The notes below the pieces were generated by a model. The model saw only the letters and a list, made by a program, of their open reading frames with translations, was not told the origin of the DNA and searched no databases. Of a stretch of DNA of 43,652 nt, positions 1-43,652 are shown piece after piece; position 1 is the first letter of the stretch; the number at the start of each line of letters is the position of its first letter. The stretch comes from Thermodesulfobacteriota bacterium. Its GTDB lineage: Bacteria > Desulfobacterota > Desulfobulbia > Desulfobulbales > DAOVYS01. The stretch spans positions 1 through 43,652 of the forward strand of contig JAYEGR010000049.1 in assembly GCA_034659175.1 (NCBI GenBank). Direction: 5' to 3'. The translations under genes were made by a program, and so were the position numbers.

Positions 1-968
1 TTACCCAGCCGATACTTATCCTGGGGACCGGCGAGATAGCAGAGAATATTGCTGTTGAGATCGAGAACAGGAGAGATTCGGCTTATAAGATAGTCGCTTA
101 TGCAGGCGATGGTGAACCGCGGGTCAATCCTCATCGGGTCCCGGTTGTTCACGATAAAAGCGAGATTCTTCGCGTAGCCTCGGCGAAAAAGGCGGAGAAA
201 ATCATTGTTGCTTTGGACGACAAAAGAGGGAAAATGCCGCTACAACAATTGATTGCCTGTAAGCTCAAGGGGATTTCAATAGTAAAAGGAATCGAATTTT
301 ATGAATCACTGACAGGGAAGATCCTGGTGGAAAAAGTCAATCCAAGCTGGATAGTTTTTTCAGAAGGCTTTAAGCAGGGGCGGAGCATTCAAATAATAAA
401 GCGGGGCGTTGATATCGCGCTGGCGTCCTTTGGCCTGCTGATTACCCTTCCTGTTATCCTGGTAACGTCGGTCATTATCAAACTGGAATCGCCGGGCACG
501 GTTTTTTATACCCAGGACAGGGTTGGTGAAAAAGGGACGATTTTCAAGGTGATAAAATTTCGTTCCATGCGGTCTGATGCTGAAAAAGATGGTCCGGTCT
601 GGGCCTCTGAGCATGACAGCCGTGTAACAAGAGTCGGGAGTGTTATCCGCAGGGTTCGCATAGATGAGATTCCCCAGATGTTGGGTGTGCTTAAAGGTGA
701 CATGAGTTTTGTGGGGCCGCGTCCTGAGAGACCGGTATTTGTGGAGCAGCTGGCCCAAAATATTCCCTATTATTCATTAAGACACAATATTAAGCCCGGA
801 ATTACCGGATGGGCTCAGATATGCTATCCATATGGCGCATCAGAAAAGGATGCATTAAGAAAGCTCGAGTATGACCTTTATTATATTAAAAATATGTCCG
901 TGTGGATGGATATTTCCATCGTTTTTCAGACAATTAAGACCGTGCTGTTTCAAAGAGGGGCGCGGTAA
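1..968 (+). CDS. polyprenyl-phosphate glycosyl-1-phosphate transferase (bacterial sugar transferase family), 5' partial
   Basis: The frame of ORF 213..968 stays open back to the window edge (TQPILILGTGEIAENIAVE...). The C-terminal half has a TM helix (LASFGLLITLPVILV) followed by sugar-transferase motifs KFRSM, DEIPQ, GDMSFVGPRPERP and KPGITGWAQ. Confidence 0.85.
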   Translation, partial: TQPILILGTGEIAENIAVEIENRRDSAYKIVAYAGDGEPRVNPHRVPVVHDKSEILRVASAKKAEKIIVALDDKRGKMPLQQLIACKLKGISIVKGIEFYESLTGKILVEKVNPSWIVFSEGFKQGRSIQIIKRGVDIALASFGLLITLPVILVTSVIIKLESPGTVFYTQDRVGEKGTIFKVIKFRSMRSDAEKDGPVWASEHDSRVTRVGSVIRRVRIDEIPQMLGVLKGDMSFVGPRPERPVFVEQLAQNIPYYSLRHNIKPGITGWAQICYPYGASEKDALRKLEYDLYYIKNMSVWMDISIVFQTIKTVLFQRGAR

Positions 969-1006
969 GGTTCTTAAGGGTTAGCCCAAAAAGAGGTCGA
1001 ATAATT

Positions 1007-2848
1007 ATGTGCGGAATTGTTGGATACATTGGGAAAAGAAGGGTGGTGCCCATCATCCTGGAGGGACTCAAAAGGCTGGAATACCGCGGATATGATTCAG
1101 CGGGAATTGTCTATCTTTTAGATGGCCGGCTTGTGAAGCGCCGTTCTGAAGGAAAGCTTTCAAATCTTGAGGAACTTCTTGAGCAGGAGGGAGAATCCGG
1201 GAGTAATATCGGTCTTGGACATACCCGGTGGGCTACGCATGGAGCGCCCTCAGAGGCAAACGCACATCCCCACAGCGACTGTTCCGGCAATCTGGTTGTG
1301 GTCCACAACGGAATTATTGAGAATTACCATTCCCTGCGGCAGGAGCTTAAAGCCAAAGGCCATATATTTACCTCGGAAACAGACACAGAGGTATTGGCTC
1401 ACCTTATTGAAGACAGCCTGGAAGGTGATCTGGTTGATGCCGTCAAAAAGGCGCTTCATAAAGTGGACGGCTCGTATGGACTGGGTGTGATGTGGACAGG
1501 GCAGCCGGATATGCTGATCGCTGCCCGCTATCAGAGTCCCCTGGTTCTTGGAGTTCATGATTCAGGGGCATGTTTCATGGCTTCCGACATACCCGCGCTT
1601 TTGCCGTATACACGGGAGATCATTTTTCTTGATGACCGGGAAATCGCAACTCTTAAGCTGGGCGATTGGCAGGTCATGGATCTGGACAGCGGCCGGCCGG
1701 TGGAAAAGGATGTCCAGACCATTGAATGGAATGCCGGTATGGCGGAAAAGGCCGGTTATAAGCATTTCATGCTAAAGGAGATCTTTGAGCAGCCCCAGGC
1801 AGTGCTTAATACATTCAGGGGCAGGCTGGAACCTGAAACCGGGCATGTCACTCTTCCCGAAATAGGTTTAAGTAATGCGGAACTGGCTGGTATCAAGCGG
1901 ATATCTCTTGTTGCCTGCGGCACATCATGGCATGCGGCCCTGGTGGCCAAGTACTGGATCGAAAAATGGGCGCGCATTCCGGTTGAAGTGGATATTGCCT
2001 CAGAGTTTCGCTATCGCAGGCTGCTGCTGGACGAGAGTGTCATTGTGATACCGATTTCCCAGTCCGGCGAGACTGCGGACACACTGGCAGGGCTCAGGCT
2101 GGCCAAAGAAATGGGCGCCAGGGTTATCTCTATCTGTAATGTGGTGGGAAGCACGATAACCCGGGAGTCGGACGGTACTATCTATACCCATGCCGGGCCT
2201 GAGATCGGGGTGGCTTCCACCAAGGCATTCACCAGTCAGTTGACAGCCCTTTTCCTGTTGACCCTTTATCTTGCCAGGGTGAGAGACTCAATCTCTTTGG
2301 AAGATCTCATGGCAATGGGAAAGTCTCTTATTGAACTGCCGGCTATGATTGAAAAGGAACTGCCCGGGTTGCAGGATGCGATCGCAGACATTGCGGAAGA
2401 GTATTCAAGAAGCCGCGACTTTCTATATCTCGGCCGAAGTCTGAATTTTCCCATTGCCCTTGAGGGAGCGCTTAAGCTGAAAGAGATATCGTACATACAT
2501 GCTGAAGGGTATGCAGCAGGAGAATTAAAACACGGCCCCATTGCTCTCATTGACCGTGAAATGCCGGTTCTGGCATTGGCGCCAAAGGATTCGGTGTACA
2601 AAAAAGTAATCTCCAACGTGGAAGAGGTCATGGCGCGGAATGGCCGCATGATTATCATTGGAACCAAGGGGGATGACGGATTGAATCGCATATCAAACAA
2701 CCTGATATTCCTTCCGGAAATTCATGAAGAGCTTAATCCGATTCTTTACTCTATACCAGTACAGCTCCTGGCCTATCAGATTGCCAACTTGCGTGGTTGC
2801 GATGTCGATCAGCCCAGAAATCTTGCAAAAAGCGTCACGGTGGAGTAG
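1007..2848 (+). CDS. glmS: glutamine--fructose-6-phosphate aminotransferase
   Basis: 613 aa. N-terminal MCGIVGY (Ntn amidotransferase Cys), two SIS domains, and the characteristic C-terminus DQPRNLAKSVTVE. Confidence 0.97.
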   Translation: MCGIVGYIGKRRVVPIILEGLKRLEYRGYDSAGIVYLLDGRLVKRRSEGKLSNLEELLEQEGESGSNIGLGHTRWATHGAPSEANAHPHSDCSGNLVVVHNGIIENYHSLRQELKAKGHIFTSETDTEVLAHLIEDSLEGDLVDAVKKALHKVDGSYGLGVMWTGQPDMLIAARYQSPLVLGVHDSGACFMASDIPALLPYTREIIFLDDREIATLKLGDWQVMDLDSGRPVEKDVQTIEWNAGMAEKAGYKHFMLKEIFEQPQAVLNTFRGRLEPETGHVTLPEIGLSNAELAGIKRISLVACGTSWHAALVAKYWIEKWARIPVEVDIASEFRYRRLLLDESVIVIPISQSGETADTLAGLRLAKEMGARVISICNVVGSTITRESDGTIYTHAGPEIGVASTKAFTSQLTALFLLTLYLARVRDSISLEDLMAMGKSLIELPAMIEKELPGLQDAIADIAEEYSRSRDFLYLGRSLNFPIALEGALKLKEISYIHAEGYAAGELKHGPIALIDREMPVLALAPKDSVYKKVISNVEEVMARNGRMIIIGTKGDDGLNRISNNLIFLPEIHEELNPILYSIPVQLLAYQIANLRGCDVDQPRNLAKSVTVE

Positions 2849-2862
2849 TTGGGAGGTGATGT

Positions 2863-3819
2863 ATGAAGATTCTTGTTACAGGCGGTGCGGGTTTCATCGG
2901 CTCAAATGTGGTTGACGCATATGTTGATGCCGGCCATGACGTTGTTGTCATGGACAACCTGTTTACGGGTAAGTGGGAGAACGTGAATCCTGCTGCCCGT
3001 TTTTTTCTCATGGATATTCGGTCTGATGAGGTCATAAAGGTCTTTGAAAAAGAAAAATTTGATATTGTAAACCATCACGCGGCCCAGATGTCGGTTCCTG
3101 CGTCGGTCGAGGATCCGATGTTTGATGCTGATGTAAATGTCAGGGGATTTTTGAATCTGCTCGAGGCTTCCAGACAAACCGACCTGAAGAAGGTGATTTT
3201 CATCTCCTCAGGGGGCGCTATCTATGGAGAGGCGGAGGAGTATCCCACTTCAGAGGATTATCCGCCTCAGCCGTTGTCCCCATACGCTGTTACCAAGACG
3301 GTGTCTGAACAGTATCTGGCATTTTATCGCCATCAGTACGGACTTGATTATATGGTGCTGCGTTACGCTAATGTTTATGGGCCGAGGCAGGCGCCGCACG
3401 GCGAGGCAGGCGTGGTGGCGGTGTTCATGGATCGGCTGCTTGCAGGCAGACCGGTTACATTATACCATTTTCCGGATGAACCTGGGGGTATGATCAGGGA
3501 TTACTGTTTTGTGGATGATGTGGTCAAAGCAAATCTCCTTGCACTTGAAAAAGGAAGTTGTGATGCTGTGAATATTGGAACCGGCAGGGAGACCCGGACG
3601 ATTGAACTCTTTGAAATGATCTTTGATGCTGTAAAAGATGTCCGGCCGGATCTGGATAAGGCATTGCGCACGCCTGATAGAGGTTCTGCCAGGCCCGGCG
3701 ACATTTCAAGGAGCTGTCTTGTTGTTGAAAAGGCGGAGAAAGTGATTGGATTCAAGGCAGAACACACACTGGTTGAGGGACTTGAACAGACAATGAAGTG
3801 GCGGGTGGCATGCAAGTGA
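2863..3819 (+). CDS. NAD-dependent epimerase/dehydratase (GalE-like UDP-sugar 4-epimerase, extended SDR)
   Basis: Rossmann motif VTGGAGFIGS, catalytic YAVTK, 318 aa. GGAGG RBS directly upstream. Confidence 0.85.
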   Translation: MKILVTGGAGFIGSNVVDAYVDAGHDVVVMDNLFTGKWENVNPAARFFLMDIRSDEVIKVFEKEKFDIVNHHAAQMSVPASVEDPMFDADVNVRGFLNLLEASRQTDLKKVIFISSGGAIYGEAEEYPTSEDYPPQPLSPYAVTKTVSEQYLAFYRHQYGLDYMVLRYANVYGPRQAPHGEAGVVAVFMDRLLAGRPVTLYHFPDEPGGMIRDYCFVDDVVKANLLALEKGSCDAVNIGTGRETRTIELFEMIFDAVKDVRPDLDKALRTPDRGSARPGDISRSCLVVEKAEKVIGFKAEHTLVEGLEQTMKWRVACK

Positions 3820-3922
3820 AGACCCGCTTTGGGTGCTAACAAACGGTGGACACAGCCCACCCTGCGATCGGTTACTAATTCTCCGGCATTGTGCCTGAGT
3901 AATTCCAAAAGGATTTAAAAAA

Positions 3923-5251
3923 ATGAGCATAACATCTCTTACTATTCTTGAAGACAAGATTGCTGACAAGACACTGTTGCTGGGCGTGATCGGGCTTGGT
4001 TATGTCGGGCTGCCGCTTTGCCTTACCTTTTTGAGAAAGGGGGTGAAGGTGACAGGTTTTGATCTGGACCCGGGCAAGATTGAAAAACTTAAAAAAGGAG
4101 AGAGTTATATCAAGCATATTCCCTCTGATGAACTGACGGGTTTTATGGGGAAAAAACGTTTTGACGCCACAACCCGATTTTCGCGACTGGGGGAGCCTGA
4201 TGCACTGCTTATCTGTGTGCCCACTCCGCTCACAAAAAATAGAGAACCTGACCTGCAATATATTGAGGCCACGGCAAACGCAATAAAAAAGACACTTCGG
4301 CCAGGTCAGCTTGTGATTTTGGAAAGCACTACATATCCGGGCACAACGGTGGAGGTACTTCAGCCTATTTTAGAGGCGGCAGGGCTTCTGGCGGGCAGGG
4401 ATTTTGCCCTGGCCTATTCCCCGGAAAGGGAGGATCCCGGCAATCCAAAATATGCCACAGCCAATATACCGAAGGTGGTGGGCGGCACTGATGAGACATC
4501 TACCCGACTGGCCCGAAAATTATATGAGGCCGCACTCGACGAGGTGATCCCTGTTTCAACGACCCAGATTGCGGAATTGACAAAACTCCTTGAGAATATA
4601 TTTAGAAGCGTCAATATCGCCCTTGTCAACGAGTTAAAGATGTTATGCCACAGGATGGGGATAGATGTATGGGAGGTGATCAAGGCTGCAAGCTCAAAGC
4701 CGTTCGGATACATGCCGTTTTATCCTGGGCCCGGTCTCGGTGGTCACTGCATACCTATTGATCCCTTTTACCTGACTTCAAAGGCCAGGGAGTATGATTT
4801 CCAGACAAAATTTATTGAGCTGGCGGGAGAGGTGAATAGCTCTGTCCCTTATTATGTGATTCAGAGGACCATGGATGCCTTAAATGAAAAAAGTCTCTCT
4901 TTAAAAGGAGCTAAGATACTTCTTTTGGGCATTGCATATAAAAAAGATGTGGATGATCCGAGGGAGTCACCTTCTTTCAAGCTGATGGAACTTTTAATCT
5001 CAAAAGGCGCGGAAGTGATTTATAATGACCCGTATATACCTGAGATCAAACCAAGTCGCCATTATTCGTTTGAGATGAACAGCACCCCATTGACCAAGGA
5101 AAGTCTGGCCTCGGCCGACTGTGTTCTGGTGGCAACGAACCACACGGCCTATGATTATGGTTTCATACTTGAGCATGCAAGACTTATTGTGGATACGCGC
5201 AATGTCTATCCAGGCAAGGCAGGTGCAAATGAAAAAGTAATCCAGGCATAA
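3923..5251 (+). CDS. nucleotide-sugar dehydrogenase (UDP-N-acetyl-D-mannosamine/glucosamine 6-dehydrogenase-like)
   Basis: NAD motif [11 protein letters not shown], catalytic-Cys motif [11 protein letters not shown], 442 aa, typical UDPG/MGDP dehydrogenase layout. Confidence 0.85.
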
Positions 5252-5267
5252 GGAGGTGTATTTTTCT

Positions 5268-6284
5268 ATGGAAATCAAAAATATATTAGTTACCGGCGCT
5301 GCCGGCTTTATCGGATTTCATTTATCTAAAAAACTTCTTGAAAACGGAGCCTGTGTAGTCGGGCTGGATAATATGAACGACTATTACGATCCTACTTTGA
5401 AACAGGCCCGTCTTGATCAATTGACACCGGATTCATCGTTTACACATGTTAATATCAACCTTGAGGATCGGGCCGGGATGGAAAATCTCTTTGCCCAATA
5501 CGGTTTTGACGCTGTGGTTAATCTTGCTGCACAGGCAGGGGTTCGTTACTCCCTGGAGAATCCCCATTCCTATGTTGATACTAACATTGTCGGATTTGTC
5601 AATATCCTTGAAGGATGCCGGCATACCGGGGTAAAGCATTTTGTTTTTGCCTCTTCCAGTTCCGTATATGGCGCAAATACAAAAATGCCGTTTTCAGTCC
5701 ACCAGAATGTGGATCACCCGGTTTCTCTTTATGCCGCCTCAAAAAAATCAAACGAATTAATGGCCCACACGTATAGTCATCTGTTCGGTCTCAAGTCCAC
5801 AGGTTTGAGGTTTTTCACGGTCTACGGTCCATGGGGCCGGCCCGACATGGCCCTTTTCTTATTTACAAAGGCCATACTTGAAGACAGGCCGATAGATGTA
5901 TTCAATCACGGTAAAATGAGGCGGGATTTTACCTATATTGATGATATCGTGGAAGGCGTTTACAGGGTTATTTATAAATTGCCTGAGCCTGATCCTGACT
6001 GGAACGGCGATGATCCTGATCCATGTACGAGTTACGCGCCATACCGGATTTACAATATCGGGAACAACCGGCAGGTTGAACTCATGCGCTATATCGAGGT
6101 GCTGGAGGATTGCCTGGGCAAAAAGGCGGAGAAGAATTTTCTGCCTCTTCAGATGGGCGATGTGCCTGCAACCTATGCCGACGTGGATGATCTGGTTCAG
6201 GATATCGATTTTAAGCCTGACACGCCTGTTGAGACAGGGATTCGCCGCTTCACTGAATGGTACCGTTCTTATTATAAGGTATAA
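5268..6284 (+). CDS. NAD-dependent epimerase (UDP-glucuronate 4-epimerase-like)
   Basis: [30 protein letters not shown] prefer the ATG at 5268 ([10 protein letters not shown]), downstream of AGGAGG at 5251-5256, to the GTG at 5256 in the ORF track. Confidence 0.85.
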
Positions 6285-6286
6285 AT

Positions 6287-7594
6287 ATGAATATAACCAT
6301 GATCGGAACAGGCTATGTGGGACTTGTGACCGGAGCGTGTCTTTCTGAATTCGGCCACAGGGTGATCTGCATGGATAAGGACGTTTCCAAGATTGCTTCA
6401 CTTGCAAAGGGAGAAATCCCTATTTTTGAGCCGGGTCTTGAAAATATTGTTGGGAAAAACGTGAAAGATGGGCGGCTTTTTTTTACTACGGACCTGGCAG
6501 AGGCTGCCGCAGAGTCTGATGCGGTTTTTATCGCCGTTGGAACGCCTGCGACTCGCAGGGGGGACGGCTATGCAAATCTCTCTTTTGTCTATTCCGCGGC
6601 AAGGGAACTGGCCCCCCATTTAAAAGGGTATACCGTTATTATAGACAAAAGCACGGTGCCCGTCGGGACAGCCGGACAGGTTGAGAGAATTGTGAAAGAG
6701 GAGAATCCGGATGCTGATTTTAATATTGTCTCTAATCCGGAATTCCTGCGCGAAGGCGCGGCAATTAATGATTTTATGCGGCCGGACCGCGTGGTTATCG
6801 GCGCTGACTCGGAACGGGCCGTTAAAGTAATGAAAGAGGTGTACGACCCTCTTTACCTTATTTCTACGCCTTTTGTCGAGACCACACTTGAAACTGCCGA
6901 GCTTATAAAATATGCTGCAAACGCATTTCTTGCCATTAAGATCAGTTTTATTAATGAAATGGCAAATATCTGCGAGGCGGTGAATGCAGATGTTATTGCG
7001 CTTGCAAAGGCAGTGGGGCTGGATGGACGAATAGGCGGGAAATTTCTTCATCCCGGGCCTGGTTACGGCGGGTCCTGTTTTCCGAAAGACACTCTTGCCC
7101 TGATGCGGATCGCCCAGGAGAACAGCGTCGCAGCCCGGCTTGTGGAGGCTGCGGTGGAGGTCAACTCCGCCCAGAAGGCAAGAATGGTCAAAAAGATAAG
7201 AGACGCCCTGGGAGGTTCGGAGGCGGGCAAAACCATCGGAATTTTAGGCATGACTTTTAAACCTGAAACAGACGACCTGAGGGATGCGCCCTCATTAACC
7301 ATTCTGCCGGCCCTTGCTGAAAAGGGCGCCAGGCTGCGTGTCCATGATCCTGTGGCCATGGAAGAGGCGTCCGCGATGTTTCCGGAATTCGAGTTTGTTA
7401 AGAATCCGTATGCAGCCTGCGAAGGCGCCGACGCAGTGGTGTTGCTCACGGAATGGAACCAATACAGGGCACTTGATCTCAAATCGATCAGGTCTCTTAT
7501 GAAAAAACCGGTCTTCATTGACTTGCGTAATGTGTATGAACCTCGCAAAATGCTGGAGGCAGGGTTCCATTATATGGGCGTGGGACGACTGTAA
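6287..7594 (+). CDS. ugd: UDP-glucose 6-dehydrogenase
   Basis: MIGTGYVGLV NAD motif, GYGGSCFPKD catalytic Cys, 435 aa. Confidence 0.92.
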   Translation: MNITMIGTGYVGLVTGACLSEFGHRVICMDKDVSKIASLAKGEIPIFEPGLENIVGKNVKDGRLFFTTDLAEAAAESDAVFIAVGTPATRRGDGYANLSFVYSAARELAPHLKGYTVIIDKSTVPVGTAGQVERIVKEENPDADFNIVSNPEFLREGAAINDFMRPDRVVIGADSERAVKVMKEVYDPLYLISTPFVETTLETAELIKYAANAFLAIKISFINEMANICEAVNADVIALAKAVGLDGRIGGKFLHPGPGYGGSCFPKDTLALMRIAQENSVAARLVEAAVEVNSAQKARMVKKIRDALGGSEAGKTIGILGMTFKPETDDLRDAPSLTILPALAEKGARLRVHDPVAMEEASAMFPEFEFVKNPYAACEGADAVVLLTEWNQYRALDLKSIRSLMKKPVFIDLRNVYEPRKMLEAGFHYMGVGRL

Positions 7595-7602
7595 TAAAAC
7601 GT

Positions 7603-7756
7603 GTAAATATTCGGCAGCACTCCACAGGAAGGCGATCAGGCTGCCCAGCATACCTAAGTATAGCTGATCAGCCTGCTCAACCTCCCTGTGAAGCGCTGCC
7701 AAACATTTACAGTTTGGTAGTTTTAGCTATTTTCCGGCATCAAGCCGAATATTTAC
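7603..7756 (+). mobile_element. MITE-like element, family A, copy A1 (short-loop variant)
   Basis: 13-bp terminal inverted repeats GTAAATATTCGGC / GCCGAATATTTAC. Perfect 8-bp direct repeat TAAAACGT at 7595-7602 and 7757-7764. Long internal imperfect hairpin. Near-identical copies at 11784-11960 and 12804-13002. Confidence 0.85.
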
Positions 7757-7791
7757 TAAAACGTCTTGAAATATTCAATGGACAATGTTGG

Positions 7792-9321
7792 ATGAAAAAT
7801 ACTGAAGAGCGCAGGGATACCGAACTTCGCAAAACACGGGATGAGGTCAATCGGCTGGTCAAGAACTGGCGGGCTCTCTTGGACATCATGCCGGAGATGG
7901 TTTTTTTGATACGTGAAGATTATGTCATTGAGTACATGAATCCGTATGCCATCAGCGTGTTTGGTGATCTACGCGATAAATTCTGCTACGATGTGATGTG
8001 CCGGTGCAATTTGAAGAATAAGGAGGCTCAGGTCGCCTGCCCGTTCAAGACTACCTGGTCGGACAAGCATGAAAAGGCGCTATACGAGAAAAGGATCGGC
8101 GAGATTGATGTGGAATACAGTTCCGTGCCGTTTCAGGGATATTTGGACGACAAGCTTGTCATGGTGGTTATGAGGGATGTCACTGACAGGAAGCGGCATG
8201 AACAGGCATTAAAAAACTTTCACAACAATATTGAGGAGGTTCTTCAGCAGAAGATCAGTGAATTAAAGGAGAGTGAAAAGGTTCGGGCTCAACTGTCGCA
8301 GCAGGTACATTCTTTAAGAAATAAGTTAAAGATCGCAGACCAGACGGATGAAATGGTGGGTAACTGCCGGCAGATGCGTGAACTCCGTGAGATGGTGTAT
8401 CAAGTTGCTGATACTGATACCACTATCCTTATCAGCGGTGAAAGCGGCACTGGTAAGGAGCTGGTCGCAAATTTGGTACGGAACCACAGTTCCCGGCGTT
8501 ACAAGCCATTCCTGAAAGTAAACTGCAATGCCATTAATGATAATTTACTGGAAAGTGATCTGTTCGGGTATGAGAAAGGTGCGTTTACCGGCGCTTTTTC
8601 GAGGAAAAAGGGGAAATTCGAGGTCGTTGACAAGGGAACTATTTTTCTGGATGAGATTGGTGACATAAGTCCTAAGATGCAGTCGGCTTTGCTCAGGATT
8701 CTTCAGAACGGCGAGATTATCCGGGTGGGCGGCAATGAACCCATTACGGTAGACGTCAGGGTTATAGCCGCCACAAATGTTGACCTTGCAAGGGCGGTTC
8801 AAGATGGTAAATTCCGTCTTGATCTTTATTATCGGTTAAATATCATAAATATTGTCATTCCCCCCTTAAGAGAGAGGAAGGAGGATATACTCGACCTGAC
8901 TTCTCATTTTATTAAAGTCTACCGTAAGGCCTTTAAAAAGGAGATTGATTTTGTCCCTGATACAATAATTAACCGGTTACTTATGCATGACTGGCCGGGG
9001 AACATTCGAGAACTTGAAAATGTCACCCAGCGGGCTGTGTTGATGGCAAAAAACAACATGATCACGGAACATGATCTTGTATTTGATATCAGCCCGACCG
9101 CTGATTCCCAATCCAACTATCTCTATCAGATTGATGATAAGCTGGCTACGCTGTCATTAAAGGATGTGATCTCTGAGCTTGAACGTGATATAATAGTATT
9201 TTCCTTGAAAAAAAATAACGGAAATGTTCATCAGTCCGCTATCAGTCTCCAGATTGGAAAGACAGCCCTGTATGACAAGATGAAGCGTCACGACATTTCC
9301 GTCAAATCATTGAAGAAGTGA
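7792..9321 (+). CDS. sigma54-dependent transcriptional activator (PAS-like sensor, AAA+ domain, Fis-type HTH)
   Basis: Walker A GESGTGKE, sigma54-contact GAFTGA motif (EKGAFTGAF), ELRE/NIRELEN, C-terminal HTH. The ORF-track start at 7714 lies inside MITE A1, so I use the in-frame ATG at 7792 (MKNTEERR). The start is uncertain. Confidence 0.88.
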   Translation: MKNTEERRDTELRKTRDEVNRLVKNWRALLDIMPEMVFLIREDYVIEYMNPYAISVFGDLRDKFCYDVMCRCNLKNKEAQVACPFKTTWSDKHEKALYEKRIGEIDVEYSSVPFQGYLDDKLVMVVMRDVTDRKRHEQALKNFHNNIEEVLQQKISELKESEKVRAQLSQQVHSLRNKLKIADQTDEMVGNCRQMRELREMVYQVADTDTTILISGESGTGKELVANLVRNHSSRRYKPFLKVNCNAINDNLLESDLFGYEKGAFTGAFSRKKGKFEVVDKGTIFLDEIGDISPKMQSALLRILQNGEIIRVGGNEPITVDVRVIAATNVDLARAVQDGKFRLDLYYRLNIINIVIPPLRERKEDILDLTSHFIKVYRKAFKKEIDFVPDTIINRLLMHDWPGNIRELENVTQRAVLMAKNNMITEHDLVFDISPTADSQSNYLYQIDDKLATLSLKDVISELERDIIVFSLKKNNGNVHQSAISLQIGKTALYDKMKRHDISVKSLKK

Positions 9322-9444
9322 TAGAGGTACAATTTTTGCAGGCTAAAAAAGTGAAAGATTTGAATATATCCGACTCTCTTGCCGGATTTTCGGGAAAAGG
9401 GATAACGTTACATAATAATTTAATTTGGCTGCTTGTGGATTGTC

Positions 9445-10002
9445 ATGAGTAATGTAAATAAACTGCGAAAAATATGTCCGTATACAGGTCAGGGGGAAGG
9501 GCAGGAGTGTAAGATGACGAAGGGGGGGCTTTATATCCCTATGCCGGAGCATATTGAGATGTTCTGTCAAACCCCTAAGTTTGTGGAATGTCATCAGTAT
9601 ATCAGAGGGAGCGAACTGCTTAAGGAAACAGCTCAGAAATACGGATTTATACTTGATGGCAGCCGCAGGCGTTATCGGCGGGTGCTCGACCGTTTCACTG
9701 TATCACTTGCCGTATGTGATGAAAACGGAACCCCTAAAGAAATATTGGATGAGAGTGCCCATACGATCGATATAAGTTTAGGAGGAATGCGGATTGACAG
9801 CTCAAACGATATTGCAGGACGCGGGCTGATTGCATTTGAATTCGGATCTGATTTCATGATGCCCATACTGGAAGGTGTCGGCGAAATCAAGTGGGCCACT
9901 GAAATCAAGGGAAATGGCGGAACAGGGTTTCATGCGGGTGTGGCATTTCTGGACAGCAGGATTTCTCAAGCTATTGGGGCTCACATGGGACTGCCTATGT
10001 AG
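9445..10002 (+). CDS. PilZ domain protein with Cys-rich N-terminal extension
   Basis: PilZ c-di-GMP motifs RRRYRRV (RxxxR) and DISLGGM (DxSxxG). N-terminal C-x10-C...C-x7-C-H. ATG at 9445 preferred to the TTG at 9433. Confidence 0.8.
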   Translation: MSNVNKLRKICPYTGQGEGQECKMTKGGLYIPMPEHIEMFCQTPKFVECHQYIRGSELLKETAQKYGFILDGSRRRYRRVLDRFTVSLAVCDENGTPKEILDESAHTIDISLGGMRIDSSNDIAGRGLIAFEFGSDFMMPILEGVGEIKWATEIKGNGGTGFHAGVAFLDSRISQAIGAHMGLPM

Positions 10003-10162
10003 TCGGTGTTTGCCGATAATCTGTTTTTTCCTGAAATGCGAATATTTGTTCTGAAATCCGGAAAAAATATTAAGCCTGAAAAATAACATATTATCAATGA
10101 GTTATTTTTTTAATCTCTTAACCTGTTTCCGGTTTCCCGAAAAAAATTCTGCCGCGTAAGCG

Positions 10163-11104
10163 TTATACAATCTGGTAGCGGTTAATAATGATTTTATGAA
10201 TTGATCCTTCCGGCCACTGTTTCAGTATCCATGCGTGTAATTTTTTAACCATCTCTCCCCGTGCCAGAGAATATCTGCGAAGTTCGTAAAGTGGTTGGTT
10301 CAGGTAAAACTGATAAATCAGGTCACGGACAAAAATTCTCTTGTATTCAGGAAGTTCCCGGCCTTTTTCCAGCAATACGACAAGAGTCAGATCCAGGGAA
10401 ACAAAGGTGGTTTTCTCCTGGCTGTTTTGAGCAACAGCAGGGATGAAGAACGATGAAAACAGCCATTTTTTTCGCACTTCCTCAGACTCTGACGAAAATT
10501 CATCCGGAAGCGTTTCGTTTATCAGGGAATTTTCCGGCAGTACTCCAGTCTCCAGGGTTTGTCCTGAATTGTCTTTCGGTTGAACTTCCTGTTGGGTCTG
10601 CTGGTCCGGTTCAATTGTTGTGACAAATTCCTCTTTTGAATTCGATGACACGAATATAGCCGCAATTATCAGGCCTGCAACAACCGGAATTACGCCTGTC
10701 AGGATCTGCTGGTAGGTTTTAACAAGAAATCGTTGTTTAATGGTTGTGAAAAGAGTTTTGAGCCGGGTAATGATTTTAGCGGCAGGAGATTTTTTTTCAC
10801 CCGGAGTTTCTGCTGCCGGTTGCATAGCAGCGTCCGGACTTGCAACGGTAGTCTCATCAGCGGCAAGTGTCTCATCACTGAAATCGGGCGTGGAGCTTGT
10901 AGAAGGGGCGGGAGAATCAGTGTCAACAGGCTTTTCTGAGTCGGTCTGGAAAAAGCTGTCAGCCTCTCCTTCTTCAGGAGAGAACATGTAGTCCTCTGCC
11001 TGGAACGCCGATTCCCAGTCCTCGCCCCAATTTTCATCAGAGAAATTTTTTGAGGAATCGCCGTCAATTTCAGTATTGTTTGAATTTGGGGGGGCTTTAG
11101 CCAT
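10163..11104 (-). CDS. FliL-like membrane protein with long acidic low-complexity N-terminus
   Basis: 313 aa: a D/E/S/P-rich ~120-aa head, one TM helix (ILTGVIPVVAGLIIAAIFV), and a C-terminal ~100 aa resembling the FliL periplasmic domain (FVSLDLTLVVLLE...IFVRDLIYQFY...INRYQIV). Last gene of the flagellar block. Confidence 0.6.
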   Translation of the reverse strand: MAKAPPNSNNTEIDGDSSKNFSDENWGEDWESAFQAEDYMFSPEEGEADSFFQTDSEKPVDTDSPAPSTSSTPDFSDETLAADETTVASPDAAMQPAAETPGEKKSPAAKIITRLKTLFTTIKQRFLVKTYQQILTGVIPVVAGLIIAAIFVSSNSKEEFVTTIEPDQQTQQEVQPKDNSGQTLETGVLPENSLINETLPDEFSSESEEVRKKWLFSSFFIPAVAQNSQEKTTFVSLDLTLVVLLEKGRELPEYKRIFVRDLIYQFYLNQPLYELRRYSLARGEMVKKLHAWILKQWPEGSIHKIIINRYQIV

Positions 11105-11223
11105 GATGGATGGCGGGTTCCCGGGTCAGCGCCTATCCACAAGCGGCATACGCGCTTAGGGCTCGCTCAAAAATACGGAAAGAATCACCAGCAATTAGTA
11201 ATTGTCAATTTAACTTCAACTAC

Positions 11224-11249
11224 TTATTGGGATAAAAAATCCTTATTTA
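11224..11249 (-). promoter_or_regulatory. possible sigma28 (FliA)-type promoter upstream of the FliL-like gene
   Basis: The minus strand reads TAAA-N14-CCCAATAA. The remembered consensus is TAAA-N15-GCCGATAA, so the -10 block matches 6 of 8 positions. Confidence 0.25.
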
Positions 11250-11280
11250 GTACCTTTAAAAAATTTCGGTTTATCTGGGT
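11249..11280 (-). promoter_or_regulatory. conserved 32-nt leader motif (copy 1) upstream of the FliL-like gene
   Basis: AGTACCTTTAAAAAATTTCGGTTTATCTGGGT matches 23377-23408 at 27 of 32 positions by manual alignment. Both copies lie upstream of FliL-family genes on the minus strand. Confidence 0.5.
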
Positions 11281-11316
11281 AAGCGCCATGGGGATATGCA
11301 CTCGGGTGGATACGGA

Positions 11317-11697
11317 TTAAGTCAATACCTTGTCGATTTTTTCTCCAAGAGTTTCAGCTGTGAACGGCTTGACAATGTACTGGCTGACCTTGGCCTTGAC
11401 GGCCAGGATGATGTTGTCCTGCTGTGCCTCCGCTGTCACCATAATGAACGGGGTGTCGGCCATTTCAGCATTGCCGCGTACATTTTTCAAGAGATCAAGG
11501 CCGGTCATCTTGGGCATGTTCCAGTCAGAGATGATCAGATCCACTTTTTCTTTCTCCAGAATTTCCAATGCCGTTGTGCCGTCATCAGCCTCGACGATGT
11601 TGTTGTAACCCAACTGTTTAAGGATATTCTTTACTATCCGGCGCATGGTGGCAAAATCGTCGACAACAAGAACTTTCATATTGGTGGTGTCTGCCAT
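11317..11697 (-). CDS. cheY: chemotaxis response regulator CheY
   Basis: 126 aa single receiver. VLVVDDFATMRR, phospho-acceptor context ISDWNMPKMTG, conserved K in YIVKPF. Confidence 0.93.
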   Translation of the reverse strand: MADTTNMKVLVVDDFATMRRIVKNILKQLGYNNIVEADDGTTALEILEKEKVDLIISDWNMPKMTGLDLLKNVRGNAEMADTPFIMVTAEAQQDNIILAVKAKVSQYIVKPFTAETLGEKIDKVLT

Positions 11698-11783
11698 ATT
11701 ACCCCCTTAAAGAGTTTAATTTTATTTTATGCATTTTTTATAAGAATTTTCAAGAATGAACTTAGAATTTTTTGATTTTTTTG

Positions 11784-11960
11784 ATGCCTATACGGCTTGA
11801 TGCCGGGAAATAGCTAACGCCACCAAATTTGAAATTGTAAATGTTTGGCAGCGCTTCACAGGGAGGTGAGCAGGCTGGTCAGCAGATAAGCGCAGACTTC
11901 GATACTTTGGTATGCTGGGCAGCCTGATCGCCTTCCTGTGGAGTGCTGCTGAATATTTAC
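11784..11960 (-). mobile_element. MITE-like element, family A, copy A2 (long-loop variant, degenerate left end)
   Basis: Reverse-complement match to A1 across the body. Intact right end GCTGAATATTTAC. The left end has decayed (ATGCCTATACGGC). T-rich 8-mers flank it (TTTTTTTG / TTTTTTTT). It carries the same ~19-nt apical insertion (AGATAAGCGCAGACTTCGA) as A3. Confidence 0.75.
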
Positions 11961-12010
11961 TTTTTTTTATTTTATCATAGCGGCCCATGGAAGTAAAGAT
12001 CTGGCCCGGC

Positions 12011-12793
12011 TTAAACGGTTAAGGCTTTTTTCAGTTTTGATCGAAGGCGGAACATGGCCTTGCTGTGCATTTGAGAGATACGGGACTCGGTATATCCCAG
12101 GATCCGGCCGATTTCCTTCATGGTGAGTTCTTCAAAATAATACAAAGAGACTGCGAGTTTTTCCTTTTCCGGCAGTTCCATGATCGCTTTGGCCACATGG
12201 TCGCGAATCTCGGAAAGACTGATCGCGGCAAACGGATCTTTGTCACTGTCGGTGAACGAATCCGTAATACCGGTATCCATGGTTCCCGGTGCCTTCTGAC
12301 GAAGAAATTCGATATCCATAAAGGTGACGGTTTTGGTCTCGTCAAGCAGCTTGTAAAATCCGTCAAGCGAGATGTCCATAAATTTGGCCGCTTCTTCATC
12401 GGTGGCGGGCCGGCCCAGTTTTTTTTCCAGGTTGGAATAGGTTTTTTCAAGGGCGGTTACCTTTCTCCGGATCGATCTGGGCATCCAGTCAAGGGAACGG
12501 AGTTCATCAAGCATTGCCCCTTTTATACGGAATTCAGCGTATGTCTTGAACTGAACATTTTTGGAAGTATCAAATTTATCTATTGCATCGATCAGACCGA
12601 TGATTCCGCTGCTGATCAGGTCGTCAATTGCAACGTGCGGCGGCAGTCTGGAGGTTAAACGGGCGGCAATATACTTGATCAACGGCGTGTAGTTTATGAT
12701 CAGGTCATTGCGCTTCTCCGCATCCAGTCGCCCGGACCGGCTGAAATAGGCCTGAGTGTAATCTTTTAATTTTGGGGATTGGTGTTTATTCAT
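12011..12793 (-). CDS. fliA: flagellar RNA polymerase sigma factor FliA (sigma28)
   Basis: 260 aa. Sigma70 region 2 (LISSGIIGLIDAIDKFD), region 3 and region 4 (LYYFEELTMKEIGRILGYTESRISQMH). Located after flhF-flhG. Confidence 0.93.
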   Translation of the reverse strand: MNKHQSPKLKDYTQAYFSRSGRLDAEKRNDLIINYTPLIKYIAARLTSRLPPHVAIDDLISSGIIGLIDAIDKFDTSKNVQFKTYAEFRIKGAMLDELRSLDWMPRSIRRKVTALEKTYSNLEKKLGRPATDEEAAKFMDISLDGFYKLLDETKTVTFMDIEFLRQKAPGTMDTGITDSFTDSDKDPFAAISLSEIRDHVAKAIMELPEKEKLAVSLYYFEELTMKEIGRILGYTESRISQMHSKAMFRLRSKLKKALTV

Positions 12794-12803
12794 GCCTGAC
12801 TTT

Positions 12804-13002
12804 GTAAATATTCGGCTTTATGCCGGAAAACAGCTAGAACCACCAAATTGTAAATGTTTGGCAGCGCTTCACAGGGAGGTGAGCAGGCTGATCAGCAGAT
12901 AAGCGCAGACTTCGATACTTTGGTATGCTGGGCAGCCTGATCGCCTTCCTGTGGAGTGCTGCCGAATATTTACCTTCCTGTGGAGTGTTGTCGAATATTT
13001 AC
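12804..13002 (-). mobile_element. MITE-like element, family A, copy A3 (long-loop variant with duplicated end)
   Basis: TIRs GTAAATATTCGGC / GCCGAATATTTAC. The last 29 nt are tandemly repeated (CTTCCTGTGGAGTGTTGTCGAATATTTAC). Perfect 8-bp direct repeat CTGACTTT at 12796-12803 and 13003-13010. Confidence 0.88.
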
Positions 13003-13008
13003 CTGACT

Positions 13009-13908
13009 TTATAGATTGAACAGCCCCTGCCAGAAAAATTTAATATTACCGTCCGCCTTGAGGTCCGGATCTTCCCGGCTGATCCGGTCCGAGAGTTTTT
13101 TGAATTTTTTGCTTGATGCTGAATCAGGGTATAACTCCACCACAAGGCGTTGTTTCTTAACTGCTAATAGTAATTTATTATCATAAGGAATAAATCCAAG
13201 AAAATCCAGGGAAAGTGTATTTAAAAAACGATCAGCCACCAGGCTTAACTGACGAAAAACCGCCAGAGCTTCTTTTTCTGAACGGACGAGGTTTATCAGT
13301 ATCCGGAATTTTTTAACGTCATGACGGGTGGACAGTACTTTGATCATTGCATAGGCATCTGTTAGAGATGTAGGCTCCGGAGACAAGAGGATGATGCGCT
13401 CCTGGGCCGCCAGAGTAAAATAGATCACGTTGTTGTTGATGCCGGCTGCAGTATCAATGAGCAGGATGTCGATTTTGCTCCCCAGAGACTCCATTTCACC
13501 AAGAAAGTAGAGTTTCTGACTTTCCGTCAGATTTGACATTTCCATTATCCCGGAACTGGCCGGAAGTATAAAAATTCCTCCAGGGCCTTCAACCAGGACA
13601 TCCGGCAGGGCCTTTTCGCCGATAAAGACATGATGCAGGTTGAATCTGGGCGTAAGACCAAGAAGGACATCGACATTTGCCAGGTTCAGGTCTGCGTCAA
13701 GGACAAGCACCTTTTTCCCTGCTTTACTGAGGGAATAGGCCAGATTCGTGACAACATTGGTCTTCCCGACGCCCCCCTTTCCGCTGGTTACGCAGATCAC
13801 CCTTGGCATGGAACCGCTTTCTGTCAGTTTATCATAAATAGTTGAACCCTGAACAGTTGCAAGCTGTGTTTGAGTCATCATCTTTTCCAATGTCTCTGCT
13901 TGGTTCAT
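13009..13908 (-). CDS. flhG: flagellar number regulator FlhG (MinD/ParA-type ATPase)
   Basis: Deviant Walker A SGKGGVGKTN, 299 aa, positioned directly after flhF. Confidence 0.9.
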   Translation of the reverse strand: MNQAETLEKMMTQTQLATVQGSTIYDKLTESGSMPRVICVTSGKGGVGKTNVVTNLAYSLSKAGKKVLVLDADLNLANVDVLLGLTPRFNLHHVFIGEKALPDVLVEGPGGIFILPASSGIMEMSNLTESQKLYFLGEMESLGSKIDILLIDTAAGINNNVIYFTLAAQERIILLSPEPTSLTDAYAMIKVLSTRHDVKKFRILINLVRSEKEALAVFRQLSLVADRFLNTLSLDFLGFIPYDNKLLLAVKKQRLVVELYPDSASSKKFKKLSDRISREDPDLKADGNIKFFWQGLFNL

Positions 13909-13938
13909 TCTGTTTCCTTTGATTTTAAATAGTTGTTT

Positions 13939-14054
13939 AGGTAGAAGGCCGAAGGTATAAGGTAGAAGGTTGAAGGTATAAGGGCAAACGTCTGTTAACC
14001 TTCAGCCTAAATCCCTTCAACCTTCTACCTTCTACCTAAAACCTTCAACCTAAA
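13939..14054. repeat. two inverted arrays of heptanucleotide repeats (AGGNNNA x7, 10-nt spacer, complementary ACCTNNN-type units x8)
   Basis: Read directly: AGGTAGA AGGCCGA AGGTATA AGGTAGA AGGTTGA AGGTATA AGGGCAA, then acgtctgtta, then ACCTTCA GCCTAAA TCCCTTCA ACCTTCT ACCTTCT ACCTAAA ACCTTCA ACCTAAA. The region fills the flhF-flhG intergenic space. Confidence 0.85.
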
Positions 14055-14062
14055 AATTTTCA

Positions 14063-15229
14063 TCATGAGGCCATGGCCGTGTTCCAGCCCTGTCCGAAGA
14101 GTTTGTTGATAAAGTCATACGAGGCCATTTGAAAGTCTTCCGGAACCCGTTGGCCCGTGCATACACACGAAACCGGCAGGCATGATGAAACAACCTGCTG
14201 ACAGAGTGCGGCATATGCCCTGGTTTCATCCAGTTTAGTCAGTATGATTCCATTTACTGAAAGCGGACTGTAAGCATTAGTCATACTGGCCAGATCCTCT
14301 TTTTTAGTAGTGGCGCTTATGACCAGGTATGGGTTAATGGAATTAAGAGGCTCAAACCAGCTTTCAAGTTCGGGAACGTGCCTGCTGTCATATGGACTTT
14401 TCCCTGCTGTATCGATTATGATCAGGTCTTTGTCACTGTGTTTTGCAACAGCTTTTACCAGGTCCTGTTTTCTTAAAACAATTTCGCATGGTAATTTCAT
14501 GATTTGTGAATAGGTTCGGAGTTGGTCCGTGGCGCCTATCCTGTAACAATCCATTGAAATAAGCGCCACTTTGCGTCTTTCCCGCAGACTGAACCATGCT
14601 GCAATTTTGGCGACGGTTGTGGTCTTGCCCACACCTGTTGCCCCAACAAGGCATATTAACGTTTGCGGTTTTTCCTTTACCTGATGCGTCAAGGGAATGA
14701 CCTGAACCTGTTTGATGAGTTCATTTCGCCACCTTGTCACTTCTTTTGGGTCTGGTTTATCGGGTATTGTTTCGGTCGGTACGTGGGGAATCTGTTTTTT
14801 GTTTTCAGGGGGAGATGTTGCTTTTGAAGTAATATGCGTATTTAAAAGAGCGGAGAAACGTTTCTTAAGATCCAGGGCCTCCAAACTTGCAGGCTGTTGT
14901 TTTATTATTGGGATCTCGCCGGGAATCAATATGGCCTTTTCAGGAGTTAAGGAGTTTGATGCCTTTTTGATAATATCATTTTTAGTCCGCTTTTTCGGTG
15001 CGTAACCGTATTCCGTAACAGGAATCTCAACCGGTTGCCGCTCCTTGCCGTCATAATCTATGGCAGCCACAACTTCGACAAGGGACGAGTTGTGATTTTT
15101 CTTTTTACCGTTACGTCTTGATGGGGAAATGTTCCTCGTTGTGAGGATAAGAGCGTCATTTCCCATTTCATTTTTGATCATGGCAAGGGCCGTCCTGGTG
15201 TCCGGGGCCTCAAATCTTTTGATCCTCAT
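14063..15229 (-). CDS. flhF: flagellar biosynthesis GTPase FlhF (SRP family)
   Basis: 388 aa. G1 LVGATGVGKTTT, DTAG, TKLDE motifs. Lies between flhA and flhG. Confidence 0.92.
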   Translation of the reverse strand: MRIKRFEAPDTRTALAMIKNEMGNDALILTTRNISPSRRNGKKKNHNSSLVEVVAAIDYDGKERQPVEIPVTEYGYAPKKRTKNDIIKKASNSLTPEKAILIPGEIPIIKQQPASLEALDLKKRFSALLNTHITSKATSPPENKKQIPHVPTETIPDKPDPKEVTRWRNELIKQVQVIPLTHQVKEKPQTLICLVGATGVGKTTTVAKIAAWFSLRERRKVALISMDCYRIGATDQLRTYSQIMKLPCEIVLRKQDLVKAVAKHSDKDLIIIDTAGKSPYDSRHVPELESWFEPLNSINPYLVISATTKKEDLASMTNAYSPLSVNGIILTKLDETRAYAALCQQVVSSCLPVSCVCTGQRVPEDFQMASYDFINKLFGQGWNTAMAS

Positions 15230-15292
15230 AGTCCAGTACTCTATGATAATTGTTTTTGTGATTTTTTGATTGAGTATTTAAATCCCAACAAG

Positions 15293-15330
15293 CCTTTGAA
15301 TCTCTGAACCCTGAACCTCTTAACCTTTAT
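15293..15330. repeat. short degenerate GAACC(T)-type heptamer-like repeat in the flhA-flhF spacer
   Basis: CCTTTGA ATCTCTGAACC CTGAACC TCTTAACC TTTATC. Same flavour as the arrays at 13939, 34242 and 43507. Confidence 0.4.
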
Positions 15331-17436
15331 CTACCCCTTCGGGTTAACTTCAATGGTGCCCAGTGACCGGATTTTCGCCTGTGTTGTCAGCTCGCTGTGC
15401 GAGATTACCGTGACCTGTGGCATGAACTGTTTAATAAAGCGCTGCAGATGCATGCGTATGACAGGCGAACAGATCACAAGGGGCGGATAGCCCTCATTGG
15501 ATATTTTTTCAACCGATGTCCCGATTGAGTCAAGAATTTGTGTTGCCAGATTCGGTTCAATGGACAGGTAGGCGCCATGATCGCTTTTTCGGATTGATTC
15601 ACGGATAAGATCCTCGACTTTGGTGGCCAGTGTCAGTACGGAGAGGTTTCCTTCCTCGTCAATAAAGGCGCTGACAATTGATCTGGCCAGTTTCTGCCGC
15701 ACGTACTCGGTCAGGGTGTCCGGGTCCTTACTTATATATGCAAAATCAGCCAGTGTCTCGCAGATTGTGAGAAGATCGCGGATCGAGACCCGCTCCCGTA
15801 AAAGATTCTGGAGAACTTTCTGCACTCCGCCCAGGCTAAGCAGGTTCGGAACCAGTTCTTCAATCACCTTTGGATGGGTTTTGGCAAGATTATCAAGGAG
15901 TTTCTGTGTGTCCTGACGACCGAGCAGTTCATCTGCATGTGCCCTGAGCAGCTCCGTCATGTGAGTGGCCACAACGGTTGACGGATCGACCACGGTATAG
16001 CCGGCCACCTGGGCCTCATCCTTCTTGTCTTCAGTAATCCATATGGCTGGAAGCCCGAATGCCGGCTCTTTTGTCGGAATTCCATCAATTTTGCGTTTAG
16101 CTGCTCCGGAATCCATGGCAAGGAGATATTCCATCATCACATCTCCGCGGGTGATTTCGATTCCCTTGAGCAAAAGGACGTATTCATCCGGTTTGATCTG
16201 GAGATTGTCACGTACGTGAAGGGGCGGAATGATCAGACCCATTTCCATTGCAAACTGCCTTCTAATGGCCCTGATTCGTTCAAGGAGGTCACCTTCCTTG
16301 GTTTCGTCGACCAATGGAATAAGAGCGTAGCCCACCTCGAGTTGCAGTGTGTCCAGAGGCAGAAGGCTCTCAACCGTTTCCGGCGCTCCAGGGGGAGGTT
16401 CGGTTTCTTTTATTTCTTCCTCCTTTTCTTCTGTTTTCCTCTTGGCTTCATTTTGAAAGGCGAAGAATGCCAGGCCTCCCATTAGCGTTGCCAGTATGAG
16501 AAACGGGACGTGAGGAAGGCCGGGTATCAATCCGAACAGGAAGATAATCCCTGATGTAACGGCCAGGGCCTGCGGCTGCAACCCGAACTGTTTGGCGAAT
16601 TCCGATCCCATGCTCTTGTCCGAGGCTGCGCGGCTCACGATTATACCGGCCGAGGTGGAGATGATAAGGGCCGGAATCTGGGATACCAGGCCGTCTCCAA
16701 TAGTCAGGAGGGTGTAAGTCTCGGCTGCCGTGCCGAATGGCATGCCCTGTTTTAAGACACCGATTGCCCATCCGCCCATAATATTGATCACAATAATTAC
16801 TATGGAGGCAATTGCCTCGCCGCGTACAAATTTGGCTGCACCGTCCATGGCCCCGTAAAATTCGGCCTGCCTGGAGATCTCCATCCTGCGATTTTTCGCG
16901 CCCTGCTCATCGATCAGTCCGGCATTCAAGTCCGCGTCAATGGCCATCTGCTTGCCCGGCATTGCATCAAGAGTGAAGCGGGCCGCCACTTCCGCGATTC
17001 GTCCCGAACCTTTTGTGATGACAATAAAATTGATCAGCACAAGAATCGCGAAAATGATAATGCCCACACCGTAGTCTCCTCCTATGACAAAATTGCCGAA
17101 TGAATTGATCACCTGGCCCACCGCGCCTTTACCTTCATGTCCGTGCAGGAGGATCAGCCGAGTGGACGCGATGTTCAAAGACAGCCTGAACAGTGTCGAG
17201 ATCAGGAGCACTGAAGGAAATGAGGAGAAATCAAGTGGCCGGGTGTTGTACATGGACATGAGCAGGATGACCAGTCCTATAGTGATGTTCAGAGAAAGAA
17301 GCAGGTCCAGGATAACTGTGGGCAGTGGAATAATCATGATTATGAGTATTCCGACAACACCGACAGCCACAATGAGACTCGTGGACTCCATGTTAAAGGT
17401 ACTCACTCCTGGTATTGTCCCAGTATTGTCAGCCAT
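15331..17436 (-). CDS. flhA: flagellar type III export protein FlhA
   Basis: 701 aa. N-terminal polytopic TM region, the FHIPEP-like segment, and a large cytoplasmic C-domain. Confidence 0.96.
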   Translation of the reverse strand: MADNTGTIPGVSTFNMESTSLIVAVGVVGILIIMIIPLPTVILDLLLSLNITIGLVILLMSMYNTRPLDFSSFPSVLLISTLFRLSLNIASTRLILLHGHEGKGAVGQVINSFGNFVIGGDYGVGIIIFAILVLINFIVITKGSGRIAEVAARFTLDAMPGKQMAIDADLNAGLIDEQGAKNRRMEISRQAEFYGAMDGAAKFVRGEAIASIVIIVINIMGGWAIGVLKQGMPFGTAAETYTLLTIGDGLVSQIPALIISTSAGIIVSRAASDKSMGSEFAKQFGLQPQALAVTSGIIFLFGLIPGLPHVPFLILATLMGGLAFFAFQNEAKRKTEEKEEEIKETEPPPGAPETVESLLPLDTLQLEVGYALIPLVDETKEGDLLERIRAIRRQFAMEMGLIIPPLHVRDNLQIKPDEYVLLLKGIEITRGDVMMEYLLAMDSGAAKRKIDGIPTKEPAFGLPAIWITEDKKDEAQVAGYTVVDPSTVVATHMTELLRAHADELLGRQDTQKLLDNLAKTHPKVIEELVPNLLSLGGVQKVLQNLLRERVSIRDLLTICETLADFAYISKDPDTLTEYVRQKLARSIVSAFIDEEGNLSVLTLATKVEDLIRESIRKSDHGAYLSIEPNLATQILDSIGTSVEKISNEGYPPLVICSPVIRMHLQRFIKQFMPQVTVISHSELTTQAKIRSLGTIEVNPKG

Positions 17437-17537
17437 CTTTTTGCTTCCGGTTGTTTTGGTGGGAACAGCCCACCCTGCAAAATTCTTTTATGTTATTCGT
17501 TTTTCTACCGTAACGGTCTGAAATTACGACTTGCCTT

Positions 17538-17669
17538 GTAAACGTTCACAGGTGCTGTAGCTGTGCGTGATCAGGGCAATCAGCTATAGTCAACCTATGC
17601 TGGTTGCCCTGATCACGCGCAGGTAAGCGAGCCTGCGAGACTCCGGATGCAGTGCCTGTGGACGTTTGC
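17538..17669 (+). mobile_element. palindromic MITE-like element, family B, copy B1
   Basis: Outer arms GTAAACGTTCACAGGTGC / GCAGTGCCTGTGGACGTTTGC. Inner arms GTGCGTGATCAGGGC / GCCCTGATCACGCGC around a CTATAGTCAACCTATG centre. Asymmetric module GCAGGTAAGCGAGCCTGCGAGACTCCGG. Related copies at 33456-33587 and 40745-40894. Confidence 0.8.
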
Positions 17670-17671
17670 AA

Positions 17672-18742
17672 TCATGCGCTTTTTTGTTTGAGGCTGTAGA
17701 CATATGCAAGCACTTCCGCCACTGCCTCGAAAAGGTTTTCGGGTATGGAATCGTCTATGTCCACGGTCTTGAAAAGGGCCTGGGCCAGAGGCATGTCTTC
17801 CACGATCGGAATGGAGTGCTCGGCAGCGACTTCTCTAATACGTCTTGCGATAACACCTGCGCCTTTGGCAACCACCACAGGCGCACTCATTGTAAGGCTG
17901 TCATACCGAAGTGCGACTGCCAGTCGGACCGGGTTTGTAATAATTACATCTGCGGACGGCACTTCCTCCATCATTCTTCTTCTGGCCATTTGCATCTGGA
18001 TCGACCTGATTCGTCCTTTAACCTGTGGGTCACCCTCTGTCATCTTGGCTTCTTCCTTGACCTCCTGCTTGGTCATTTTCATTTTGTTCGTGAACTGCCA
18101 TTTCTGAAACGCATAATCCAAGGCTGCAAGGATAGCTATGATAATTGCGGCCTTTAAGAAAATCCAGAAAGAGGTCTTTACTACGAATACAAAAATCGGA
18201 AAAGGCTCCTGATCCATAAGAGGCAGGAGCGAGGGCATGGATTTTTTTACTTCGTAAAAAGCCACTGCGCCGATAAATATTATTTTTAAAATGGATTTGA
18301 TCAAATGGGCAAGCGTCTGCATGGAGAATTTGTTTTGAACGCCCTTGATCGGGTCTATTTTTTTGAGGTCGGGCTTAATCTTTTCCCCTGTGAAAATTAT
18401 CCCGATCTGAGCGTAATTGGCCGCAAGCGCGGTCACCAGGACCACGGCCATAACGGGCGCCACGATCATGGTGGAATAAAGCATGCTTTCGCGGGTTATT
18501 GTGACCATGTTGTCCTTGATGATTTCAATGGTATGAAGATTCCCGAGATAATGCCTTAGCAGCATGTATAAACGCTCCAGCATGAAGTCGCCTAAAAAAT
18601 ACAAGGTCAAAAGGCCGGCAAGAAGCACTGCGGCAGACGGGATTTCCATACTTTTTGCCACATCGCCTTTTTTCCTGGCGTCGGCAAGGCGCCGCGCGGT
18701 AGGTTGTTCGGTTTTTTCCTGTCCGGTACTCTCTTCAGCCAT
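17672..18742 (-). CDS. flhB: flagellar type III export protein FlhB
   Basis: 356 aa. N-terminal EKTEQPT, four TM helices, and the NPVRL variant of the NPTH autocleavage region (ITNPVRLAVAL). Confidence 0.95.
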   Translation of the reverse strand: MAEESTGQEKTEQPTARRLADARKKGDVAKSMEIPSAAVLLAGLLTLYFLGDFMLERLYMLLRHYLGNLHTIEIIKDNMVTITRESMLYSTMIVAPVMAVVLVTALAANYAQIGIIFTGEKIKPDLKKIDPIKGVQNKFSMQTLAHLIKSILKIIFIGAVAFYEVKKSMPSLLPLMDQEPFPIFVFVVKTSFWIFLKAAIIIAILAALDYAFQKWQFTNKMKMTKQEVKEEAKMTEGDPQVKGRIRSIQMQMARRRMMEEVPSADVIITNPVRLAVALRYDSLTMSAPVVVAKGAGVIARRIREVAAEHSIPIVEDMPLAQALFKTVDIDDSIPENLFEAVAEVLAYVYSLKQKSA

Positions 18743-18768
18743 CTGTCAGCCCACCATCCCGTAAACGT

Positions 18769-19557
18769 TCATCCCATGCCCATGGTCATCCTGGTAAGCA
18801 GCCGGCCCAGCATGTCAAAATTCCTGACCATTATCGGAAGAAAAAATCCAAAAGAGAGACCGACAAAAATTAAGCCTAAAGAAATGTTTAAAGGCATTCC
18901 AACGATCAGGATCGGGATTTGCGGCACGGTCTTGGCCACAATGCCCATGGCTACGTGGGAAAAGATGAGGACAGCGCCGGCCGGCGCCATGATCTTTACG
19001 GACAGAACGAACATGTGTACAACACCCCGCATCATTCCTTGGTATGTGGCATCCGTCAGGTGAAGTTTTCCGGGTTGTACCCAGTTAAAGCTTTCCACCA
19101 ATGTCTGAAAAAAGATGTGATGCCCGTTGACGCTCAAGAAAAGAAGAATTGCGACTAGATTCAAGAGTTGGCCGATAAGGGGTATCTGGGTTCCGAATTC
19201 AGGGTCCATGGCGGCTGCCATTCCCATGCCCATTTGAACACCCACCATCTGACCTGCAATCTCAGTGGCTGCAAATACAAACCTTGTAAAGAGGGCAAGG
19301 GTTGCCCCGAATACGATTTCATTGGCCGTGAACAGTACGAATCCCAGGACTGTTACGGGCAGTTCGGAAGGATTTACATCTACTGCCGGAATCAATAGCA
19401 GGCTGGTTAAAAGTGTGAACAGTGCCTTCACCTTGCCCGGGACGCTTCGGGAGCCGAGCACGGGCATGAAAAAGACCAGCGGCCCGACCCTGGTGATGAT
19501 AATTACCAGGCTTAAGAACTGATCCAGTGTCCAATTGAGCAGCGCAGTATCAACCAT
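18769..19557 (-). CDS. fliR: flagellar export apparatus protein FliR
   Basis: 262 aa polytopic membrane protein between fliQ and flhB. Confidence 0.9.
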   Translation of the reverse strand: MVDTALLNWTLDQFLSLVIIITRVGPLVFFMPVLGSRSVPGKVKALFTLLTSLLLIPAVDVNPSELPVTVLGFVLFTANEIVFGATLALFTRFVFAATEIAGQMVGVQMGMGMAAAMDPEFGTQIPLIGQLLNLVAILLFLSVNGHHIFFQTLVESFNWVQPGKLHLTDATYQGMMRGVVHMFVLSVKIMAPAGAVLIFSHVAMGIVAKTVPQIPILIVGMPLNISLGLIFVGLSFGFFLPIMVRNFDMLGRLLTRMTMGMG

Positions 19558-19595
19558 GGGTTAGCGGCAAATGGTTAAAGTGGTTGTTAATCTTC

Positions 19596-19865
19596 TCATC
19601 TTATCAATTCCGGCAGGCGTATGATCAAGTCGCTTGTATAATCAGTCAGTTTAATCATCATCCATGAAGCAAAGAAGAGGAGAGCAAGCATAACACCAAA
19701 AATCTTGGGTACAAACGTAAGTGTCATTTCGTTAATCTGGGTCGTGGCTTGAAATATGGCGATCAGCAACCCGATCGCCAGCCCTACCAGGAGAAGCGGC
19801 GCAGACAGAAGAAGGGCCATTAAAACCGCATTCTGTGCCAGGTTAATGACTTCAAGCGCTGTCAT
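19596..19865 (-). CDS. fliQ: flagellar export apparatus protein FliQ
   Basis: 89 aa, two TM helices, conserved position after fliP. Confidence 0.92.
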   Translation of the reverse strand: MTALEVINLAQNAVLMALLLSAPLLLVGLAIGLLIAIFQATTQINEMTLTFVPKIFGVMLALLFFASWMMIKLTDYTSDLIIRLPELIR

Positions 19866-19871
19866 TTTGAA

Positions 19872-20702
19872 TCAGACTCCGAAACTTTTAACTAAAGAAC
19901 CTACAATCAGGTGCCAGCCGTCTACCAGAACAAAGAGAAGCAGTTTAAAGGGCAGAGAGATCATGATGGGCGGCAGCATCATCATGCCCATTGAGAGGAG
20001 AACACTGGCAACAACCATGTCAATGACCAGAAAAGGGAGAAACAGGACAAAACCGATCTGGAAAGCGGTTTTCAGTTCACTGATCATAAATGCCGGAACC
20101 AGGATCGATGTCGGCACTTCAGCCTCGCTTTCCGGTTTTGACGCCTTGGCAAAAGAAAGAAAGAGCGCCAGATCCTTTTCCCTCGTCTGTTTGAACATAA
20201 ATGTGCGCAAAGGCTTGATGCCTTCCTTGAATGCCTGTTCCAGGGTGATCTCTTCAGACAGGTATGGTTTGACCGCAATATCGTTGATCCGGGTCATTAC
20301 CGGCATCATGATAAAAATCGTGAGAAATAATGCAAGGCCTGCCAGCACCTGGTTTGGAGGCTGCTGCTGTGTTCCCATGGCATGTCTTAAAAAGGAAAAT
20401 GCGATAATGAGTCTTGTAAAACATGTCATCATGAGCAGAATCGAGGGCACCATGGAAAGCACGGTGAAGATGAGAAGGATTTCCACAAGCGTTGACACTT
20501 TCTGCGGACTGTCAGCCTCATTTAGACCTATTTGAAGGGTGGGCAGGGTCACTCCATTACAGATTGCCGGCAGGATGCAGCCGGCAAGGAGGACAAGACC
20601 GAGGGCCGGTGTCAATAGATTGAACCTGGGCGGTCTTTTCGCGTGATCCGTGGAGAGAGTCGGCGCTGTTTTTTTCAGGTGGAAGCGGTTCATCTCTCGC
20701 AT
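19872..20702 (-). CDS. fliP: flagellar export apparatus protein FliP
   Basis: 276 aa. Signal/TM N-terminus, then the conserved FliP core (TSFTRIIIVFSFLR-like: CFTRLIIAFSFLRHAMG). The start overlaps the fliO stop in TAATG. Confidence 0.93.
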   Translation of the reverse strand: MREMNRFHLKKTAPTLSTDHAKRPPRFNLLTPALGLVLLAGCILPAICNGVTLPTLQIGLNEADSPQKVSTLVEILLIFTVLSMVPSILLMMTCFTRLIIAFSFLRHAMGTQQQPPNQVLAGLALFLTIFIMMPVMTRINDIAVKPYLSEEITLEQAFKEGIKPLRTFMFKQTREKDLALFLSFAKASKPESEAEVPTSILVPAFMISELKTAFQIGFVLFLPFLVIDMVVASVLLSMGMMMLPPIMISLPFKLLLFVLVDGWHLIVGSLVKSFGV

Positions 20703-21259
20703 TAGTCCTGTTGTCTGGGGCTCTTTGGGAGACCGGCTTTTTTAAGAATCGAAGAAAACGAGAAGATCGGAGATGCGGAACCGCCTTTCTCGTTTGCGCG
20801 TGCATAGTCAAGCAATTCTCCGGAGTTTTCAAGCGTGGTCAGCATGTTGATCTGCTGTTCTGAAATCCCTATCACCACAAAGTCTCCAGCGATATTAAGG
20901 ACAGAGACGTATTTTTTATGGGCAACCATGCGCGTGTCCAGAATCTTTATCAGGGATCCGCTTTTTTCACTACCCTGCGTAAGACCCAGCTTTCTGAACC
21001 AGAATATGATAAGAAGCATGATGCCGATTACCAGTCCCAATGAACCTATTACCTTGAGGCTCATCATCAAAAGAGAACCGGTTTCCTTAAAGTCAACAGC
21101 GGGAATCGCGGGGGGGGCCAGGGCAGTCGTGGTCATTTCAGACGCATCGTCGGACATCTCCAAGGCCGATGCAAAGACTACCTTGACCGGCACGAGACAA
21201 AGCAGAACCAGGAACAGGCAGATGTGTGCCGCCATTTTTTTATCAGACTTGCCTCTCAT
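20702..21259 (-). CDS. fliO: flagellar protein FliO/FliZ-like
   Basis: 185 aa, small TM-containing protein between fliN and fliP. Assigned mainly by synteny. Confidence 0.6.
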   Translation of the reverse strand: MRGKSDKKMAAHICLFLVLLCLVPVKVVFASALEMSDDASEMTTTALAPPAIPAVDFKETGSLLMMSLKVIGSLGLVIGIMLLIIFWFRKLGLTQGSEKSGSLIKILDTRMVAHKKYVSVLNIAGDFVVIGISEQQINMLTTLENSGELLDYARANEKGGSASPIFSFSSILKKAGLPKSPRQQD

Positions 21260-21308
21260 GCCTTGTCCTGTTATCCCGTAACCGTTTAGAGATGTCCATA
21301 CTTTTACT

Positions 21309-21752
21309 TTATCCCATGTTTTTTATGCGGTCGGCCTGACTGATGATCTCGGTGATACGAACTCCGAAACGTTCGTTCACAACAATCACTTCACCCTTGC
21401 CGAGCAGTTTGTCGTTTACATAGATTGCCACTGATTCACCGGCAGCCTTGTTAAGTTCAACAACCGACCCCTGGGTCAACTGCAGCATCTTGTTGATTAT
21501 CATGTCTGTATGGCCCAGTTCAACTTTCAACTCCAGCGGGATGTCAAGCAGGAAATCGAGATTCTGGGATTCGCCGCCGTCAGCGGAACCACCGCCCGGA
21601 TCATCGCCGGACGCTTGTGCGCCTCCTTCTGCATCACCCTTTGTCATTGCAGCGGCCCAGTCATCACCGGAAGGCCCGGAGTCGACCGCTTCGGCGGAAG
21701 TCTGTCCATCCAAGGCGTCAGACCATGCATCATCTAAAGATTCATCACCCAT
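21309..21752 (-). CDS. fliN: flagellar motor switch protein FliN
   Basis: Acidic low-complexity N-terminus, then a SpoA/FliN domain (LLDIPLELKVELGHTDMIINKMLQLTQGSVVELNK...VIVVNERFGVRITEI). Confidence 0.93.
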   Translation of the reverse strand: MGDESLDDAWSDALDGQTSAEAVDSGPSGDDWAAAMTKGDAEGGAQASGDDPGGGSADGGESQNLDFLLDIPLELKVELGHTDMIINKMLQLTQGSVVELNKAAGESVAIYVNDKLLGKGEVIVVNERFGVRITEIISQADRIKNMG

Positions 21753-21798
21753 TTTTCAGTTTCTCCTTCAGCTTTGTCTCAGGTTGCGGTTATACCGC

Positions 21799-22788
21799 TC
21801 AGTCTCTTTCCGGATCAAGCACTTTACGCTTGATAAGAAATGCCTTGTTCCCACGGTACATTCCAGGTGAGCCCATGTATTTGCGCATATTGGAAACAAA
21901 TGCCGGCAGGAGATCATCTTTGCGTCTGTCAAGCTGCAGGATGTCGCCTGTTTCCAGTCCCAGTATATCGCCTGCCGTGATCTCGGCCTTGCCGAGAATT
22001 ACCTTGAACTCTACCGGACTGTTTAAGATTGTTTCTTTGAGAATCCGTTGTGTGAGTAGATCCTCTTCGCTTTGCTCTCTCTGGAAAGTGGTCATAAGTT
22101 TGGTTTTGACCTTTTCCAGGTTGGAGAGTGGTATGCATGAAGTGATGCTGCCGACCGCCCGTTCCATGTCCATTTCGTAACGGTTGATGATAACCACGTC
22201 TTCCGGTTCACAGATTTTTGCGAACTGCGGGTTGATTTCGCTGCGGATATATTGAACCTTGGTTGGATAAAGGGTGTACCATGCCTTTTCCAGATCAGAG
22301 AGAAGGTGGTTGACTATCCGGCGGATCAATCGCTGTTCGATGGCCGTGAAATCACGGCCTTCAATTCTGGCGGTCCTTGTGCCGCTGCCGCCGAGAAAGG
22401 TCTCTACAATGGCAAAGACCAATTTAGGTTCGATCACAAACAGGGCATGGCCCCTGAACGGATCCATTTTAAATATCTGCAGACTGCTCGGAACAGGCAG
22501 GGTCCTGACAAAGGCGCCAAAACGTTCCAGTTCCATGGGCACGGAAGTGACGTCGATTATTCGGCGGAGTGTGTTGGAAAGAGAAGTCCTGATAGATCTC
22601 AGGAAAACGTCGTTGATAACGTCAAGGGACGGCATCTTGACCTGGACGATTCTTTCCTGCCTGGCGAAATCGTAGGCCGTATAACCTAACGCTTCGTCAT
22701 CTATCGGTTCTTCAGGTTCCTCTACATCGCCGCCGGAAATACCTTTTAATAAGGCATCGACTTCATCTTGACTTAGGATTTGTTCCAT
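21799..22788 (-). CDS. fliM: flagellar motor switch protein FliM
   Basis: 329 aa. N-terminal CheY-P binding motif LSQDEVDALL, FliM middle domain, C-terminal SpoA domain. Confidence 0.95.
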   Translation of the reverse strand: MEQILSQDEVDALLKGISGGDVEEPEEPIDDEALGYTAYDFARQERIVQVKMPSLDVINDVFLRSIRTSLSNTLRRIIDVTSVPMELERFGAFVRTLPVPSSLQIFKMDPFRGHALFVIEPKLVFAIVETFLGGSGTRTARIEGRDFTAIEQRLIRRIVNHLLSDLEKAWYTLYPTKVQYIRSEINPQFAKICEPEDVVIINRYEMDMERAVGSITSCIPLSNLEKVKTKLMTTFQREQSEEDLLTQRILKETILNSPVEFKVILGKAEITAGDILGLETGDILQLDRRKDDLLPAFVSNMRKYMGSPGMYRGNKAFLIKRKVLDPERD

Positions 22789-22809
22789 AATCGTTCCAGG
22801 GGTTCCGCG

Positions 22810-23325
22810 TTACTGGACAACGAATTCCGTGAAGTAGATATTCCTGATTCGTTCAGGTCGCATGACCTGATTGAAACGTTCTAAGAGTTCGTCCTTTATC
22901 TGGATTTTGCCCTCCGGCGTCATGACTTCTTCGAATGTCATGCTTGTAAGCATCATGATAACCACGTCTTGTAATTTGGGAGAGGCCTTGGTTGCCACTT
23001 TGACAGCCTCGGCGGATTCAAGTTCTATTTCGACTTTAAGTTTAAGATACCGCTTTCCCTGTGGATGGGCCAGATTTACGACAAACTCTTCCAGTTGGAA
23101 CATCTCGCCTATAGCCTTCAACGGATCCATTTGTTCCTCGATTTTTTCCTCTCCCTCTATAACGGGTTGGGGCGCAAAGAATTTGGTATAGGCAAAGAAT
23201 CCGCCGCCTCCAAGAGCCAGTATTACGACACCAAGGATAATAAATAAGAATTTTTTTGATTTTTTTTTCGGCGTCTCTTCTTCTGCCAGAGCATCAGGTC
23301 CATCAGCCATGATCTGTTTCTCCAA
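22810..23325 (-). CDS. fliL: flagellar basal-body-associated protein FliL
   Basis: 171 aa, one TM helix, C-terminus FVVNLAHPQGKRYLKLKVEIELE...IRNIYFTEFVVQ, typical of FliL. Confidence 0.9.
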   Translation of the reverse strand: MEKQIMADGPDALAEEETPKKKSKKFLFIILGVVILALGGGGFFAYTKFFAPQPVIEGEEKIEEQMDPLKAIGEMFQLEEFVVNLAHPQGKRYLKLKVEIELESAEAVKVATKASPKLQDVVIMMLTSMTFEEVMTPEGKIQIKDELLERFNQVMRPERIRNIYFTEFVVQ

Positions 23326-23376
23326 TATTTTCGTAAAGGTAGTTATACCTCTTCAAGGGGGTACTGAAAATAGTCC

Positions 23377-23408
23377 AGTACCTTTAAGGAATTCCTGTTT
23401 ATCCGGGT
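23377..23408 (-). promoter_or_regulatory. conserved 32-nt leader motif (copy 2) in the fliL 5' leader
   Basis: AGTACCTTTAAGGAATTCCTGTTTATCCGGGT matches 11249-11280 at 27 of 32 positions. It lies between the sigma54 promoter (23480-23494) and the fliL ATG (23325). Confidence 0.5.
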
Positions 23409-23479
23409 TACGGTTTCCGGTTTTGCCGGGTGTCTACCGGAAGACACAACTTGAAAGAGAACTATTACCTTGATTTTAG

Positions 23480-23494
23480 GCAATTCTCGTGCCA
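23480..23494 (-). promoter_or_regulatory. sigma54 (-24/-12) promoter of the fliL operon
   Basis: The minus strand reads TTGGCAC-GAGAA-TTGCC, an exact TGGCAC-N5-TTGC. It is ~155 nt upstream of the fliL start. Confidence 0.8.
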
Positions 23495-23779
23495 AACATG
23501 GCAAAAAACACTCATCCTTGGGATAACCTATTGTTTTTTATGGTAATTGTCTGGCAATATGAGTATGTCTATCCGGAATTAATTCGTCCGATTAATAAGA
23601 TTTTCGTCATATTTTTGACTCTTCCGGGAGTCGATGACATTTGATTTTATCAATGTTATGGGTTCCTGGTTAGATTGATGAAAAGCGCAAAACGACCAAT
23701 CTTGAACCATACAACCTTCTTATAGTTGACAATCTACCGTTTTTGTTGCATCTTTATTTAAAAAAGGAGTAAGAATCGC

Positions 23780-24694
23780 ATGTATCTACAACAGCTACTG
23801 ACTATTATTGGCAAAGAAAGAGAAAAGGAACTCCCGACATGCATTACGGATCTGGTTGAAAACGGCCTTTCGCAGGACAGGTTCACTGATGAAGAGTTTA
23901 GACCGGGCCGCCATGAAATAACACTCTTTCTTGCTGCCTGGTGCCGTCGAATCGGCCTGGGGGAGGAGTATTACCGCGATTGGTTGATTGATTACAGCCT
24001 TGATGTTCTGGGGGGCATTTCCACTAGTTCTCCCTCTCAGATTCGTCACAGCACCAAGTCAACCATAAAGTACGTCCATCGTTCCGATGTTGACTTTTCC
24101 TGCCATTGTCAACGCAATATTTTCAAAGCCGTCTGTGGCCCCGACTGCCCACTCTATTGGGAGATGGAGACTCTTCACAAACAGGAACTCGATATAAAGC
24201 GTAAACGGCTTGAAGAGGACAAACGGATCAAGGAAGAGGGCATGCCTGTTCTGGAAAAAGTGAGCGTTAAAGAGCAACATAAGGAGAAATTTGAGAAGGC
24301 GGTCGAGCAGATTCAAAAATATCTTAAAGAAAGCCGAACAAAAAAAGAAATTGTCGATCTTCTCAAGGAAAAAGGATACAAGACCCGTACCGGCCGCGAA
24401 TGGACTACCTCAGTTTTACAAATTTTAATAAAGGAAAAAGGATGGGGTGCGAAACGGCTTAAAAAATCGATTAAATTGACCGTTACACAGCAATATAAGG
24501 AACAATTTGAGGAGGCGGTCAAGCATATTCAAAGATATCTTAAACAAGGCCGAACAAAAAAAGAAATTGCCGACCTTCTTAATGAAAAAGGATACAAGAC
24601 CAGTACAGGCCGTGAATGGAAAGCCAATGGCATCAACATAGCCATGGAAACAGGCGAGTTGAAAGGTAACCGTTCAAAACGTATAACCAAATGA
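23780..24694 (+). CDS. hypothetical protein: Cys-containing N-terminal domain, coiled coil, two tandem recombinase-like HTH repeats
   Basis: AAGGAG RBS at 23764-23769 and a TTGACA box at 23726-23731. A 72-aa (216-nt) internal duplication holds two copies of K..FE.AV..IQ.YLK..RTKKEI.DLL.EKGYKT.TGREW. The N-terminal ~130 aa ends in C-H-C...C-x3-C. Confidence 0.7.
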   Translation: MYLQQLLTIIGKEREKELPTCITDLVENGLSQDRFTDEEFRPGRHEITLFLAAWCRRIGLGEEYYRDWLIDYSLDVLGGISTSSPSQIRHSTKSTIKYVHRSDVDFSCHCQRNIFKAVCGPDCPLYWEMETLHKQELDIKRKRLEEDKRIKEEGMPVLEKVSVKEQHKEKFEKAVEQIQKYLKESRTKKEIVDLLKEKGYKTRTGREWTTSVLQILIKEKGWGAKRLKKSIKLTVTQQYKEQFEEAVKHIQRYLKQGRTKKEIADLLNEKGYKTSTGREWKANGINIAMETGELKGNRSKRITK

Positions 24695-27514
24695 AAAATA
24701 AAGCCTAGCTGGACTTTCGCCTTCCTTTTGATCCAGCTTGATTCCGTAGAGAAAACCTATAGGTCCTATCGGAGTGATGTACCTTAAGCCCCCTCCAACC
24801 GAGGAGCGTAATTCGTTATCCAACCCTGCCTTGTCATACGTTTCAGTCACACGTCCTACATCGTAAAACAGGGTGAGTTCAAAATTGCGGCATAGGTCGA
24901 TTCTTGCCTCCAGGCTTCCATTTATAGCTGTACGCCCCCCCACCGGATCTCTATTTGTATCATAACAGAGCATATTTTTTTCAAACCCGCGCACGTCCGA
25001 GATGCCGCCGAGAAAAAAAAGTTGGTCATCCGGGACGTTATTTTTTGAGTTGAACGGTTCGATGTGACCTACCCGGCCAAGGCACGCAAAGGTCAAAACA
25101 CGCAAGGGAGAAACATACCATCTAAAGTCAATACGGGATTTCAGAAAATCATCAAGAGAATTCGAAGCTCCCTTGGAGATACCGGCGGACAAGGATAAAA
25201 AGACTCCCTTTGCGGGACGGACAAAGGAATCCCTGGTATCGTAGCTGATGGAAGGTGTGGTTAACAGGAGGACTCTTGGTTTTAATTGGTCACTATTATG
25301 TTCAAGCGTCTCTGTTTCCGCCGTTCCTGAATCGCGTATGAATTGATCCCTGTATTCAAAATCAAAATTTAAGCCTGCGGCAAGGTATTGAGACCATTTT
25401 CGGGTAAATCCGAGGGAAGAACCATAGGCCATGGTTCCAAAATTTTGATTGAAATCCTCCTTTTGTTCTAAAAAAAGGCCGATGTCTGCGGAGATCCGTG
25501 AGCCCAGAAGCCTCGGTTCTTTGACTCCCATTTCAGCAAGATAGCCGGTTTGGCTCATCTCCCCTGCCAACCATCCGTCTTTATTTGCTCCAAAAAGATT
25601 ATGATCCCCGGCCTCTGCATTCATAAAAAAACCTTTTTCGCTTTCAAAGCCTCCACCCGCTTCGACAAAGTACGGTTTTTTTTCCTTAAACTCAACAAAG
25701 AGAGTGCTTTTTTCTTTTTTTTCCTTTAGTCCGATGGATTTAAACTGAACTGAGTCAAATATCTCCATATTTCGGAAGTTTTGTTGTGCTTGAACCATTT
25801 GTGTCAGAGAGAACGGGTCCCCCGGCTTTATCTCGATCTCGTTTTCCAGGATTCTTTCCCTGGTTCGAAAGTTGCCCTGATAGTATATCCGCCCTACTGT
25901 CACATATGGTCCTTTATCAACGCTATATATCACTTCGGCCCTGGATTGATCCCGGCTGATCGAGACTTCCCCTTTTACACTGACGTGGGGATAGCCTTTT
26001 TCAGAAACCAGGGAGGACAAGGCATTTTCATCACTTTGAACCATGTACTGCCGAAACGGCGCCCCCTCTTTCAGACGGATGGCTTCACAGGCCTCTTCCT
26101 CCGTGACAACCGTATTACCGCGGATGTCCACTGAAGAGACAAGCGTTTTGACCCCTTCTTCGATTTCGAGCCTGACAGCTACATTTTTTTTATCTTTGCT
26201 CCATGTCACTTTTTTTTTGACCTGTGCGTCCATATATCCTTGCTTGAGATAGAGTGATTTGATCGCAATCATGTCCTTTTCCAGGGTCTCAGGAATATAC
26301 ACACCCTTTTCAAGGAGTCCCGGCAATCGGGTCAGTATCTGTTTGCTTAGATCCTTGTCCTCTATGGCGTTATTTCCCGCAAGCTCGATTGAACGGACAA
26401 TCGAGCCAGGGCCTTCGTCAATAACAAGCCGGATTGCCCTGATGGTCTTGTCGCCATCGGTTTTTGTCTTGGTTTCAATATCTACCTTGGTCTCAAGATA
26501 GCCTGCCATCCTGTATCTATCCTTGATGTTTCCGACACTTTTCTTCAGCCCAAAATCGTTTTTGTTTCCATTATCAAAAAGTGCCATATCTTTTTCCAGG
26601 GTAAAGTCCCAAAACTCGTCATTACCGATAAATTCAATATCATACCGGGCCCCTTCATGAATTGTCACAAAGACTGAAACGCCTCGCCCCTTAACATTTT
26701 GTTCTGTCTTGAAATCGATCAGGACATCCGGGTACTTTTTCCGCCTGTAATATTGGGTCAGGTACTTTATGTCTTTTTTGAGATATTCTTCAATAAACCG
26801 ACCCGGACTTCCAATGAGCAACGATGCGCGCCAAATTTTCATTTTCAGCTTGAGCTTTGTGTCAGAGAATGCCCGATTCCCGGTGAATTCGAGCCGTTCA
26901 AGCGTATCATAAGGGCCTTTGTCGATTTTTACATGAACTACGAAAAAACCATCTGCTGAATCTTTGCCCGCGCTTAAATTAATCTTTGGACCAGGGAACC
27001 CTTCCCGCTGAAAAAGATTTTTAATCAACGCCTCTTGCTCGGACAGTTTCTTTTTAACATAAACGTCACCCGTATAGATGGTCATGTTATTGAGTATTTC
27101 TCGCGCAAAAAGGGGATATTGCCCGCTGATCTTGATGTCTTTGATTAATCGAAACGGAGTCAGGTGGAACATGATCGTGATTTGTTCCTGTTCCTCGACA
27201 GAATCCACATTGATTTTCCTAAATTTTTTAGACAATTTTAGTGCGTCAAGGGACTCTTGAAGGTCAATAGCTGAAAATCGGTCCCCTTTTCGAAGAAAGA
27301 TCAGGCTTTCGGCCATCTCGATCCAATCAGTTTTATCACCGGTAACATCGTGAATATCAACAAGAATTTTAGAGATAACCGGGGCATCAATTGACACAGC
27401 CCAAGAGTCTTTATCGTTTAATAATAATGCATGACCAAAGGCAGCAGACCCTGCAAATATGGACAGAAAACAGATAATAAATAAATTAATTTTAATAATC
27501 CATTTACAATGCAT
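24674..27514 (-). CDS. BamA/TamA-family outer membrane protein assembly factor (multi-POTRA Omp85)
   Basis: Signal peptide MHCKWIIKINLFIICFLSIFAGSAAFG after a GAGGAG RBS, so I use the start at 27514, not 27571. Repeated POTRA-like segments. The C-terminal beta-barrel ends in an aromatic residue (...LYFSFGYTF). Confidence 0.85.
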   Translation of the reverse strand: MHCKWIIKINLFIICFLSIFAGSAAFGHALLLNDKDSWAVSIDAPVISKILVDIHDVTGDKTDWIEMAESLIFLRKGDRFSAIDLQESLDALKLSKKFRKINVDSVEEQEQITIMFHLTPFRLIKDIKISGQYPLFAREILNNMTIYTGDVYVKKKLSEQEALIKNLFQREGFPGPKINLSAGKDSADGFFVVHVKIDKGPYDTLERLEFTGNRAFSDTKLKLKMKIWRASLLIGSPGRFIEEYLKKDIKYLTQYYRRKKYPDVLIDFKTEQNVKGRGVSVFVTIHEGARYDIEFIGNDEFWDFTLEKDMALFDNGNKNDFGLKKSVGNIKDRYRMAGYLETKVDIETKTKTDGDKTIRAIRLVIDEGPGSIVRSIELAGNNAIEDKDLSKQILTRLPGLLEKGVYIPETLEKDMIAIKSLYLKQGYMDAQVKKKVTWSKDKKNVAVRLEIEEGVKTLVSSVDIRGNTVVTEEEACEAIRLKEGAPFRQYMVQSDENALSSLVSEKGYPHVSVKGEVSISRDQSRAEVIYSVDKGPYVTVGRIYYQGNFRTRERILENEIEIKPGDPFSLTQMVQAQQNFRNMEIFDSVQFKSIGLKEKKEKSTLFVEFKEKKPYFVEAGGGFESEKGFFMNAEAGDHNLFGANKDGWLAGEMSQTGYLAEMGVKEPRLLGSRISADIGLFLEQKEDFNQNFGTMAYGSSLGFTRKWSQYLAAGLNFDFEYRDQFIRDSGTAETETLEHNSDQLKPRVLLLTTPSISYDTRDSFVRPAKGVFLSLSAGISKGASNSLDDFLKSRIDFRWYVSPLRVLTFACLGRVGHIEPFNSKNNVPDDQLFFLGGISDVRGFEKNMLCYDTNRDPVGGRTAINGSLEARIDLCRNFELTLFYDVGRVTETYDKAGLDNELRSSVGGGLRYITPIGPIGFLYGIKLDQKEGESPARLYFSFGYTF

Positions 27515-27533
27515 TGCTTGTTTTCTCCTCTGC

Positions 27534-30500
27534 CTAACGAAACTCAAGTCTAAACCGCAAATTTCCACCAAAAACCCCTTTGCTGTCCTGAAATCCGCCT
27601 ATCAGAATATGCTCAAGAAACTTGTATTCCGCAATTGCACGTTGACTTATTTCACCGTCCTCCATTTCCGTGGCGTATTTGACAGTTAGCCGCCTGGAAA
27701 GATTCTCACCGACCGTTATTTTGATGTTTTCTAAGGGTTCTTCATCCGTCTGAGTTTTGGTTTCCACCTCCAGAATATCAAGACCTGTAACGTCCTGGAT
27801 ATCCTCTCCGAATGTTGAGAAAATGAGCTCGGAAAGCATTTGAGTTGTAGTCTGAGATGCGCCTCCTTCCCCTTCAATAAGCTCATGCGTGGTTTTGCCA
27901 AAGACCAGGAGAGACAGGATGTCACCGTCTGTTTCCAATGGATCGGATGTGAGCTTAAAGACAAGCTGATCGAGCGCGCCGGAGATATTCAAATATATCA
28001 ACCAGTCTCTAATTTGAGTTTCACTTTTTATATCCAGGATCGGTTCGGTCTTGTAGGGATTCACAAAATCTATGGCCCCCCTTTTGACCACAAAGGTCTT
28101 TTGCTTATATTCGATTTTTCCGGATTCAATCTCGGCCCGGCCGCTGATGACCGGATTGTTCAGGTCTCCTGTAATGTGAAGATCAGGAGCAATCTCCAGA
28201 TGGGCGAGATTGTTGTCAACTATAAAGGGGTGCCGGTGTTTGACCGAGATGTCCATGGTTGTATTTTTGAGAAAGGGTTGCGTGAACTTCGTCGGCAGCG
28301 GTGCCTCTTCACGCTTTTTCTTTTGAACCGCATGGATTAGGTTCAAGTCCACATCCCTGTAATATGTCCCTTCAAGGATAACAATTTCTCCCTGAATTGT
28401 CGATTTATCCCGAGTTCCGCAAATCTTGAGTTCGGTGTTCAAGAGCATATCCACTGTGTCTGGAACTTGCAGGGGAAGCGCATTCGCGTTTACGTTCATA
28501 ATGACCTTGACAGGCTGAAAGGCCTTAAGGTCGATCTTGCCTGCCAAGTCAAACCGGCCGGCATCCAACCGGCCCTTAATCGGATCGACTGTAATGGTAT
28601 GTGAATTAAGGTGAATTCGACCGTTAAGATCGTGGATTTTCTGCAGGAGCGTGGGAACCGTAAATGCGATTTTTTCCAGCGCTATCTCGGCCTGGATATC
28701 CGGATGAGCATGGGTCCCTCCAATGGTGGCGGACAGGGCAAGGTCGCCTGTGGCATCAGAAAAACCCTCAACGAATAAACCCGCCGCCTCCAAAGGGATG
28801 CGCCCCTCCATCTGAAGGGCGAGCGGGCCGTTAAGTGTCCCTGTGCCTTTTATATCGATCTCACCTTTTTTGAAAAGAAAAAGGTGAGATAAAGGGATCG
28901 TGATCGTGTCCTTATCTAGAAAAATTTTGAGATTTTGGGCGTGGACAATCTCTTTGTCTTTGAAAAAAAGGGCCAGTTTCGAAAGATCCAGCGAGGCTTT
29001 CACATGATCCATTGATTTCACGTTTCCACCGGCTTTAATTTTTCCTGTCAGGGTAGCTTTTATATCCGGTTGATTTGCGATCTTAAAGTAAGGGGAAAGG
29101 TCGGTTTCATTAAATAAAATGGAGGCTGAGAAGTCCTTTTTAAAGACATGTATCCATCCCGCTCCATTAAAGGCAGACCCCTGGTTACAAATGGCAATTT
29201 GTGAAACCCGTAATATTCCCGCCTTATCCAGGCCGGCATTCAACCGGACTTTTCCGATCTTTATTTCTCGGAAACAAAGATCGTCTCCCTTTAGAACAAA
29301 ATCAAGAACCGGCTGTTTTATTGAGCCGGAAACATTGCCTTTTAATCCGAGTTTCCCATGGGCTTTTTGTACACCAATAGATGACAAAATACCGGTAATG
29401 CTTGGGGCGTCCAATGTGAGTGTTGCACCCAGTTCTTCGGAAGAGAGATCAATATGGCCGTTTGTCTGAAATTTGATGTCACCTGTTTCCACCACAAGGT
29501 CTTTGAGTGTTGCAACCCCTTGATTCAGGCTTGCCTCTGACTTCAGATGCACATCAATTGGAGCGGTGCCCGGACCGGCGGTGAAGTTTGTTACAGAAAG
29601 CTCCATTCCAATTCTTGCAGACAGGGTTTGAGGAGAAATTCCTTTTCCACAGACAGATAGAGATGACTGAACAATCCCTTCAACCGGTTTGACACCAGGG
29701 AACAACTCTTCAAGCCTTATTTTTTTTTGTCTTATAAAGGCATTGTACGATACGGCTTTCAGATCTCTTTGCGGGTCAAGAAATCCGTTCTTAAAGGCGT
29801 CTCGCAAATCTATTTCTCCTTGTATATTGAGATCTCCTGAAGCCACATGTGCCTGCAATTTGTTGAGGGTAAGGAATCGATTCAAAAGTCGGCAATCGAG
29901 GTCGATCCCGTCAACCTGTTGTCCTGAAATGATGCCTCCTCCGTAGGAAAGGCGCCATATAACCTGTGGATTATCCAGCGCGCCCCGGGCGTTCAATTGC
30001 ATTTCAACCTGACCTGTTGACATCGGTTTCAGACAAACGGCTTGTTGTATTTCGGCAAGAGAGGCGGAAAGGTCGAGTGTGAGGTCCATAATGGGCTTAT
30101 TAAAAACATCTCCTATGTTCCCGTATAGTGTAATCTCAGAAGATGTGGCGCCTGAGCACAAAACAAGGGGGTCGATCCGGCCATCCTTGAGCGTTGCCTT
30201 TAATTTAAACCGGTCGAATTCGGTTTGGATTTCAGAACCCTTCAAATGTCCTTTGCCAATGCAAAACAGGAGATTTCCCGATCGTTTCAAGAAATCCCCG
30301 TCAGCAGCGAGATCAATGTTGTCTGCCGAGGCATTTAGATTTTCAGCAACTGACTCAAAATGGACGGAACCTTGCACAAGTTTGAGGGACTTAAAAACAA
30401 TGTTGAAAGGGAACCCCATGCCTTTTTCCCTTTTTGTTTTTTGTCCCGTGGCCTTTGAAGCAGGAAATGCGCGCATCAGATTGATTTTGTTTTTTTTGTC

Positions 30501-30848
30501 CACGCGAATCGTGGCCCAGGGTTTCTCAATAATCAGAGTTCCAATCGTGAGTTCTCCCTTGAAGAGTGTGGGCCAAGTGAAATCGACAAAAAAACGATCG
30601 CAACCCGCCATATCTTTACCAAACGGATCCTTAAGCAACATACGCCTTAACTCGAACTCGCCTTTCAGTAATGAAAAATGAAGTCCTTCACATAAAACCG
30701 CGCCGGGAATCAGGTCGTTGACTCTATCCTGGATAAGACGCCGGGCATGATCCGTTTTCATGTAGGACAGGATTCCAATAAACAGAAAAAGGATCAGACC
30801 AAAGAGGATTACTGTGCCAACGAAAATTTGTTTGATGCGTCTCGTCAT
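27534..30848 (-). CDS. TamB-like translocation and assembly module protein (DUF490/AsmA-like)
   Basis: 1104 aa. N-terminal signal anchor, long beta-rich repetitive body, C-terminal DUF490-like region. Immediately upstream of the Omp85 gene. Confidence 0.8.
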   Translation of the reverse strand: MTRRIKQIFVGTVILFGLILFLFIGILSYMKTDHARRLIQDRVNDLIPGAVLCEGLHFSLLKGEFELRRMLLKDPFGKDMAGCDRFFVDFTWPTLFKGELTIGTLIIEKPWATIRVDKKNKINLMRAFPASKATGQKTKREKGMGFPFNIVFKSLKLVQGSVHFESVAENLNASADNIDLAADGDFLKRSGNLLFCIGKGHLKGSEIQTEFDRFKLKATLKDGRIDPLVLCSGATSSEITLYGNIGDVFNKPIMDLTLDLSASLAEIQQAVCLKPMSTGQVEMQLNARGALDNPQVIWRLSYGGGIISGQQVDGIDLDCRLLNRFLTLNKLQAHVASGDLNIQGEIDLRDAFKNGFLDPQRDLKAVSYNAFIRQKKIRLEELFPGVKPVEGIVQSSLSVCGKGISPQTLSARIGMELSVTNFTAGPGTAPIDVHLKSEASLNQGVATLKDLVVETGDIKFQTNGHIDLSSEELGATLTLDAPSITGILSSIGVQKAHGKLGLKGNVSGSIKQPVLDFVLKGDDLCFREIKIGKVRLNAGLDKAGILRVSQIAICNQGSAFNGAGWIHVFKKDFSASILFNETDLSPYFKIANQPDIKATLTGKIKAGGNVKSMDHVKASLDLSKLALFFKDKEIVHAQNLKIFLDKDTITIPLSHLFLFKKGEIDIKGTGTLNGPLALQMEGRIPLEAAGLFVEGFSDATGDLALSATIGGTHAHPDIQAEIALEKIAFTVPTLLQKIHDLNGRIHLNSHTITVDPIKGRLDAGRFDLAGKIDLKAFQPVKVIMNVNANALPLQVPDTVDMLLNTELKICGTRDKSTIQGEIVILEGTYYRDVDLNLIHAVQKKKREEAPLPTKFTQPFLKNTTMDISVKHRHPFIVDNNLAHLEIAPDLHITGDLNNPVISGRAEIESGKIEYKQKTFVVKRGAIDFVNPYKTEPILDIKSETQIRDWLIYLNISGALDQLVFKLTSDPLETDGDILSLLVFGKTTHELIEGEGGASQTTTQMLSELIFSTFGEDIQDVTGLDILEVETKTQTDEEPLENIKITVGENLSRRLTVKYATEMEDGEISQRAIAEYKFLEHILIGGFQDSKGVFGGNLRFRLEFR

Positions 30849-30966
30849 AAAATTATCTGTTGTCCATTAAAAAACATTGGTAACCGGTCAGAAAGGGGTC
30901 AGTAATTTAGCGATGTGGACGAACCCTAACCCAGATAAACTGGAATTCTTTAAAGGTCCTGGATAA

Positions 30967-31021
30967 GTACCTTAGAAAATATTTTCTGCCAGAAACGCGC
31001 AGAAAATATTTTCTAAGGTAC
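30967..31021. promoter_or_regulatory. perfect 23-bp-arm palindrome carrying two AGAAAATATTTTCT sites
   Basis: GTACCTTAGAAAATATTTTCTGC (30967-30989), a 9-nt spacer, then GCAGAAAATATTTTCTAAGGTAC (30999-31021). Each arm contains the self-complementary 14-mer AGAAAATATTTTCT. Confidence 0.7.
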
Positions 31022-31542
31022 TAAGCGCTAACAGTTGTTTAAGTGGATTACCCTCAGTAATCCGCGACAAACCAGAAAAATTAACCTTGCTCCTCCTGAT
31101 TTGAAACAGGCTGATTTTTTTGATAAAAATCGACCACGAGAAATACCGGAGAGCCAATATGATTGCTGCAATACTCAGTTGCACCGGTATATCAAAGGGT
31201 TGAGCAATTATTTATGCCATACTTTTTCATTTTTCAAAAGAAATTTTTTTTAACCGTTCAGAGGGGCACCCTTTGAACGGTTACGTTCAAGCTGTCCCGA
31301 GTCTGTCGGCGTAAAGAAAGCTCTTGGCAAGCGCCCTTAGTATTGATATTGTGCAATACAAAAAAGGTAATCGTTCCCCTGCGTCTCATTAATTCCTGCA
31401 TTAGTTTCTGTTTGCTTACAGCATTTAAATTTCAAAAATTGATAATTGATCTCAAACAGGAAGCCCTAACCCGGAGGGCGCTATGTTCTCCGGGTTAGGC
31501 GAATAGTCGGTTTAAGTTTGTATTTTTAAAGGAGCAAGGAAC

Positions 31543-33459
31543 ATGGCAAAAACAGTAACAGAAAAAATATTAAAAAATCACCTGGTTGAGGGTCGTATGG
31601 AAAAAGGTGAAGAGATCGGCATCCGCATTGATCAGACCCTGACCCAGGATGCCACAGGCACTATGGCCTATCTTGAATTTGAAGCAATCTCCATTCCAAG
31701 AGTTCAGACCGAGCTGTCGGTCTCTTATGTGGACCATAATCTGGTTCAGTCTGATTTCAGGAATGGTGACGACCATCGGTTCCTTCAATCCGTTGCCCGG
31801 AAATATGGTCTCTACTTTTCTCCCCCCGGGAACGGCATTTCCCACCAGATCCACCTGGAAAGATTCGGCAGGCCCGGCAGGACTCTCTTAGGTTCCGACA
31901 GTCATACTCCCACAGGCGGAGGTCTCGGCATGCTTGCAATAGGCGCCGGAGGGCTCGATGTGGCCATGGCAATGGCCGGAAAGCCATTCTTCATGATAAT
32001 GCCGAAGGTCTATGGCGTTAAACTGACCGGCCGATTGCCGGAATGGGTGTCAGCCCGGGACGTGCTTCTCGAACTGCTCAGGCAACTCTCCGTCAAGGGC
32101 GGTGTAGGATATGTCATGGAATATTTCGGCCCAGGCGTTAAAGAGTTATCTGTAACAGACCGGGCGGCCATAACCAACTTCGGTGCTGAACTGGGTGCCA
32201 CCACTTCGGTGTTTCCGTCGGACGAGAACACTAAAAAATTTCTGGAAAGTCAGGGACGGGGCGGCCTGTGGGAAGAGCTTGCAGCTGATGAAGGCGCCTG
32301 TTATGACAAGGTGATTGAGATTGATATGTCCACACTGGAACCGCTTATCGCCTGTCCCTCATCTCCGGATAACGTGGTAAAGGTCCGGGAAGTGGCCGGT
32401 AAGCCCGTGTTTCAGGTGCTGGTGGGCTCATGCTCCAATTCATCGTTGCGTGATCTGATGCTTGTCTCCAAGGCGCTGGATGGTAAACAGGTACACAATG
32501 ACGTGAGTTTCGAAATCAACCCGGGCAGCCGCCAGGTACTGGAAAACCTTACGGCCCAGGGATACATGCTCTCTCTGATCAAGGCCGGCGCCCGCATCCA
32601 TCAGGCAGGCTGCCTGGGATGTATTGGAATGGGACAGGCGCCGGCCACGGATACAATTTCACTAAGGACCTTTCCCCGGAATTTTCCCGGCCGCAGCGGG
32701 ACCAAAGACGACCGGGTTTATTTATGCAGTCCTGAAACCGCGGTTGCGTCGGCGCTCAAGGGGTGCATCACGGATCCGCGTGATCTGGGTGTATACCCTG
32801 AATTCAGTCTGCCTGAGAAGTATCTGCCCGGTGATCAACGGATCGAACCGCCGAAATCAGAGGGTGAAAGTACCATGATCATCCGTGGACCGAATATAGC
32901 GTCCTTCCCTGAGTTTGATCCTGTCCCCGAAACATGGGAAGGCACAGTGCTGTTAAAGACAGCGGATAATATTACTACTGATCACATCATGCCGGCAGGC
33001 GCTCAGATACTTCCGCTCAGGAGCAATATTCCAGCTATCAGTGAATTTGTATTTAACTCCATTGACCGGGAATTTGTTCAGCGGGCAAAGAGAGCAAGCA
33101 GCGGTATGGTTGTGGGAGGTGAGAACTATGGTCAGGGATCATCCAGGGAGCATGCCGCACTGGCACCGCGTTATCTTGGAGTGCGCGTAAAACTGGTCAA
33201 GAGCTTTGCACGCATTCATAAGGCAAATCTGATCAATTTCGGCATCCTGCCGTTTACCTTTACATCGGCTGAAGACTACGACATAATCGAGCAGGGTGCA
33301 AAGGCGGTTATTCCGGATCTAAGAAAAAATCTTGAATCCGGGGCAGAGGTCTTTGTGTTGGATGTAGCCGGCAATAAAATTAAAATCAGCCTGGATATCT
33401 CCACACGGCATCGTGAGATACTACTGGCAGGCGGTCTCCTGAACTGGGCAAGACAGTAA
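31543..33459 (+). CDS. aconitate hydratase (short ~640-aa aconitase family member)
   Basis: 638 aa. Aconitase catalytic and swivel domains with Fe-S Cys contexts (VGSCSNSS, GCLGCIGMG). GGAGCAAGG RBS region upstream. Confidence 0.9.
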   Translation: MAKTVTEKILKNHLVEGRMEKGEEIGIRIDQTLTQDATGTMAYLEFEAISIPRVQTELSVSYVDHNLVQSDFRNGDDHRFLQSVARKYGLYFSPPGNGISHQIHLERFGRPGRTLLGSDSHTPTGGGLGMLAIGAGGLDVAMAMAGKPFFMIMPKVYGVKLTGRLPEWVSARDVLLELLRQLSVKGGVGYVMEYFGPGVKELSVTDRAAITNFGAELGATTSVFPSDENTKKFLESQGRGGLWEELAADEGACYDKVIEIDMSTLEPLIACPSSPDNVVKVREVAGKPVFQVLVGSCSNSSLRDLMLVSKALDGKQVHNDVSFEINPGSRQVLENLTAQGYMLSLIKAGARIHQAGCLGCIGMGQAPATDTISLRTFPRNFPGRSGTKDDRVYLCSPETAVASALKGCITDPRDLGVYPEFSLPEKYLPGDQRIEPPKSEGESTMIIRGPNIASFPEFDPVPETWEGTVLLKTADNITTDHIMPAGAQILPLRSNIPAISEFVFNSIDREFVQRAKRASSGMVVGGENYGQGSSREHAALAPRYLGVRVKLVKSFARIHKANLINFGILPFTFTSAEDYDIIEQGAKAVIPDLRKNLESGAEVFVLDVAGNKIKISLDISTRHREILLAGGLLNWARQ

Positions 33460-33587
33460 AGGGCCACAGTCGGCGCATCCGGAGTCTCGCAGGCTCGCTT
33501 ACCTGCACGTGATCAGGGCGACCGGTATAGGTTACTATAACCGGGTCGCCCTGATCACGCACACCTGCACCGACTGTGGCCCTTTAC
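33456..33587 (-). mobile_element. palindromic MITE-like element, family B, copy B2
   Basis: Perfect 18-bp termini GTAAAGGGCCACAGTCGG / CCGACTGTGGCCCTTTAC. Inner GTGATCAGGGCGACC...GGTCGCCCTGATCAC hairpin. The CCGGAGTCTCGCAGGCTCGCTTACCTGC module is inverted relative to B1. The aconitase TAA stop (33457-33459) lies inside the terminus. Confidence 0.85.
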
Positions 33588-33658
33588 CTCTGAACCCGGC
33601 GGGTATAATTTTTTGTACTTTTTTATCTCTGGTTTCCTTGTCGATCTGATAAGTAACT

Positions 33659-33822
33659 TTAGGGCTCGCACAAAAATAACTTCACATTTTCATGCGCCGA
33701 TCCATCCCGCATGGCTGCGTTGCTCGTCGGTTAAATAGCCCTGCTATTCGCCCTTCTCGCGCCTTGCCATGCGGGCGCCTCAACACCTGAAAATATAAAT
33801 TTATTTTTGGGCGAACCCTTAA
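33659..33822. mobile_element. third palindromic repeat element (family E) with ~55-nt imperfect inverted termini
   Basis: The left end TTAGGGCTCGCACAAAAATAACTTCACATTTTCA...CCCGCATGGC pairs with the right end GCCATGCGGG...TGAAAATATAAATTTATTTTTGGGCGAACCCTTAA. A 20-nt copy of the terminus (TTAGGGCTCGCTCAAAAATA) occurs at 11156-11175. Confidence 0.6.
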
Positions 33823-34033
33823 ATCAAGGGGATAAATTTGGTTTATAGTGTGTACAGAAAAAATTGGTCGTGTATCCGGCTGATTTTGCCTGGAAAGGTG
33901 ATAGGTTGGGCAGAAATTGATTTGTACAGTAAAAAAAATTGTATTTTAGGTGGTGTGGAGAGAGGGGTTATTGTCTTTGGTAATTTGTTGGTATTACTGG
34001 AATTTTTCTGGATTTCGAGCTTTTTTAGGGGTT

Positions 34034-34049
34034 TGGCACGCAGTTTGCA
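34034..34049 (+). promoter_or_regulatory. sigma54 (-24/-12) promoter
   Basis: TGGCAC-GCAGT-TTGCA, an exact match to TGGCAC-N5-TTGCW. Two TGTACAG+A-tract boxes lie upstream at 33851-33857 and 33923-33929. Confidence 0.7.
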
Positions 34050-34059
34050 ATATTACATG

Positions 34060-34134
34060 TTCAAAGAGAACAAAACTCTTTTCTCCTATTTTTTGTAAAA
34101 AAGCCGACTTTGCGCCCCCAAGGTCGGCTTTTTT
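34060..34134 (+). ncRNA. candidate ~75-nt sigma54-dependent small RNA (or terminated leader of the DUF362 gene)
   Basis: Predicted TSS ~12 nt after the -12 GC. 5' hairpin AAAGAG-aacaaaa-CTCTTT (34063-34081). Single-stranded U/C-rich UCUCCUAUUUUUU. Then an intrinsic terminator. No convincing ORF. Confidence 0.4.
34097..34134 (+). terminator. intrinsic (rho-independent) terminator, potentially bidirectional
   Basis: AAAAAA-GCCGACUUU / loop GCGCCCCC / AAGGUCGGC-UUUUUU. About 9 bp of stem, flanked by an A-tract and a U-tract. Confidence 0.75.
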
Positions 34135-34241
34135 ATGTTCAGGGCAGAATTTCAGGCATTCCCATGCTGGTTGTAACCATCCATTCTTAATTTCCGGCAG
34201 GAGCATTACTCGTTTGGTCAGAGCTAAAAAAATAGCAAAGA

Positions 34242-34277
34242 GATTAACCTTGATTAACCTTTGAACCTTGAACCTCA
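34242..34277. repeat. short AACCT/GAACCT direct repeats
   Basis: GATTAACCT TGATTAACCT TTGAACCT TGAACCT, immediately upstream of the DUF362 gene. Confidence 0.45.
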
Positions 34278-34290
34278 GCGGTTACGTTTT

Positions 34291-35244
34291 ATGGAAATCA
34301 AGGACAATAAAGTAGCCATACTCCGTTGCCCCACGTATGAGCGAGATTCGCTTAAAATGGCAGTGGACGGGATTTGTCGAGCAATAGATTTTCAGATTAC
34401 GCCTGGCTGCGGGGTGCTTTTAAAACCTAATCTTGTTACGGCAAGGAGCCCGGACGGCCTGGCATGCACTAATCCATGTTTTGTGGCGGCAGTTGCTGAA
34501 TGGTTTCTGGATCATGGGGCACGTGTCAGTGTGGGGGATTCACCCGCTTTCGGGAGTAGTAAAAAGGTGATGAAGGCATGCGGCCATGAGAATGCCCTTA
34601 AGAAACTGCCTGTAAACCTGGTTGATCTTTCCTTACCCGAACGTGTGGACCTGCCTTGCGGCGATTCCATCGGGATCTCAAGGACAGCGCTTGAATCCGA
34701 TCTTTTAATAAACCTGCCAAGGATCAAGGCGCACAGTCAGCTTCTTGTCACAATGGCAGTGAAGAACTATTTCGGGACAGTGGTCGGCGGCAGAAAAGCA
34801 TGGCTTCATCTGAAATATGGTGATGAAACAGACAGGTTCGGGCAGGTACTTGTGGATCTTCTTGCAGTACTTCCCGAAGGTATTACACTTGTGGACGCCG
34901 TCACCGCAGTCCATGGGGAAAGTCATATCACGGGAAAATCCTATCATCTCGGACTGGCGGCCGGTTCGAGGAATCCTGTTGCCATAGATACGTCGTTTCT
35001 GTCTATTCTCGGGATTGATGCGGACCAAAGTCTGCTCTGGAAGGAGTGCTCAAAACAGGGGCTTTTAGGCAGCAGGGTTCAGGATATCATCTATCCCCTG
35101 CTTTCTCCGGAAGAGGTCAAAGTAGATGATTTTCAAGTACGTTCACAATTAAACCCCATAAGCTTCCGGCCGAAAAGATTAATCATCGGCGGGTTAAAAC
35201 GGCTTGCAGCCAGGATCCTGCCCGGCATTAATAGAAAGTTATGA
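34291..35244 (+). CDS. DUF362 domain protein
   Basis: VLLKPNLV...ACTNPCFVAAVAEWFLDHGARVSVGDSP... matches my memory of DUF362. ATG at 34291 (MEIKDNK) preferred to the TTG at 34261. Confidence 0.7.
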   Translation: MEIKDNKVAILRCPTYERDSLKMAVDGICRAIDFQITPGCGVLLKPNLVTARSPDGLACTNPCFVAAVAEWFLDHGARVSVGDSPAFGSSKKVMKACGHENALKKLPVNLVDLSLPERVDLPCGDSIGISRTALESDLLINLPRIKAHSQLLVTMAVKNYFGTVVGGRKAWLHLKYGDETDRFGQVLVDLLAVLPEGITLVDAVTAVHGESHITGKSYHLGLAAGSRNPVAIDTSFLSILGIDADQSLLWKECSKQGLLGSRVQDIIYPLLSPEEVKVDDFQVRSQLNPISFRPKRLIIGGLKRLAARILPGINRKL

Positions 35245-35852
35245 TGTTTAGAACGACCGGAAGGTTGATACTGGCGTCCTCCTCTCCTCGGCGGCGCCGG
35301 TTGTTAGGTGACCTGGGACTCAATTTCGAGATCATTACGGCAGATGTTGATGAACGGCCTGTTTTTGAGGAGACGCCCTCTGAATTCGTATCTCGGATAT
35401 CCTTGGAAAAGTGTATGAGCGTATCATCCGTTTGCCTGGACGGCACAATTCTGGGAGCTGACACGGTAGTCGTTCTGGATGGAGAGATTCTTGGAAAGCC
35501 TGCTGACAGAGAGTCGGCAAAGGCCATGTTGAAACGGTTGTCAGGCAGATGGCACGAGGTCTGGACAGGCTTTTGCATCTTTAATCGGAGTCAGGCGGTC
35601 ACGGTGCAGCGGGTGGTAAAGACCGATGTTCTCTTTTCCCGGCTGACGGATAAGGTCTGCGATGCCTACGTGAAGACCGGTGAACCTATGGATAAGGCCG
35701 GCGCATACGGCATCCAGGGTGTTGGCGGCGTATTTGTGGAAAGGATAAGAGGATCGTACTCCAATGTGGTCGGACTGCCGCTGGCAGAGGTGGTAAAGGA
35801 ATTGGAAAGCCTGTGTGTAATTACTCCGGCTGATGAGTCGCCTAATCCGTAA
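35241..35852 (+). CDS. maf: Maf-like nucleoside triphosphate pyrophosphatase
   Basis: LILASSSPRRRRLL, GADTVVVLDGEILGKP, DKAGAYGIQG motifs. ATGA overlap with the preceding gene. Confidence 0.92.
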   Translation: MMFRTTGRLILASSSPRRRRLLGDLGLNFEIITADVDERPVFEETPSEFVSRISLEKCMSVSSVCLDGTILGADTVVVLDGEILGKPADRESAKAMLKRLSGRWHEVWTGFCIFNRSQAVTVQRVVKTDVLFSRLTDKVCDAYVKTGEPMDKAGAYGIQGVGGVFVERIRGSYSNVVGLPLAEVVKELESLCVITPADESPNP

Positions 35853-35860
35853 TATTCACC

Positions 35861-37291
35861 CTATTCACAATCGGTCCTTACAAAGTCTGCCGCGAACAGT
35901 GCGAGATCACTTCCGTCTAAGTCACGATCCTTGTCAAAATCCCCTTCGCAATCCTCTCCGGTATCGCAATCCGTCCAGCCAAAGTCCGCTGCAAAAACAG
36001 CTAAGTCCGAATCATCTACATCACCGTCTCTGTTGAAATCTCCAATGCAGAGTTCCGGGTTAATGGACGTTTCAATACGGTCTGTTACCACAGAGGAACC
36101 GTAAGCCCGTACTTCTATGACATGAGGTCCGGGTATTGAAGCCGAAGCATTCCAAAACCCTTGCCACACCGGGGTATCGTTCACCTGCTCCATTTCATGC
36201 CAGTCTCCTCCCTCATCAATCCGAAACTCCACACCAACAACGGTTTTTTTGTCAAAGACAAGGGCGCGTATAGGATTTCCAGGACTCCGGGGGACTTCAT
36301 ATGCAAAGGGATTTGACTGGTTTCCCATGCTCTGATCTACAGGAGCCGTTATCAGGACGACCGGCCATGTCCCTTTATCAGCAGGCACAACGGACAGGCC
36401 GTTTCCGTCAACAGCCATGATCGCATAATGATCCTGTCCAGATTTTCCAAGGGATGCCACATTCAAATAGAAAACACCCTGAAAAAGGGTGTCGTAATAA
36501 AAATTTTCCCGGTAATCATGGGTATGGCCGAATCCGTATTGAGAAACACCGTAATCGTCTATTAGATAGAGGAGAGACTCTAAACCGTATGTAAGTCCCG
36601 TGTCTGTCCAGGTCGAATAGCCGGCATAAAAAGGATGATGCCCAAATATCAGCGTAAGCTCCGCATCAGGATGATTTATCAATTGGGACTCAATAAAAGC
36701 CAGCTCGCCTTGATCAAGCCCTGCATGGTCGCCGAAGTTGTCACCCGGCCAGATGCTGAAAGGGGCCCCATCGTTTCCTGCCGTGCAGACACCGAGAAAA
36801 TGATAACTGCCAAAGGGAAAGTTTCGTACCCATGAGGACTGAGTAGAACCGGAGGCGCTTCCCTGGATTGAATTAGCAAGGTGGTAAGCAAAATCCGCAT
36901 CATTATAAGCATCATGGTTGCCTGGAATATCAAAATAAAACGTTGCATCAATACCGGCTGCGTCGAGTATCCGCCTGTACAGGTCCCACTCTTCCTGATA
37001 GGGACCGTTGGGGATGACGCCACCGTTGGTAGAATCCGTCAAGTCCCCGGCATTCACTATAAAAAGGGGGGCGATCACTTCCCTGGCCTCATTCACGGCC
37101 CAGGTCAGGTAGTCTGTTTCCTGACCGCCTTCGGTTCCTATGTGGGAATCGGATATGATCATGAACCAGAAAAGCCGGTCACTGCTCCAGTGGTAATAAG
37201 CGCCGAGGGGATTTCCGGCAATGGATAAAAGAGGAAGAATGAAGATAATAAGAGATATAAGAAGGGGTTGAAAGAAGAATCTTTTTTTCAC
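35861..37291 (-). CDS. secreted calcineurin-like metallophosphoesterase with C-terminal dockerin-like repeats
   Basis: Signal peptide. Metallophosphoesterase motifs ISDSHIG, AGDLTD, GNHD, GHHP, GHTH. The C-terminus has two repeats of DFNRDGDVDDSDLAVFAADFG / DFDKDRDLDGSDLALFAADF. Confidence 0.85.
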   Translation of the reverse strand: MKKRFFFQPLLISLIIFILPLLSIAGNPLGAYYHWSSDRLFWFMIISDSHIGTEGGQETDYLTWAVNEAREVIAPLFIVNAGDLTDSTNGGVIPNGPYQEEWDLYRRILDAAGIDATFYFDIPGNHDAYNDADFAYHLANSIQGSASGSTQSSWVRNFPFGSYHFLGVCTAGNDGAPFSIWPGDNFGDHAGLDQGELAFIESQLINHPDAELTLIFGHHPFYAGYSTWTDTGLTYGLESLLYLIDDYGVSQYGFGHTHDYRENFYYDTLFQGVFYLNVASLGKSGQDHYAIMAVDGNGLSVVPADKGTWPVVLITAPVDQSMGNQSNPFAYEVPRSPGNPIRALVFDKKTVVGVEFRIDEGGDWHEMEQVNDTPVWQGFWNASASIPGPHVIEVRAYGSSVVTDRIETSINPELCIGDFNRDGDVDDSDLAVFAADFGWTDCDTGEDCEGDFDKDRDLDGSDLALFAADFVRTDCE

Positions 37292-37818
37292 GGCTGCTTT
37301 TCACCTCCCTTATTGTCCATACCCGTTGCCCTGGTCCGTTTTCCCAGTCTGTTAATCAATTCATCAAGAGTTCCAAGGGAATAGCCATCTTTTTCTTGTT
37401 CCCGCAGCTCCTTCAATGTTTTCTCCGCTCCTTTATAATCCCCGGCCATTTCCAGCGCTGATGCCAACTGCAGGTATACTTCTTTACGTTCAGGTGCAAG
37501 ACGTAAGGCCTTTTCATAAACATTTGCCGCTTTTAGAAATTCCTTTTGCACAAAATAGGTCCGCCCCAGATGGAGGTAGGGTTCAACACGATCGGGCTTT
37601 CTCTGAATGGCTTTCTGAAAGGCCTTTTCAGCCAGTGCATATTCAGTGTCAGCTCTTGCCCTGTCCTTTTGCGGTATGGCTTCATAAAAGGCCCTTTTAA
37701 AATGATCAACCCCTCTTCTTTCAAACTCTTCCGCTGTCTCAGCCTGGGAATAAACATTCATCCCCGGACTGAAAAGAAAAAAGAACCAAATCAGGACTAT
37801 TATTTTCTTCATTTTCAA
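37288..37818 (-). CDS. TPR-repeat protein with signal peptide
   Basis: 176 aa. Signal peptide MKMKKIIVLIWFFFLFSPGMNVYS, then three or four TPR-like helical repeats (AEKAFQKAIQRKPD..., AANVYEKALRLAPE...). Confidence 0.75.
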   Translation of the reverse strand: MKMKKIIVLIWFFFLFSPGMNVYSQAETAEEFERRGVDHFKRAFYEAIPQKDRARADTEYALAEKAFQKAIQRKPDRVEPYLHLGRTYFVQKEFLKAANVYEKALRLAPERKEVYLQLASALEMAGDYKGAEKTLKELREQEKDGYSLGTLDELINRLGKRTRATGMDNKGGEKQP

Positions 37819-38085
37819 AATTCCTTTTTTTTAGTACCTTAGAAAATATTATCGGAAAGTACTTATACCATGATTGCAGTTACATTTTTCGTAATTTTAT
37901 TCCGGATTTACGGAAAAATAGAGATGTTTTGATTATGTTAGTATGTGGCGAATATTAGCCTAACAAGTTGCAATTGCGGAAACAAATCAAGCGCATAGGG
38001 AAAATGGAATGAATTTTGCAGTTTAACTGTATCAATGGACGATTTTTATGTATTGTGAATAAAATAGCGACAACAATTCTGATTA

Positions 38086-38589
38086 ATGAAAAATATGGAA
38101 TCAAAACAAAGAAAACAAAAGGCCGTAAAACAGGCAATAGTTGTTGTTTTAATAACATTATTAACCGGCACATTTATAATTAGACATGCAGAGGTGAAAA
38201 TAGACAAGGAAATTATTTCTGAAGTTTCATCTGAAGATTTAAAGGAGAAAGTTCAAACTCAAACTTGTGAAGTTATTTCAGAAACTGTTCGCTATGTTAC
38301 TGCTTATAACGTTAATGATCCTGACCAATGTTTCGGCGATCCTTGTATATCCGCAAACGGGGAGAATATTTGTAACGCTCTTGATCTGGGTTACAATCGT
38401 TGTGCCGCAAATTTTGTCCCATTGGGCACTATCTTGTTTGTTGAAAATTACGGGGAGTGTTTAGTTACCGACAGGATGAATTCAAGATATAAAAATCGCG
38501 TTGACATAGCGATGAAAAAGGACGAGAAAGAAAAGGCATTAACATTCGGTATTCAAAAAATAAATGTTAAAATTTTAACAAAGATGTAA
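38086..38589 (+). CDS. 3D-domain protein (MltA/RlpA-like double-psi beta-barrel fold), membrane anchored
   Basis: N-terminal TM anchor. VTAYNVNDPDQCFGDPCISANGE...CAANFVPLGTILFVENYGECLVTDRMNSRYKNRVDIAM resembles the 3D domain. The local sequence is markedly AT-rich. Confidence 0.7.
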   Translation: MKNMESKQRKQKAVKQAIVVVLITLLTGTFIIRHAEVKIDKEIISEVSSEDLKEKVQTQTCEVISETVRYVTAYNVNDPDQCFGDPCISANGENICNALDLGYNRCAANFVPLGTILFVENYGECLVTDRMNSRYKNRVDIAMKKDEKEKALTFGIQKINVKILTKM

Positions 38590-38603
38590 TTTGTGCTCTT
38601 ACA

Positions 38604-40688
38604 CTAATCCTGCGCCGTGGTGATCGTGTACATCTTTGAAAAATCACCGATTTTCAGGAAAAGACGGGATATGGCGGTCAGCAGGGAAAGCCTGTTGTTC
38701 CGGATTTCCGGATTTTCCGTCATTACCATCACATCGTCAAAAAAAGCATCCACAGGCTCTTTCATCTTCAGGATGGTTTCCAGGGCCTGATTGTATTTTT
38801 TCTTCTCAAAAAGCGGATCGCTCTCATTCGCTACTGCAAGATAGGTTTCATACAGGGATTGTTCCGCGGTTTCCGTCAGCAGGTCTTTGTTTACGTTGGT
38901 ATTGCCATGATCTTTGATTATGTTCATCACCCGTTTAAAGGAACCGGCCAAAAGCGCAAATGCAGGCTGTGAGCTGATTGCCACCAGGGCCTCTATCCTC
39001 TTGCGGCAGTCAACCACGTCGTCAAACGAGATCGAGGTCACGGCCTCCACTGCCTCAGCAGGCACACCCTCGGAAATCAGGTCATTTACAAAGCGTCCTT
39101 TGATGAATTCAAGGATGTTTTTTTGAGCTGTTTTTTTGTCTTCGCTAAGTTTGTTTTCAAAAAGATCAAGCGCCTTTTTAACAAATTCAGACAGGGAAAT
39201 TGAAAAGGATTTATCCTGGATGATGTGGAGTAAGCCCAGGGAGAGTCTTCTCAGTCCGTATGGGTCCGTGGCCCCGGTGGGAGCCTGCCCGATGCCGAAA
39301 CAGCCTGCGATGGAATCCAGCCTGTCCGCCATACTCACAATGGTCCCGGGTATTCCATCAGGCAGTTCGCTTCCTGCCCTGATTGGACGATAATGTTCCA
39401 GGATTCCGTTTGCAACTTCTACTTTTTCTCCATCCAGGATGGCATAGTCCCGGCCCATAACCCCCTGCAGTGAAGGAAACTCAGTGACCATGGCGGTAAG
39501 GAGATCCGACTTTGAAAGTTCGGCTGTCCGTTTAACGGTCTCAGTGAGATCCGGCGCGAATTTTTCAGCCATCATTCCGGCCAGTTTTGTTACACGTTCG
39601 GTTTTTTCCAGAAGCGTGCCGAGCTTGGCCTGAAAGATTACCCCGGAAAGACTTGCCACTCTGTCAGCCAGGGGCGTCTTTTTATCTTCCCGGAAAAAGA
39701 ACAACGCATCTTCAAGCCTTGCCCTTAGAACCCGCTGATGACCCTCGGCCCCTAGTTTTGCGTCTTTGACTTTTGTGTTGTTTACAGCTATAAAATTGGG
39801 AAGCAGGTTACCGTTGTCATCGATTACGGCAAAATATTTCTGATGCTCTCGCATTGCCGTGATCAGGACATCGCTTGGCAGGTCCAGGAATCGTTTTTCA
39901 AAAATGCCGCATATGGCATGCGGAGTCTCAACCAACTGCGTTACGATCTCGATCAGTTCGTCATCCGGAAGTATGGTTCCTCCGGCCTCCATGGCTGCCC
40001 GGTTGATTTCTTTTACCAGAGTAATTCTACGTTCGGAAATATCGGCCAGGACATGATTGTTGCGCAATTTGTTGAGATAGTCAGAGAAATCATTAACCTC
40101 AAACGGGTCAGGCGCCATGAAACGATGGCCTTTTGTCATGTTGCCGCTTGAAATATTTTCAATCTGAAACCGGATCACGTTCCCGCCATAGAGTGCAAGG
40201 AGCCATTGAATCGGACGTGCAAAAACGGCGCTGCCGTCACCCCAGCGCATTGATTTTGGAAATGGCAGTTCCCGGATCAGCTCTATAAGCAATTCGGGCA
40301 GGATATTTATTGTCTTCTTGCCCTTTTTTTCACTTACCAGCATCAGGTATTCACCTTTGGGCGTGGTGATTATTTTCAAGTCATCCACCAAAGCGCCCCT
40401 TGATTTAGCAAATCCAAGGGCTGCCTTGGTCGGTTTCCCGTCTGCGTCGTAAGCTGCCTTTTTGGGCGGCCCGGTGATTTCTTCTACGCTGTCGGGCTGA
40501 TTGTCAGCCAGGTCGGAAACAGATATGGTCAGGCGTCTCGGAGTGGCAACGGTCTTGATTTCTCCGAACTCAAGAGAAAAGCCTGACAGCTTTCTTGTCA
40601 GGATGACTCTCATGTTCTCAAGCGACGGAATGATAAAACCCGCGGGCAACTCTTCGGTTCCAATTTCAAACAGCAGTTCGTGGACCAT
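38604..40688 (-). CDS. glyS: glycine--tRNA ligase beta subunit
   Basis: Canonical N-terminus MVHELLFEIGTEELP. The ORF-track start at 40787 extends into repeat B3, so I use the ATG at 40688. ~695 aa. Confidence 0.93.
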   Translation of the reverse strand: MVHELLFEIGTEELPAGFIIPSLENMRVILTRKLSGFSLEFGEIKTVATPRRLTISVSDLADNQPDSVEEITGPPKKAAYDADGKPTKAALGFAKSRGALVDDLKIITTPKGEYLMLVSEKKGKKTINILPELLIELIRELPFPKSMRWGDGSAVFARPIQWLLALYGGNVIRFQIENISSGNMTKGHRFMAPDPFEVNDFSDYLNKLRNNHVLADISERRITLVKEINRAAMEAGGTILPDDELIEIVTQLVETPHAICGIFEKRFLDLPSDVLITAMREHQKYFAVIDDNGNLLPNFIAVNNTKVKDAKLGAEGHQRVLRARLEDALFFFREDKKTPLADRVASLSGVIFQAKLGTLLEKTERVTKLAGMMAEKFAPDLTETVKRTAELSKSDLLTAMVTEFPSLQGVMGRDYAILDGEKVEVANGILEHYRPIRAGSELPDGIPGTIVSMADRLDSIAGCFGIGQAPTGATDPYGLRRLSLGLLHIIQDKSFSISLSEFVKKALDLFENKLSEDKKTAQKNILEFIKGRFVNDLISEGVPAEAVEAVTSISFDDVVDCRKRIEALVAISSQPAFALLAGSFKRVMNIIKDHGNTNVNKDLLTETAEQSLYETYLAVANESDPLFEKKKYNQALETILKMKEPVDAFFDDVMVMTENPEIRNNRLSLLTAISRLFLKIGDFSKMYTITTAQD

Positions 40689-40744
40689 TATGTTCCTTTT
40701 TATTTTTCTGATTATAACGGTTTGGGGCAGGAAAGCCTTATCAT

Positions 40745-40894
40745 GTAATCGTTCACAGGTGCCCCAGATGTGCACCCTGAAGGGCATAAACTCCAGCAGG
40801 CCGGCGAACTATAGTAAACCTATGTGAGTCGGACTGATCGCGTGCAGGTAAGCGAGACTGCGAGACTCCGGGTGGGGTGCCTGTGAACGATTCC
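40745..40894 (+). mobile_element. palindromic MITE-like element, family B, copy B3 (degenerate inner arm)
   Basis: Termini GTAATCGTTCACAGGTGCCCC / GGGGTGCCTGTGAACGATTCC. Central CTATAGTAAACCTATG. Module GCAGGTAAGCGAGACTGCGAGACTCCGG in the same orientation as B1. Confidence 0.8.
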
Positions 40895-41630
40895 GGCCCT
40901 TCAAGTGACGCGAATGTGCTGAAGCCCTCTGACAGATTTTCAACAGTGATTGCAAACCAGCGGATGTCCTGGTTGCCTTCAAGTTTGCTCCCAATGGCTT
41001 TTGCCAATTTTTCTACTGAAAGGTAATTATCCCGTGATGGATTGGGAGATTTTTCAGGCCAACACAGATTGTGTGACGTGACCTTCTCGACCATCTCGAT
41101 CAATTCTTCAATCCAGATAAAACGTTTAAAGCGGAGACGAATTTCCGCAACCCCCCAGTGGCCCAGGGATCTAGGCAGGCCTTCACTGATCTGGGCTGGG
41201 ACGGGAGGTGAGATGGGTACCTGAATTTCCAGGGTCAGGTCGTCCTCGCCGTCAAGGGATCCATGCATCCTGCAAGTGTATACGGAGATGCCGACCGTAT
41301 TTGGAAAGGTGTTTTTTTTTTCAGGAAGTAAGGGAATTCAATCTCAATATGGGCGGCTTCGGCTTTTAGTTTTGTCTTCATTTCCTCAAGGATCAACCGA
41401 AAACTCCTTAAGTTTATATGGCCGTGAAACCGGTTCAGTATTTCAATAAACCGGCTCATATGTGTGCCTTTGAAGAGGTGGGGCAGATTTACATACATGT
41501 TGACCGTGCCAACGGTCCTCTGAAGCTTGTTTTCCTTGTCCAGAACAGAGATCGGATAAGAAATTCCTTTTATCCCGACCTTTTTAATGTTGATTCGGCG
41601 GTCATCGGGCTGGTTTTGAATATCTTTCAT
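40895..41630 (-). pseudogene. folE2: GTP cyclohydrolase FolE2/MptA family (type IB), frameshifted and 3'-disrupted
   Basis: The N-terminal ORF (41235..41630) has FolE2 hallmarks (INIKKVGIKGISYPISV...KGTHMSRFIEIL). The frame breaks at an A10 run (T10 on the plus strand, 41312-41321). The continuation (NTFPNTVGISVYTCRMHGSLDGEDDLTLEIQVP...IWIEELI) is in the +1 frame. That ORF then reads through repeat B3. Confidence 0.65.
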
Positions 41631-41646
41631 AAGGTACTTATCTACA

Positions 41647-42000
41647 TCAGGAAATGTGCCGTTTGACGGCAGCCTTTAATTCATCAAGATTTGCGGATTT
41701 CACTATGTAGTCATCCGAGGCCCACGATGCGAGATCCTGCTTGAATTCCTGGTAGGCGGAACTTAAGATAACAGGCAGATCCGGGTTGATTTCCTTTATT
41801 TTGCGAAGGACTTCGATCCCGTCCATTCCCGGCATGTTAATATCAAGGATTACCAGGTCTGGTGAGATGTCATTCAGTTTGTCCAGGGCATCCTCTCCTG
41901 ACAAGGCCCCGTAAACTTCATAGCCCTCTTCCTCGAATTCTTCACTGTAAAGGAGATGAATGCTGTCTTCGTCATCAATTATTAGAATTTTTTTTGCCAT
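41647..42000 (-). CDS. single-domain response regulator (CheY-like receiver)
   Basis: 117 aa. ILIIDDEDS, phospho-acceptor context LVILDINMPGMDG, conserved K (YIVKSA). Confidence 0.88.
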   Translation of the reverse strand: MAKKILIIDDEDSIHLLYSEEFEEEGYEVYGALSGEDALDKLNDISPDLVILDINMPGMDGIEVLRKIKEINPDLPVILSSAYQEFKQDLASWASDDYIVKSANLDELKAAVKRHIS

Positions 42001-42042
42001 GATACCCTCCTGGTCTTTACAACACCGGGCTTATAACGCCCG

Positions 42043-43041
42043 TTAAAGTTCCACTTCCTTTAAAAACCTCGCTGCATCCTCCGGCGGGGTGGGATTAATG
42101 TAAAAACCGGCCCCCCACTCGAATCCGGCAATCGTGGTCAGTTTGGGCATGATTTCAAAATGCCAGTGAAAATGTTCAAGCGGCTGTGAGCGTAAAGGTG
42201 ACGTGTGAAGGACAAAATTGTACGGGACATCCGGAATGCACTTGTCAAGACGTCTGAGACTTTCAGAAAATATTTTTGTGAGCATTTTAAAATCATCATC
42301 ATCCATTGAGTGGTAAGAACATGAATGCTTTTTGGGAAGGATCCACATTTCAAACGGTGAGCGCGGTGCATATGGTGTGATTGTGATAAAATGGTCGTTT
42401 TCGCAGACTAGACGAATATTCTGGTTCAACTCCTGACGAATAATGTCGCAGAAAATACAGCGTTCCTTGTATTTATAATAGGAAAGGCTTCCTTCCAGTT
42501 CGGATACGATCATTCGTGGCAGAATCGGCAGAGCCACCAGTTGTGAATGTGAGTGTTCAAGCGAGGCGCCTGCAGAGCGGCCGAAATTTTTAAAAATCAT
42601 GACATATTGGAAACGGGGATCACGGCCCAGATCGATCAGGCGGTCCCGATATGCCCGGAAAGTCAGAATCATCCTGTTGAGGGGCAGGTGGGTGAATGTT
42701 TCATCGTGGCTGGGAGTCTCGATTATTACTTCATGGGCTCCGATACCGTTCATCTTGTCGTACAGGCCTTCACCCTGTTTGTCCAATTCTCCCTCAATGA
42801 CTAAAGCTGGGTATTTGTTGGGCACAATCCTAAGTGACCATCCTGGCCTGTTGGGGGTCGGGTCGGATCGGCCATAAGCCAGTATCTCCGGGGGAGTTGT
42901 GTTCTCATTCCCTGGGCAGAGCGGACAGAAGCCACCTATGGTGGCAGGTTTTTCCACTATAAAATCCGTTGGCCTTTTGCCACGTTCCTTAGAAATAATG
43001 ATCCATCGTCCGACTATCGGATCTTTGCGTAGTTCCGGCAT
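42043..43041 (-). CDS. galT: galactose-1-phosphate uridylyltransferase family protein (HIT superfamily)
   Basis: 332 aa. N-terminal Cys/His zinc motif (CPLCPGNE), active-site HSHSQL (HxHxQ), RWIIIS... N-terminus typical of class I GalT. Confidence 0.85.
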   Translation of the reverse strand: MPELRKDPIVGRWIIISKERGKRPTDFIVEKPATIGGFCPLCPGNENTTPPEILAYGRSDPTPNRPGWSLRIVPNKYPALVIEGELDKQGEGLYDKMNGIGAHEVIIETPSHDETFTHLPLNRMILTFRAYRDRLIDLGRDPRFQYVMIFKNFGRSAGASLEHSHSQLVALPILPRMIVSELEGSLSYYKYKERCIFCDIIRQELNQNIRLVCENDHFITITPYAPRSPFEMWILPKKHSCSYHSMDDDDFKMLTKIFSESLRRLDKCIPDVPYNFVLHTSPLRSQPLEHFHWHFEIMPKLTTIAGFEWGAGFYINPTPPEDAARFLKEVEL

Positions 43042-43053
43042 GATGTTTTGCCC

Positions 43054-43416
43054 CTACCCTGATTGAGCTTTTTCGGATTGCTCTTGTTTTGTTTTGCATT
43101 CGATGCAACGAGTTGTGACCGGTCTGGCCTCCATTCGCTGGAATGCTATATCATCTCCGCATTCTTCGCAGATCCCGTACGTCTCGTCATCTATCCGTTT
43201 TATGGCCTTCTCGATTTTGGCAAGCAGTTTTCGTTCCCGGTCACGAATACGCAGTTCAAAATTACGATCTGATTCGGCGCTGGCACGATCCGTAGGGTCA
43301 GGATATTGAGAAGAATGATCCGTCATGTCGGAAATTGTTTTGTCTGCCTCAGATAGCAGTTCATCTTTCATTTTATCAAGTTTTTTCCTGAAGTGTTTCA
43401 GTTTTTCCTCATCCAT
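43054..43416 (-). CDS. DksA/TraR-family C4 zinc-finger protein
   Basis: 120 aa. Coiled-coil N-terminus and CEECGDDI...RCIECK four-Cys finger. Confidence 0.85.
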   Translation of the reverse strand: MDEEKLKHFRKKLDKMKDELLSEADKTISDMTDHSSQYPDPTDRASAESDRNFELRIRDRERKLLAKIEKAIKRIDDETYGICEECGDDIAFQRMEARPVTTRCIECKTKQEQSEKAQSG

Positions 43417-43506
43417 GCCGACTAATCTCCCTGAGTTACTGAGTTACGATTAATGCTTTTGTAAAAGTCAATGAGATGGTTAAACTTTATGCCTTTATCC
43501 CCCCCC

Positions 43507-43583
43507 CCTTCAGCCTTCAGCCTTCAACCTTCAGCCTTTAGCCTTCAACCTTCAGCCTTTAGCCTTCAACCTTCAGTCTTCAC
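43507..43583. repeat. tandem heptanucleotide array, 11 units of CCTTCAG/CCTTCAA/CCTTTAG, preceded by a C10 homopolymer
   Basis: Read directly: CCTTCAG CCTTCAG CCTTCAA CCTTCAG CCTTTAG CCTTCAA CCTTCAG CCTTTAG CCTTCAA CCTTCAG TCTTCAC. C10 at 43499-43508. Upstream (minus sense) of the dksA-like gene. Confidence 0.9.
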
Positions 43584-43652
43584 TGCAGGTGTATGTACCG
43601 CTTTTGCCGCCTTTTTTGGAGAGGAGCCTTATATTGCTGATTACCATGCCTT

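Follow-up and report, generated by a model that had tools for sequence, protein, structure and literature searches.

Small mobile elements of two kindred non-coding families and their bias towards stop codons in a marine-sediment Thermodesulfobacteriota bacterium

Like the repeats described here, the enterobacterial ERIC/IRU elements are intergenic, MITE-like palindromes (~127 nt) that are co-transcribed with their neighbours and often lie at gene ends. Their effect on the upstream mRNA depends on their orientation and involves ribosome-induced refolding (PMC2229807). The Correia/NEMIS elements of Neisseria resemble our repeats in having long terminal inverted repeats that yield RNA hairpins in mRNAs, in an internal insert that causes length variants, and in copies that have become joined to ORFs, for which they supply stop codons. 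BOX from S. pneumoniae and BIME from E. coli share with them a modular build, in which short units within a repeat may be absent or occur in differing numbers. In REPs, which measure 20-40 nt, the head is GTAG or CGTC, and no target duplication arises (PMC3733652). In the IS66 family of transposons, the inverted repeats read GTAAGCGTCCGG and GTAACCGTCCGG (PMC12888890), and 8-bp duplications are general among its members (PMC3916326). Here, we analyze six repeat copies in a 43,652-nt stretch of DNA from a Thermodesulfobacteriota bacterium, the whole of which we refer to as the window. The host is an uncultured, marine-sediment relative of sulfate-reducers.

An initial annotation of the window had claimed six copies of two repeat families, A and B. 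All six are present, and the cores quoted for the two families match exactly at 7634-7675 (+) and 17569-17614 (-), where 0 matches are expected by chance. Both elements are multi-copy units of 105-200 nt with no gene inside, built from a long imperfect palindrome, which comprises 26-30-nt inverted repeats and an inner stem, and an unpaired tail of 28-47 nt that closes with a 12-nt copy of the terminus; nested mini-insertions are optional. The terminal inverted repeats, 26-30 nt long in A and at least 15 nt in B, are conserved over 80+ loci. A1 (7603-7756, +) is a full-length family-A copy, its palindromic core spanning 7603-7710 and its tail, which closes with CCGAATATTTAC, 7711-7756. A2 (~11789-11960, -) has a degraded right (tail) end and carries a 19-nt loop mini-module at 11883-11901. 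A3 (12804-13002, -) fills the flhG-fliA junction; its left end is partly duplicated (29 nt at 12974-13002), and its loop mini-module is found at 12896-12914. In family B, B1 (17510-17669, -) combines a core at 17538-17669 with a short tail at 17510-17537, whereas B2 (33456-33587, +) consists of the core, with a tail remnant, CTCTGAAC, immediately beyond. B3 (40714-40893, -) has its core at 40745-40893 and a degenerate tail at 40714-40744. Each B copy harbors a nested 24-27-nt module, located at 17619-17646 in B1, 33479-33506 in B2 and 40844-40871 in B3, the last of which contains a second mini-module, GGAGTTTATGCCCTTCAGGG, too.

The A and B families are related, and both consist of short mobile DNA without coding capacity. 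With the nested 24-nt module taken out, their alignment scores z=6.6 in the same orientation, as against z=5.1 when one is reversed, the pieces common to both being GTAAA..CACAGG..GATCAGG..CCAGCATA..ATAGCTGAT..TTTAC. The kinship proposed initially is thus real, but the A core had been paired with the reverse complement of the B core, and the two cores in fact align directly as written, A(+) with B1(-). The description of A as a B-type unit plus a 47-nt extension is borne out by an equivalent tail on B-type copies elsewhere and by its remnants in B1 and B3.

Both families are mobile. Among 40 A copies with both ends, an 8-bp duplication of the target was matched at 8/8 positions in 14, at 7/8 in nine and at 6/8 in two, and the duplicated targets are A/T-rich. 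In the window, the duplications of A1 (TAAAACGT, 7595-7602 and 7757-7764) and A3 (CTGACTTT, 12796-12803 and 13003-13010) are perfect. The B copies lack clean 8-bp duplications; around B1, the 3' end of flhB recurs on both sides in degenerate form only. All six copies are absent from close relatives, in which the genes are intact. Four DNA runs show the joint 7598>7778 of related strains that lack A1, a related strain has the empty site of A3 (joint 12794>13009), and B2 is absent in a relative (joint 33453>33602) that has a natural TAG there instead. A TAG insertion at the B2 position was seen in a second comparison too. B1 is lacking from a 97%-identical locus, L016, and B3 from the ortholog L002, and both are missing from related strains. 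Conversely, the window contains a perfect empty site, CTATGATAA (15241-15249), for an A copy present in L016. Given this absence from close relatives, the six copies represent recent insertions and not conserved regulatory parts. Matches to the A repeat extend to 81 loci in at least eight MAGs, and in four metagenomes the elements were covered ~10-240 times as deeply as their flanks, five of the six copies falling within ~55-240 times (A1 and A3 ~100-240, B1 55-110, A2 10-40). The elements also nest, with A inserted into B and another element inserted into A tails. The sequence following some A copies was considered as a transposase and rejected; it is another MITE nested in the tail.

From these data, we conclude with good confidence that the A and B elements are non-autonomous DNA transposons (MITEs), and a DDE transposase of the IS66-family type is the most probable agent of their movement in trans. 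Their ends begin with 5'-GTAA (GTAAAT..., GTAAACG..., GTAATCG...), reading GTAAATATTCGG...CCGAATATTTAC in A and GTAA(A/T)CGTTCACAGG in B. These termini, of the form GTAA-N-CGT(C/T)C, resemble the IS66 inverted repeats given above, and 8-bp target duplications are a further shared trait. Unlike IS66 transposons, the elements lack a transposase gene, measure 105-200 nt and carry a long internal palindrome with an asymmetric tail. A search of 970 kb of related loci for a 0.9-4 kb unit with matching ends and a transposase-sized ORF found none, and plasmids showed neither similarity to the elements nor an autonomous partner. Because no cognate transposase was found, we infer the IS66 link from the ends and the duplication length only. 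A different source of mobility would be a RAYT (IS200/IS605-like) transposase spreading the elements as REP/BIME-type repeats (REPINs). They are indeed palindromic, extragenic, close to gene ends and mosaic in composition, but their length of 105-200 nt, terminal inverted repeats of 26-30 nt, GTAA ends and 8-bp duplications make this origin extremely improbable, and REP/RAYT identity was rejected on size and target duplications. Moreover, modules here are nested in transposon-like palindromes with target duplications, and one 24-nt module occurs across several unrelated repeat families, which distinguishes the elements from BOX and BIME. Correia/NEMIS elements differ in their TA target, termini and host, and in that RNase III cleavage has been demonstrated for them. 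ERIC/IRU elements, from another phylum, duplicate TA as opposed to 8 bp and have no evident sequence similarity to ours. ERIC membership was rejected given the 8-bp duplication and the lack of an Rfam family at threshold; the resemblance to ERIC appears to be functional only. Throughout the window, Rfam returned nothing at the gathering threshold, and around B2 it gave only chance miRNA-like matches at E<=1.

The placement of the copies relative to genes, whose identities were taken from NCBIfam and Pfam, shows a marked stop-codon bias. Five of the six window copies lie on a stop codon. The left end of A1 is 8 nt beyond the ugd stop (7592-7594) and that of B1 2 nt beyond the flhB stop (17672-17674), the A3 duplication overlaps the flhG stop (13009-13011), and the aconitase stop is the TAA within the terminal GTAA of B2 (33457-33459); the distances and overlaps initially given for these four copies were all recovered. 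B3 was inserted at the stop of the upstream ORF, destroying the natural stop, and this ORF now has 46 extra codons through B3 and ends at a TGA (40753-40755). A2, whose left end is at 11960, follows the stop of fliA (12011-12013) at a distance of 50 nt, or 45 nt by the nhmmer boundary, and its downstream neighbour is a CheY-like receiver gene (11317-11697, -), which puts it in a tandem minus-strand context. As had been claimed, 6/6 copies are co-oriented with the flanking genes.

We extended the analysis to a census that drew on other MAGs and on metagenomes and covered ~76 additional A copies along with ~22 of B type. The suspected enrichment near stop codons was pronounced, with 31 of 76 copies so placed, whereas 4.9% would be expected from intergenic positions. 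The enrichment has a polarity as well. Of the left ends of A copies, 17/72 had a natural stop at a distance of -1 to +10 nt, as compared to 0/43 right ends, and B-type copies follow a like pattern (9 vs 1 within 25 nt). In contrast, the proposal that every mRNA carries the same strand of the element did not hold, as A copies in tandem contexts were co-oriented in 17 and anti-oriented in 13 cases (p ~0.6). B-type copies in tandem gene contexts numbered ~5 co-oriented vs 3 anti-oriented, and at the folE2-glyS junction, the B3 site, the orthologous locus of a related species bears an A copy in the opposite orientation. Since stop-hugging copies are nearly all left-end-first, that is, co-oriented, the six window copies do show a real pattern. 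The initial annotation was hence correct in calling the gene-end placement non-random, but overlooked the transposon nature evident from the GTAA ends and 8-bp duplications. For transposons absent from relatives, such placement can come from target choice plus purifying selection. Two observations go against a plain transposon model. A symmetric DDE transpososome offers no obvious cause for left-end-only abutment on natural stops, the A/T-rich target duplications containing no asymmetric target motif that would explain the polarity. Furthermore, the differences between the arms are all transitions in one direction, which exceeds what the model predicts.

An alternative is that selection maintains the elements for what they do at the RNA level in the flanking mRNA, as 3' stabiliser, processing site, terminator or ribosome-coupled stop switch, which we regard as possible, if somewhat unlikely. 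The extreme and polar stop-hugging of A and B-type copies alike argues for such a role, and so do the RNA hairpins, which are very stable (z-scores -8 to -14) and pair in a strand-asymmetric manner. In unstranded metatranscriptome contigs, the 3' end of aconitase continues into the left arm of B2, a T6 run directly follows the hairpin in 4/27 full-length A copies elsewhere, and precedents exist in the orientation-dependent mRNA effects of ERIC and the RNase III processing of Correia/NEMIS (PMC2229807). This role is harder to reconcile with the absence of all six window copies from close relatives with intact genes, with the nearly balanced overall orientation and with the inverted A copy at the B3 site. 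The terminator function suggested at first was contradicted by a terminator scan, which found no terminator-like site at A1-A3 or B1, the stem bases being A/U-rich. The mRNA also bears the strand that pairs more weakly, with the A1 fold reaching -54.7 kcal/mol on the mRNA-sense and -79.1 kcal/mol on the opposite strand. By analogy with ERIC or Correia elements, an RNA-level effect is plausible but unproven.

The difference between the strands lies in A·C mismatches on the mRNA-sense strand that are G·U pairs on the opposite one. In the A consensus, the sense-strand stem comprises 42 Watson-Crick pairs and 6 A·C mismatches with no G·U, and compensatory changes occur at three stem pairs. The functional strand might then be the one antisense to the flanking genes, acting through a hairpin RNA of its own or as an ssDNA intermediate tolerating G·T wobble. 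All 6 non-Watson-Crick positions of the A stem would fit this explanation, being G·U on that strand. The antisense strand folds better in 24/25 B-type copies (46 vs 137 G·U pairs) and in 75/95 members of other module-bearing repeat families. The usual C-to-T mutation bias of transcription or replication would be expected to produce an asymmetry of the opposite sign. Nevertheless, we judge an antisense function to be quite unlikely. Most of the asymmetry goes back to a small number of master copies, in ~7 independent lineages, and a G+T composition skew contributes. Symmetric copies may, in addition, have been oriented by the asymmetry itself. The 8-bp duplications, for their part, indicate a double-strand DDE mechanism. 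We found no promoter that would drive an antisense transcript; the A1 tail contains a weak promoter-like match, TTTACA-16-TATTTT.

In the explanation that we favor, insertion duplicates 8 bp of an A/T-rich target, and the surviving insertions cluster at gene boundaries, above all at stop codons, where the GTAA terminus can supply or replace the stop. As many copies reside in operon junctions, they are transcribed within mRNAs. Strand-specific constraints that act on the hairpin once it is transcribed may underlie both the polarity and the A·C/G·U asymmetry, for instance if a weak, ribosome-openable hairpin is tolerated directly after a stop. The nested module, CGGAGTCTCGCAGGCTCGCTTACC(TGC), is 24-27 nt long, near-invariant and found in several unrelated repeat families as well as in tandem arrays. 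Its orientation in tandem gene contexts is even (12 to 11). An apparent orientation bias relative to genes (38:21 downstream, 18:35 upstream) was dismissed as a geometric artefact, the module being near one end of its host. The literature yielded no paper carrying the repeat or module sequence strings. A bolder explanation takes both features beyond ordinary MITE biology, with the polar stop anchoring as a ribosome-coupled RNA switch and the module as an ultra-small mobile or templated unit; we deem this combination unlikely. The putative switch, its sense hairpin weakened by conserved A·C mismatches, could preserve or modulate the coupling of adjacent genes after an insertion of 150-200 nt, and the module may represent a type of mobile or templated unit that has yet to be described.

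The elements are abundant in Desulfobacterota-like genomes of cold seeps and marine sediments, and assemblies are broken by them. They occur within operons for flagellar and housekeeping functions, change the C-termini of proteins, by 46 extra codons in one gene, and supply stops, and the annotation and binning of MAGs should allow for them. The 24-nt module found across repeat families would merit separate study. If the polar anchoring and the mismatch pattern reflect selection at the RNA level, the elements would allow one to study in nature, and in a new phylum, how operons withstand or make use of large structured inserts at their junctions.

Repeat search and direct reading placed three A and three B copies in the window, all six in the same sense as their genes, the identities of which were confirmed with NCBIfam and Pfam. 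A1 (7603-7756, plus strand) lies at ugd (6287-7594, plus) and a sigma-54 activator gene (7714-9321, plus); A2 (about 11789-11960, minus) and A3 (12804-13002, minus) lie among genes for a CheY-like receiver (11317-11697), fliA (12011-12793) and flhG (13009-13908), all on the minus strand. B1 (17510-17669, minus) is located between flhA (15331-17436, minus) and flhB (17672-18742, minus), B2 (33456-33587, plus) at the aconitase gene (31543-33459, plus), and B3 (40714-40893, minus) at glyS (38604-40787, minus), with a split folE2-like gene upstream. The A and B cores quoted in the initial annotation each have a single exact match in the window (7634-7675, plus, and 17569-17614, minus), with none expected by chance.

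All 27 full-length A copies that we aligned, from the window and other genomes, share a single architecture, which opens with the left inverted repeat GTAAATATTCGGCAGCACTCCACAGG, continues through the inner stem GATCAGGCTG...CAGCCTGATC and the inner right repeat CCTGTGAAGCGCTGCCAAACATTTAC, and closes with a tail of ~46 nt, the final 12 nt of which (CCGAATATTTAC) copy the terminus. Two modules are optional: one is a loop module of 17-19 nt (CGAAGTCTGCGCTTATCTG), which A2 and A3 carry and A1 lacks; the other, of 27 nt (CCCCGCAGGAAGTGCCCTTGGGGTG), occupies the right arm in many A copies. B follows the same plan, with GTAA(A/T)CGTTCACAGG repeats, the GATCAGG..CCAGCATA..TATAGCTGAT core common to both families and a 24-27-nt module in the left arm. 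Alignment of A with B after excision of the module gives z=6.6 in the same orientation and z=5.1 reversed, bearing out the proposed kinship. The description of A as a B-type unit plus an extension also holds. B copies outside the window carry a ~45-nt tail terminating in CTGAACGGTTAC; within the window, this tail is shortened in B1 and B3 and a mere remnant in B2. The 24-27-nt piece, CGGAGTCTCGCAGGCTCGCTTACC(TGC), occupies 17619-17646, 33479-33506 and 40844-40871 in the left arms of B1-B3 and is a nested insertion; B-type copies lacking it exist. It is near-invariant, recurs inside several unrelated repeat families of marine-sediment metagenomes (at least 120 loci, L082-L201), and also forms tandem 24-nt arrays at three loci (L116, L170, L193). 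A weak, outward-facing sigma-70-like match (TTTACA-16-TATTTT, 7706-7733), running from the end of the A1 inner repeat into the tail and conserved in the A consensus, could be a candidate promoter driving or modulating the downstream gene.

Each side of A1 bears TAAAACGT and each side of A3 CTGACTTT, and among 40 two-ended A copies the 8-bp duplication is perfect in 14, matches at 7/8 positions in 9 and at 6/8 in 2, the duplicated targets being A/T-rich. Repeats starting GTAA, GTAAGCGTCCGG and GTAACCGTCCGG (PMC12888890) and 8-bp duplications (PMC3916326) are marks of the IS66 family. A and B are transposons, a pair of related IS66-like MITE families, a known kind of element; the IS66 link is one that we infer, because neither 970 kb of related loci nor plasmids yielded an autonomous partner. 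Scanning one genome per species returned 81 A loci, many at contig ends, in Thermodesulfobacteriota, 'Deltaproteobacteria', Desulfobulbaceae and related sediment MAGs. About half of the A-bearing loci (L004-L080, JAIWHJ01 contigs) come from the MAG 'Promethearchaeota archaeon JL_US_07_7'; since one of its contigs, L016, is 97% identical to the bacterial flhA-flhB region of the window, bacterial contigs originating in a close relative of the window organism contaminate this MAG or make up most of it. The window itself is present in public runs from cold-seep and marine-sediment metagenomes; in four metagenomes, read depth over the elements is ~10-240 times that of their flanks (A1 and A3 ~100-240, B1 55-110, the degraded A2 10-40).

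Close relatives' metagenome contigs jump directly across five copies, joining window positions 7598 and 7778 at A1 (in four runs), 12794 and 13009 at A3, 17436 and 17677 at B1, 33453 and 33602 at B2, and 40707 and 40890 at B3. No such joint was found among these contigs across A2, which was judged from its degraded right end alone. All six copies thus read as recent insertions, A2 on its right end only. At the B2 site, the relative has a natural TAG, and the window has a G|TAA furnished by B2. L016 lacks B1 at 97% identity over flhA-flhB, with a native spacer directly 3' of the flhB stop, and the empty site of its own A copy is intact in the window (CTATGATAA at 15241-15249). Locus L002, 92-94% identical over glyS-folE2, lacks B3 and carries an anti-oriented A copy ~35 nt away (duplication CCTTTTGT); its ortholog ends in ...EGPE*, and the window ORF is extended 46 codons by B3. 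The split folE2-like gene now consists of two ORFs that overlap (41235-41630 and 40753-41268), which suggests a frameshift besides this extension.

Further repeats occur in the window. A third MITE-like repeat (33657-33821, ends TAGGGCTCGCACAAAAATAAC... and ...TTATTTTTGGGCGAACCCTTA) lies 70 nt past B2; it is the metagenomes' most abundant, at ~600-2000 times single-copy depth, is highly represented in metatranscriptome contigs as well, and has an empty site in a relative (33656 joined to 33818). A fourth family, with motifs AGTACCTTAGAAAATATTTTCTGC and TTTATCTGGGTTAG, occurs at 30926-31024, 11242-11283, 23377-23408 and 37831-37853, and its ~150-nt element is nested at TTAG in A-copy tails of other genomes (L017, L021, L046, L002). 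Heptamer arrays of CCTTCAA, CCTTCTA and CTGAACC types (13936-14065, 43500-43586, 15290-15320) occupy intergenic spacers of the flagellar cluster and are longer in L016 (2900-3100); metagenome depth is elevated over 15064-15447. In three metagenomes, relatives lack 135 nt (34156-34290) and have TACCTTA in its place at the 34155-34291 joint. This stretch, where ORFs 33950-34264 and 34261-35244 meet, is possibly one more small insertion.

For the census proposed in the initial annotation, genes in the loci were called with a codon-usage-scored ORF picker and A copies located with an HMM. Outside the window, A copies in tandem contexts were co-oriented in 17 cases and anti-oriented in 13 (binomial p about 0.6), and B-type copies in ~5 and 3, giving no support to general co-orientation and refuting the universal co-orientation that had been read from the window. 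Stop hugging was confirmed: a facing stop lies -8 to +10 nt from an end in 31/76 A copies, when the corresponding share of intergenic positions is 4.9% (p about 5e-21). This placement is polar, the left end (the first inverted repeat) coming first. A natural stop at -1 to +10 nt accompanies 17/72 left but 0/43 right (tail-side) ends (Fisher p 0.0002), whereas stops at +11 to +30 nt accompany 1/72 left and 8/43 right ends (Fisher p 0.0016), the latter mostly 14-20 nt away. ORFs terminated by the element's own G|TAA did not differ significantly (left 10/72, right 4/43). B-type copies follow suit, with 9 left ends and a single right end no more than 25 nt from a stop. By these counts, the six window copies are typical of a left-end-first stop-hugging class; orientation and placement are linked and reproducible, though not valid for every copy. 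No asymmetric motif accounting for the polarity was found in the duplicated targets of A copies.

The hairpins also differ between strands. RNA folding gave -54.7 kcal/mol for the gene-sense strand of the A1 core versus -79.1 for the opposite strand, -68.3 versus -89.1 for B1 and -89.1 versus -96.3 for B2. In the A consensus stem, 42/48 pairs are Watson-Crick, and each of the remaining six is an A·C in the sense strand and hence a G·U in the other; three stem pairs show compensatory double changes. The antisense strand folds more stably in 24/25 B-type copies, the minimum-energy folds counting 46 versus 137 G·U pairs. Module-less symmetric copies may have been oriented by the asymmetry itself. 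The A·C/G·U pattern is mostly inherited within about seven lineages, and G+T skew contributes, as other module-bearing families show the same direction in 75/95 cases. Ordinary coding-strand C-to-T bias would produce asymmetry of the opposite sign, and some strand-specific constraint is therefore likely.

Regarding the RNA-level role proposed initially, a terminator scan of the window detected no terminator-like sites at A1-A3 or B1, and only 4/27 A copies elsewhere have a T6 run past the hairpin. Metatranscriptome contigs span the aconitase 3' end into the left arm of B2, and metatranscriptome libraries are enriched in element-family sequences, both in unstranded contigs that possibly reflect DNA carry-over. 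Precedents are known: ERIC elements affect upstream mRNA in an orientation-dependent manner via ribosome-induced refolding, and Correia/NEMIS hairpins are RNase III substrates (PMC2229807). One inferred reading fits the data: a hairpin weakened by A·C mismatches might be tolerated or useful at a stop codon when it starts inside the terminating ribosome's footprint, and the tail would space the perfect antisense-type hairpin away from the stop. The nested 24-nt module and the conserved A·C/G·U asymmetry are the unusual parts of the A and B elements, for which an RNA function is plausible.

Follow-up and report, generated by a model that had tools for sequence, protein, structure and literature searches.

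On the minus strand of the 43,652-nt stretch of DNA analysed here (the window), which is from a sulfate-reducer-like bacterium, flagellar and chemotaxis genes lie in the order flhA (15331-17436), flhF (14063-15229), flhG (13009-13908), fliA (12011-12793) and cheY (11317-11697). FliA, FlhF and FlhA surpass their NCBIfam cut-offs, and flhG is in its canonical position, between FlhF (TIGR03499, 190.4 bits against 174.15) and FliA. The ATG of fliA is at 12793-12791, and the spacer between the two genes, 12794-13008, is 215 nt long. An earlier note on this DNA had proposed that a MITE of about 200 nt fills most of this distance, being inserted exactly where the flhG stop and the fliA start meet, and the coordinates were reproduced in the sequence. 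The features of the junction are these:

12011-12793, minus strand: fliA (sigma-28), 260 aa, intact; 255.5 bits against a cut-off of 189.6 on TIGR02479 FliA/WhiG
12796-12803: target-site duplication proximal to fliA, CTGACTTT; 2 nt upstream of the fliA ATG
12804-13002: MITE copy C, 199 nt, non-coding; inverted termini GTAAATATTCGGC (12804-12816) and GTCGAATATTTAC (12990-13002)
12804-12849: asymmetric arm of copy C, 46 nt; carries the second functional terminus and adjoins the target-site duplication
12850-12973: inner long hairpin module of copy C, with arms of about 30 nt, GTAAATGTTTGGCAGCGCTTCACAGGGAGG and CCTTCCTGTGGAGTGCTGCCGAATATTTAC
12974-13002: outer copy of the duplicated 29-nt end; 2 mismatches against the inner copy (12945-12973)
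13003-13010: target-site duplication proximal to flhG, CTGACTTT on the plus strand and AAAGTCAG on the minus strand; restores the two final bases of the flhG TAA
13009-13908, minus strand: flhG (MinD/ParA-type flagellar number regulator), 299 aa, ATPase; stop codon TAA at 13011-13009

The two flanking octamers form a perfect 8-bp duplication, as had been proposed. On the gene strand the octamer AAAGTCAG shares 2 nt with the flhG stop codon at one side, and at the other side only 10 native bases, the octamer and two more, are kept upstream of the fliA ATG, with MITE sequence beyond them. Since the duplication regenerates the flhG stop and leaves these 10 bases before the ATG, both reading frames are intact. 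The C-terminus of FlhG (...FFWQGLFNL) is unaltered by the insertion, and the DNA that encodes it is identical in two relatives, L001 and L037. FliA is of full length, with two private non-synonymous and two synonymous changes in its gene.

The termini of copy C, which are of the GTAAATATTCGRC type, are complementary at 12 of their 13 positions. The tandem duplication of one 29-nt end, also described in the earlier note, spans 12944-13004 (2.1 copies, 93% matches) and is exclusive to this copy among the family copies listed. The insert is strongly structured: the spacer, folded as the mRNA strand, has a computed energy of -80.1 kcal/mol against -53.8 +/- 4.6 for shuffled sequences (z = -5.75). 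Short size (below about 500 bp), absence of coding capacity, terminal inverted repeats, a target-site duplication of fixed length, occurrence in several copies and the existence of empty sites together bear out its identity as a MITE.

The MITE family in the window and in related genomes

The insert is a real, recent and strain-specific insertion of a multi-copy MITE family that fills many gene junctions. The family, referred to here as family 1, is present three times in the window. Its 30-nt end motif matches there at four places against none in 100 shuffles, and the 13-mer terminus has 12 matches where 2.0 +/- 1.3 are expected. Besides copy C these are:

7603-7756, orientation opposite to copy C: MITE copy A, 154 nt; perfect target-site duplication TAAAACGT at 7595-7602 and 7757-7764
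about 11789-11960, oriented as copy C is: MITE copy B, between fliA and cheY; degenerate terminus; A/T-rich, imperfect target-site duplication ATTTTTTT/TTTTTTTT

The inverted termini of copy A, again of the GTAAATATTCGRC type, are perfectly complementary, and its target-site duplication immediately follows the codon that ends a UDP-glucose dehydrogenase gene (stop at 7592-7594). Copy B is the older insertion, since decayed forms of it that have its odd terminus are present in L037, L160, L161 and L164; it is absent in L001 and L163.

The distribution of the family was followed by a scan with the degenerate 30-nt end motif over one genome per species, and the figures that follow are those of the matches listed. 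At least 75 stretches with the end motif were found in about 10 Desulfobulbales-type MAGs; the matches listed are in Thermodesulfobacteriota, Desulfobulbaceae and Desulfurivibrionaceae MAGs. Target-site duplications were sought in the octamers that flank pairs of ends 100-400 nt apart. Among the matches listed in the window and in related MAGs, 18 full copies have 8-bp duplications, 12 of them perfect and six with one mismatch, where a pair of octamers would agree by chance with one mismatch or less at a probability of 25/65536. The earlier note had let its reading of the octamers depend on whether other copies have such duplications, and they do. No consensus is common to the target octamers of the copies listed.

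Copies of the family are modular. Their lengths of 153/154, 170, 180 and about 199 nt are set by two optional internal blocks, so that copies range over 154-199 nt, or 250 nt with a nested insert, and only spurious short ORFs cross them. By heuristic ORF calls, 20 of the 24 listed copies that have an ORF within 400 nt on each side sit between co-directional ORFs, and in 12 of these 20 pairs neither neighbour is more than about 45 nt away from the copy. The copies in the 20 pairs show no preferred orientation with respect to transcription (10:10), which would have been a sign of selection. The window has no match in Rfam 15 at the gathering score, and at a relaxed threshold the search returned noise from hairpins of miRNA precursors alone, far below threshold. 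We found no published description of family 1, nor an Rfam model of it.

Many contigs of a MAG named 'Promethearchaeota archaeon JL_US_07_7' (JAIWHJ01; L008-L079) also have this bacterial MITE. They are evidently mis-binned or mislabelled, since the bacterial flagellar operon studied here has counterparts of about 97% identity on two of them, L021 and L037.

In the window, small repeats of four or more families account for at least nine insertions, and nearly all spacers of this flagellar operon differ among the relatives sampled. A second MITE-like family, with GTAA-type ends (GTAAACGTTCACAGG..., GTAAAGGGCCACAG...), is at 17538-17669, 33456-33587 and 40745-40892. In L021, which is 97% identical, 7 nt replace window positions 17495-17679 without a clean target-site duplication. 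The terminal GTAA of one copy of this family (33456-33459) contains the TAA stop codon of the ORF at 31543-33459, and the element appears to supply or overlap the stop. A third family is at 33660-33825, with terminal inverted repeats TTTAGGGCTCGC.CAAAAATAA. A fourth occurs at 30924-31024, 23333-23413, 11242-11283, 37831-37853 and 41618-41642; it has a perfect 24-nt palindrome (30966-31022), and one copy is nested in a family-1 MITE of L006 (2222-2471). Units of 7 nt (AGGTAGA / CCTTCTA-type) form inverted arrays at 13936-14055, in the flhF-flhG spacer, and at 43500-43586, near the end of the window; the length of the flhF-flhG spacer differs from that of relatives. Finally, a 148-nt direct repeat (24257-24404 and 24473-24620; 86% identity, 216-nt spacing) lies inside the ORF at 23780-24694 and presumably is an internal repeat of the protein.

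Alternative states of the flhG-fliA junction

Exact-sequence look-ups with the FliA and FlhG of the window gave no match. The nearest FliA homologue (P0001, 98% identical) is on the ENA contig L001, and a look-up with the CheY of the window led to five more relatives, 96-98% identical. The contigs compared at the flhG-fliA junction are 96-98% identical to the window at the locus, and among the relatives sampled copy C is seen solely in the window. In L001, which is also without copy B in its fliA-cheY spacer, the junction reads ...TTCAATCTA TAA GGC ATG AAT..., with a spacer of 3 nt. In L037, L160, L161 and L162 it reads CTA TAA [T/G]GGATGTGGAAATAAATAACTTACCCATCTCCCATCCC AAAGTCAGGC ATG, with a spacer of 48 nt, and in L163 it is a variant of this 48-nt state. 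None of these relatives, which lack the element, has a spacer of similar length to that of the window; the earlier note had named a similarly long spacer as counting against its proposal. What fills the 48-nt spacer is an unrelated palindromic mini-repeat of 38 nt (GGGATGTGGAAATAAATAACTTACCCATCTCCCATCCC; L037, 2336-2373), which recurs in L060 and L025 and is split in L048 by a family-1 MITE with an 8-bp duplication of its own. In the 89%-identical L002-L004, a repeat related to the third family of the window (33660-33825) ends 5 nt upstream of the AGTCAGAC ATG of fliA (L002, 1-125).

The earlier note had reconstructed an empty junction of 8 nt by removing the element and one octamer. This stands in its parts: the 48-nt alleles contain its left flank CTATAA as well as its right flank AAAGTCAGGCATG, and the window allele and the 48-nt allele are each one insertion away from CTATAAAGTCAGGCATG, the reconstructed form. 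The exact arrangement TAA-AGTCAGGC-ATG is in no relative, and the spacer of L001 is 5 nt shorter than the reconstruction. The insertion point itself is clean relative to both flanks known from relatives.

It should be considered whether the insert arose otherwise than by transposition, as a REP-like or recombination-derived palindrome or through misassembly of a repeat. Small palindromic repeats abound in the genome, and the MAG assemblies of relatives break at them. Such an origin is nonetheless most improbable in our judgement, given the perfect 8-bp duplications at the exact termini of this and 11 other copies and the clean insertion point. We hold, with good confidence, that a non-autonomous DDE-type element (MITE) was inserted recently, and in this strain specifically, into a very short flhG-fliA spacer, with little or modest effect. 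The ancestral junction would most likely have been CTA TAA AGTCAGGC ATG, with AAAGTCAG as the 8-bp target.

Tightness of the gene pair, also claimed in the earlier note, holds within the species-level group and does not extend beyond it. The relatives returned by a metagenome scan with FliA do not exceed 74% identity, and are informative for the length of spacers and not for empty sites. In 71 of them (55-74% identical in FliA) the distance from flhG to fliA varies between -4 and 250 nt, with 47 spacers of 42-100 nt, 10 of 4 nt or less, eight of 9-28 nt and six longer than 100 nt. Tight juxtaposition of flhG and fliA is not the rule in this order.

One species-level cluster has at least four states of the junction (3 nt; 48 nt with the 38-nt palindrome; a variant of the latter; 215 nt with the MITE), and in the 89% relative a member of the third repeat family stops 5 nt upstream of this AGTCAG. 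The junction might on this account be a recurrent landing site that tunes sigma-28 dosage, with insertions selected for uncoupling FliA from FlhG; a related option is that the self-folding hairpin joins stop and start, and coupling survives. We consider this unlikely.

Expression of fliA downstream of the insert

The element would be co-transcribed as part of the flhA-flhF-flhG-fliA-cheY unit and would fold by itself into an imperfect hairpin lacking a terminator. Between 12794 and 13008 the gene (minus) strand has no terminator-like site; the hairpin is followed by AAAGUCAGGCAUG. If fliA was coupled to flhG by termination and reinitiation, the insertion would also have ended that coupling. 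Every allele of fliA lacks a Shine-Dalgarno sequence at a distance at which it could function (cheY has GGGGG), and the long spacers of distant relatives are also without an evident one. A spacer of 3-8 nt with no Shine-Dalgarno sequence looks like translational coupling, and its loss could thus lower FliA.

The insertion may on these grounds be consequential, in that coupling is abolished, or that the hairpin is cut by RNase III or alters mRNA decay, with a shift of the FliA/FlhG ratio and of flagellar expression. The spacers of 8 nt (reconstructed) and 3 nt (L001) are typical of coupled genes, the spacer folds far better than its shuffles, and Correia and ERIC elements, when present in mRNAs, undergo processing by RNase III or RNase E and alter transcript levels (PMC10969869, PMC2649163). 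We find such an outcome possible but doubtful. The predicted accessibility of the start region is unaltered: opening positions -15 to +15 of fliA would cost 6.3 kcal/mol in the presence of the MITE and 6.4 in the reconstructed junction; L001 would need 6.8 and the 48-nt alleles 7.8-8.2. By these predictions the element folds on itself, without sequestering the fliA start. The helix of the mRNA strand is broken by A.C mismatches every 2-6 bp, which would make it a poorer substrate for RNase III. Sister lineages have spacers of 48 nt, or another MITE family at the same junction. Moreover, in the 47 of the 71 distant relatives whose spacers are 42-100 nt long, no Shine-Dalgarno sequence is evident, which suggests that tight coupling is not a general requirement of fliA expression in this order.

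How fliA is translated bears on the same question. Lacking a Shine-Dalgarno sequence in every allele, the gene either relied on its coupling to flhG or is initiated at a start region that is A-rich and unstructured. We favor the latter as the probable mode, because the 48-nt and the MITE-bearing alleles are tolerated and because distant relatives have long spacers that also lack the sequence.

The mismatches in the helix have a regular pattern. The arms of the hairpin differ at six transitions, each of which pairs as G.U on one of the strands and is an A.C mismatch on the opposite one, and copy C has a predicted fold of -101 kcal/mol as plus-strand RNA versus -78 as the fliA mRNA strand. The weaker-folding strand faces the local mRNA in all three copies of the window; a family-wide orientation bias is absent. 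The six transitions could reflect strand-specific deamination or selection on the fold of one strand.

Another way in which the insert could matter is by donating a promoter. The duplicated end would then have created a sigma-70-like promoter, reading outward or inward, and with it a separate fliA transcript. The sole promoter-like match on the gene strand (12994->12965, TCGACA-18-AATATT) does owe its -35 box to two substitutions in the outer copy of the duplicated end, and Correia elements can generate promoters (PMC2649163). But the match is weak (9 of 12 positions), and the eight promoter-like sites of the region are within about 1.7 sd of the 4.0 +/- 2.4 expected from shuffles. As it lies at the flhG-proximal end, a transcript from it would still hold nearly the whole hairpin, which counts against a role as promoter. 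The end duplication is in no other family copy listed. We regard a donated promoter as quite improbable. Inspection by eye for sigma-28 (TAAA-N15-GCCGATAA) and sigma-54 boxes revealed none with correct spacing; GCCGAATA in the terminus resembles the -10 of the former but was rejected, as no -35 is suitably spaced from it.

In sum, we prefer the view that copy C is a transposed insert that is most likely near-neutral or mildly quantitative in its consequences, on the basis of thermodynamic prediction and comparative tolerance, as this junction and the spacers next to it appear to accept other small repeats in sister lineages. Its quantitative effect on FliA would be small or modest. Copy C is otherwise ordinary bacterial MITE biology, and its value is as a clean example, with an allelic series at the start of a sigma-factor gene. 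A gene for a sigma factor, without a Shine-Dalgarno sequence and 3-8 nt behind its neighbour, has absorbed a hairpin of 200 nt with both frames intact. The natural series of alleles (3, 48 and 215 nt, plus the inferred 8 nt) offers a direct test of the weight of coupling for FliA. The MITE family is abundant in Desulfobulbales-type genomes, where it habitually fills operon junctions, and it is relevant to annotation, to operon prediction, and to fragmentation and mis-binning of MAGs.

Candidate parent and comparison with known elements

By its ends, family 1 is probably of IS66-like origin. Elements of the IS66 family have inverted repeats of 20-30 bp that start with GTAAGCG, and make direct repeats of 8 bp (PMC11946415); an example is ISDge4, with the terminal inverted repeat GTAACTGCTCAGCA and an 8-bp direct repeat (PMC12898284). 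ISL3 elements likewise generate 8-bp duplications (PMC3469429). The ends of family 1 begin with GTAAAT, in agreement with the first four of the seven bases of the IS66 consensus, and its 8-bp direct repeats agree with a hallmark of IS66 that ISL3 shares. Given these GTAA ends and the 8-bp length of the duplication, we infer that an IS66-family-like transposase may mobilise the element in trans.

No autonomous copy with these termini was found in the 75 listed loci or in the window. Pairs of ends 0.4-8 kb apart, among the matches listed, have no target-site duplication at any site, and the ORFs between such distant ends are housekeeping genes (PPIase, DnaJ). No ORF recurs in multiple copies across the listed loci, and no transposase family is among the 25 most frequently matched of the 229 Pfam families hit by 107 flanking ORFs. 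Viral contigs scanned with the left end gave no match. As no autonomous partner was found, the link to IS66 is made by four terminal bases and the length of the duplication. In comparison with IS66 (including the ISBst12 group), family 1 shares the GTAA ends and the 8-bp duplication, but the canonical inverted repeat starts with GTAAGCG in IS66 and is GTAAATATTCGGC in family 1.

Among small non-coding repeats, the ERIC/IRU sequences of enterobacteria are palindromic, intergenic and transcribed as part of operons, and can alter mRNA decay (PMC10969869). Family 1 is also palindromic and intergenic, but has no sequence relation to them and makes another target duplication. The Correia elements have as their hallmark the 26-bp Correia repeat and duplicate a TA; promoters, IHF sites and RNase III cleavage are documented for them. 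These elements (CREE/NEMIS) of Neisseria are short, bounded by terminal inverted repeats and non-coding; they are co-transcribed, form hairpins in mRNA and vary in presence between strains (PMC2649163, PMC10969869). Family 1 resembles them as a short hairpin element bounded by inverted repeats, but its 8-bp duplication and unrelated termini rule out membership of the Correia/CREE group.

The closest parallel in behaviour is with Chunjie, a MITE of Geobacter uraniireducens Rf4, which we compare by description only. It is described as about 180-235 bp long, with terminal inverted repeats, direct repeats and size variants, and as recently active; many of its copies are intergenic and one is inside an operon, the genes of which are left intact (Chen et al. 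2008, cited in PMC10969869). Both are thus MITEs inserted in operons that spare the genes. Chunjie differs in its host, which belongs to another order, and in having entered an ordinary spacer, whereas copy C entered a stop/start junction of 8 nt or less. Since its termini and target-site duplication differ from theirs, family 1 is placed outside the Chunjie, Correia and ERIC families.

Follow-up and report, generated by a model that had tools for sequence, protein, structure and literature searches.

A 24-nt unit inserted 3′ of CA within probable IS66-type foldback repeats of uncultured Desulfobulbales

The conserved asymmetric module found within the family B palindromes of an uncultured Desulfobulbales genome is a separate unit of 24 nt that sits immediately 3′ of CA, with no duplication of the target, and is not ancestral to the repeats that carry it. 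The palindromes were analyzed in a 43,652-nt stretch of DNA (contig JAYEGR010000049.1), referred to throughout as the window, and in related loci from genomes and metagenomes. The host repeats are mobile DNA without coding capacity; their ends are of the IS66 type, they are flanked by duplications of 8 bp, and the two arms of their palindromes co-evolve, with a strand bias. Family B is probably a non-autonomous IS66-type foldback MITE with a nested micro-insertion. The analysis separates two layers, an ordinary IS66-type foldback MITE and a 24-nt unit that behaves as mobile DNA itself.

A 24-nt unit with its own boundaries

The first-pass annotation of this DNA regarded the asymmetric module as the conserved core of family B and gave its length as 28 nt. 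That 28-nt string does recur exactly in all three window copies, with C or A at one position (chance expectation, 0 matches), but the natural unit is 24 nt long and represents a secondary insertion rather than a core. Among 29 aligned family B hosts it is missing from 27, as one clean 24-column gap, and is present only in the two window copies B1 and B2; the same unit occurs in dozens of unrelated repeats. Scanning metagenomes for the inner arms of family B recovered about 30 family B palindromes without the module, and the empty site in relatives reads GCGCA followed directly by GATGC. The asymmetry noted earlier therefore results from a later insertion into a symmetric palindrome.

A scan for a 23-nt core of the module, using one genome per species, recovered it at at least 114 loci, nearly all of them in MAGs of the Desulfobulbaceae, the Desulfocapsaceae, or other Thermodesulfobacteriota; Desulfocapsa sulfexigens is one of the carriers (L080). 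The 80 loci listed come from about 38 assemblies, giving at least 38 Desulfobulbales assemblies with the core. The 118 exact cores fall into 59 context clusters, and the number of unrelated contexts is approximately 46–59, depending on the clustering. These contexts include at least seven clearly different repeat families, and the flanks of the core are unrelated up to the two boundary bases. Homologous pairs of filled and empty sites were recovered in at least six unrelated contexts; the difference is always the same 24 nt, GGTAAGCGAGCCTGCGAGACTCCG (25–27 nt in variants), and no target is duplicated in these pairs. Across 49 independent contexts, the bases preceding the unit are C at position −2 in 41 and A at position −1 in 45.

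Variants of the module retain conserved 8-nt ends, GGTAAGCG...GAGACTCC, with (G/A)AGACTCC as the 3′ end, around a variable middle of 0–13 nt, for a total size of 16–29 nt. Modules also occur in tandem arrays with a 24-nt period (loci L017, L030, L042, L060, and L082) and as nested copies, inverted inside another copy (L081 and L087). In four metagenomes, read depth over the module peaks at 300–500 times that of the flanks; at B2 the peak is confined to the module. In hosts of the GTAA type the module always lies on the host top strand. Over all contexts, its orientation relative to genes is unbiased (15 sense vs. 9 antisense), and the antisense bias described below therefore belongs to the GTAA-type hosts. 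The module is among the smallest mobile DNA units seen outside cyanobacteria.

Several further ideas about the module were tried and rejected. Targeting to hairpin loops was abandoned, as 19 of 46 sites fall in a predicted stack, compared with 44% of all positions. Pairs of modules in inverted orientation, considered as possible MITE ends, are not flanked by duplications. Viral contigs were scanned for IS66-like inverted repeats combined with the second block of the module, on the idea that the module is itself an IS66 inverted repeat; the 120 matches are all consistent with chance, and none of them has an inverted partner.

Family B and family A in the window

The sequence is chromosomal and comes from an uncultured member of the Desulfobulbales living in cold-seep or marine sediment. 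All three family B copies annotated in it are present. B1 (17538–17669, with + as its top strand) is a foldback palindrome consisting of a host of about 108 nt and the 24-nt insertion; it lies in the flhB–flhA spacer, after the stop codon of flhB and before the start codon of flhA, and is antisense to both genes. The micro-insertion, GGTAAGCGAGCCTGCGAGACTCCG, lies in the right arm at 17622–17645 (+), between the pair T25–A88 and an A·G/G·A internal loop. Many metagenome contigs match B1 from position 17530, with the upstream sequence continuing as ...CCTGCCGGATCGCAAACCC. Only 8 nt of this subfamily extension, CTTGCCTT (17530–17537, +), remain at B1, which is therefore truncated on its left side.

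B2 (33456–33587) lies on the minus strand, in the opposite orientation to B1 and B3; its outer arms have diverged yet remain perfectly complementary. The TAA within its terminal GTAA serves as the stop codon of an aconitase-like ORF (31543–33459), and its 24-nt micro-insertion (33480–33503, −) occupies the same site as that of B1. B3 (40745–40894, +) is a relative from another subfamily, clustering with L020, L058, L065, and L077; it is located upstream of glyS and antisense to it. The B3 micro-insertion, also 24 nt, is the variant GGTAAGCGAGACTGCGAGACTCCG (40847–40870, +). A second kind of small insert, ACCCTGAAGGGCATAAACTCCAG, is present in the left arm of B3 (40774–40796, +) and is common to L058 and L065, and another small insert, ACCCCAAGGGCACTTCCGTTGGGCG, is found in L028, L039, L058, and L077.

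The outer arm sequences are as first described, CGTTCACAGGTGC in B1 and B3 versus GGGCCACAGTCGG in B2, with the opposite arm matching in each copy; in B2 the arms are exact complements over 18 nt (22 nt at 95% in another comparison). The layout proposed for the three copies needs correction in each of them. B1 ends in ...GTTTGC rather than TTTAC, giving a T·G wobble at position 2, and the centre of B2 is 1 nt shorter. B3 begins with GTAATCG and ends in mutated terminal bases, GATTCC; it lacks the left inner arm GTGATCAGGGC, carrying ACCCTGAAGGGCATAAACTCCAG CAGGCCGGCGAA in its place, and its right inner arm is GACTGATCGCG. The termini of the window copies are degenerate, reading GTAAACG, GTAAAGG, and GTAATCG instead of GTAAGCG. 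The reported lack of target-site duplications at B1–B3 was confirmed with 7 of 8 matches allowed and with any left boundary within 160 nt. The window copies of family B are decayed fossils that are not active, having lost the left extension and the duplications.

Family A is also represented in the window. A1 (7603–7756, −) is a composite of palindrome, spacer, and a third copy of the terminal repeat, the same build as that of intact B relatives, and is flanked by an exact 8-bp duplication, TAAAACGT, at 7595–7602 and 7757–7764. The composite A3 (12805–13002, +) likewise has an exact 8-bp duplication, CTGACTTT, at 12797–12804 and 13003–13010, and carries a 17-nt variant of the module, GATAAGCGCAGACTTCG, at 12898–12914. 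A2 (11789–11960, +) has a truncated left extension and a 17-nt module variant at 11885–11901. Precisely these 17 nt are missing from A1.

Intact relatives and their assignment to IS66

Relatives of family B contain a conserved extension of about 48 nt, CCGTTCACGCCCATTCGGAACAAAAAGGTTGCACAATCTGCGTCCT, on the 5′ side of the top strand; at its start the terminal repeat occurs for a third time, as GTA(A/C)CCGTTCAC. In an intact member this outer-left terminal repeat is separated by a spacer of some 35 nt from a palindrome of approximately 107 nt, which in metagenome relatives starts with GTAAGCGTTCACAGG and ends with CCTGTGAACGCTTAC. The choice of unit matters for the search for target duplications. 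With the palindrome alone as the unit none were found, and 19 of 25 copies show zero matching bases; when the composite is taken instead, 7 of 12 copies are flanked by exact 8-bp duplications (AAATTAAT, TCAAAACT, GCAATTCT, CTAAAAAT, AAATAATT, ATACATTT, and GGAAGATT). A second, partly overlapping search recovered eight composites flanked by exact duplications of 8 bp. The target 8-mers are rich in AT and lie beside stop codons.

Inverted repeats starting with GTAAGCG, together with 8-bp direct repeats, are hallmarks of the IS66 family (PMC11946415), and the inverted repeat of ISPsk01, GTAAGCGTCCGGCGAACTCACCTT, provides an example (PMC12888890). The first-pass annotation had recognized GTAAGCG as an IS66-type terminus, and the lead was a good one, as intact relatives end in GTAAGCG...CGCTTAC and have 8-bp duplications; it had, however, been attached to the wrong part, namely the module. 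The search for a cognate transposase that the same annotation proposed yielded neither a transposase nor a full-length insertion sequence with matching ends in approximately 0.9 Mb of loci (157 genome and metagenome loci, as 8-kb samples around the repeats). Clustering of the ORFs from the first 114 loci likewise returned no recurrent transposase, only housekeeping and sensor families, and among pairs of inverted terminal repeats 0.6–4.5 kb apart, considered as possible autonomous insertion sequences, none has a target duplication.

Genomic context and abundance

The top strand of the elements is antisense to 51 of 61 neighboring long ORFs. Where ORFs on both sides are considered, 15 elements are antisense to both and one is sense to both. 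Within the window the orientation of the top strand flips with every flip in gene direction, several times within 43 kb: all five copies whose nearest long ORFs are co-directional (A1, A3, B1, B2, and B3) are antisense to them, and the two nearest ORFs of A2 differ in direction. The upstream gene stops 0–6 nt from the right end of the element, or inside it with the TAA of GTAA as its stop codon, in 14 of 25 B copies.

Metagenome depth over the element is 100–500 times that of its flanks, and the superfamily to which family B belongs is common in sulfate-reducing Desulfobulbales, with abundant copies in uncultured marine members. Related strains lack the entire 240-nt flhB–flhA spacer (17437–17676), and they also lack B2. 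A scan of the window for tRNA and tmRNA genes found none. Literature searches recovered no paper containing the core sequence, no earlier description of the 24-nt unit, and none linking Desulfobulbaceae to MITE or REP elements.

Covariation of the palindrome arms and the search for an RNA

Folded as RNA on the module strand, B1 gives −89.1 kcal/mol (z = −12.0), B2 gives −96.3 kcal/mol (z = −12.1), and B3 gives −63.9 kcal/mol (z = −4.1). Covariation was counted for a 48-pair structure on the alignment of 29 family B hosts, which includes some orthologous loci, so that its rows are not fully independent. In this alignment 98.3% of stem cells form standard pairs, and 12 pairs have changed on both sides, compared with 1.6 ± 1.2 in shuffles, a count that none of 500 shuffles reached. 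Compensated changes affect 10 of the 22 outer-stem pairs, and pairing falls to 24–44% when the 3′ partners are slid. These changes include single pairs (T>A/A>T in L121, G>C/C>G in L139, C>A/G>T in L155), short runs (GCAAG/CTTGC in L123, CTAAG/CTTAG in L124, GTAGG/CCTAC in L130), and six pairs in B2; they are mostly private to one locus and represent independent events.

The matched changes in the arms had been read either as compensatory covariation that preserves a hairpin or as the mark of distinct subfamilies, each with its own TIRs. The excess of double-changed pairs over shuffles bears out the former. The B2 arm variant, near single-copy in four metagenomes, is not a large subfamily. Further, in L139, L155, and L123 compensation pairs the internal left arm of the palindrome with its right end, bypassing the outer-left terminal repeat; the covariation therefore belongs to the hairpin itself, and simple inheritance of terminal repeats or transposase sites does not account for it.

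Pairing also differs between the strands. The top strand, which carries the module, has 166 G·T cells versus 5 A·C cells, an excess that would leave the bottom strand paired in about 86% of cells. Sporadic one-sided transitions show the same direction, 34 leading to G·T and 5 to A·C (about 19 vs. 5 columns), with both C>T and A>G contributing to those that yield G·T. Six wobble positions and a tandem G·A, next to which the module is inserted, are retained by almost every copy and recur in family A and cluster 0.

No Rfam family matched the window at the gathering score, and at E ≤ 10 B1 returned only miRNA-like hairpin matches far below threshold. Scans of B1 and one intact relative found no sigma-70 promoter or intrinsic terminator at the element. 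Two promoter candidates noticed by eye were dropped: an outward-facing TTGTTC-N18-TACAAT, which falls below the criteria of the scanner, and a sigma-54 promoter in the extension, whose spacing does not fit. Nothing in these data points to a discrete RNA species; metatranscriptome contigs hold only pieces of the element inside longer transcripts, with neither strand information nor ends.

Discussion

Covariation as strong as that of the family B arms, with 98.3% pairing and with tolerance of G·U and avoidance of A·C confined to a single strand, could suggest a structured RNA. The hairpins could accordingly be genes for a non-coding, antisense, or cis-regulatory RNA read from the top strand, in the sense opposite to that of the host operon, with arms that show classical RNA covariation. 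It is in keeping with such a role that the orientation of the elements follows the local direction of transcription and not replication, and that pieces of them appear in metatranscriptome contigs. However, the strand that pairs well is the one absent from the neighboring mRNAs, the RNA contigs show fragments enclosed in longer transcripts and give neither strand nor ends, no consensus for a sigma-70 promoter or an intrinsic terminator turned up in the element or next to it, and Rfam returned no family, only the sub-threshold miRNA-hairpin matches. The 8-bp duplications, the hundreds-fold copy number, and the absence from sister strains all mark mobile DNA, and we consider an RNA gene quite improbable. 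A different account would dispense with selection altogether: templated correction from arm to arm, by template switching or by repair on an extruded hairpin, could maintain complementarity by erasing a mutation or copying it across. B2 is a persuasive case, as it combines six compensated pairs and a perfect, wobble-free outer stem of 18–22 bp with near single-copy status, a state that would be hard to reach by paired independent mutations under weak selection; that many compensated changes are private to one locus is also as expected. But correction of this kind should erase asymmetries, and the six G·T pairs and the tandem G·A have been kept across families A, B, and cluster 0. New one-sided changes, moreover, run 34:5 toward G·T on one strand, which points to strand-specific selection or to strongly strand-biased mutation. 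Correction without selection is thus a less likely explanation, albeit one to be taken seriously.

Strand specificity also raises the question of whether the hairpins are moved as single-stranded DNA. The repeats could be REPIN-like doublets mobilized by a REP-associated tyrosine (HUH/Y1) transposase, with the 24-nt unit as a REP-like singlet served by the same enzyme. IS200/IS605-type elements insert 3′ of a fixed short motif without target duplication, and the unit does so 3′ of a fixed CA; some hosts end in GTAG (L130, L115, and L132), and the module together with the preceding CA can form a small hairpin, CAGG-N8-CCTG. Yet that stem is only 4 bp, module sites are not enriched in predicted loops, ORF clustering across the first 114 loci recovered no recurrent Y1 or RAYT gene near the elements, and exact 8-bp host duplications are not a product of HUH single-strand transposition. 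This explanation appears very unlikely. Slightly less probable still is a module without mobility of its own, an integral functional site (for example one bound by a protein, or a lone IS66 inverted repeat) spread by shared ancestry or recombination. It is true that the module starts with GTAAGCG like IS66 inverted repeats and the host ends, that it loosely resembles the ISPsk01 inverted repeat GTAAGCGTCCGGCGAACTCACCTT (PMC12888890), and that it always sits on the top strand of GTAA-type hosts. Against this stand the flanks in 46–59 contexts, unrelated as far as the same two boundary bases; the many B hosts (most of them) that lack the module; the inverted module pairs without 8-bp duplications; and the viral-contig scan for IS66-like inverted repeats, with only chance matches.

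The reading that we prefer for the host, an IS66-type MITE, has difficulties of its own. The window B copies have no duplication and are therefore assigned by their homology to relatives. Since the ends on which a DDE transposase works are double-stranded, a hairpin constraint specific to one strand is not obviously explained, and several of the wobbles conserved across families could instead represent motifs for protein binding in direct repeat (GGTGC and GCAGATG are present in both arms of the same strand). We propose that an IS66-type DDE transposase acting in trans mobilizes the foldback hosts, and that their top strand may fold as a single strand at some step, be it a transposition or replication intermediate or an antisense transcript; selection would then keep the top strand foldable. 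Arm-to-arm templated correction probably contributes, and would best explain the perfect arms of B2. The antisense bias may reflect selection against the polar effects that the stronger top-strand hairpin would have in operon mRNAs. The 24-nt unit, for its part, was inserted 3′ of a CA in the right arm of one B lineage. It is possible, though we hold this tentatively and at somewhat less than an even chance, that the unit is truly mobile by an undescribed, enzyme-driven, strand-/site-specific mechanism targeted to CA, that it spreads through the whole order by hopping between unrelated foldback repeats, and that the hairpins are kept foldable on one strand as its single-stranded substrate.

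By analogy, the module behaves like, and most resembles, the small dispersed repeats (SDR) of cyanobacteria, reportedly the subject of a 2008 paper by Elhai et al. in Genome Res 18:1484, which is cited in PMC3116915 and PMC2884548. SDR are reported to be units of about 20–27 nt that are dispersed and sometimes tandem, are nested in larger repeats and in each other, and are present or absent in homologous sequence with no target duplication and no known enzyme, all features shared by the module. The module differs in belonging to another phylum (Thermodesulfobacteriota), in its unrelated sequence, in its conserved 8-nt ends around a variable middle, and in its strong preference for insertion directly after CA. 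To our knowledge, mobile units this small have been argued only for cyanobacteria, and their mechanism has remained unexplained since 2008. Mosaic repeats are also found in other bacteria, among them the BIMEs of E. coli, the BOX elements of pneumococci, and the Correia elements of Neisseria. These share a build from short modules that can be exchanged, the central one in variable number, a location just after genes, and the possibility of long hairpins in mRNA. Here, in contrast, the module moves between unrelated host repeats with exact boundaries, and the duplication is of the IS66 type, 8 bp, in place of the TA that Correia elements duplicate or of no duplication at all.

REPINs and REP sequences with their RAYT transposases (PMC3116915, PMC3337134, PMC3733652) are similar in being intergenic, high-copy hairpin repeats with inverted doublets, compensatory stem evolution, and a 5′ tetranucleotide tag (here GTAA, with GTAG in a few copies). 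They are unlike the present repeats in that the latter have 8-bp duplications, no RAYT gene seen near the elements, and a tag of GTAA rather than GTAG/CGTC. IS66 insertion sequences and the MITEs derived from them provide the closer match for the host: GTAAGCG termini in intact B relatives and exact 8-bp duplications (PMC11946415), in a small, non-coding, high-copy, intergenic element. The differences are the lack of an autonomous partner in the sampled loci, an element that is a near-full-length palindrome carrying an internal third terminal repeat, hairpin-specific and strand-biased arm covariation that transposase binding does not need, and window B copies whose ends are degenerate and which lack a duplication. 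The host is probably a new IS66-type MITE, unusual in its near-complete foldback, its internal third repeat, and its strand-biased compensation.

Strand-specific compensation in a transposon implies that covariation together with G·U tolerance is insufficient for calling an RNA gene. The repeats also break metagenome assemblies, with depth spikes of 100–500x. The second, unrelated micro-element—with its sharp target directly after CA, its exact ends, and thousands of copies across at least 38 assemblies—offers a handle for enzyme discovery. Cable bacteria are members of the Desulfobulbales, an order in which these repeats lie antisense, 0–6 nt after stop codons and inside operons such as flhB–flhA–flhF–flhG–fliA, and they may affect operon expression there. 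If the micro-element is indeed mobile, very small mobile repeats would extend beyond cyanobacteria, and the module would provide a tractable sequence for finding the enzyme that moves them.

Insertion between flhB and flhA

The flhB and flhA genes of related strains overlap, and just TTC lies between the positions equivalent to 17436 and 17677 of the window; in this genome a 240-nt insertion (17437-17676), which includes the family B foldback palindrome B1, sits between the two genes, giving flhB a new end and flhA a new leader. B1 also has a shortened version, seen in some metagenome contigs, in which CTACAGCA takes the place of the interior (17552-17654; variant region 17551-17655) and the outer stem alone remains, as a small hairpin. 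Beside B1, the same insertion also holds one copy (17458-17478) of a small, GC-rich, REP-like hairpin repeat, GGTGGGAACAGCCCACCCTGC, which recurs at 3845-3865 and in other Desulfobulbales loci, including L004 and L037.

Other repeats of the window

A short distance downstream of a second family B palindrome, B2, lies a palindromic repeat of about 165 nt (33659-33823; TTAGGGCTCGCACAAAAATAA...TTATTTTTGGGCGAACCCTTAA). Across four sediment metagenomes its depth reached 10,000-110,000, against roughly 12-100 in its flanks, and by this measure it was far more abundant than family B, and far more so than the module, the 24-nt micro-insertion carried by the family B copies of the window.

The family A copies, A1 (7603-7756), A2 (11789-11960) and A3 (12805-13002), are foldback MITEs of composite build, and exact 8-bp duplications of the target (TAAAACGT, CTGACTTT) flank A1 and A3; A2 and A3 flank fliA, in the flagellar operon, on either side. 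Tandem heptamer arrays (AGGTAGA/AGGTTGA, with the complement CCTTCAR) occur between flhF and flhG (13936-14065), as an inverted pair, and close to the window end (43500-43586). A perfect 24-bp inverted repeat with a 9-nt spacer, AGTACCTTAGAAAATATTTTCTGC, was found at 30966-31022, and copies of its half-site, AGTACCTTnnAAA, are scattered through intergenic positions (11242-11283, 23377-23408, 37831-37853 and 41618-41642); the inverted repeat looks like an operator-type binding site. An ORF at 23780-24694 has weak serine-recombinase-type domains (Pfam Recombinase, HTH_62) and an internal 148-nt direct repeat (24257-24404 versus 24473-24620, 86% identity).

Further micro-insertions

A 17-nt variant of the module is present in two of the three family A copies of the window. 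At least two more insert families, with units about 23-25 nt long (ACCCCAAGGGCACTTCCGTTGGGCG and ACCCTGAAGGGCATAAACTCCAG), break up the same host palindromes as the module, at loci L028, L039, L058 and L077 outside the window and at 40774-40796 within it. Micro-insertion in these hosts is therefore not confined to one sequence.

What the first reader, a model, noticed from the sequence alone, without database searches (positions are those of the whole stretch)
34034..34134. Perfect sigma54 promoter followed ~50 nt later by an intrinsic terminator: a candidate ~75-nt sigma54-dependent sRNA
TGGCAC-GCAGT-TTGCA (34034-34049) is an exact -24/-12 consensus. The predicted transcript (from ~34060) has three parts: a 6-bp hairpin (AAAGAG/CUCUUU), a single-stranded UCUCCUAUUUUUU stretch complementary to Shine-Dalgarno sequences, and a 9-bp GC-rich terminator with a U6 tail ending at 34134. 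This is the typical build of a trans-acting, Hfq-type sRNA. Known sigma54-dependent sRNAs, such as Vibrio Qrr and Myxococcus Pxr, have the same promoter logic. Two TGTACAG+A-tract boxes at 33851 and 33923 sit at plausible enhancer distances of about -185 and -110. The overlapping 86- and 104-aa ORFs look non-coding. The alternative is a terminated leader (attenuator) for the DUF362 gene, which starts 157 nt downstream.
Basis: partly seen in the sequence, partly recalled or inferred. Interest (0 to 1): 0.65.

Follow-up and report, generated by a model that had tools for sequence, protein, structure and literature searches.

The report
Candidate sigma-54-driven small RNA gene
A perfect sigma-54 promoter followed about 75 bases later by a strong terminator is kept letter-for-letter in related uncultured marine-sediment sulfate-reducer-like bacteria while its flanks drift freely, so it is most likely a small regulatory RNA gene of a known kind, although no RNA evidence exists.

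Summary
TGGCACGCAGTTTGCA (34034-34049) is the only exact -24/-12 match in the window (0.06 expected). A strong intrinsic terminator ends at 34134.

The new evidence is comparative. In three lineages and about ten metagenome populations, constraint starts at 34061 and stops at 34134. These are the predicted +1 and the last U of the tail. Inside that span there are no substitutions against L002 or L030; all differences across every population examined are listed in the full report. Third-codon identity is 75% and 93%. The upstream 190-212 nt is 85-88% identical. At least six different sequences follow the terminator.

The terminator is ancestral. Distant relatives carry a homologous hairpin between aconitase and DUF362 with no sigma-54 promoter. 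The promoter block is a lineage-specific insertion upstream of it.

Not supported: the 5' hairpin (z -0.14) and the TGTACAG "enhancer" boxes (not conserved). No antiterminator exists. Metatranscriptome contigs are uninformative.

In most strains the DUF362 start codon lies only 28 nt after the terminator, so read-through into DUF362-maf stays a live rival.

Verdict: a well-supported but unproven new member of the sigma-54-dependent sRNA class.

The parts
34034..34049 (+). Sigma-54 (-24/-12) promoter TGGCACGCAGTTTGCA
   Evidence: Only exact consensus match in the window, 0.06 expected. In L002, L018-20 and L030 it differs only at spacer position 34042.
34060..34134 (+). Predicted ~75-nt non-coding transcript (+1 inferred at 34060 +/-3; 3' end in the U6 tail)
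   Evidence: No substitutions in 34061-34134 against L002 (third-codon identity 75%) or L030 (93%). Only two 1-nt indels in L002. DNA-run strains add only A34072G and +A after 34087; a low-depth X26 contig adds T34081A and T34093C. No Rfam family matches.
34063..34081 (+). Weak 5' hairpin AAAGAG / loop AACAAAA / CUCUUU
   Evidence: Predicted in the MFE fold but not significant alone (z -0.14). The two changes in DNA-run strains and in L002 fall in the loop (34072, indel at 34071); T34081A in a low-depth X26 contig hits the last base of the 3' arm.
34082..34096 (+). Single-stranded pyrimidine-rich stretch UCUCCUAUUUUUUGU; UCUCCU is complementary to AGGAGA
   Evidence: Unpaired in the MFE and centroid folds. 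UCUCCU is invariant. Small indels occur only after it (34087, 34092).
34097..34134 (+). Intrinsic terminator: A6, 10-bp GC-rich stem (34103-34128), loop CGCCCC, U6
   Evidence: -20.8 kcal/mol, z -5.1. A homologous hairpin sits 35-40 nt before the DUF362 ATG in L021, L022 and L023, which lack the promoter.
33822..34033 (+).
   Evidence: 85% identical to L002 and 88% to L030, which is no better than synonymous sites for L030. About 40 variable sites among strains. No shared enhancer motif found.
34135..34290 (+). Hypervariable spacer between the terminator and DUF362
   Evidence: At least six different continuations begin at 34139-34155 in close relatives. The commonest is 34155+TACCTTA+ATG, leaving 28 nt to the start codon.
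34291..35852 (+). DUF362 (34291-35244) and maf (35241-35852), possible recipients of read-through
   Evidence: Pfam PF04015 and PF02545. The order aconitase-DUF362-(SDR)-maf is conserved in relatives.
31543..33459 (+). Aconitase gene, whose ancestral downstream terminator the unit re-uses
   Evidence: Pfam PF00330/PF00694. The aconitase-DUF362 gap is 25-145 nt in distant relatives, against 831 nt here.

Best explanation
The unit is a lineage-specific small-RNA gene.

RNA polymerase carrying sigma-54 binds the exact -24/-12 element at 34034-34049. When an enhancer-binding protein, not yet identified, activates it, transcription starts at about 34060. Most of it stops at the strong intrinsic terminator, giving a non-coding RNA of about 75 nt.

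The RNA has an essentially unstructured A/U/C-rich 5' half containing CUCUUUUCUCCU, followed by a terminator hairpin with a U6 tail. It most likely base-pairs through the pyrimidine stretch with purine-rich ribosome-binding regions of mRNAs made elsewhere.

The gene arose when a block of about 375 nt carrying the promoter was inserted upstream of a terminator that already stood between aconitase and DUF362. A minor read-through fraction probably also feeds DUF362-maf.

Shown: the promoter match, the terminator, the non-coding status, the selective constraint limited to promoter plus transcript, and the ancestry of the terminator. Inferred: promoter activity, the start site, a discrete RNA, and action in trans through the anti-Shine-Dalgarno stretch.
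For: - Exact promoter, 0.06 expected by chance.
- Sigma-54 machinery and other sigma-54 promoters in the same genome. An enhancer-binding-protein gene lies at 7714-9321, and fliL has a near-consensus promoter that is exact in L002.
- Constraint has sharp edges. Against L002, substitutions occur at 34042, 34051, 34056 and 34060. None occur in 34061-34134. They resume at 34135 and 34136. Third-codon identity is 74-75%, and P(<=1 change in 75) is 1e-8.
- L030 shows 0 changes in the transcript, against 12% divergence upstream and 7% at third-codon positions.
- Strains in eight DNA metagenome runs (X1, X3, X5, X6, X8, X9, X10, X15) have about 40 variable sites in 33839-34033. From 34060 to 34134 they show only T34060C, A34072G in the loop and one inserted A; a low-depth contig of the doubtful-RNA run X26 adds T34081A and T34093C.
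- Runs hold 63% of the unit's sampled 31-mers, against 27-49% for the surrounding 1.2 kb.
- The terminator is strong.
- The unit is non-coding. The tiny ATG34057 ORF is frameshifted in L002, and substitutions show no codon periodicity.
- The promoter sits upstream of a strong terminator, which is a poor way to drive DUF362.
- Precedent exists in sulfate reducers (PMC3333781, PMC4045070).
Against: - No expression evidence. True metatranscriptomes cover this organism at depth 2-14 and show nothing over 33967-34268.
- Runs X25 and X26 look like DNA. Their contigs cross both the promoter and the terminator.
- No conserved enhancer site was found, and no activator gene lies next to the unit.
- The unit was found only in one narrow clade. 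Relatives with 55-59% identical DUF362 lack the promoter.
- The terminator predates the promoter. In most strains the DUF362 ATG lies 28-37 nt after it, so read-through transcripts must exist.
- The 5' hairpin is not significant.
- Target prediction within the window is not significant. The best partner is the fliL ribosome-binding region at -17.9 kcal/mol, and 11.5% of shuffled seeds do as well.
Confidence: 0.5

Rival explanations
1. The sigma-54 promoter is the promoter of DUF362-maf. The 75 nt is its 5' leader, and the terminator is a constitutive, leaky attenuator. The short RNA is then a by-product.
For: - Aconitase-DUF362-(SDR)-maf is an operon-like block in all relatives, with 25-145 nt gaps.
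- The insertions here cut DUF362 off from the aconitase promoter.
- In the commonest strain form the ATG is 28 nt after the U-tail (37 nt in L030). That leaves no room for another promoter.
- In L021-23 the same terminator stands 35-40 nt before the ATG, so read-through must already express DUF362 there.
- An X25 contig runs from the terminator into DUF362.
Against: - No alternative antiterminator fold exists. The best fold without the 3' arm is -4.6 kcal/mol.
- The terminator is strong.
- Constraint stops at the last U, and the rest of the supposed leader is hypervariable, with 28-200 nt indels.
- A promoter for DUF362 would be expected after the terminator, not before it.
- In the dominant strain of run X1 the sequence after 34139 is unrelated and is not the DUF362 start.
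Confidence: 0.25
2. The hairpin is only the terminator of aconitase or other upstream transcripts, as in the ancestors. The sigma-54 match is silent or a holoenzyme-binding site with no productive RNA.
For: - The terminator is ancestral and homologous in promoter-less relatives.
- X25 contigs cross the promoter at a depth similar to the body.
- No enhancer site was identified.
Against: - This does not explain why the 45 nt between +1 and the terminator are invariant while the 190 nt upstream drift neutrally.
- It does not explain why both promoter hexamers are intact in every lineage.
- A chance exact match is expected 0.06 times per window.
Confidence: 0.12
3. The whole conserved block, from a TATAAT-containing 29-mer at 33601-33629 to 34134, is one longer non-coding RNA. 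It would be about 360 nt without the inserted repeat. The 74 nt would be its conserved 3' domain, possibly released by processing.
For: - The 29-mer GGGTATAATTTTTTGTACTTTTTTATCTC is 100% identical between the window and L002.
- L002 has TTGAAC 18 nt upstream of that TATAAT.
- No terminator lies between it and 34134.
Against: - The window lacks a matching -35 element, and the promoter scan does not call a site.
- A 165-nt repeat element is inserted in the middle in the window.
- The interior evolves at about the neutral rate.
- The constraint boundary falls on the sigma-54 +1, not on any structural domain edge.
- L030 differs upstream of about 33845.
Confidence: 0.06

Closest known systems
Sigma-54-dependent sRNAs of sulfate-reducing Desulfovibrio: Dv_sRNA2, the target of response regulator DVU0679 (PMC3333781), and two unannotated RpoN-promoter sRNAs in D. 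alaskensis G20 (PMC4045070)
   Same: A short non-coding transcript in an intergenic region, driven by a -24/-12 promoter, in a sulfate-reducer-type bacterium whose genome is rich in sigma-54 regulation.
   Different: - Those RNAs have expression or start-site data, and Dv_sRNA2 has a mapped activator encoded next to it. Here there is neither.
- Sequence relatedness was not tested, because their sequences were not at hand.
- The organism here is an uncultured marine-sediment or cold-seep lineage. Its DUF362 relatives are labelled Desulfobulbales or Desulfobulbaceae.
Vibrio Qrr1-5 and Myxococcus Pxr (from my own knowledge)
   Same: Sigma-54 promoter logic, an RNA of about 75-110 nt ending in an intrinsic terminator, and a conserved single-stranded seed.
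   Different: - No match to any Rfam model, even at E<=5.
- Qrr has four stem-loops and lies beside luxO, and Pxr has three stem-loops. Here the only significant structure is the terminator.
- No adjacent regulator gene.
sRNAs that re-use the terminator of an upstream gene and have their own promoter, such as Salmonella DapZ and E. coli MicL (from my own knowledge)
   Same: The 3' end and terminator belong ancestrally to the upstream coding gene, here aconitase. A separate stress-type promoter just upstream creates an independent short RNA.
   Different: - In those cases the promoter lies inside the coding sequence. Here it arrived with a non-coding insertion of about 375 nt between the stop codon and the terminator.
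- The sigma factor is sigma-54.
Intercistronic or leader terminators (attenuators)
   Same: A strong hairpin with a U-tract lies 28-40 nt before the start codon of the next gene in an operon-like array.
   Different: No competing antiterminator structure, leader peptide or known riboswitch was found. The tiny ORF is not conserved.

Membership tests
Sigma-54-dependent sRNA (functional class) | -24/-12 promoter (TGGCAC-N5-TTGCW) correctly oriented upstream of the RNA | tested here: met
   Exact match at 34034-34049, 0.06 expected. Both hexamers are intact in L002, L018-20, L030 and all strains.
Sigma-54-dependent sRNA (functional class) | Enhancer-binding-protein site upstream, or an activator gene | tested here: inconclusive
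   An enhancer-binding-protein gene exists 25 kb away. No conserved dyad or box lies in -30 to -240, and the TGTACAG boxes vary.
Sigma-54-dependent sRNA (functional class) | A discrete short transcript that depends on rpoN | not testable with these tools
   Only assembled contigs of low-coverage metatranscriptomes are available. They show nothing over the locus, or are indistinguishable from DNA.
Sigma-54-dependent sRNA (functional class) | Non-coding, ends at an intrinsic terminator, and conserved more than its flanks | tested here: met
Qrr (Rfam) / Pxr (Rfam) | Match to the family covariance model | tested here: not met
   No hit at gathering score or at E<=5 over 33400-34350. The best hit is the unrelated STnc370, 30 bits against 54 required.
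Hfq-type trans-acting sRNA | Terminator hairpin with a U-tail, preceded by a U-rich single strand and a seed | tested here: met
   U6 tail, UAUUUUUUGU before the hairpin, invariant CUCUUUUCUCCU. Presence of Hfq and any binding were not testable.
Hfq-type trans-acting sRNA | Identifiable mRNA targets with better-than-chance complementarity | tested here: inconclusive
   Tested on 36 start regions in the window. The best is fliL at -17.9 kcal/mol, and 11.5% of shuffled seeds do as well. No whole genome was available.
Regulated transcription attenuator / riboswitch leader | Mutually exclusive terminator and antiterminator folds, or a known aptamer | tested here: not met
   The best alternative fold is -4.6 kcal/mol against -24.6. 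No Rfam aptamer matches.

The most novel reading that the evidence does not exclude
This would be a traceable, recent birth of a regulatory RNA gene. An insertion carrying a sigma-54 promoter landed in front of an older terminator inside the aconitase-DUF362-maf operon.

That event created a 75-nt RNA that came under very strong purifying selection, sharp to the nucleotide at +1 and at the last U. The same event re-wired DUF362-maf to sigma-54 control through terminator read-through. One promoter would then give a trans-acting sRNA and, at low level, an mRNA.
Probability: 0.3. Interest if true: 0.55.

Novelty: new member of a known kind. Interest (0 to 1): 0.38.

Why it matters
If confirmed, this adds a sigma-54-controlled sRNA to an abundant, uncultured lineage of marine-sediment and cold-seep bacteria for which no RNA regulators are known.

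It would also be a clean example of how an sRNA gene arises: a promoter is captured in front of an existing terminator. The ancestral state (terminator only), the derived state, and a constraint footprint that outlines the transcript are all visible in public metagenomes.

In practice, the footprint test used here works on organisms that cannot be grown. It compares variable sites in strain-resolved metagenome contigs with the predicted +1 and 3' end.

The mechanism class itself is well known, so the gain is incremental.

Tried and rejected
- **Rfam.** The whole window at gathering score gave 0 hits. The region 33400-34350 at E<=5 gave only sub-threshold generic hits. L001 gave none. No tRNA or tmRNA was found.
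- **Metagenome contig scan with DUF362.** No useful close locus.
- **Genome contig scan.** Gave L002, plus L001. L001 is a 0.43x-coverage contig binned as Promethearchaeota, with 1.47 kb of AT-rich, ORF-less sequence in place of the unit. I treated it as a rearranged or chimeric contig.
- **Expression.** X25 and X26 are labelled metatranscriptomic ChIP-Seq. They at first seemed to show a 105-nt contig ending at 34135 and zero depth after the terminator. The DNA runs show a similar depth drop after the terminator, and in X1, X5 and X6 a contig end at 34135, caused by strain variation. I rejected this as evidence of termination. The true RNA-Seq runs X27, X30 and X31 have too little of this organism.
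- **Paralogues.** None in the window or the fetched loci. Depth in metagenomes equals that of the flanks, so the unit is single-copy and not mobile.
- **Shared enhancer motif.** I compared the upstream regions with those of the other three sigma-54-like promoters. One 9-mer, ATTGGTCGT, is shared with fliL, with about 0.3 expected by chance, so it is not significant.
- **Leader peptide.** ATG34057 encodes MFKENKTLFSYFL*. It is frameshifted in L002 and lies upstream of +1. ATG34135 is GCG in L002.
- **Sigma-70 promoter for DUF362.** The candidate within or after the terminator is only a 7/12 match and is not conserved in L002 (by eye).
- **Exact aconitase protein look-up.** Not on record.

Full report
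**1. What is in the sequence**

The window carries TGGCACGCAGTTTGCA at 34034-34049 on the + strand. It is the only exact TGGCAC-N5-TTGCW match on either strand. Dinucleotide shuffles give 0.06 matches on average, and 6 of 100 shuffles have any.

With the -12 C at 34048, transcription should start at about 34060. Thirty-seven bases later an A6 tract begins. It is followed by a 10-bp GC-rich stem (34103-34128, -14.7 kcal/mol), a CGCCCC loop and a U6 tail that ends at 34134. With its A/U flanks the hairpin folds at -20.8 kcal/mol, z -5.1. The full 75 nt folds at -24.6 kcal/mol, z -4.96.

The 5' hairpin AAAGAG/CUCUUU appears in the predicted fold. On its own it is no better than chance: -3.6 kcal/mol, z -0.14, and 72 of 200 shuffles fold as well. 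The 5' half is best described as an unstructured A/U/C-rich strand that contains CUCUUUUCUCCUAUUUUUU.

**2. Context and organism**

| Feature | Coordinates | Strand |
|---|---|---|
| Aconitase | 31543-33459 | + |
| DUF362 | 34291-35244 | + |
| Maf | 35241-35852 | + |
| Metallophosphoesterase | 35861-37291 | - |

The window also encodes a sigma-54 activator at 7714-9321. It carries a flagellar cluster running from fliA to fliL.

A one-mismatch sigma-54 site lies at 23494-23479 (-), about 170 nt before fliL. In relative L002 that site is an exact match. The organism therefore uses sigma-54 promoters of this exact form.

Runs that hold the sequence come from marine sediment, cold seeps and brine. 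The named DUF362 relatives at 50-53% identity are labelled Desulfobulbaceae, Desulfobulbales or Thermodesulfobacteriota. The taxonomy is an inference from these labels.

**3. Comparative evidence: the main new result**

Three lineages carry the unit.

| Lineage | DUF362 aa identity to window | Third-codon identity | Upstream block identity | Substitutions in 34061-34134 |
|---|---|---|---|---|
| Window | - | - | - | - |
| L030 | 94% | 93% | 88% | 0 |
| L002 / L018-20 | 84% | 74-75% | 85% | 0 |

The upstream block is 33822-34033 for L002 and 33845-34033 for L030.

- **Window against L002.** The promoter differs only at spacer position 34042. Substitutions then fall at 34051, 34056 and 34060. 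None fall in 34061-34134. They resume at 34135 and 34136, and the sequence becomes unalignable soon after.
- **Indels in L002.** The only differences inside the transcript are two 1-nt insertions, one in the hairpin loop and one in the U-run.
- **Statistics.** The chance of at most one change in 75 nt at the synonymous rate is 1e-8.
- **Window against L030.** The transcript has no change. The upstream block is 12% diverged, which is more than the 7% at third-codon positions.
- **Strain level.** Logan contigs of eight DNA metagenome runs show about 40 variable sites in 33839-34033. From 34060 to 34134 they show only T34060C, A34072G in the loop and one inserted A after 34087.
- **X26 contig.** A low-depth contig of the doubtful-RNA run X26 adds T34081A and T34093C.

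The footprint of selection therefore outlines the two promoter hexamers plus a segment that begins at the predicted +1 and ends at the last U of the terminator tail. Box 2 reads CATGCGG in L002 and is changed at three positions in the dominant strain of run X1.

**4. Origin**

Relatives with 55-59% identical DUF362 keep the order (fliL)-aconitase-DUF362-(SDR)-maf-(glyS). Their aconitase-DUF362 gap is only 25-145 nt.

Three of them (L021, L022, L023) have, 35-40 nt before the DUF362 ATG, a strong terminator whose sequence aligns with the one here:

- Relatives: GCCGTCYTGG...CCARGGCGGCTTTTT
- Window: GCCGACTTTG...CAAGGTCGGCTTTTTT

None of these relatives has a sigma-54 site. The terminator is therefore older than the promoter.

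In the window's clade a block of about 375 nt carrying the promoter was inserted between the aconitase stop codon and that terminator. The window strain has two further repeat-element insertions on top of this.

**5. What lies after the terminator**

At least six different sequences follow 34139-34155 in close relatives:

- the window's 135 nt;
- about 200 nt in L002;
- 37 nt in L030;
- the commonest form, 34155+TACCTTA+ATG, which leaves 28 nt to the start codon;
- a form joining 34144+TAC to 34281;
- unrelated continuations in X1 and in X25/X26.

In the short forms there is no room for a separate DUF362 promoter. Some read-through of the terminator is therefore probably what expresses DUF362-maf, as it must in L021-23. 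This keeps the leader reading alive.

Four points weigh against the leader reading:

- No antiterminator alternative exists. The best fold without the 3' arm is -4.6 kcal/mol.
- Constraint stops at the end of the U-tail.
- A promoter serving DUF362 would be expected downstream of a strong terminator, not upstream of it.
- In the dominant X1 strain, DUF362 does not immediately follow the unit.

**6. Coding potential and known families**

The 86- and 104-aa ORFs and the minus-strand 70-aa ORF have no significant Pfam match. One-nucleotide indels break the frames in L002, and substitutions show no codon periodicity. The 13-codon ORF at ATG34057 is frameshifted in L002.

No Rfam family matches. 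The best hit is STnc370 at 30 bits against 54 required.

**7. Expression**

The evidence here is uninformative.

- X25 and X26 are labelled metatranscriptomic ChIP-Seq. They gave a 105-nt contig at 34031-34135 and zero depth after the terminator.
- DNA runs show a similar depth drop, and X1, X5 and X6 have a contig end at 34135, because strains diverge there.
- The X25 contig also includes the promoter. Another X25 contig runs through the terminator into DUF362.
- True RNA-Seq runs cover this organism's genes at depth 2-14 and show nothing over 33967-34268.
- A 75-nt RNA from a silent-by-default sigma-54 promoter would be missed in such data anyway.

**8. Mechanism and ranking**

| Reading | Confidence |
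|---|---|
| Activator-dependent sigma-54 transcription from about 34060, mostly stopped at 34129-34134. It gives a 75-nt RNA whose invariant pyrimidine stretch pairs with purine-rich ribosome-binding regions. A minor read-through fraction reaches DUF362-maf | 0.5 |
| The promoter serves DUF362-maf and the terminator is a leaky attenuator | 0.25 |
| The terminator only serves upstream transcripts and the sigma-54 site is unproductive | 0.12 |
| A longer RNA starts near the conserved TATAAT 29-mer at 33601-33629 | 0.06 |

Target prediction within the window puts the fliL ribosome-binding region first, at -17.9 kcal/mol. However, 11.5% of shuffled seeds do as well. This is a lead only.

**9. Comparison with known systems, and novelty**

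Sigma-54-dependent sRNAs are established. Examples from my own knowledge are Qrr, Pxr, GlmY, CrcZ and NrsZ. They are also known in sulfate reducers: Dv_sRNA2 under DVU0679 (PMC3333781) and two RpoN-promoter sRNAs in D. alaskensis G20 (PMC4045070).

This unit matches none of the curated models, so it is not a member of Qrr or Pxr. It fits the functional class. Its use of an upstream gene's terminator resembles DapZ and MicL (from my own knowledge).

I rate it a new member of a known kind. It is well supported by comparative data, unproven at the RNA level, and of moderate interest. The interest lies mainly in the traceable origin and the nucleotide-sharp constraint footprint.

Noticed in passing
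window 33658-33822: A 165-nt MITE-like element with 35-nt terminal inverted repeats (fold -55.9 kcal/mol, z -4.5). It is absent from the same site in L002 and L030. Its word depth in sediment metagenomes is 25,000-150,000, against about 40-60 for the flanks. It is also very deep in RNA-Seq contigs (1,800-3,600) and occurs with hundreds of different flanks. TIR-like 20-mers also lie at 974-992 and 11156-11175.
   Followed up: partly
window 33456-33587; copies at 17592-17650 (-) and 40834-40871 (-); L001 2490-2530; L011 403-436: A 132-nt nested, near-perfect hairpin repeat (-89 kcal/mol, z -13.8) that starts at the aconitase stop codon. Its inner part is a multi-copy intergenic repeat, with DNA depth of 1,600-13,000. 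L002 has only the short outer hairpin, followed by TTTTAT, which may be a weak aconitase terminator.
   Followed up: partly
window 34139-34290: The first 5-20 nt after the terminator tail is a hotspot of structural variation. At least six unrelated continuations occur among close strains. The window's own 135-nt version contains AACCTTGA-like tandem repeats and is rare in the metagenomes.
   Followed up: partly
window 23494-23479 (-); L002 937-952 (-): A sigma-54 promoter, TGGCACGAGAATTGCC, lies about 170 nt upstream of fliL-fliM. It is an exact consensus match in L002.
   Followed up: yes
window 9325-9340 (+) and 38005-38020 (+): Two further sigma-54-like sites with 2 mismatches and intact GG/GC. 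One lies just after the enhancer-binding-protein gene (7714-9321) and 108 nt before an unannotated 189-aa ORF. The other lies 81 nt before an unannotated 167-aa ORF.
   Followed up: no
window ~23560-31540: fliL and aconitase are divergent neighbours in L002 and L022-24. In the window about 8 kb separates them. That stretch carries a recombinase-like fragment (23780-24694), an Omp85/POTRA protein (24674-27571, -) and a TamB-like protein (27534-30848, -).
   Followed up: no
window 33601-33629: The 29-mer GGGTATAATTTTTTGTACTTTTTTATCTC is 100% identical between the window and the L002 lineage, inside an otherwise drifting spacer. It may be a sigma-70 -10 region. L002 has TTGAAC 18 nt upstream, while the window lacks a good -35 element.
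   Followed up: partly
L021-L027 (relatives): Relatives carry a short-chain dehydrogenase gene between DUF362 and maf. It is missing in the window, L002 and L029 lineages. The block aconitase-DUF362-(SDR)-maf is widely conserved, which hints at a shared function for DUF362.
   Followed up: no
L001 1-1520: This contig is binned as a Promethearchaeota MAG. It carries a bacterial DUF362-maf (95% identical), preceded by 1.47 kb of AT-rich sequence with no ORF of 60 aa or more and no Rfam hit. It is probably mis-binned, chimeric or a foreign insertion.
   Followed up: partly
window 23300-23330 (-), fliL start region: The listed TTG start of fliL is probably wrong. An ATG five codons downstream follows GGAGAAAC at a proper spacing. 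This ribosome-binding region is the best predicted pairing partner of the candidate RNA in the window, though not significantly so.
   Followed up: partly
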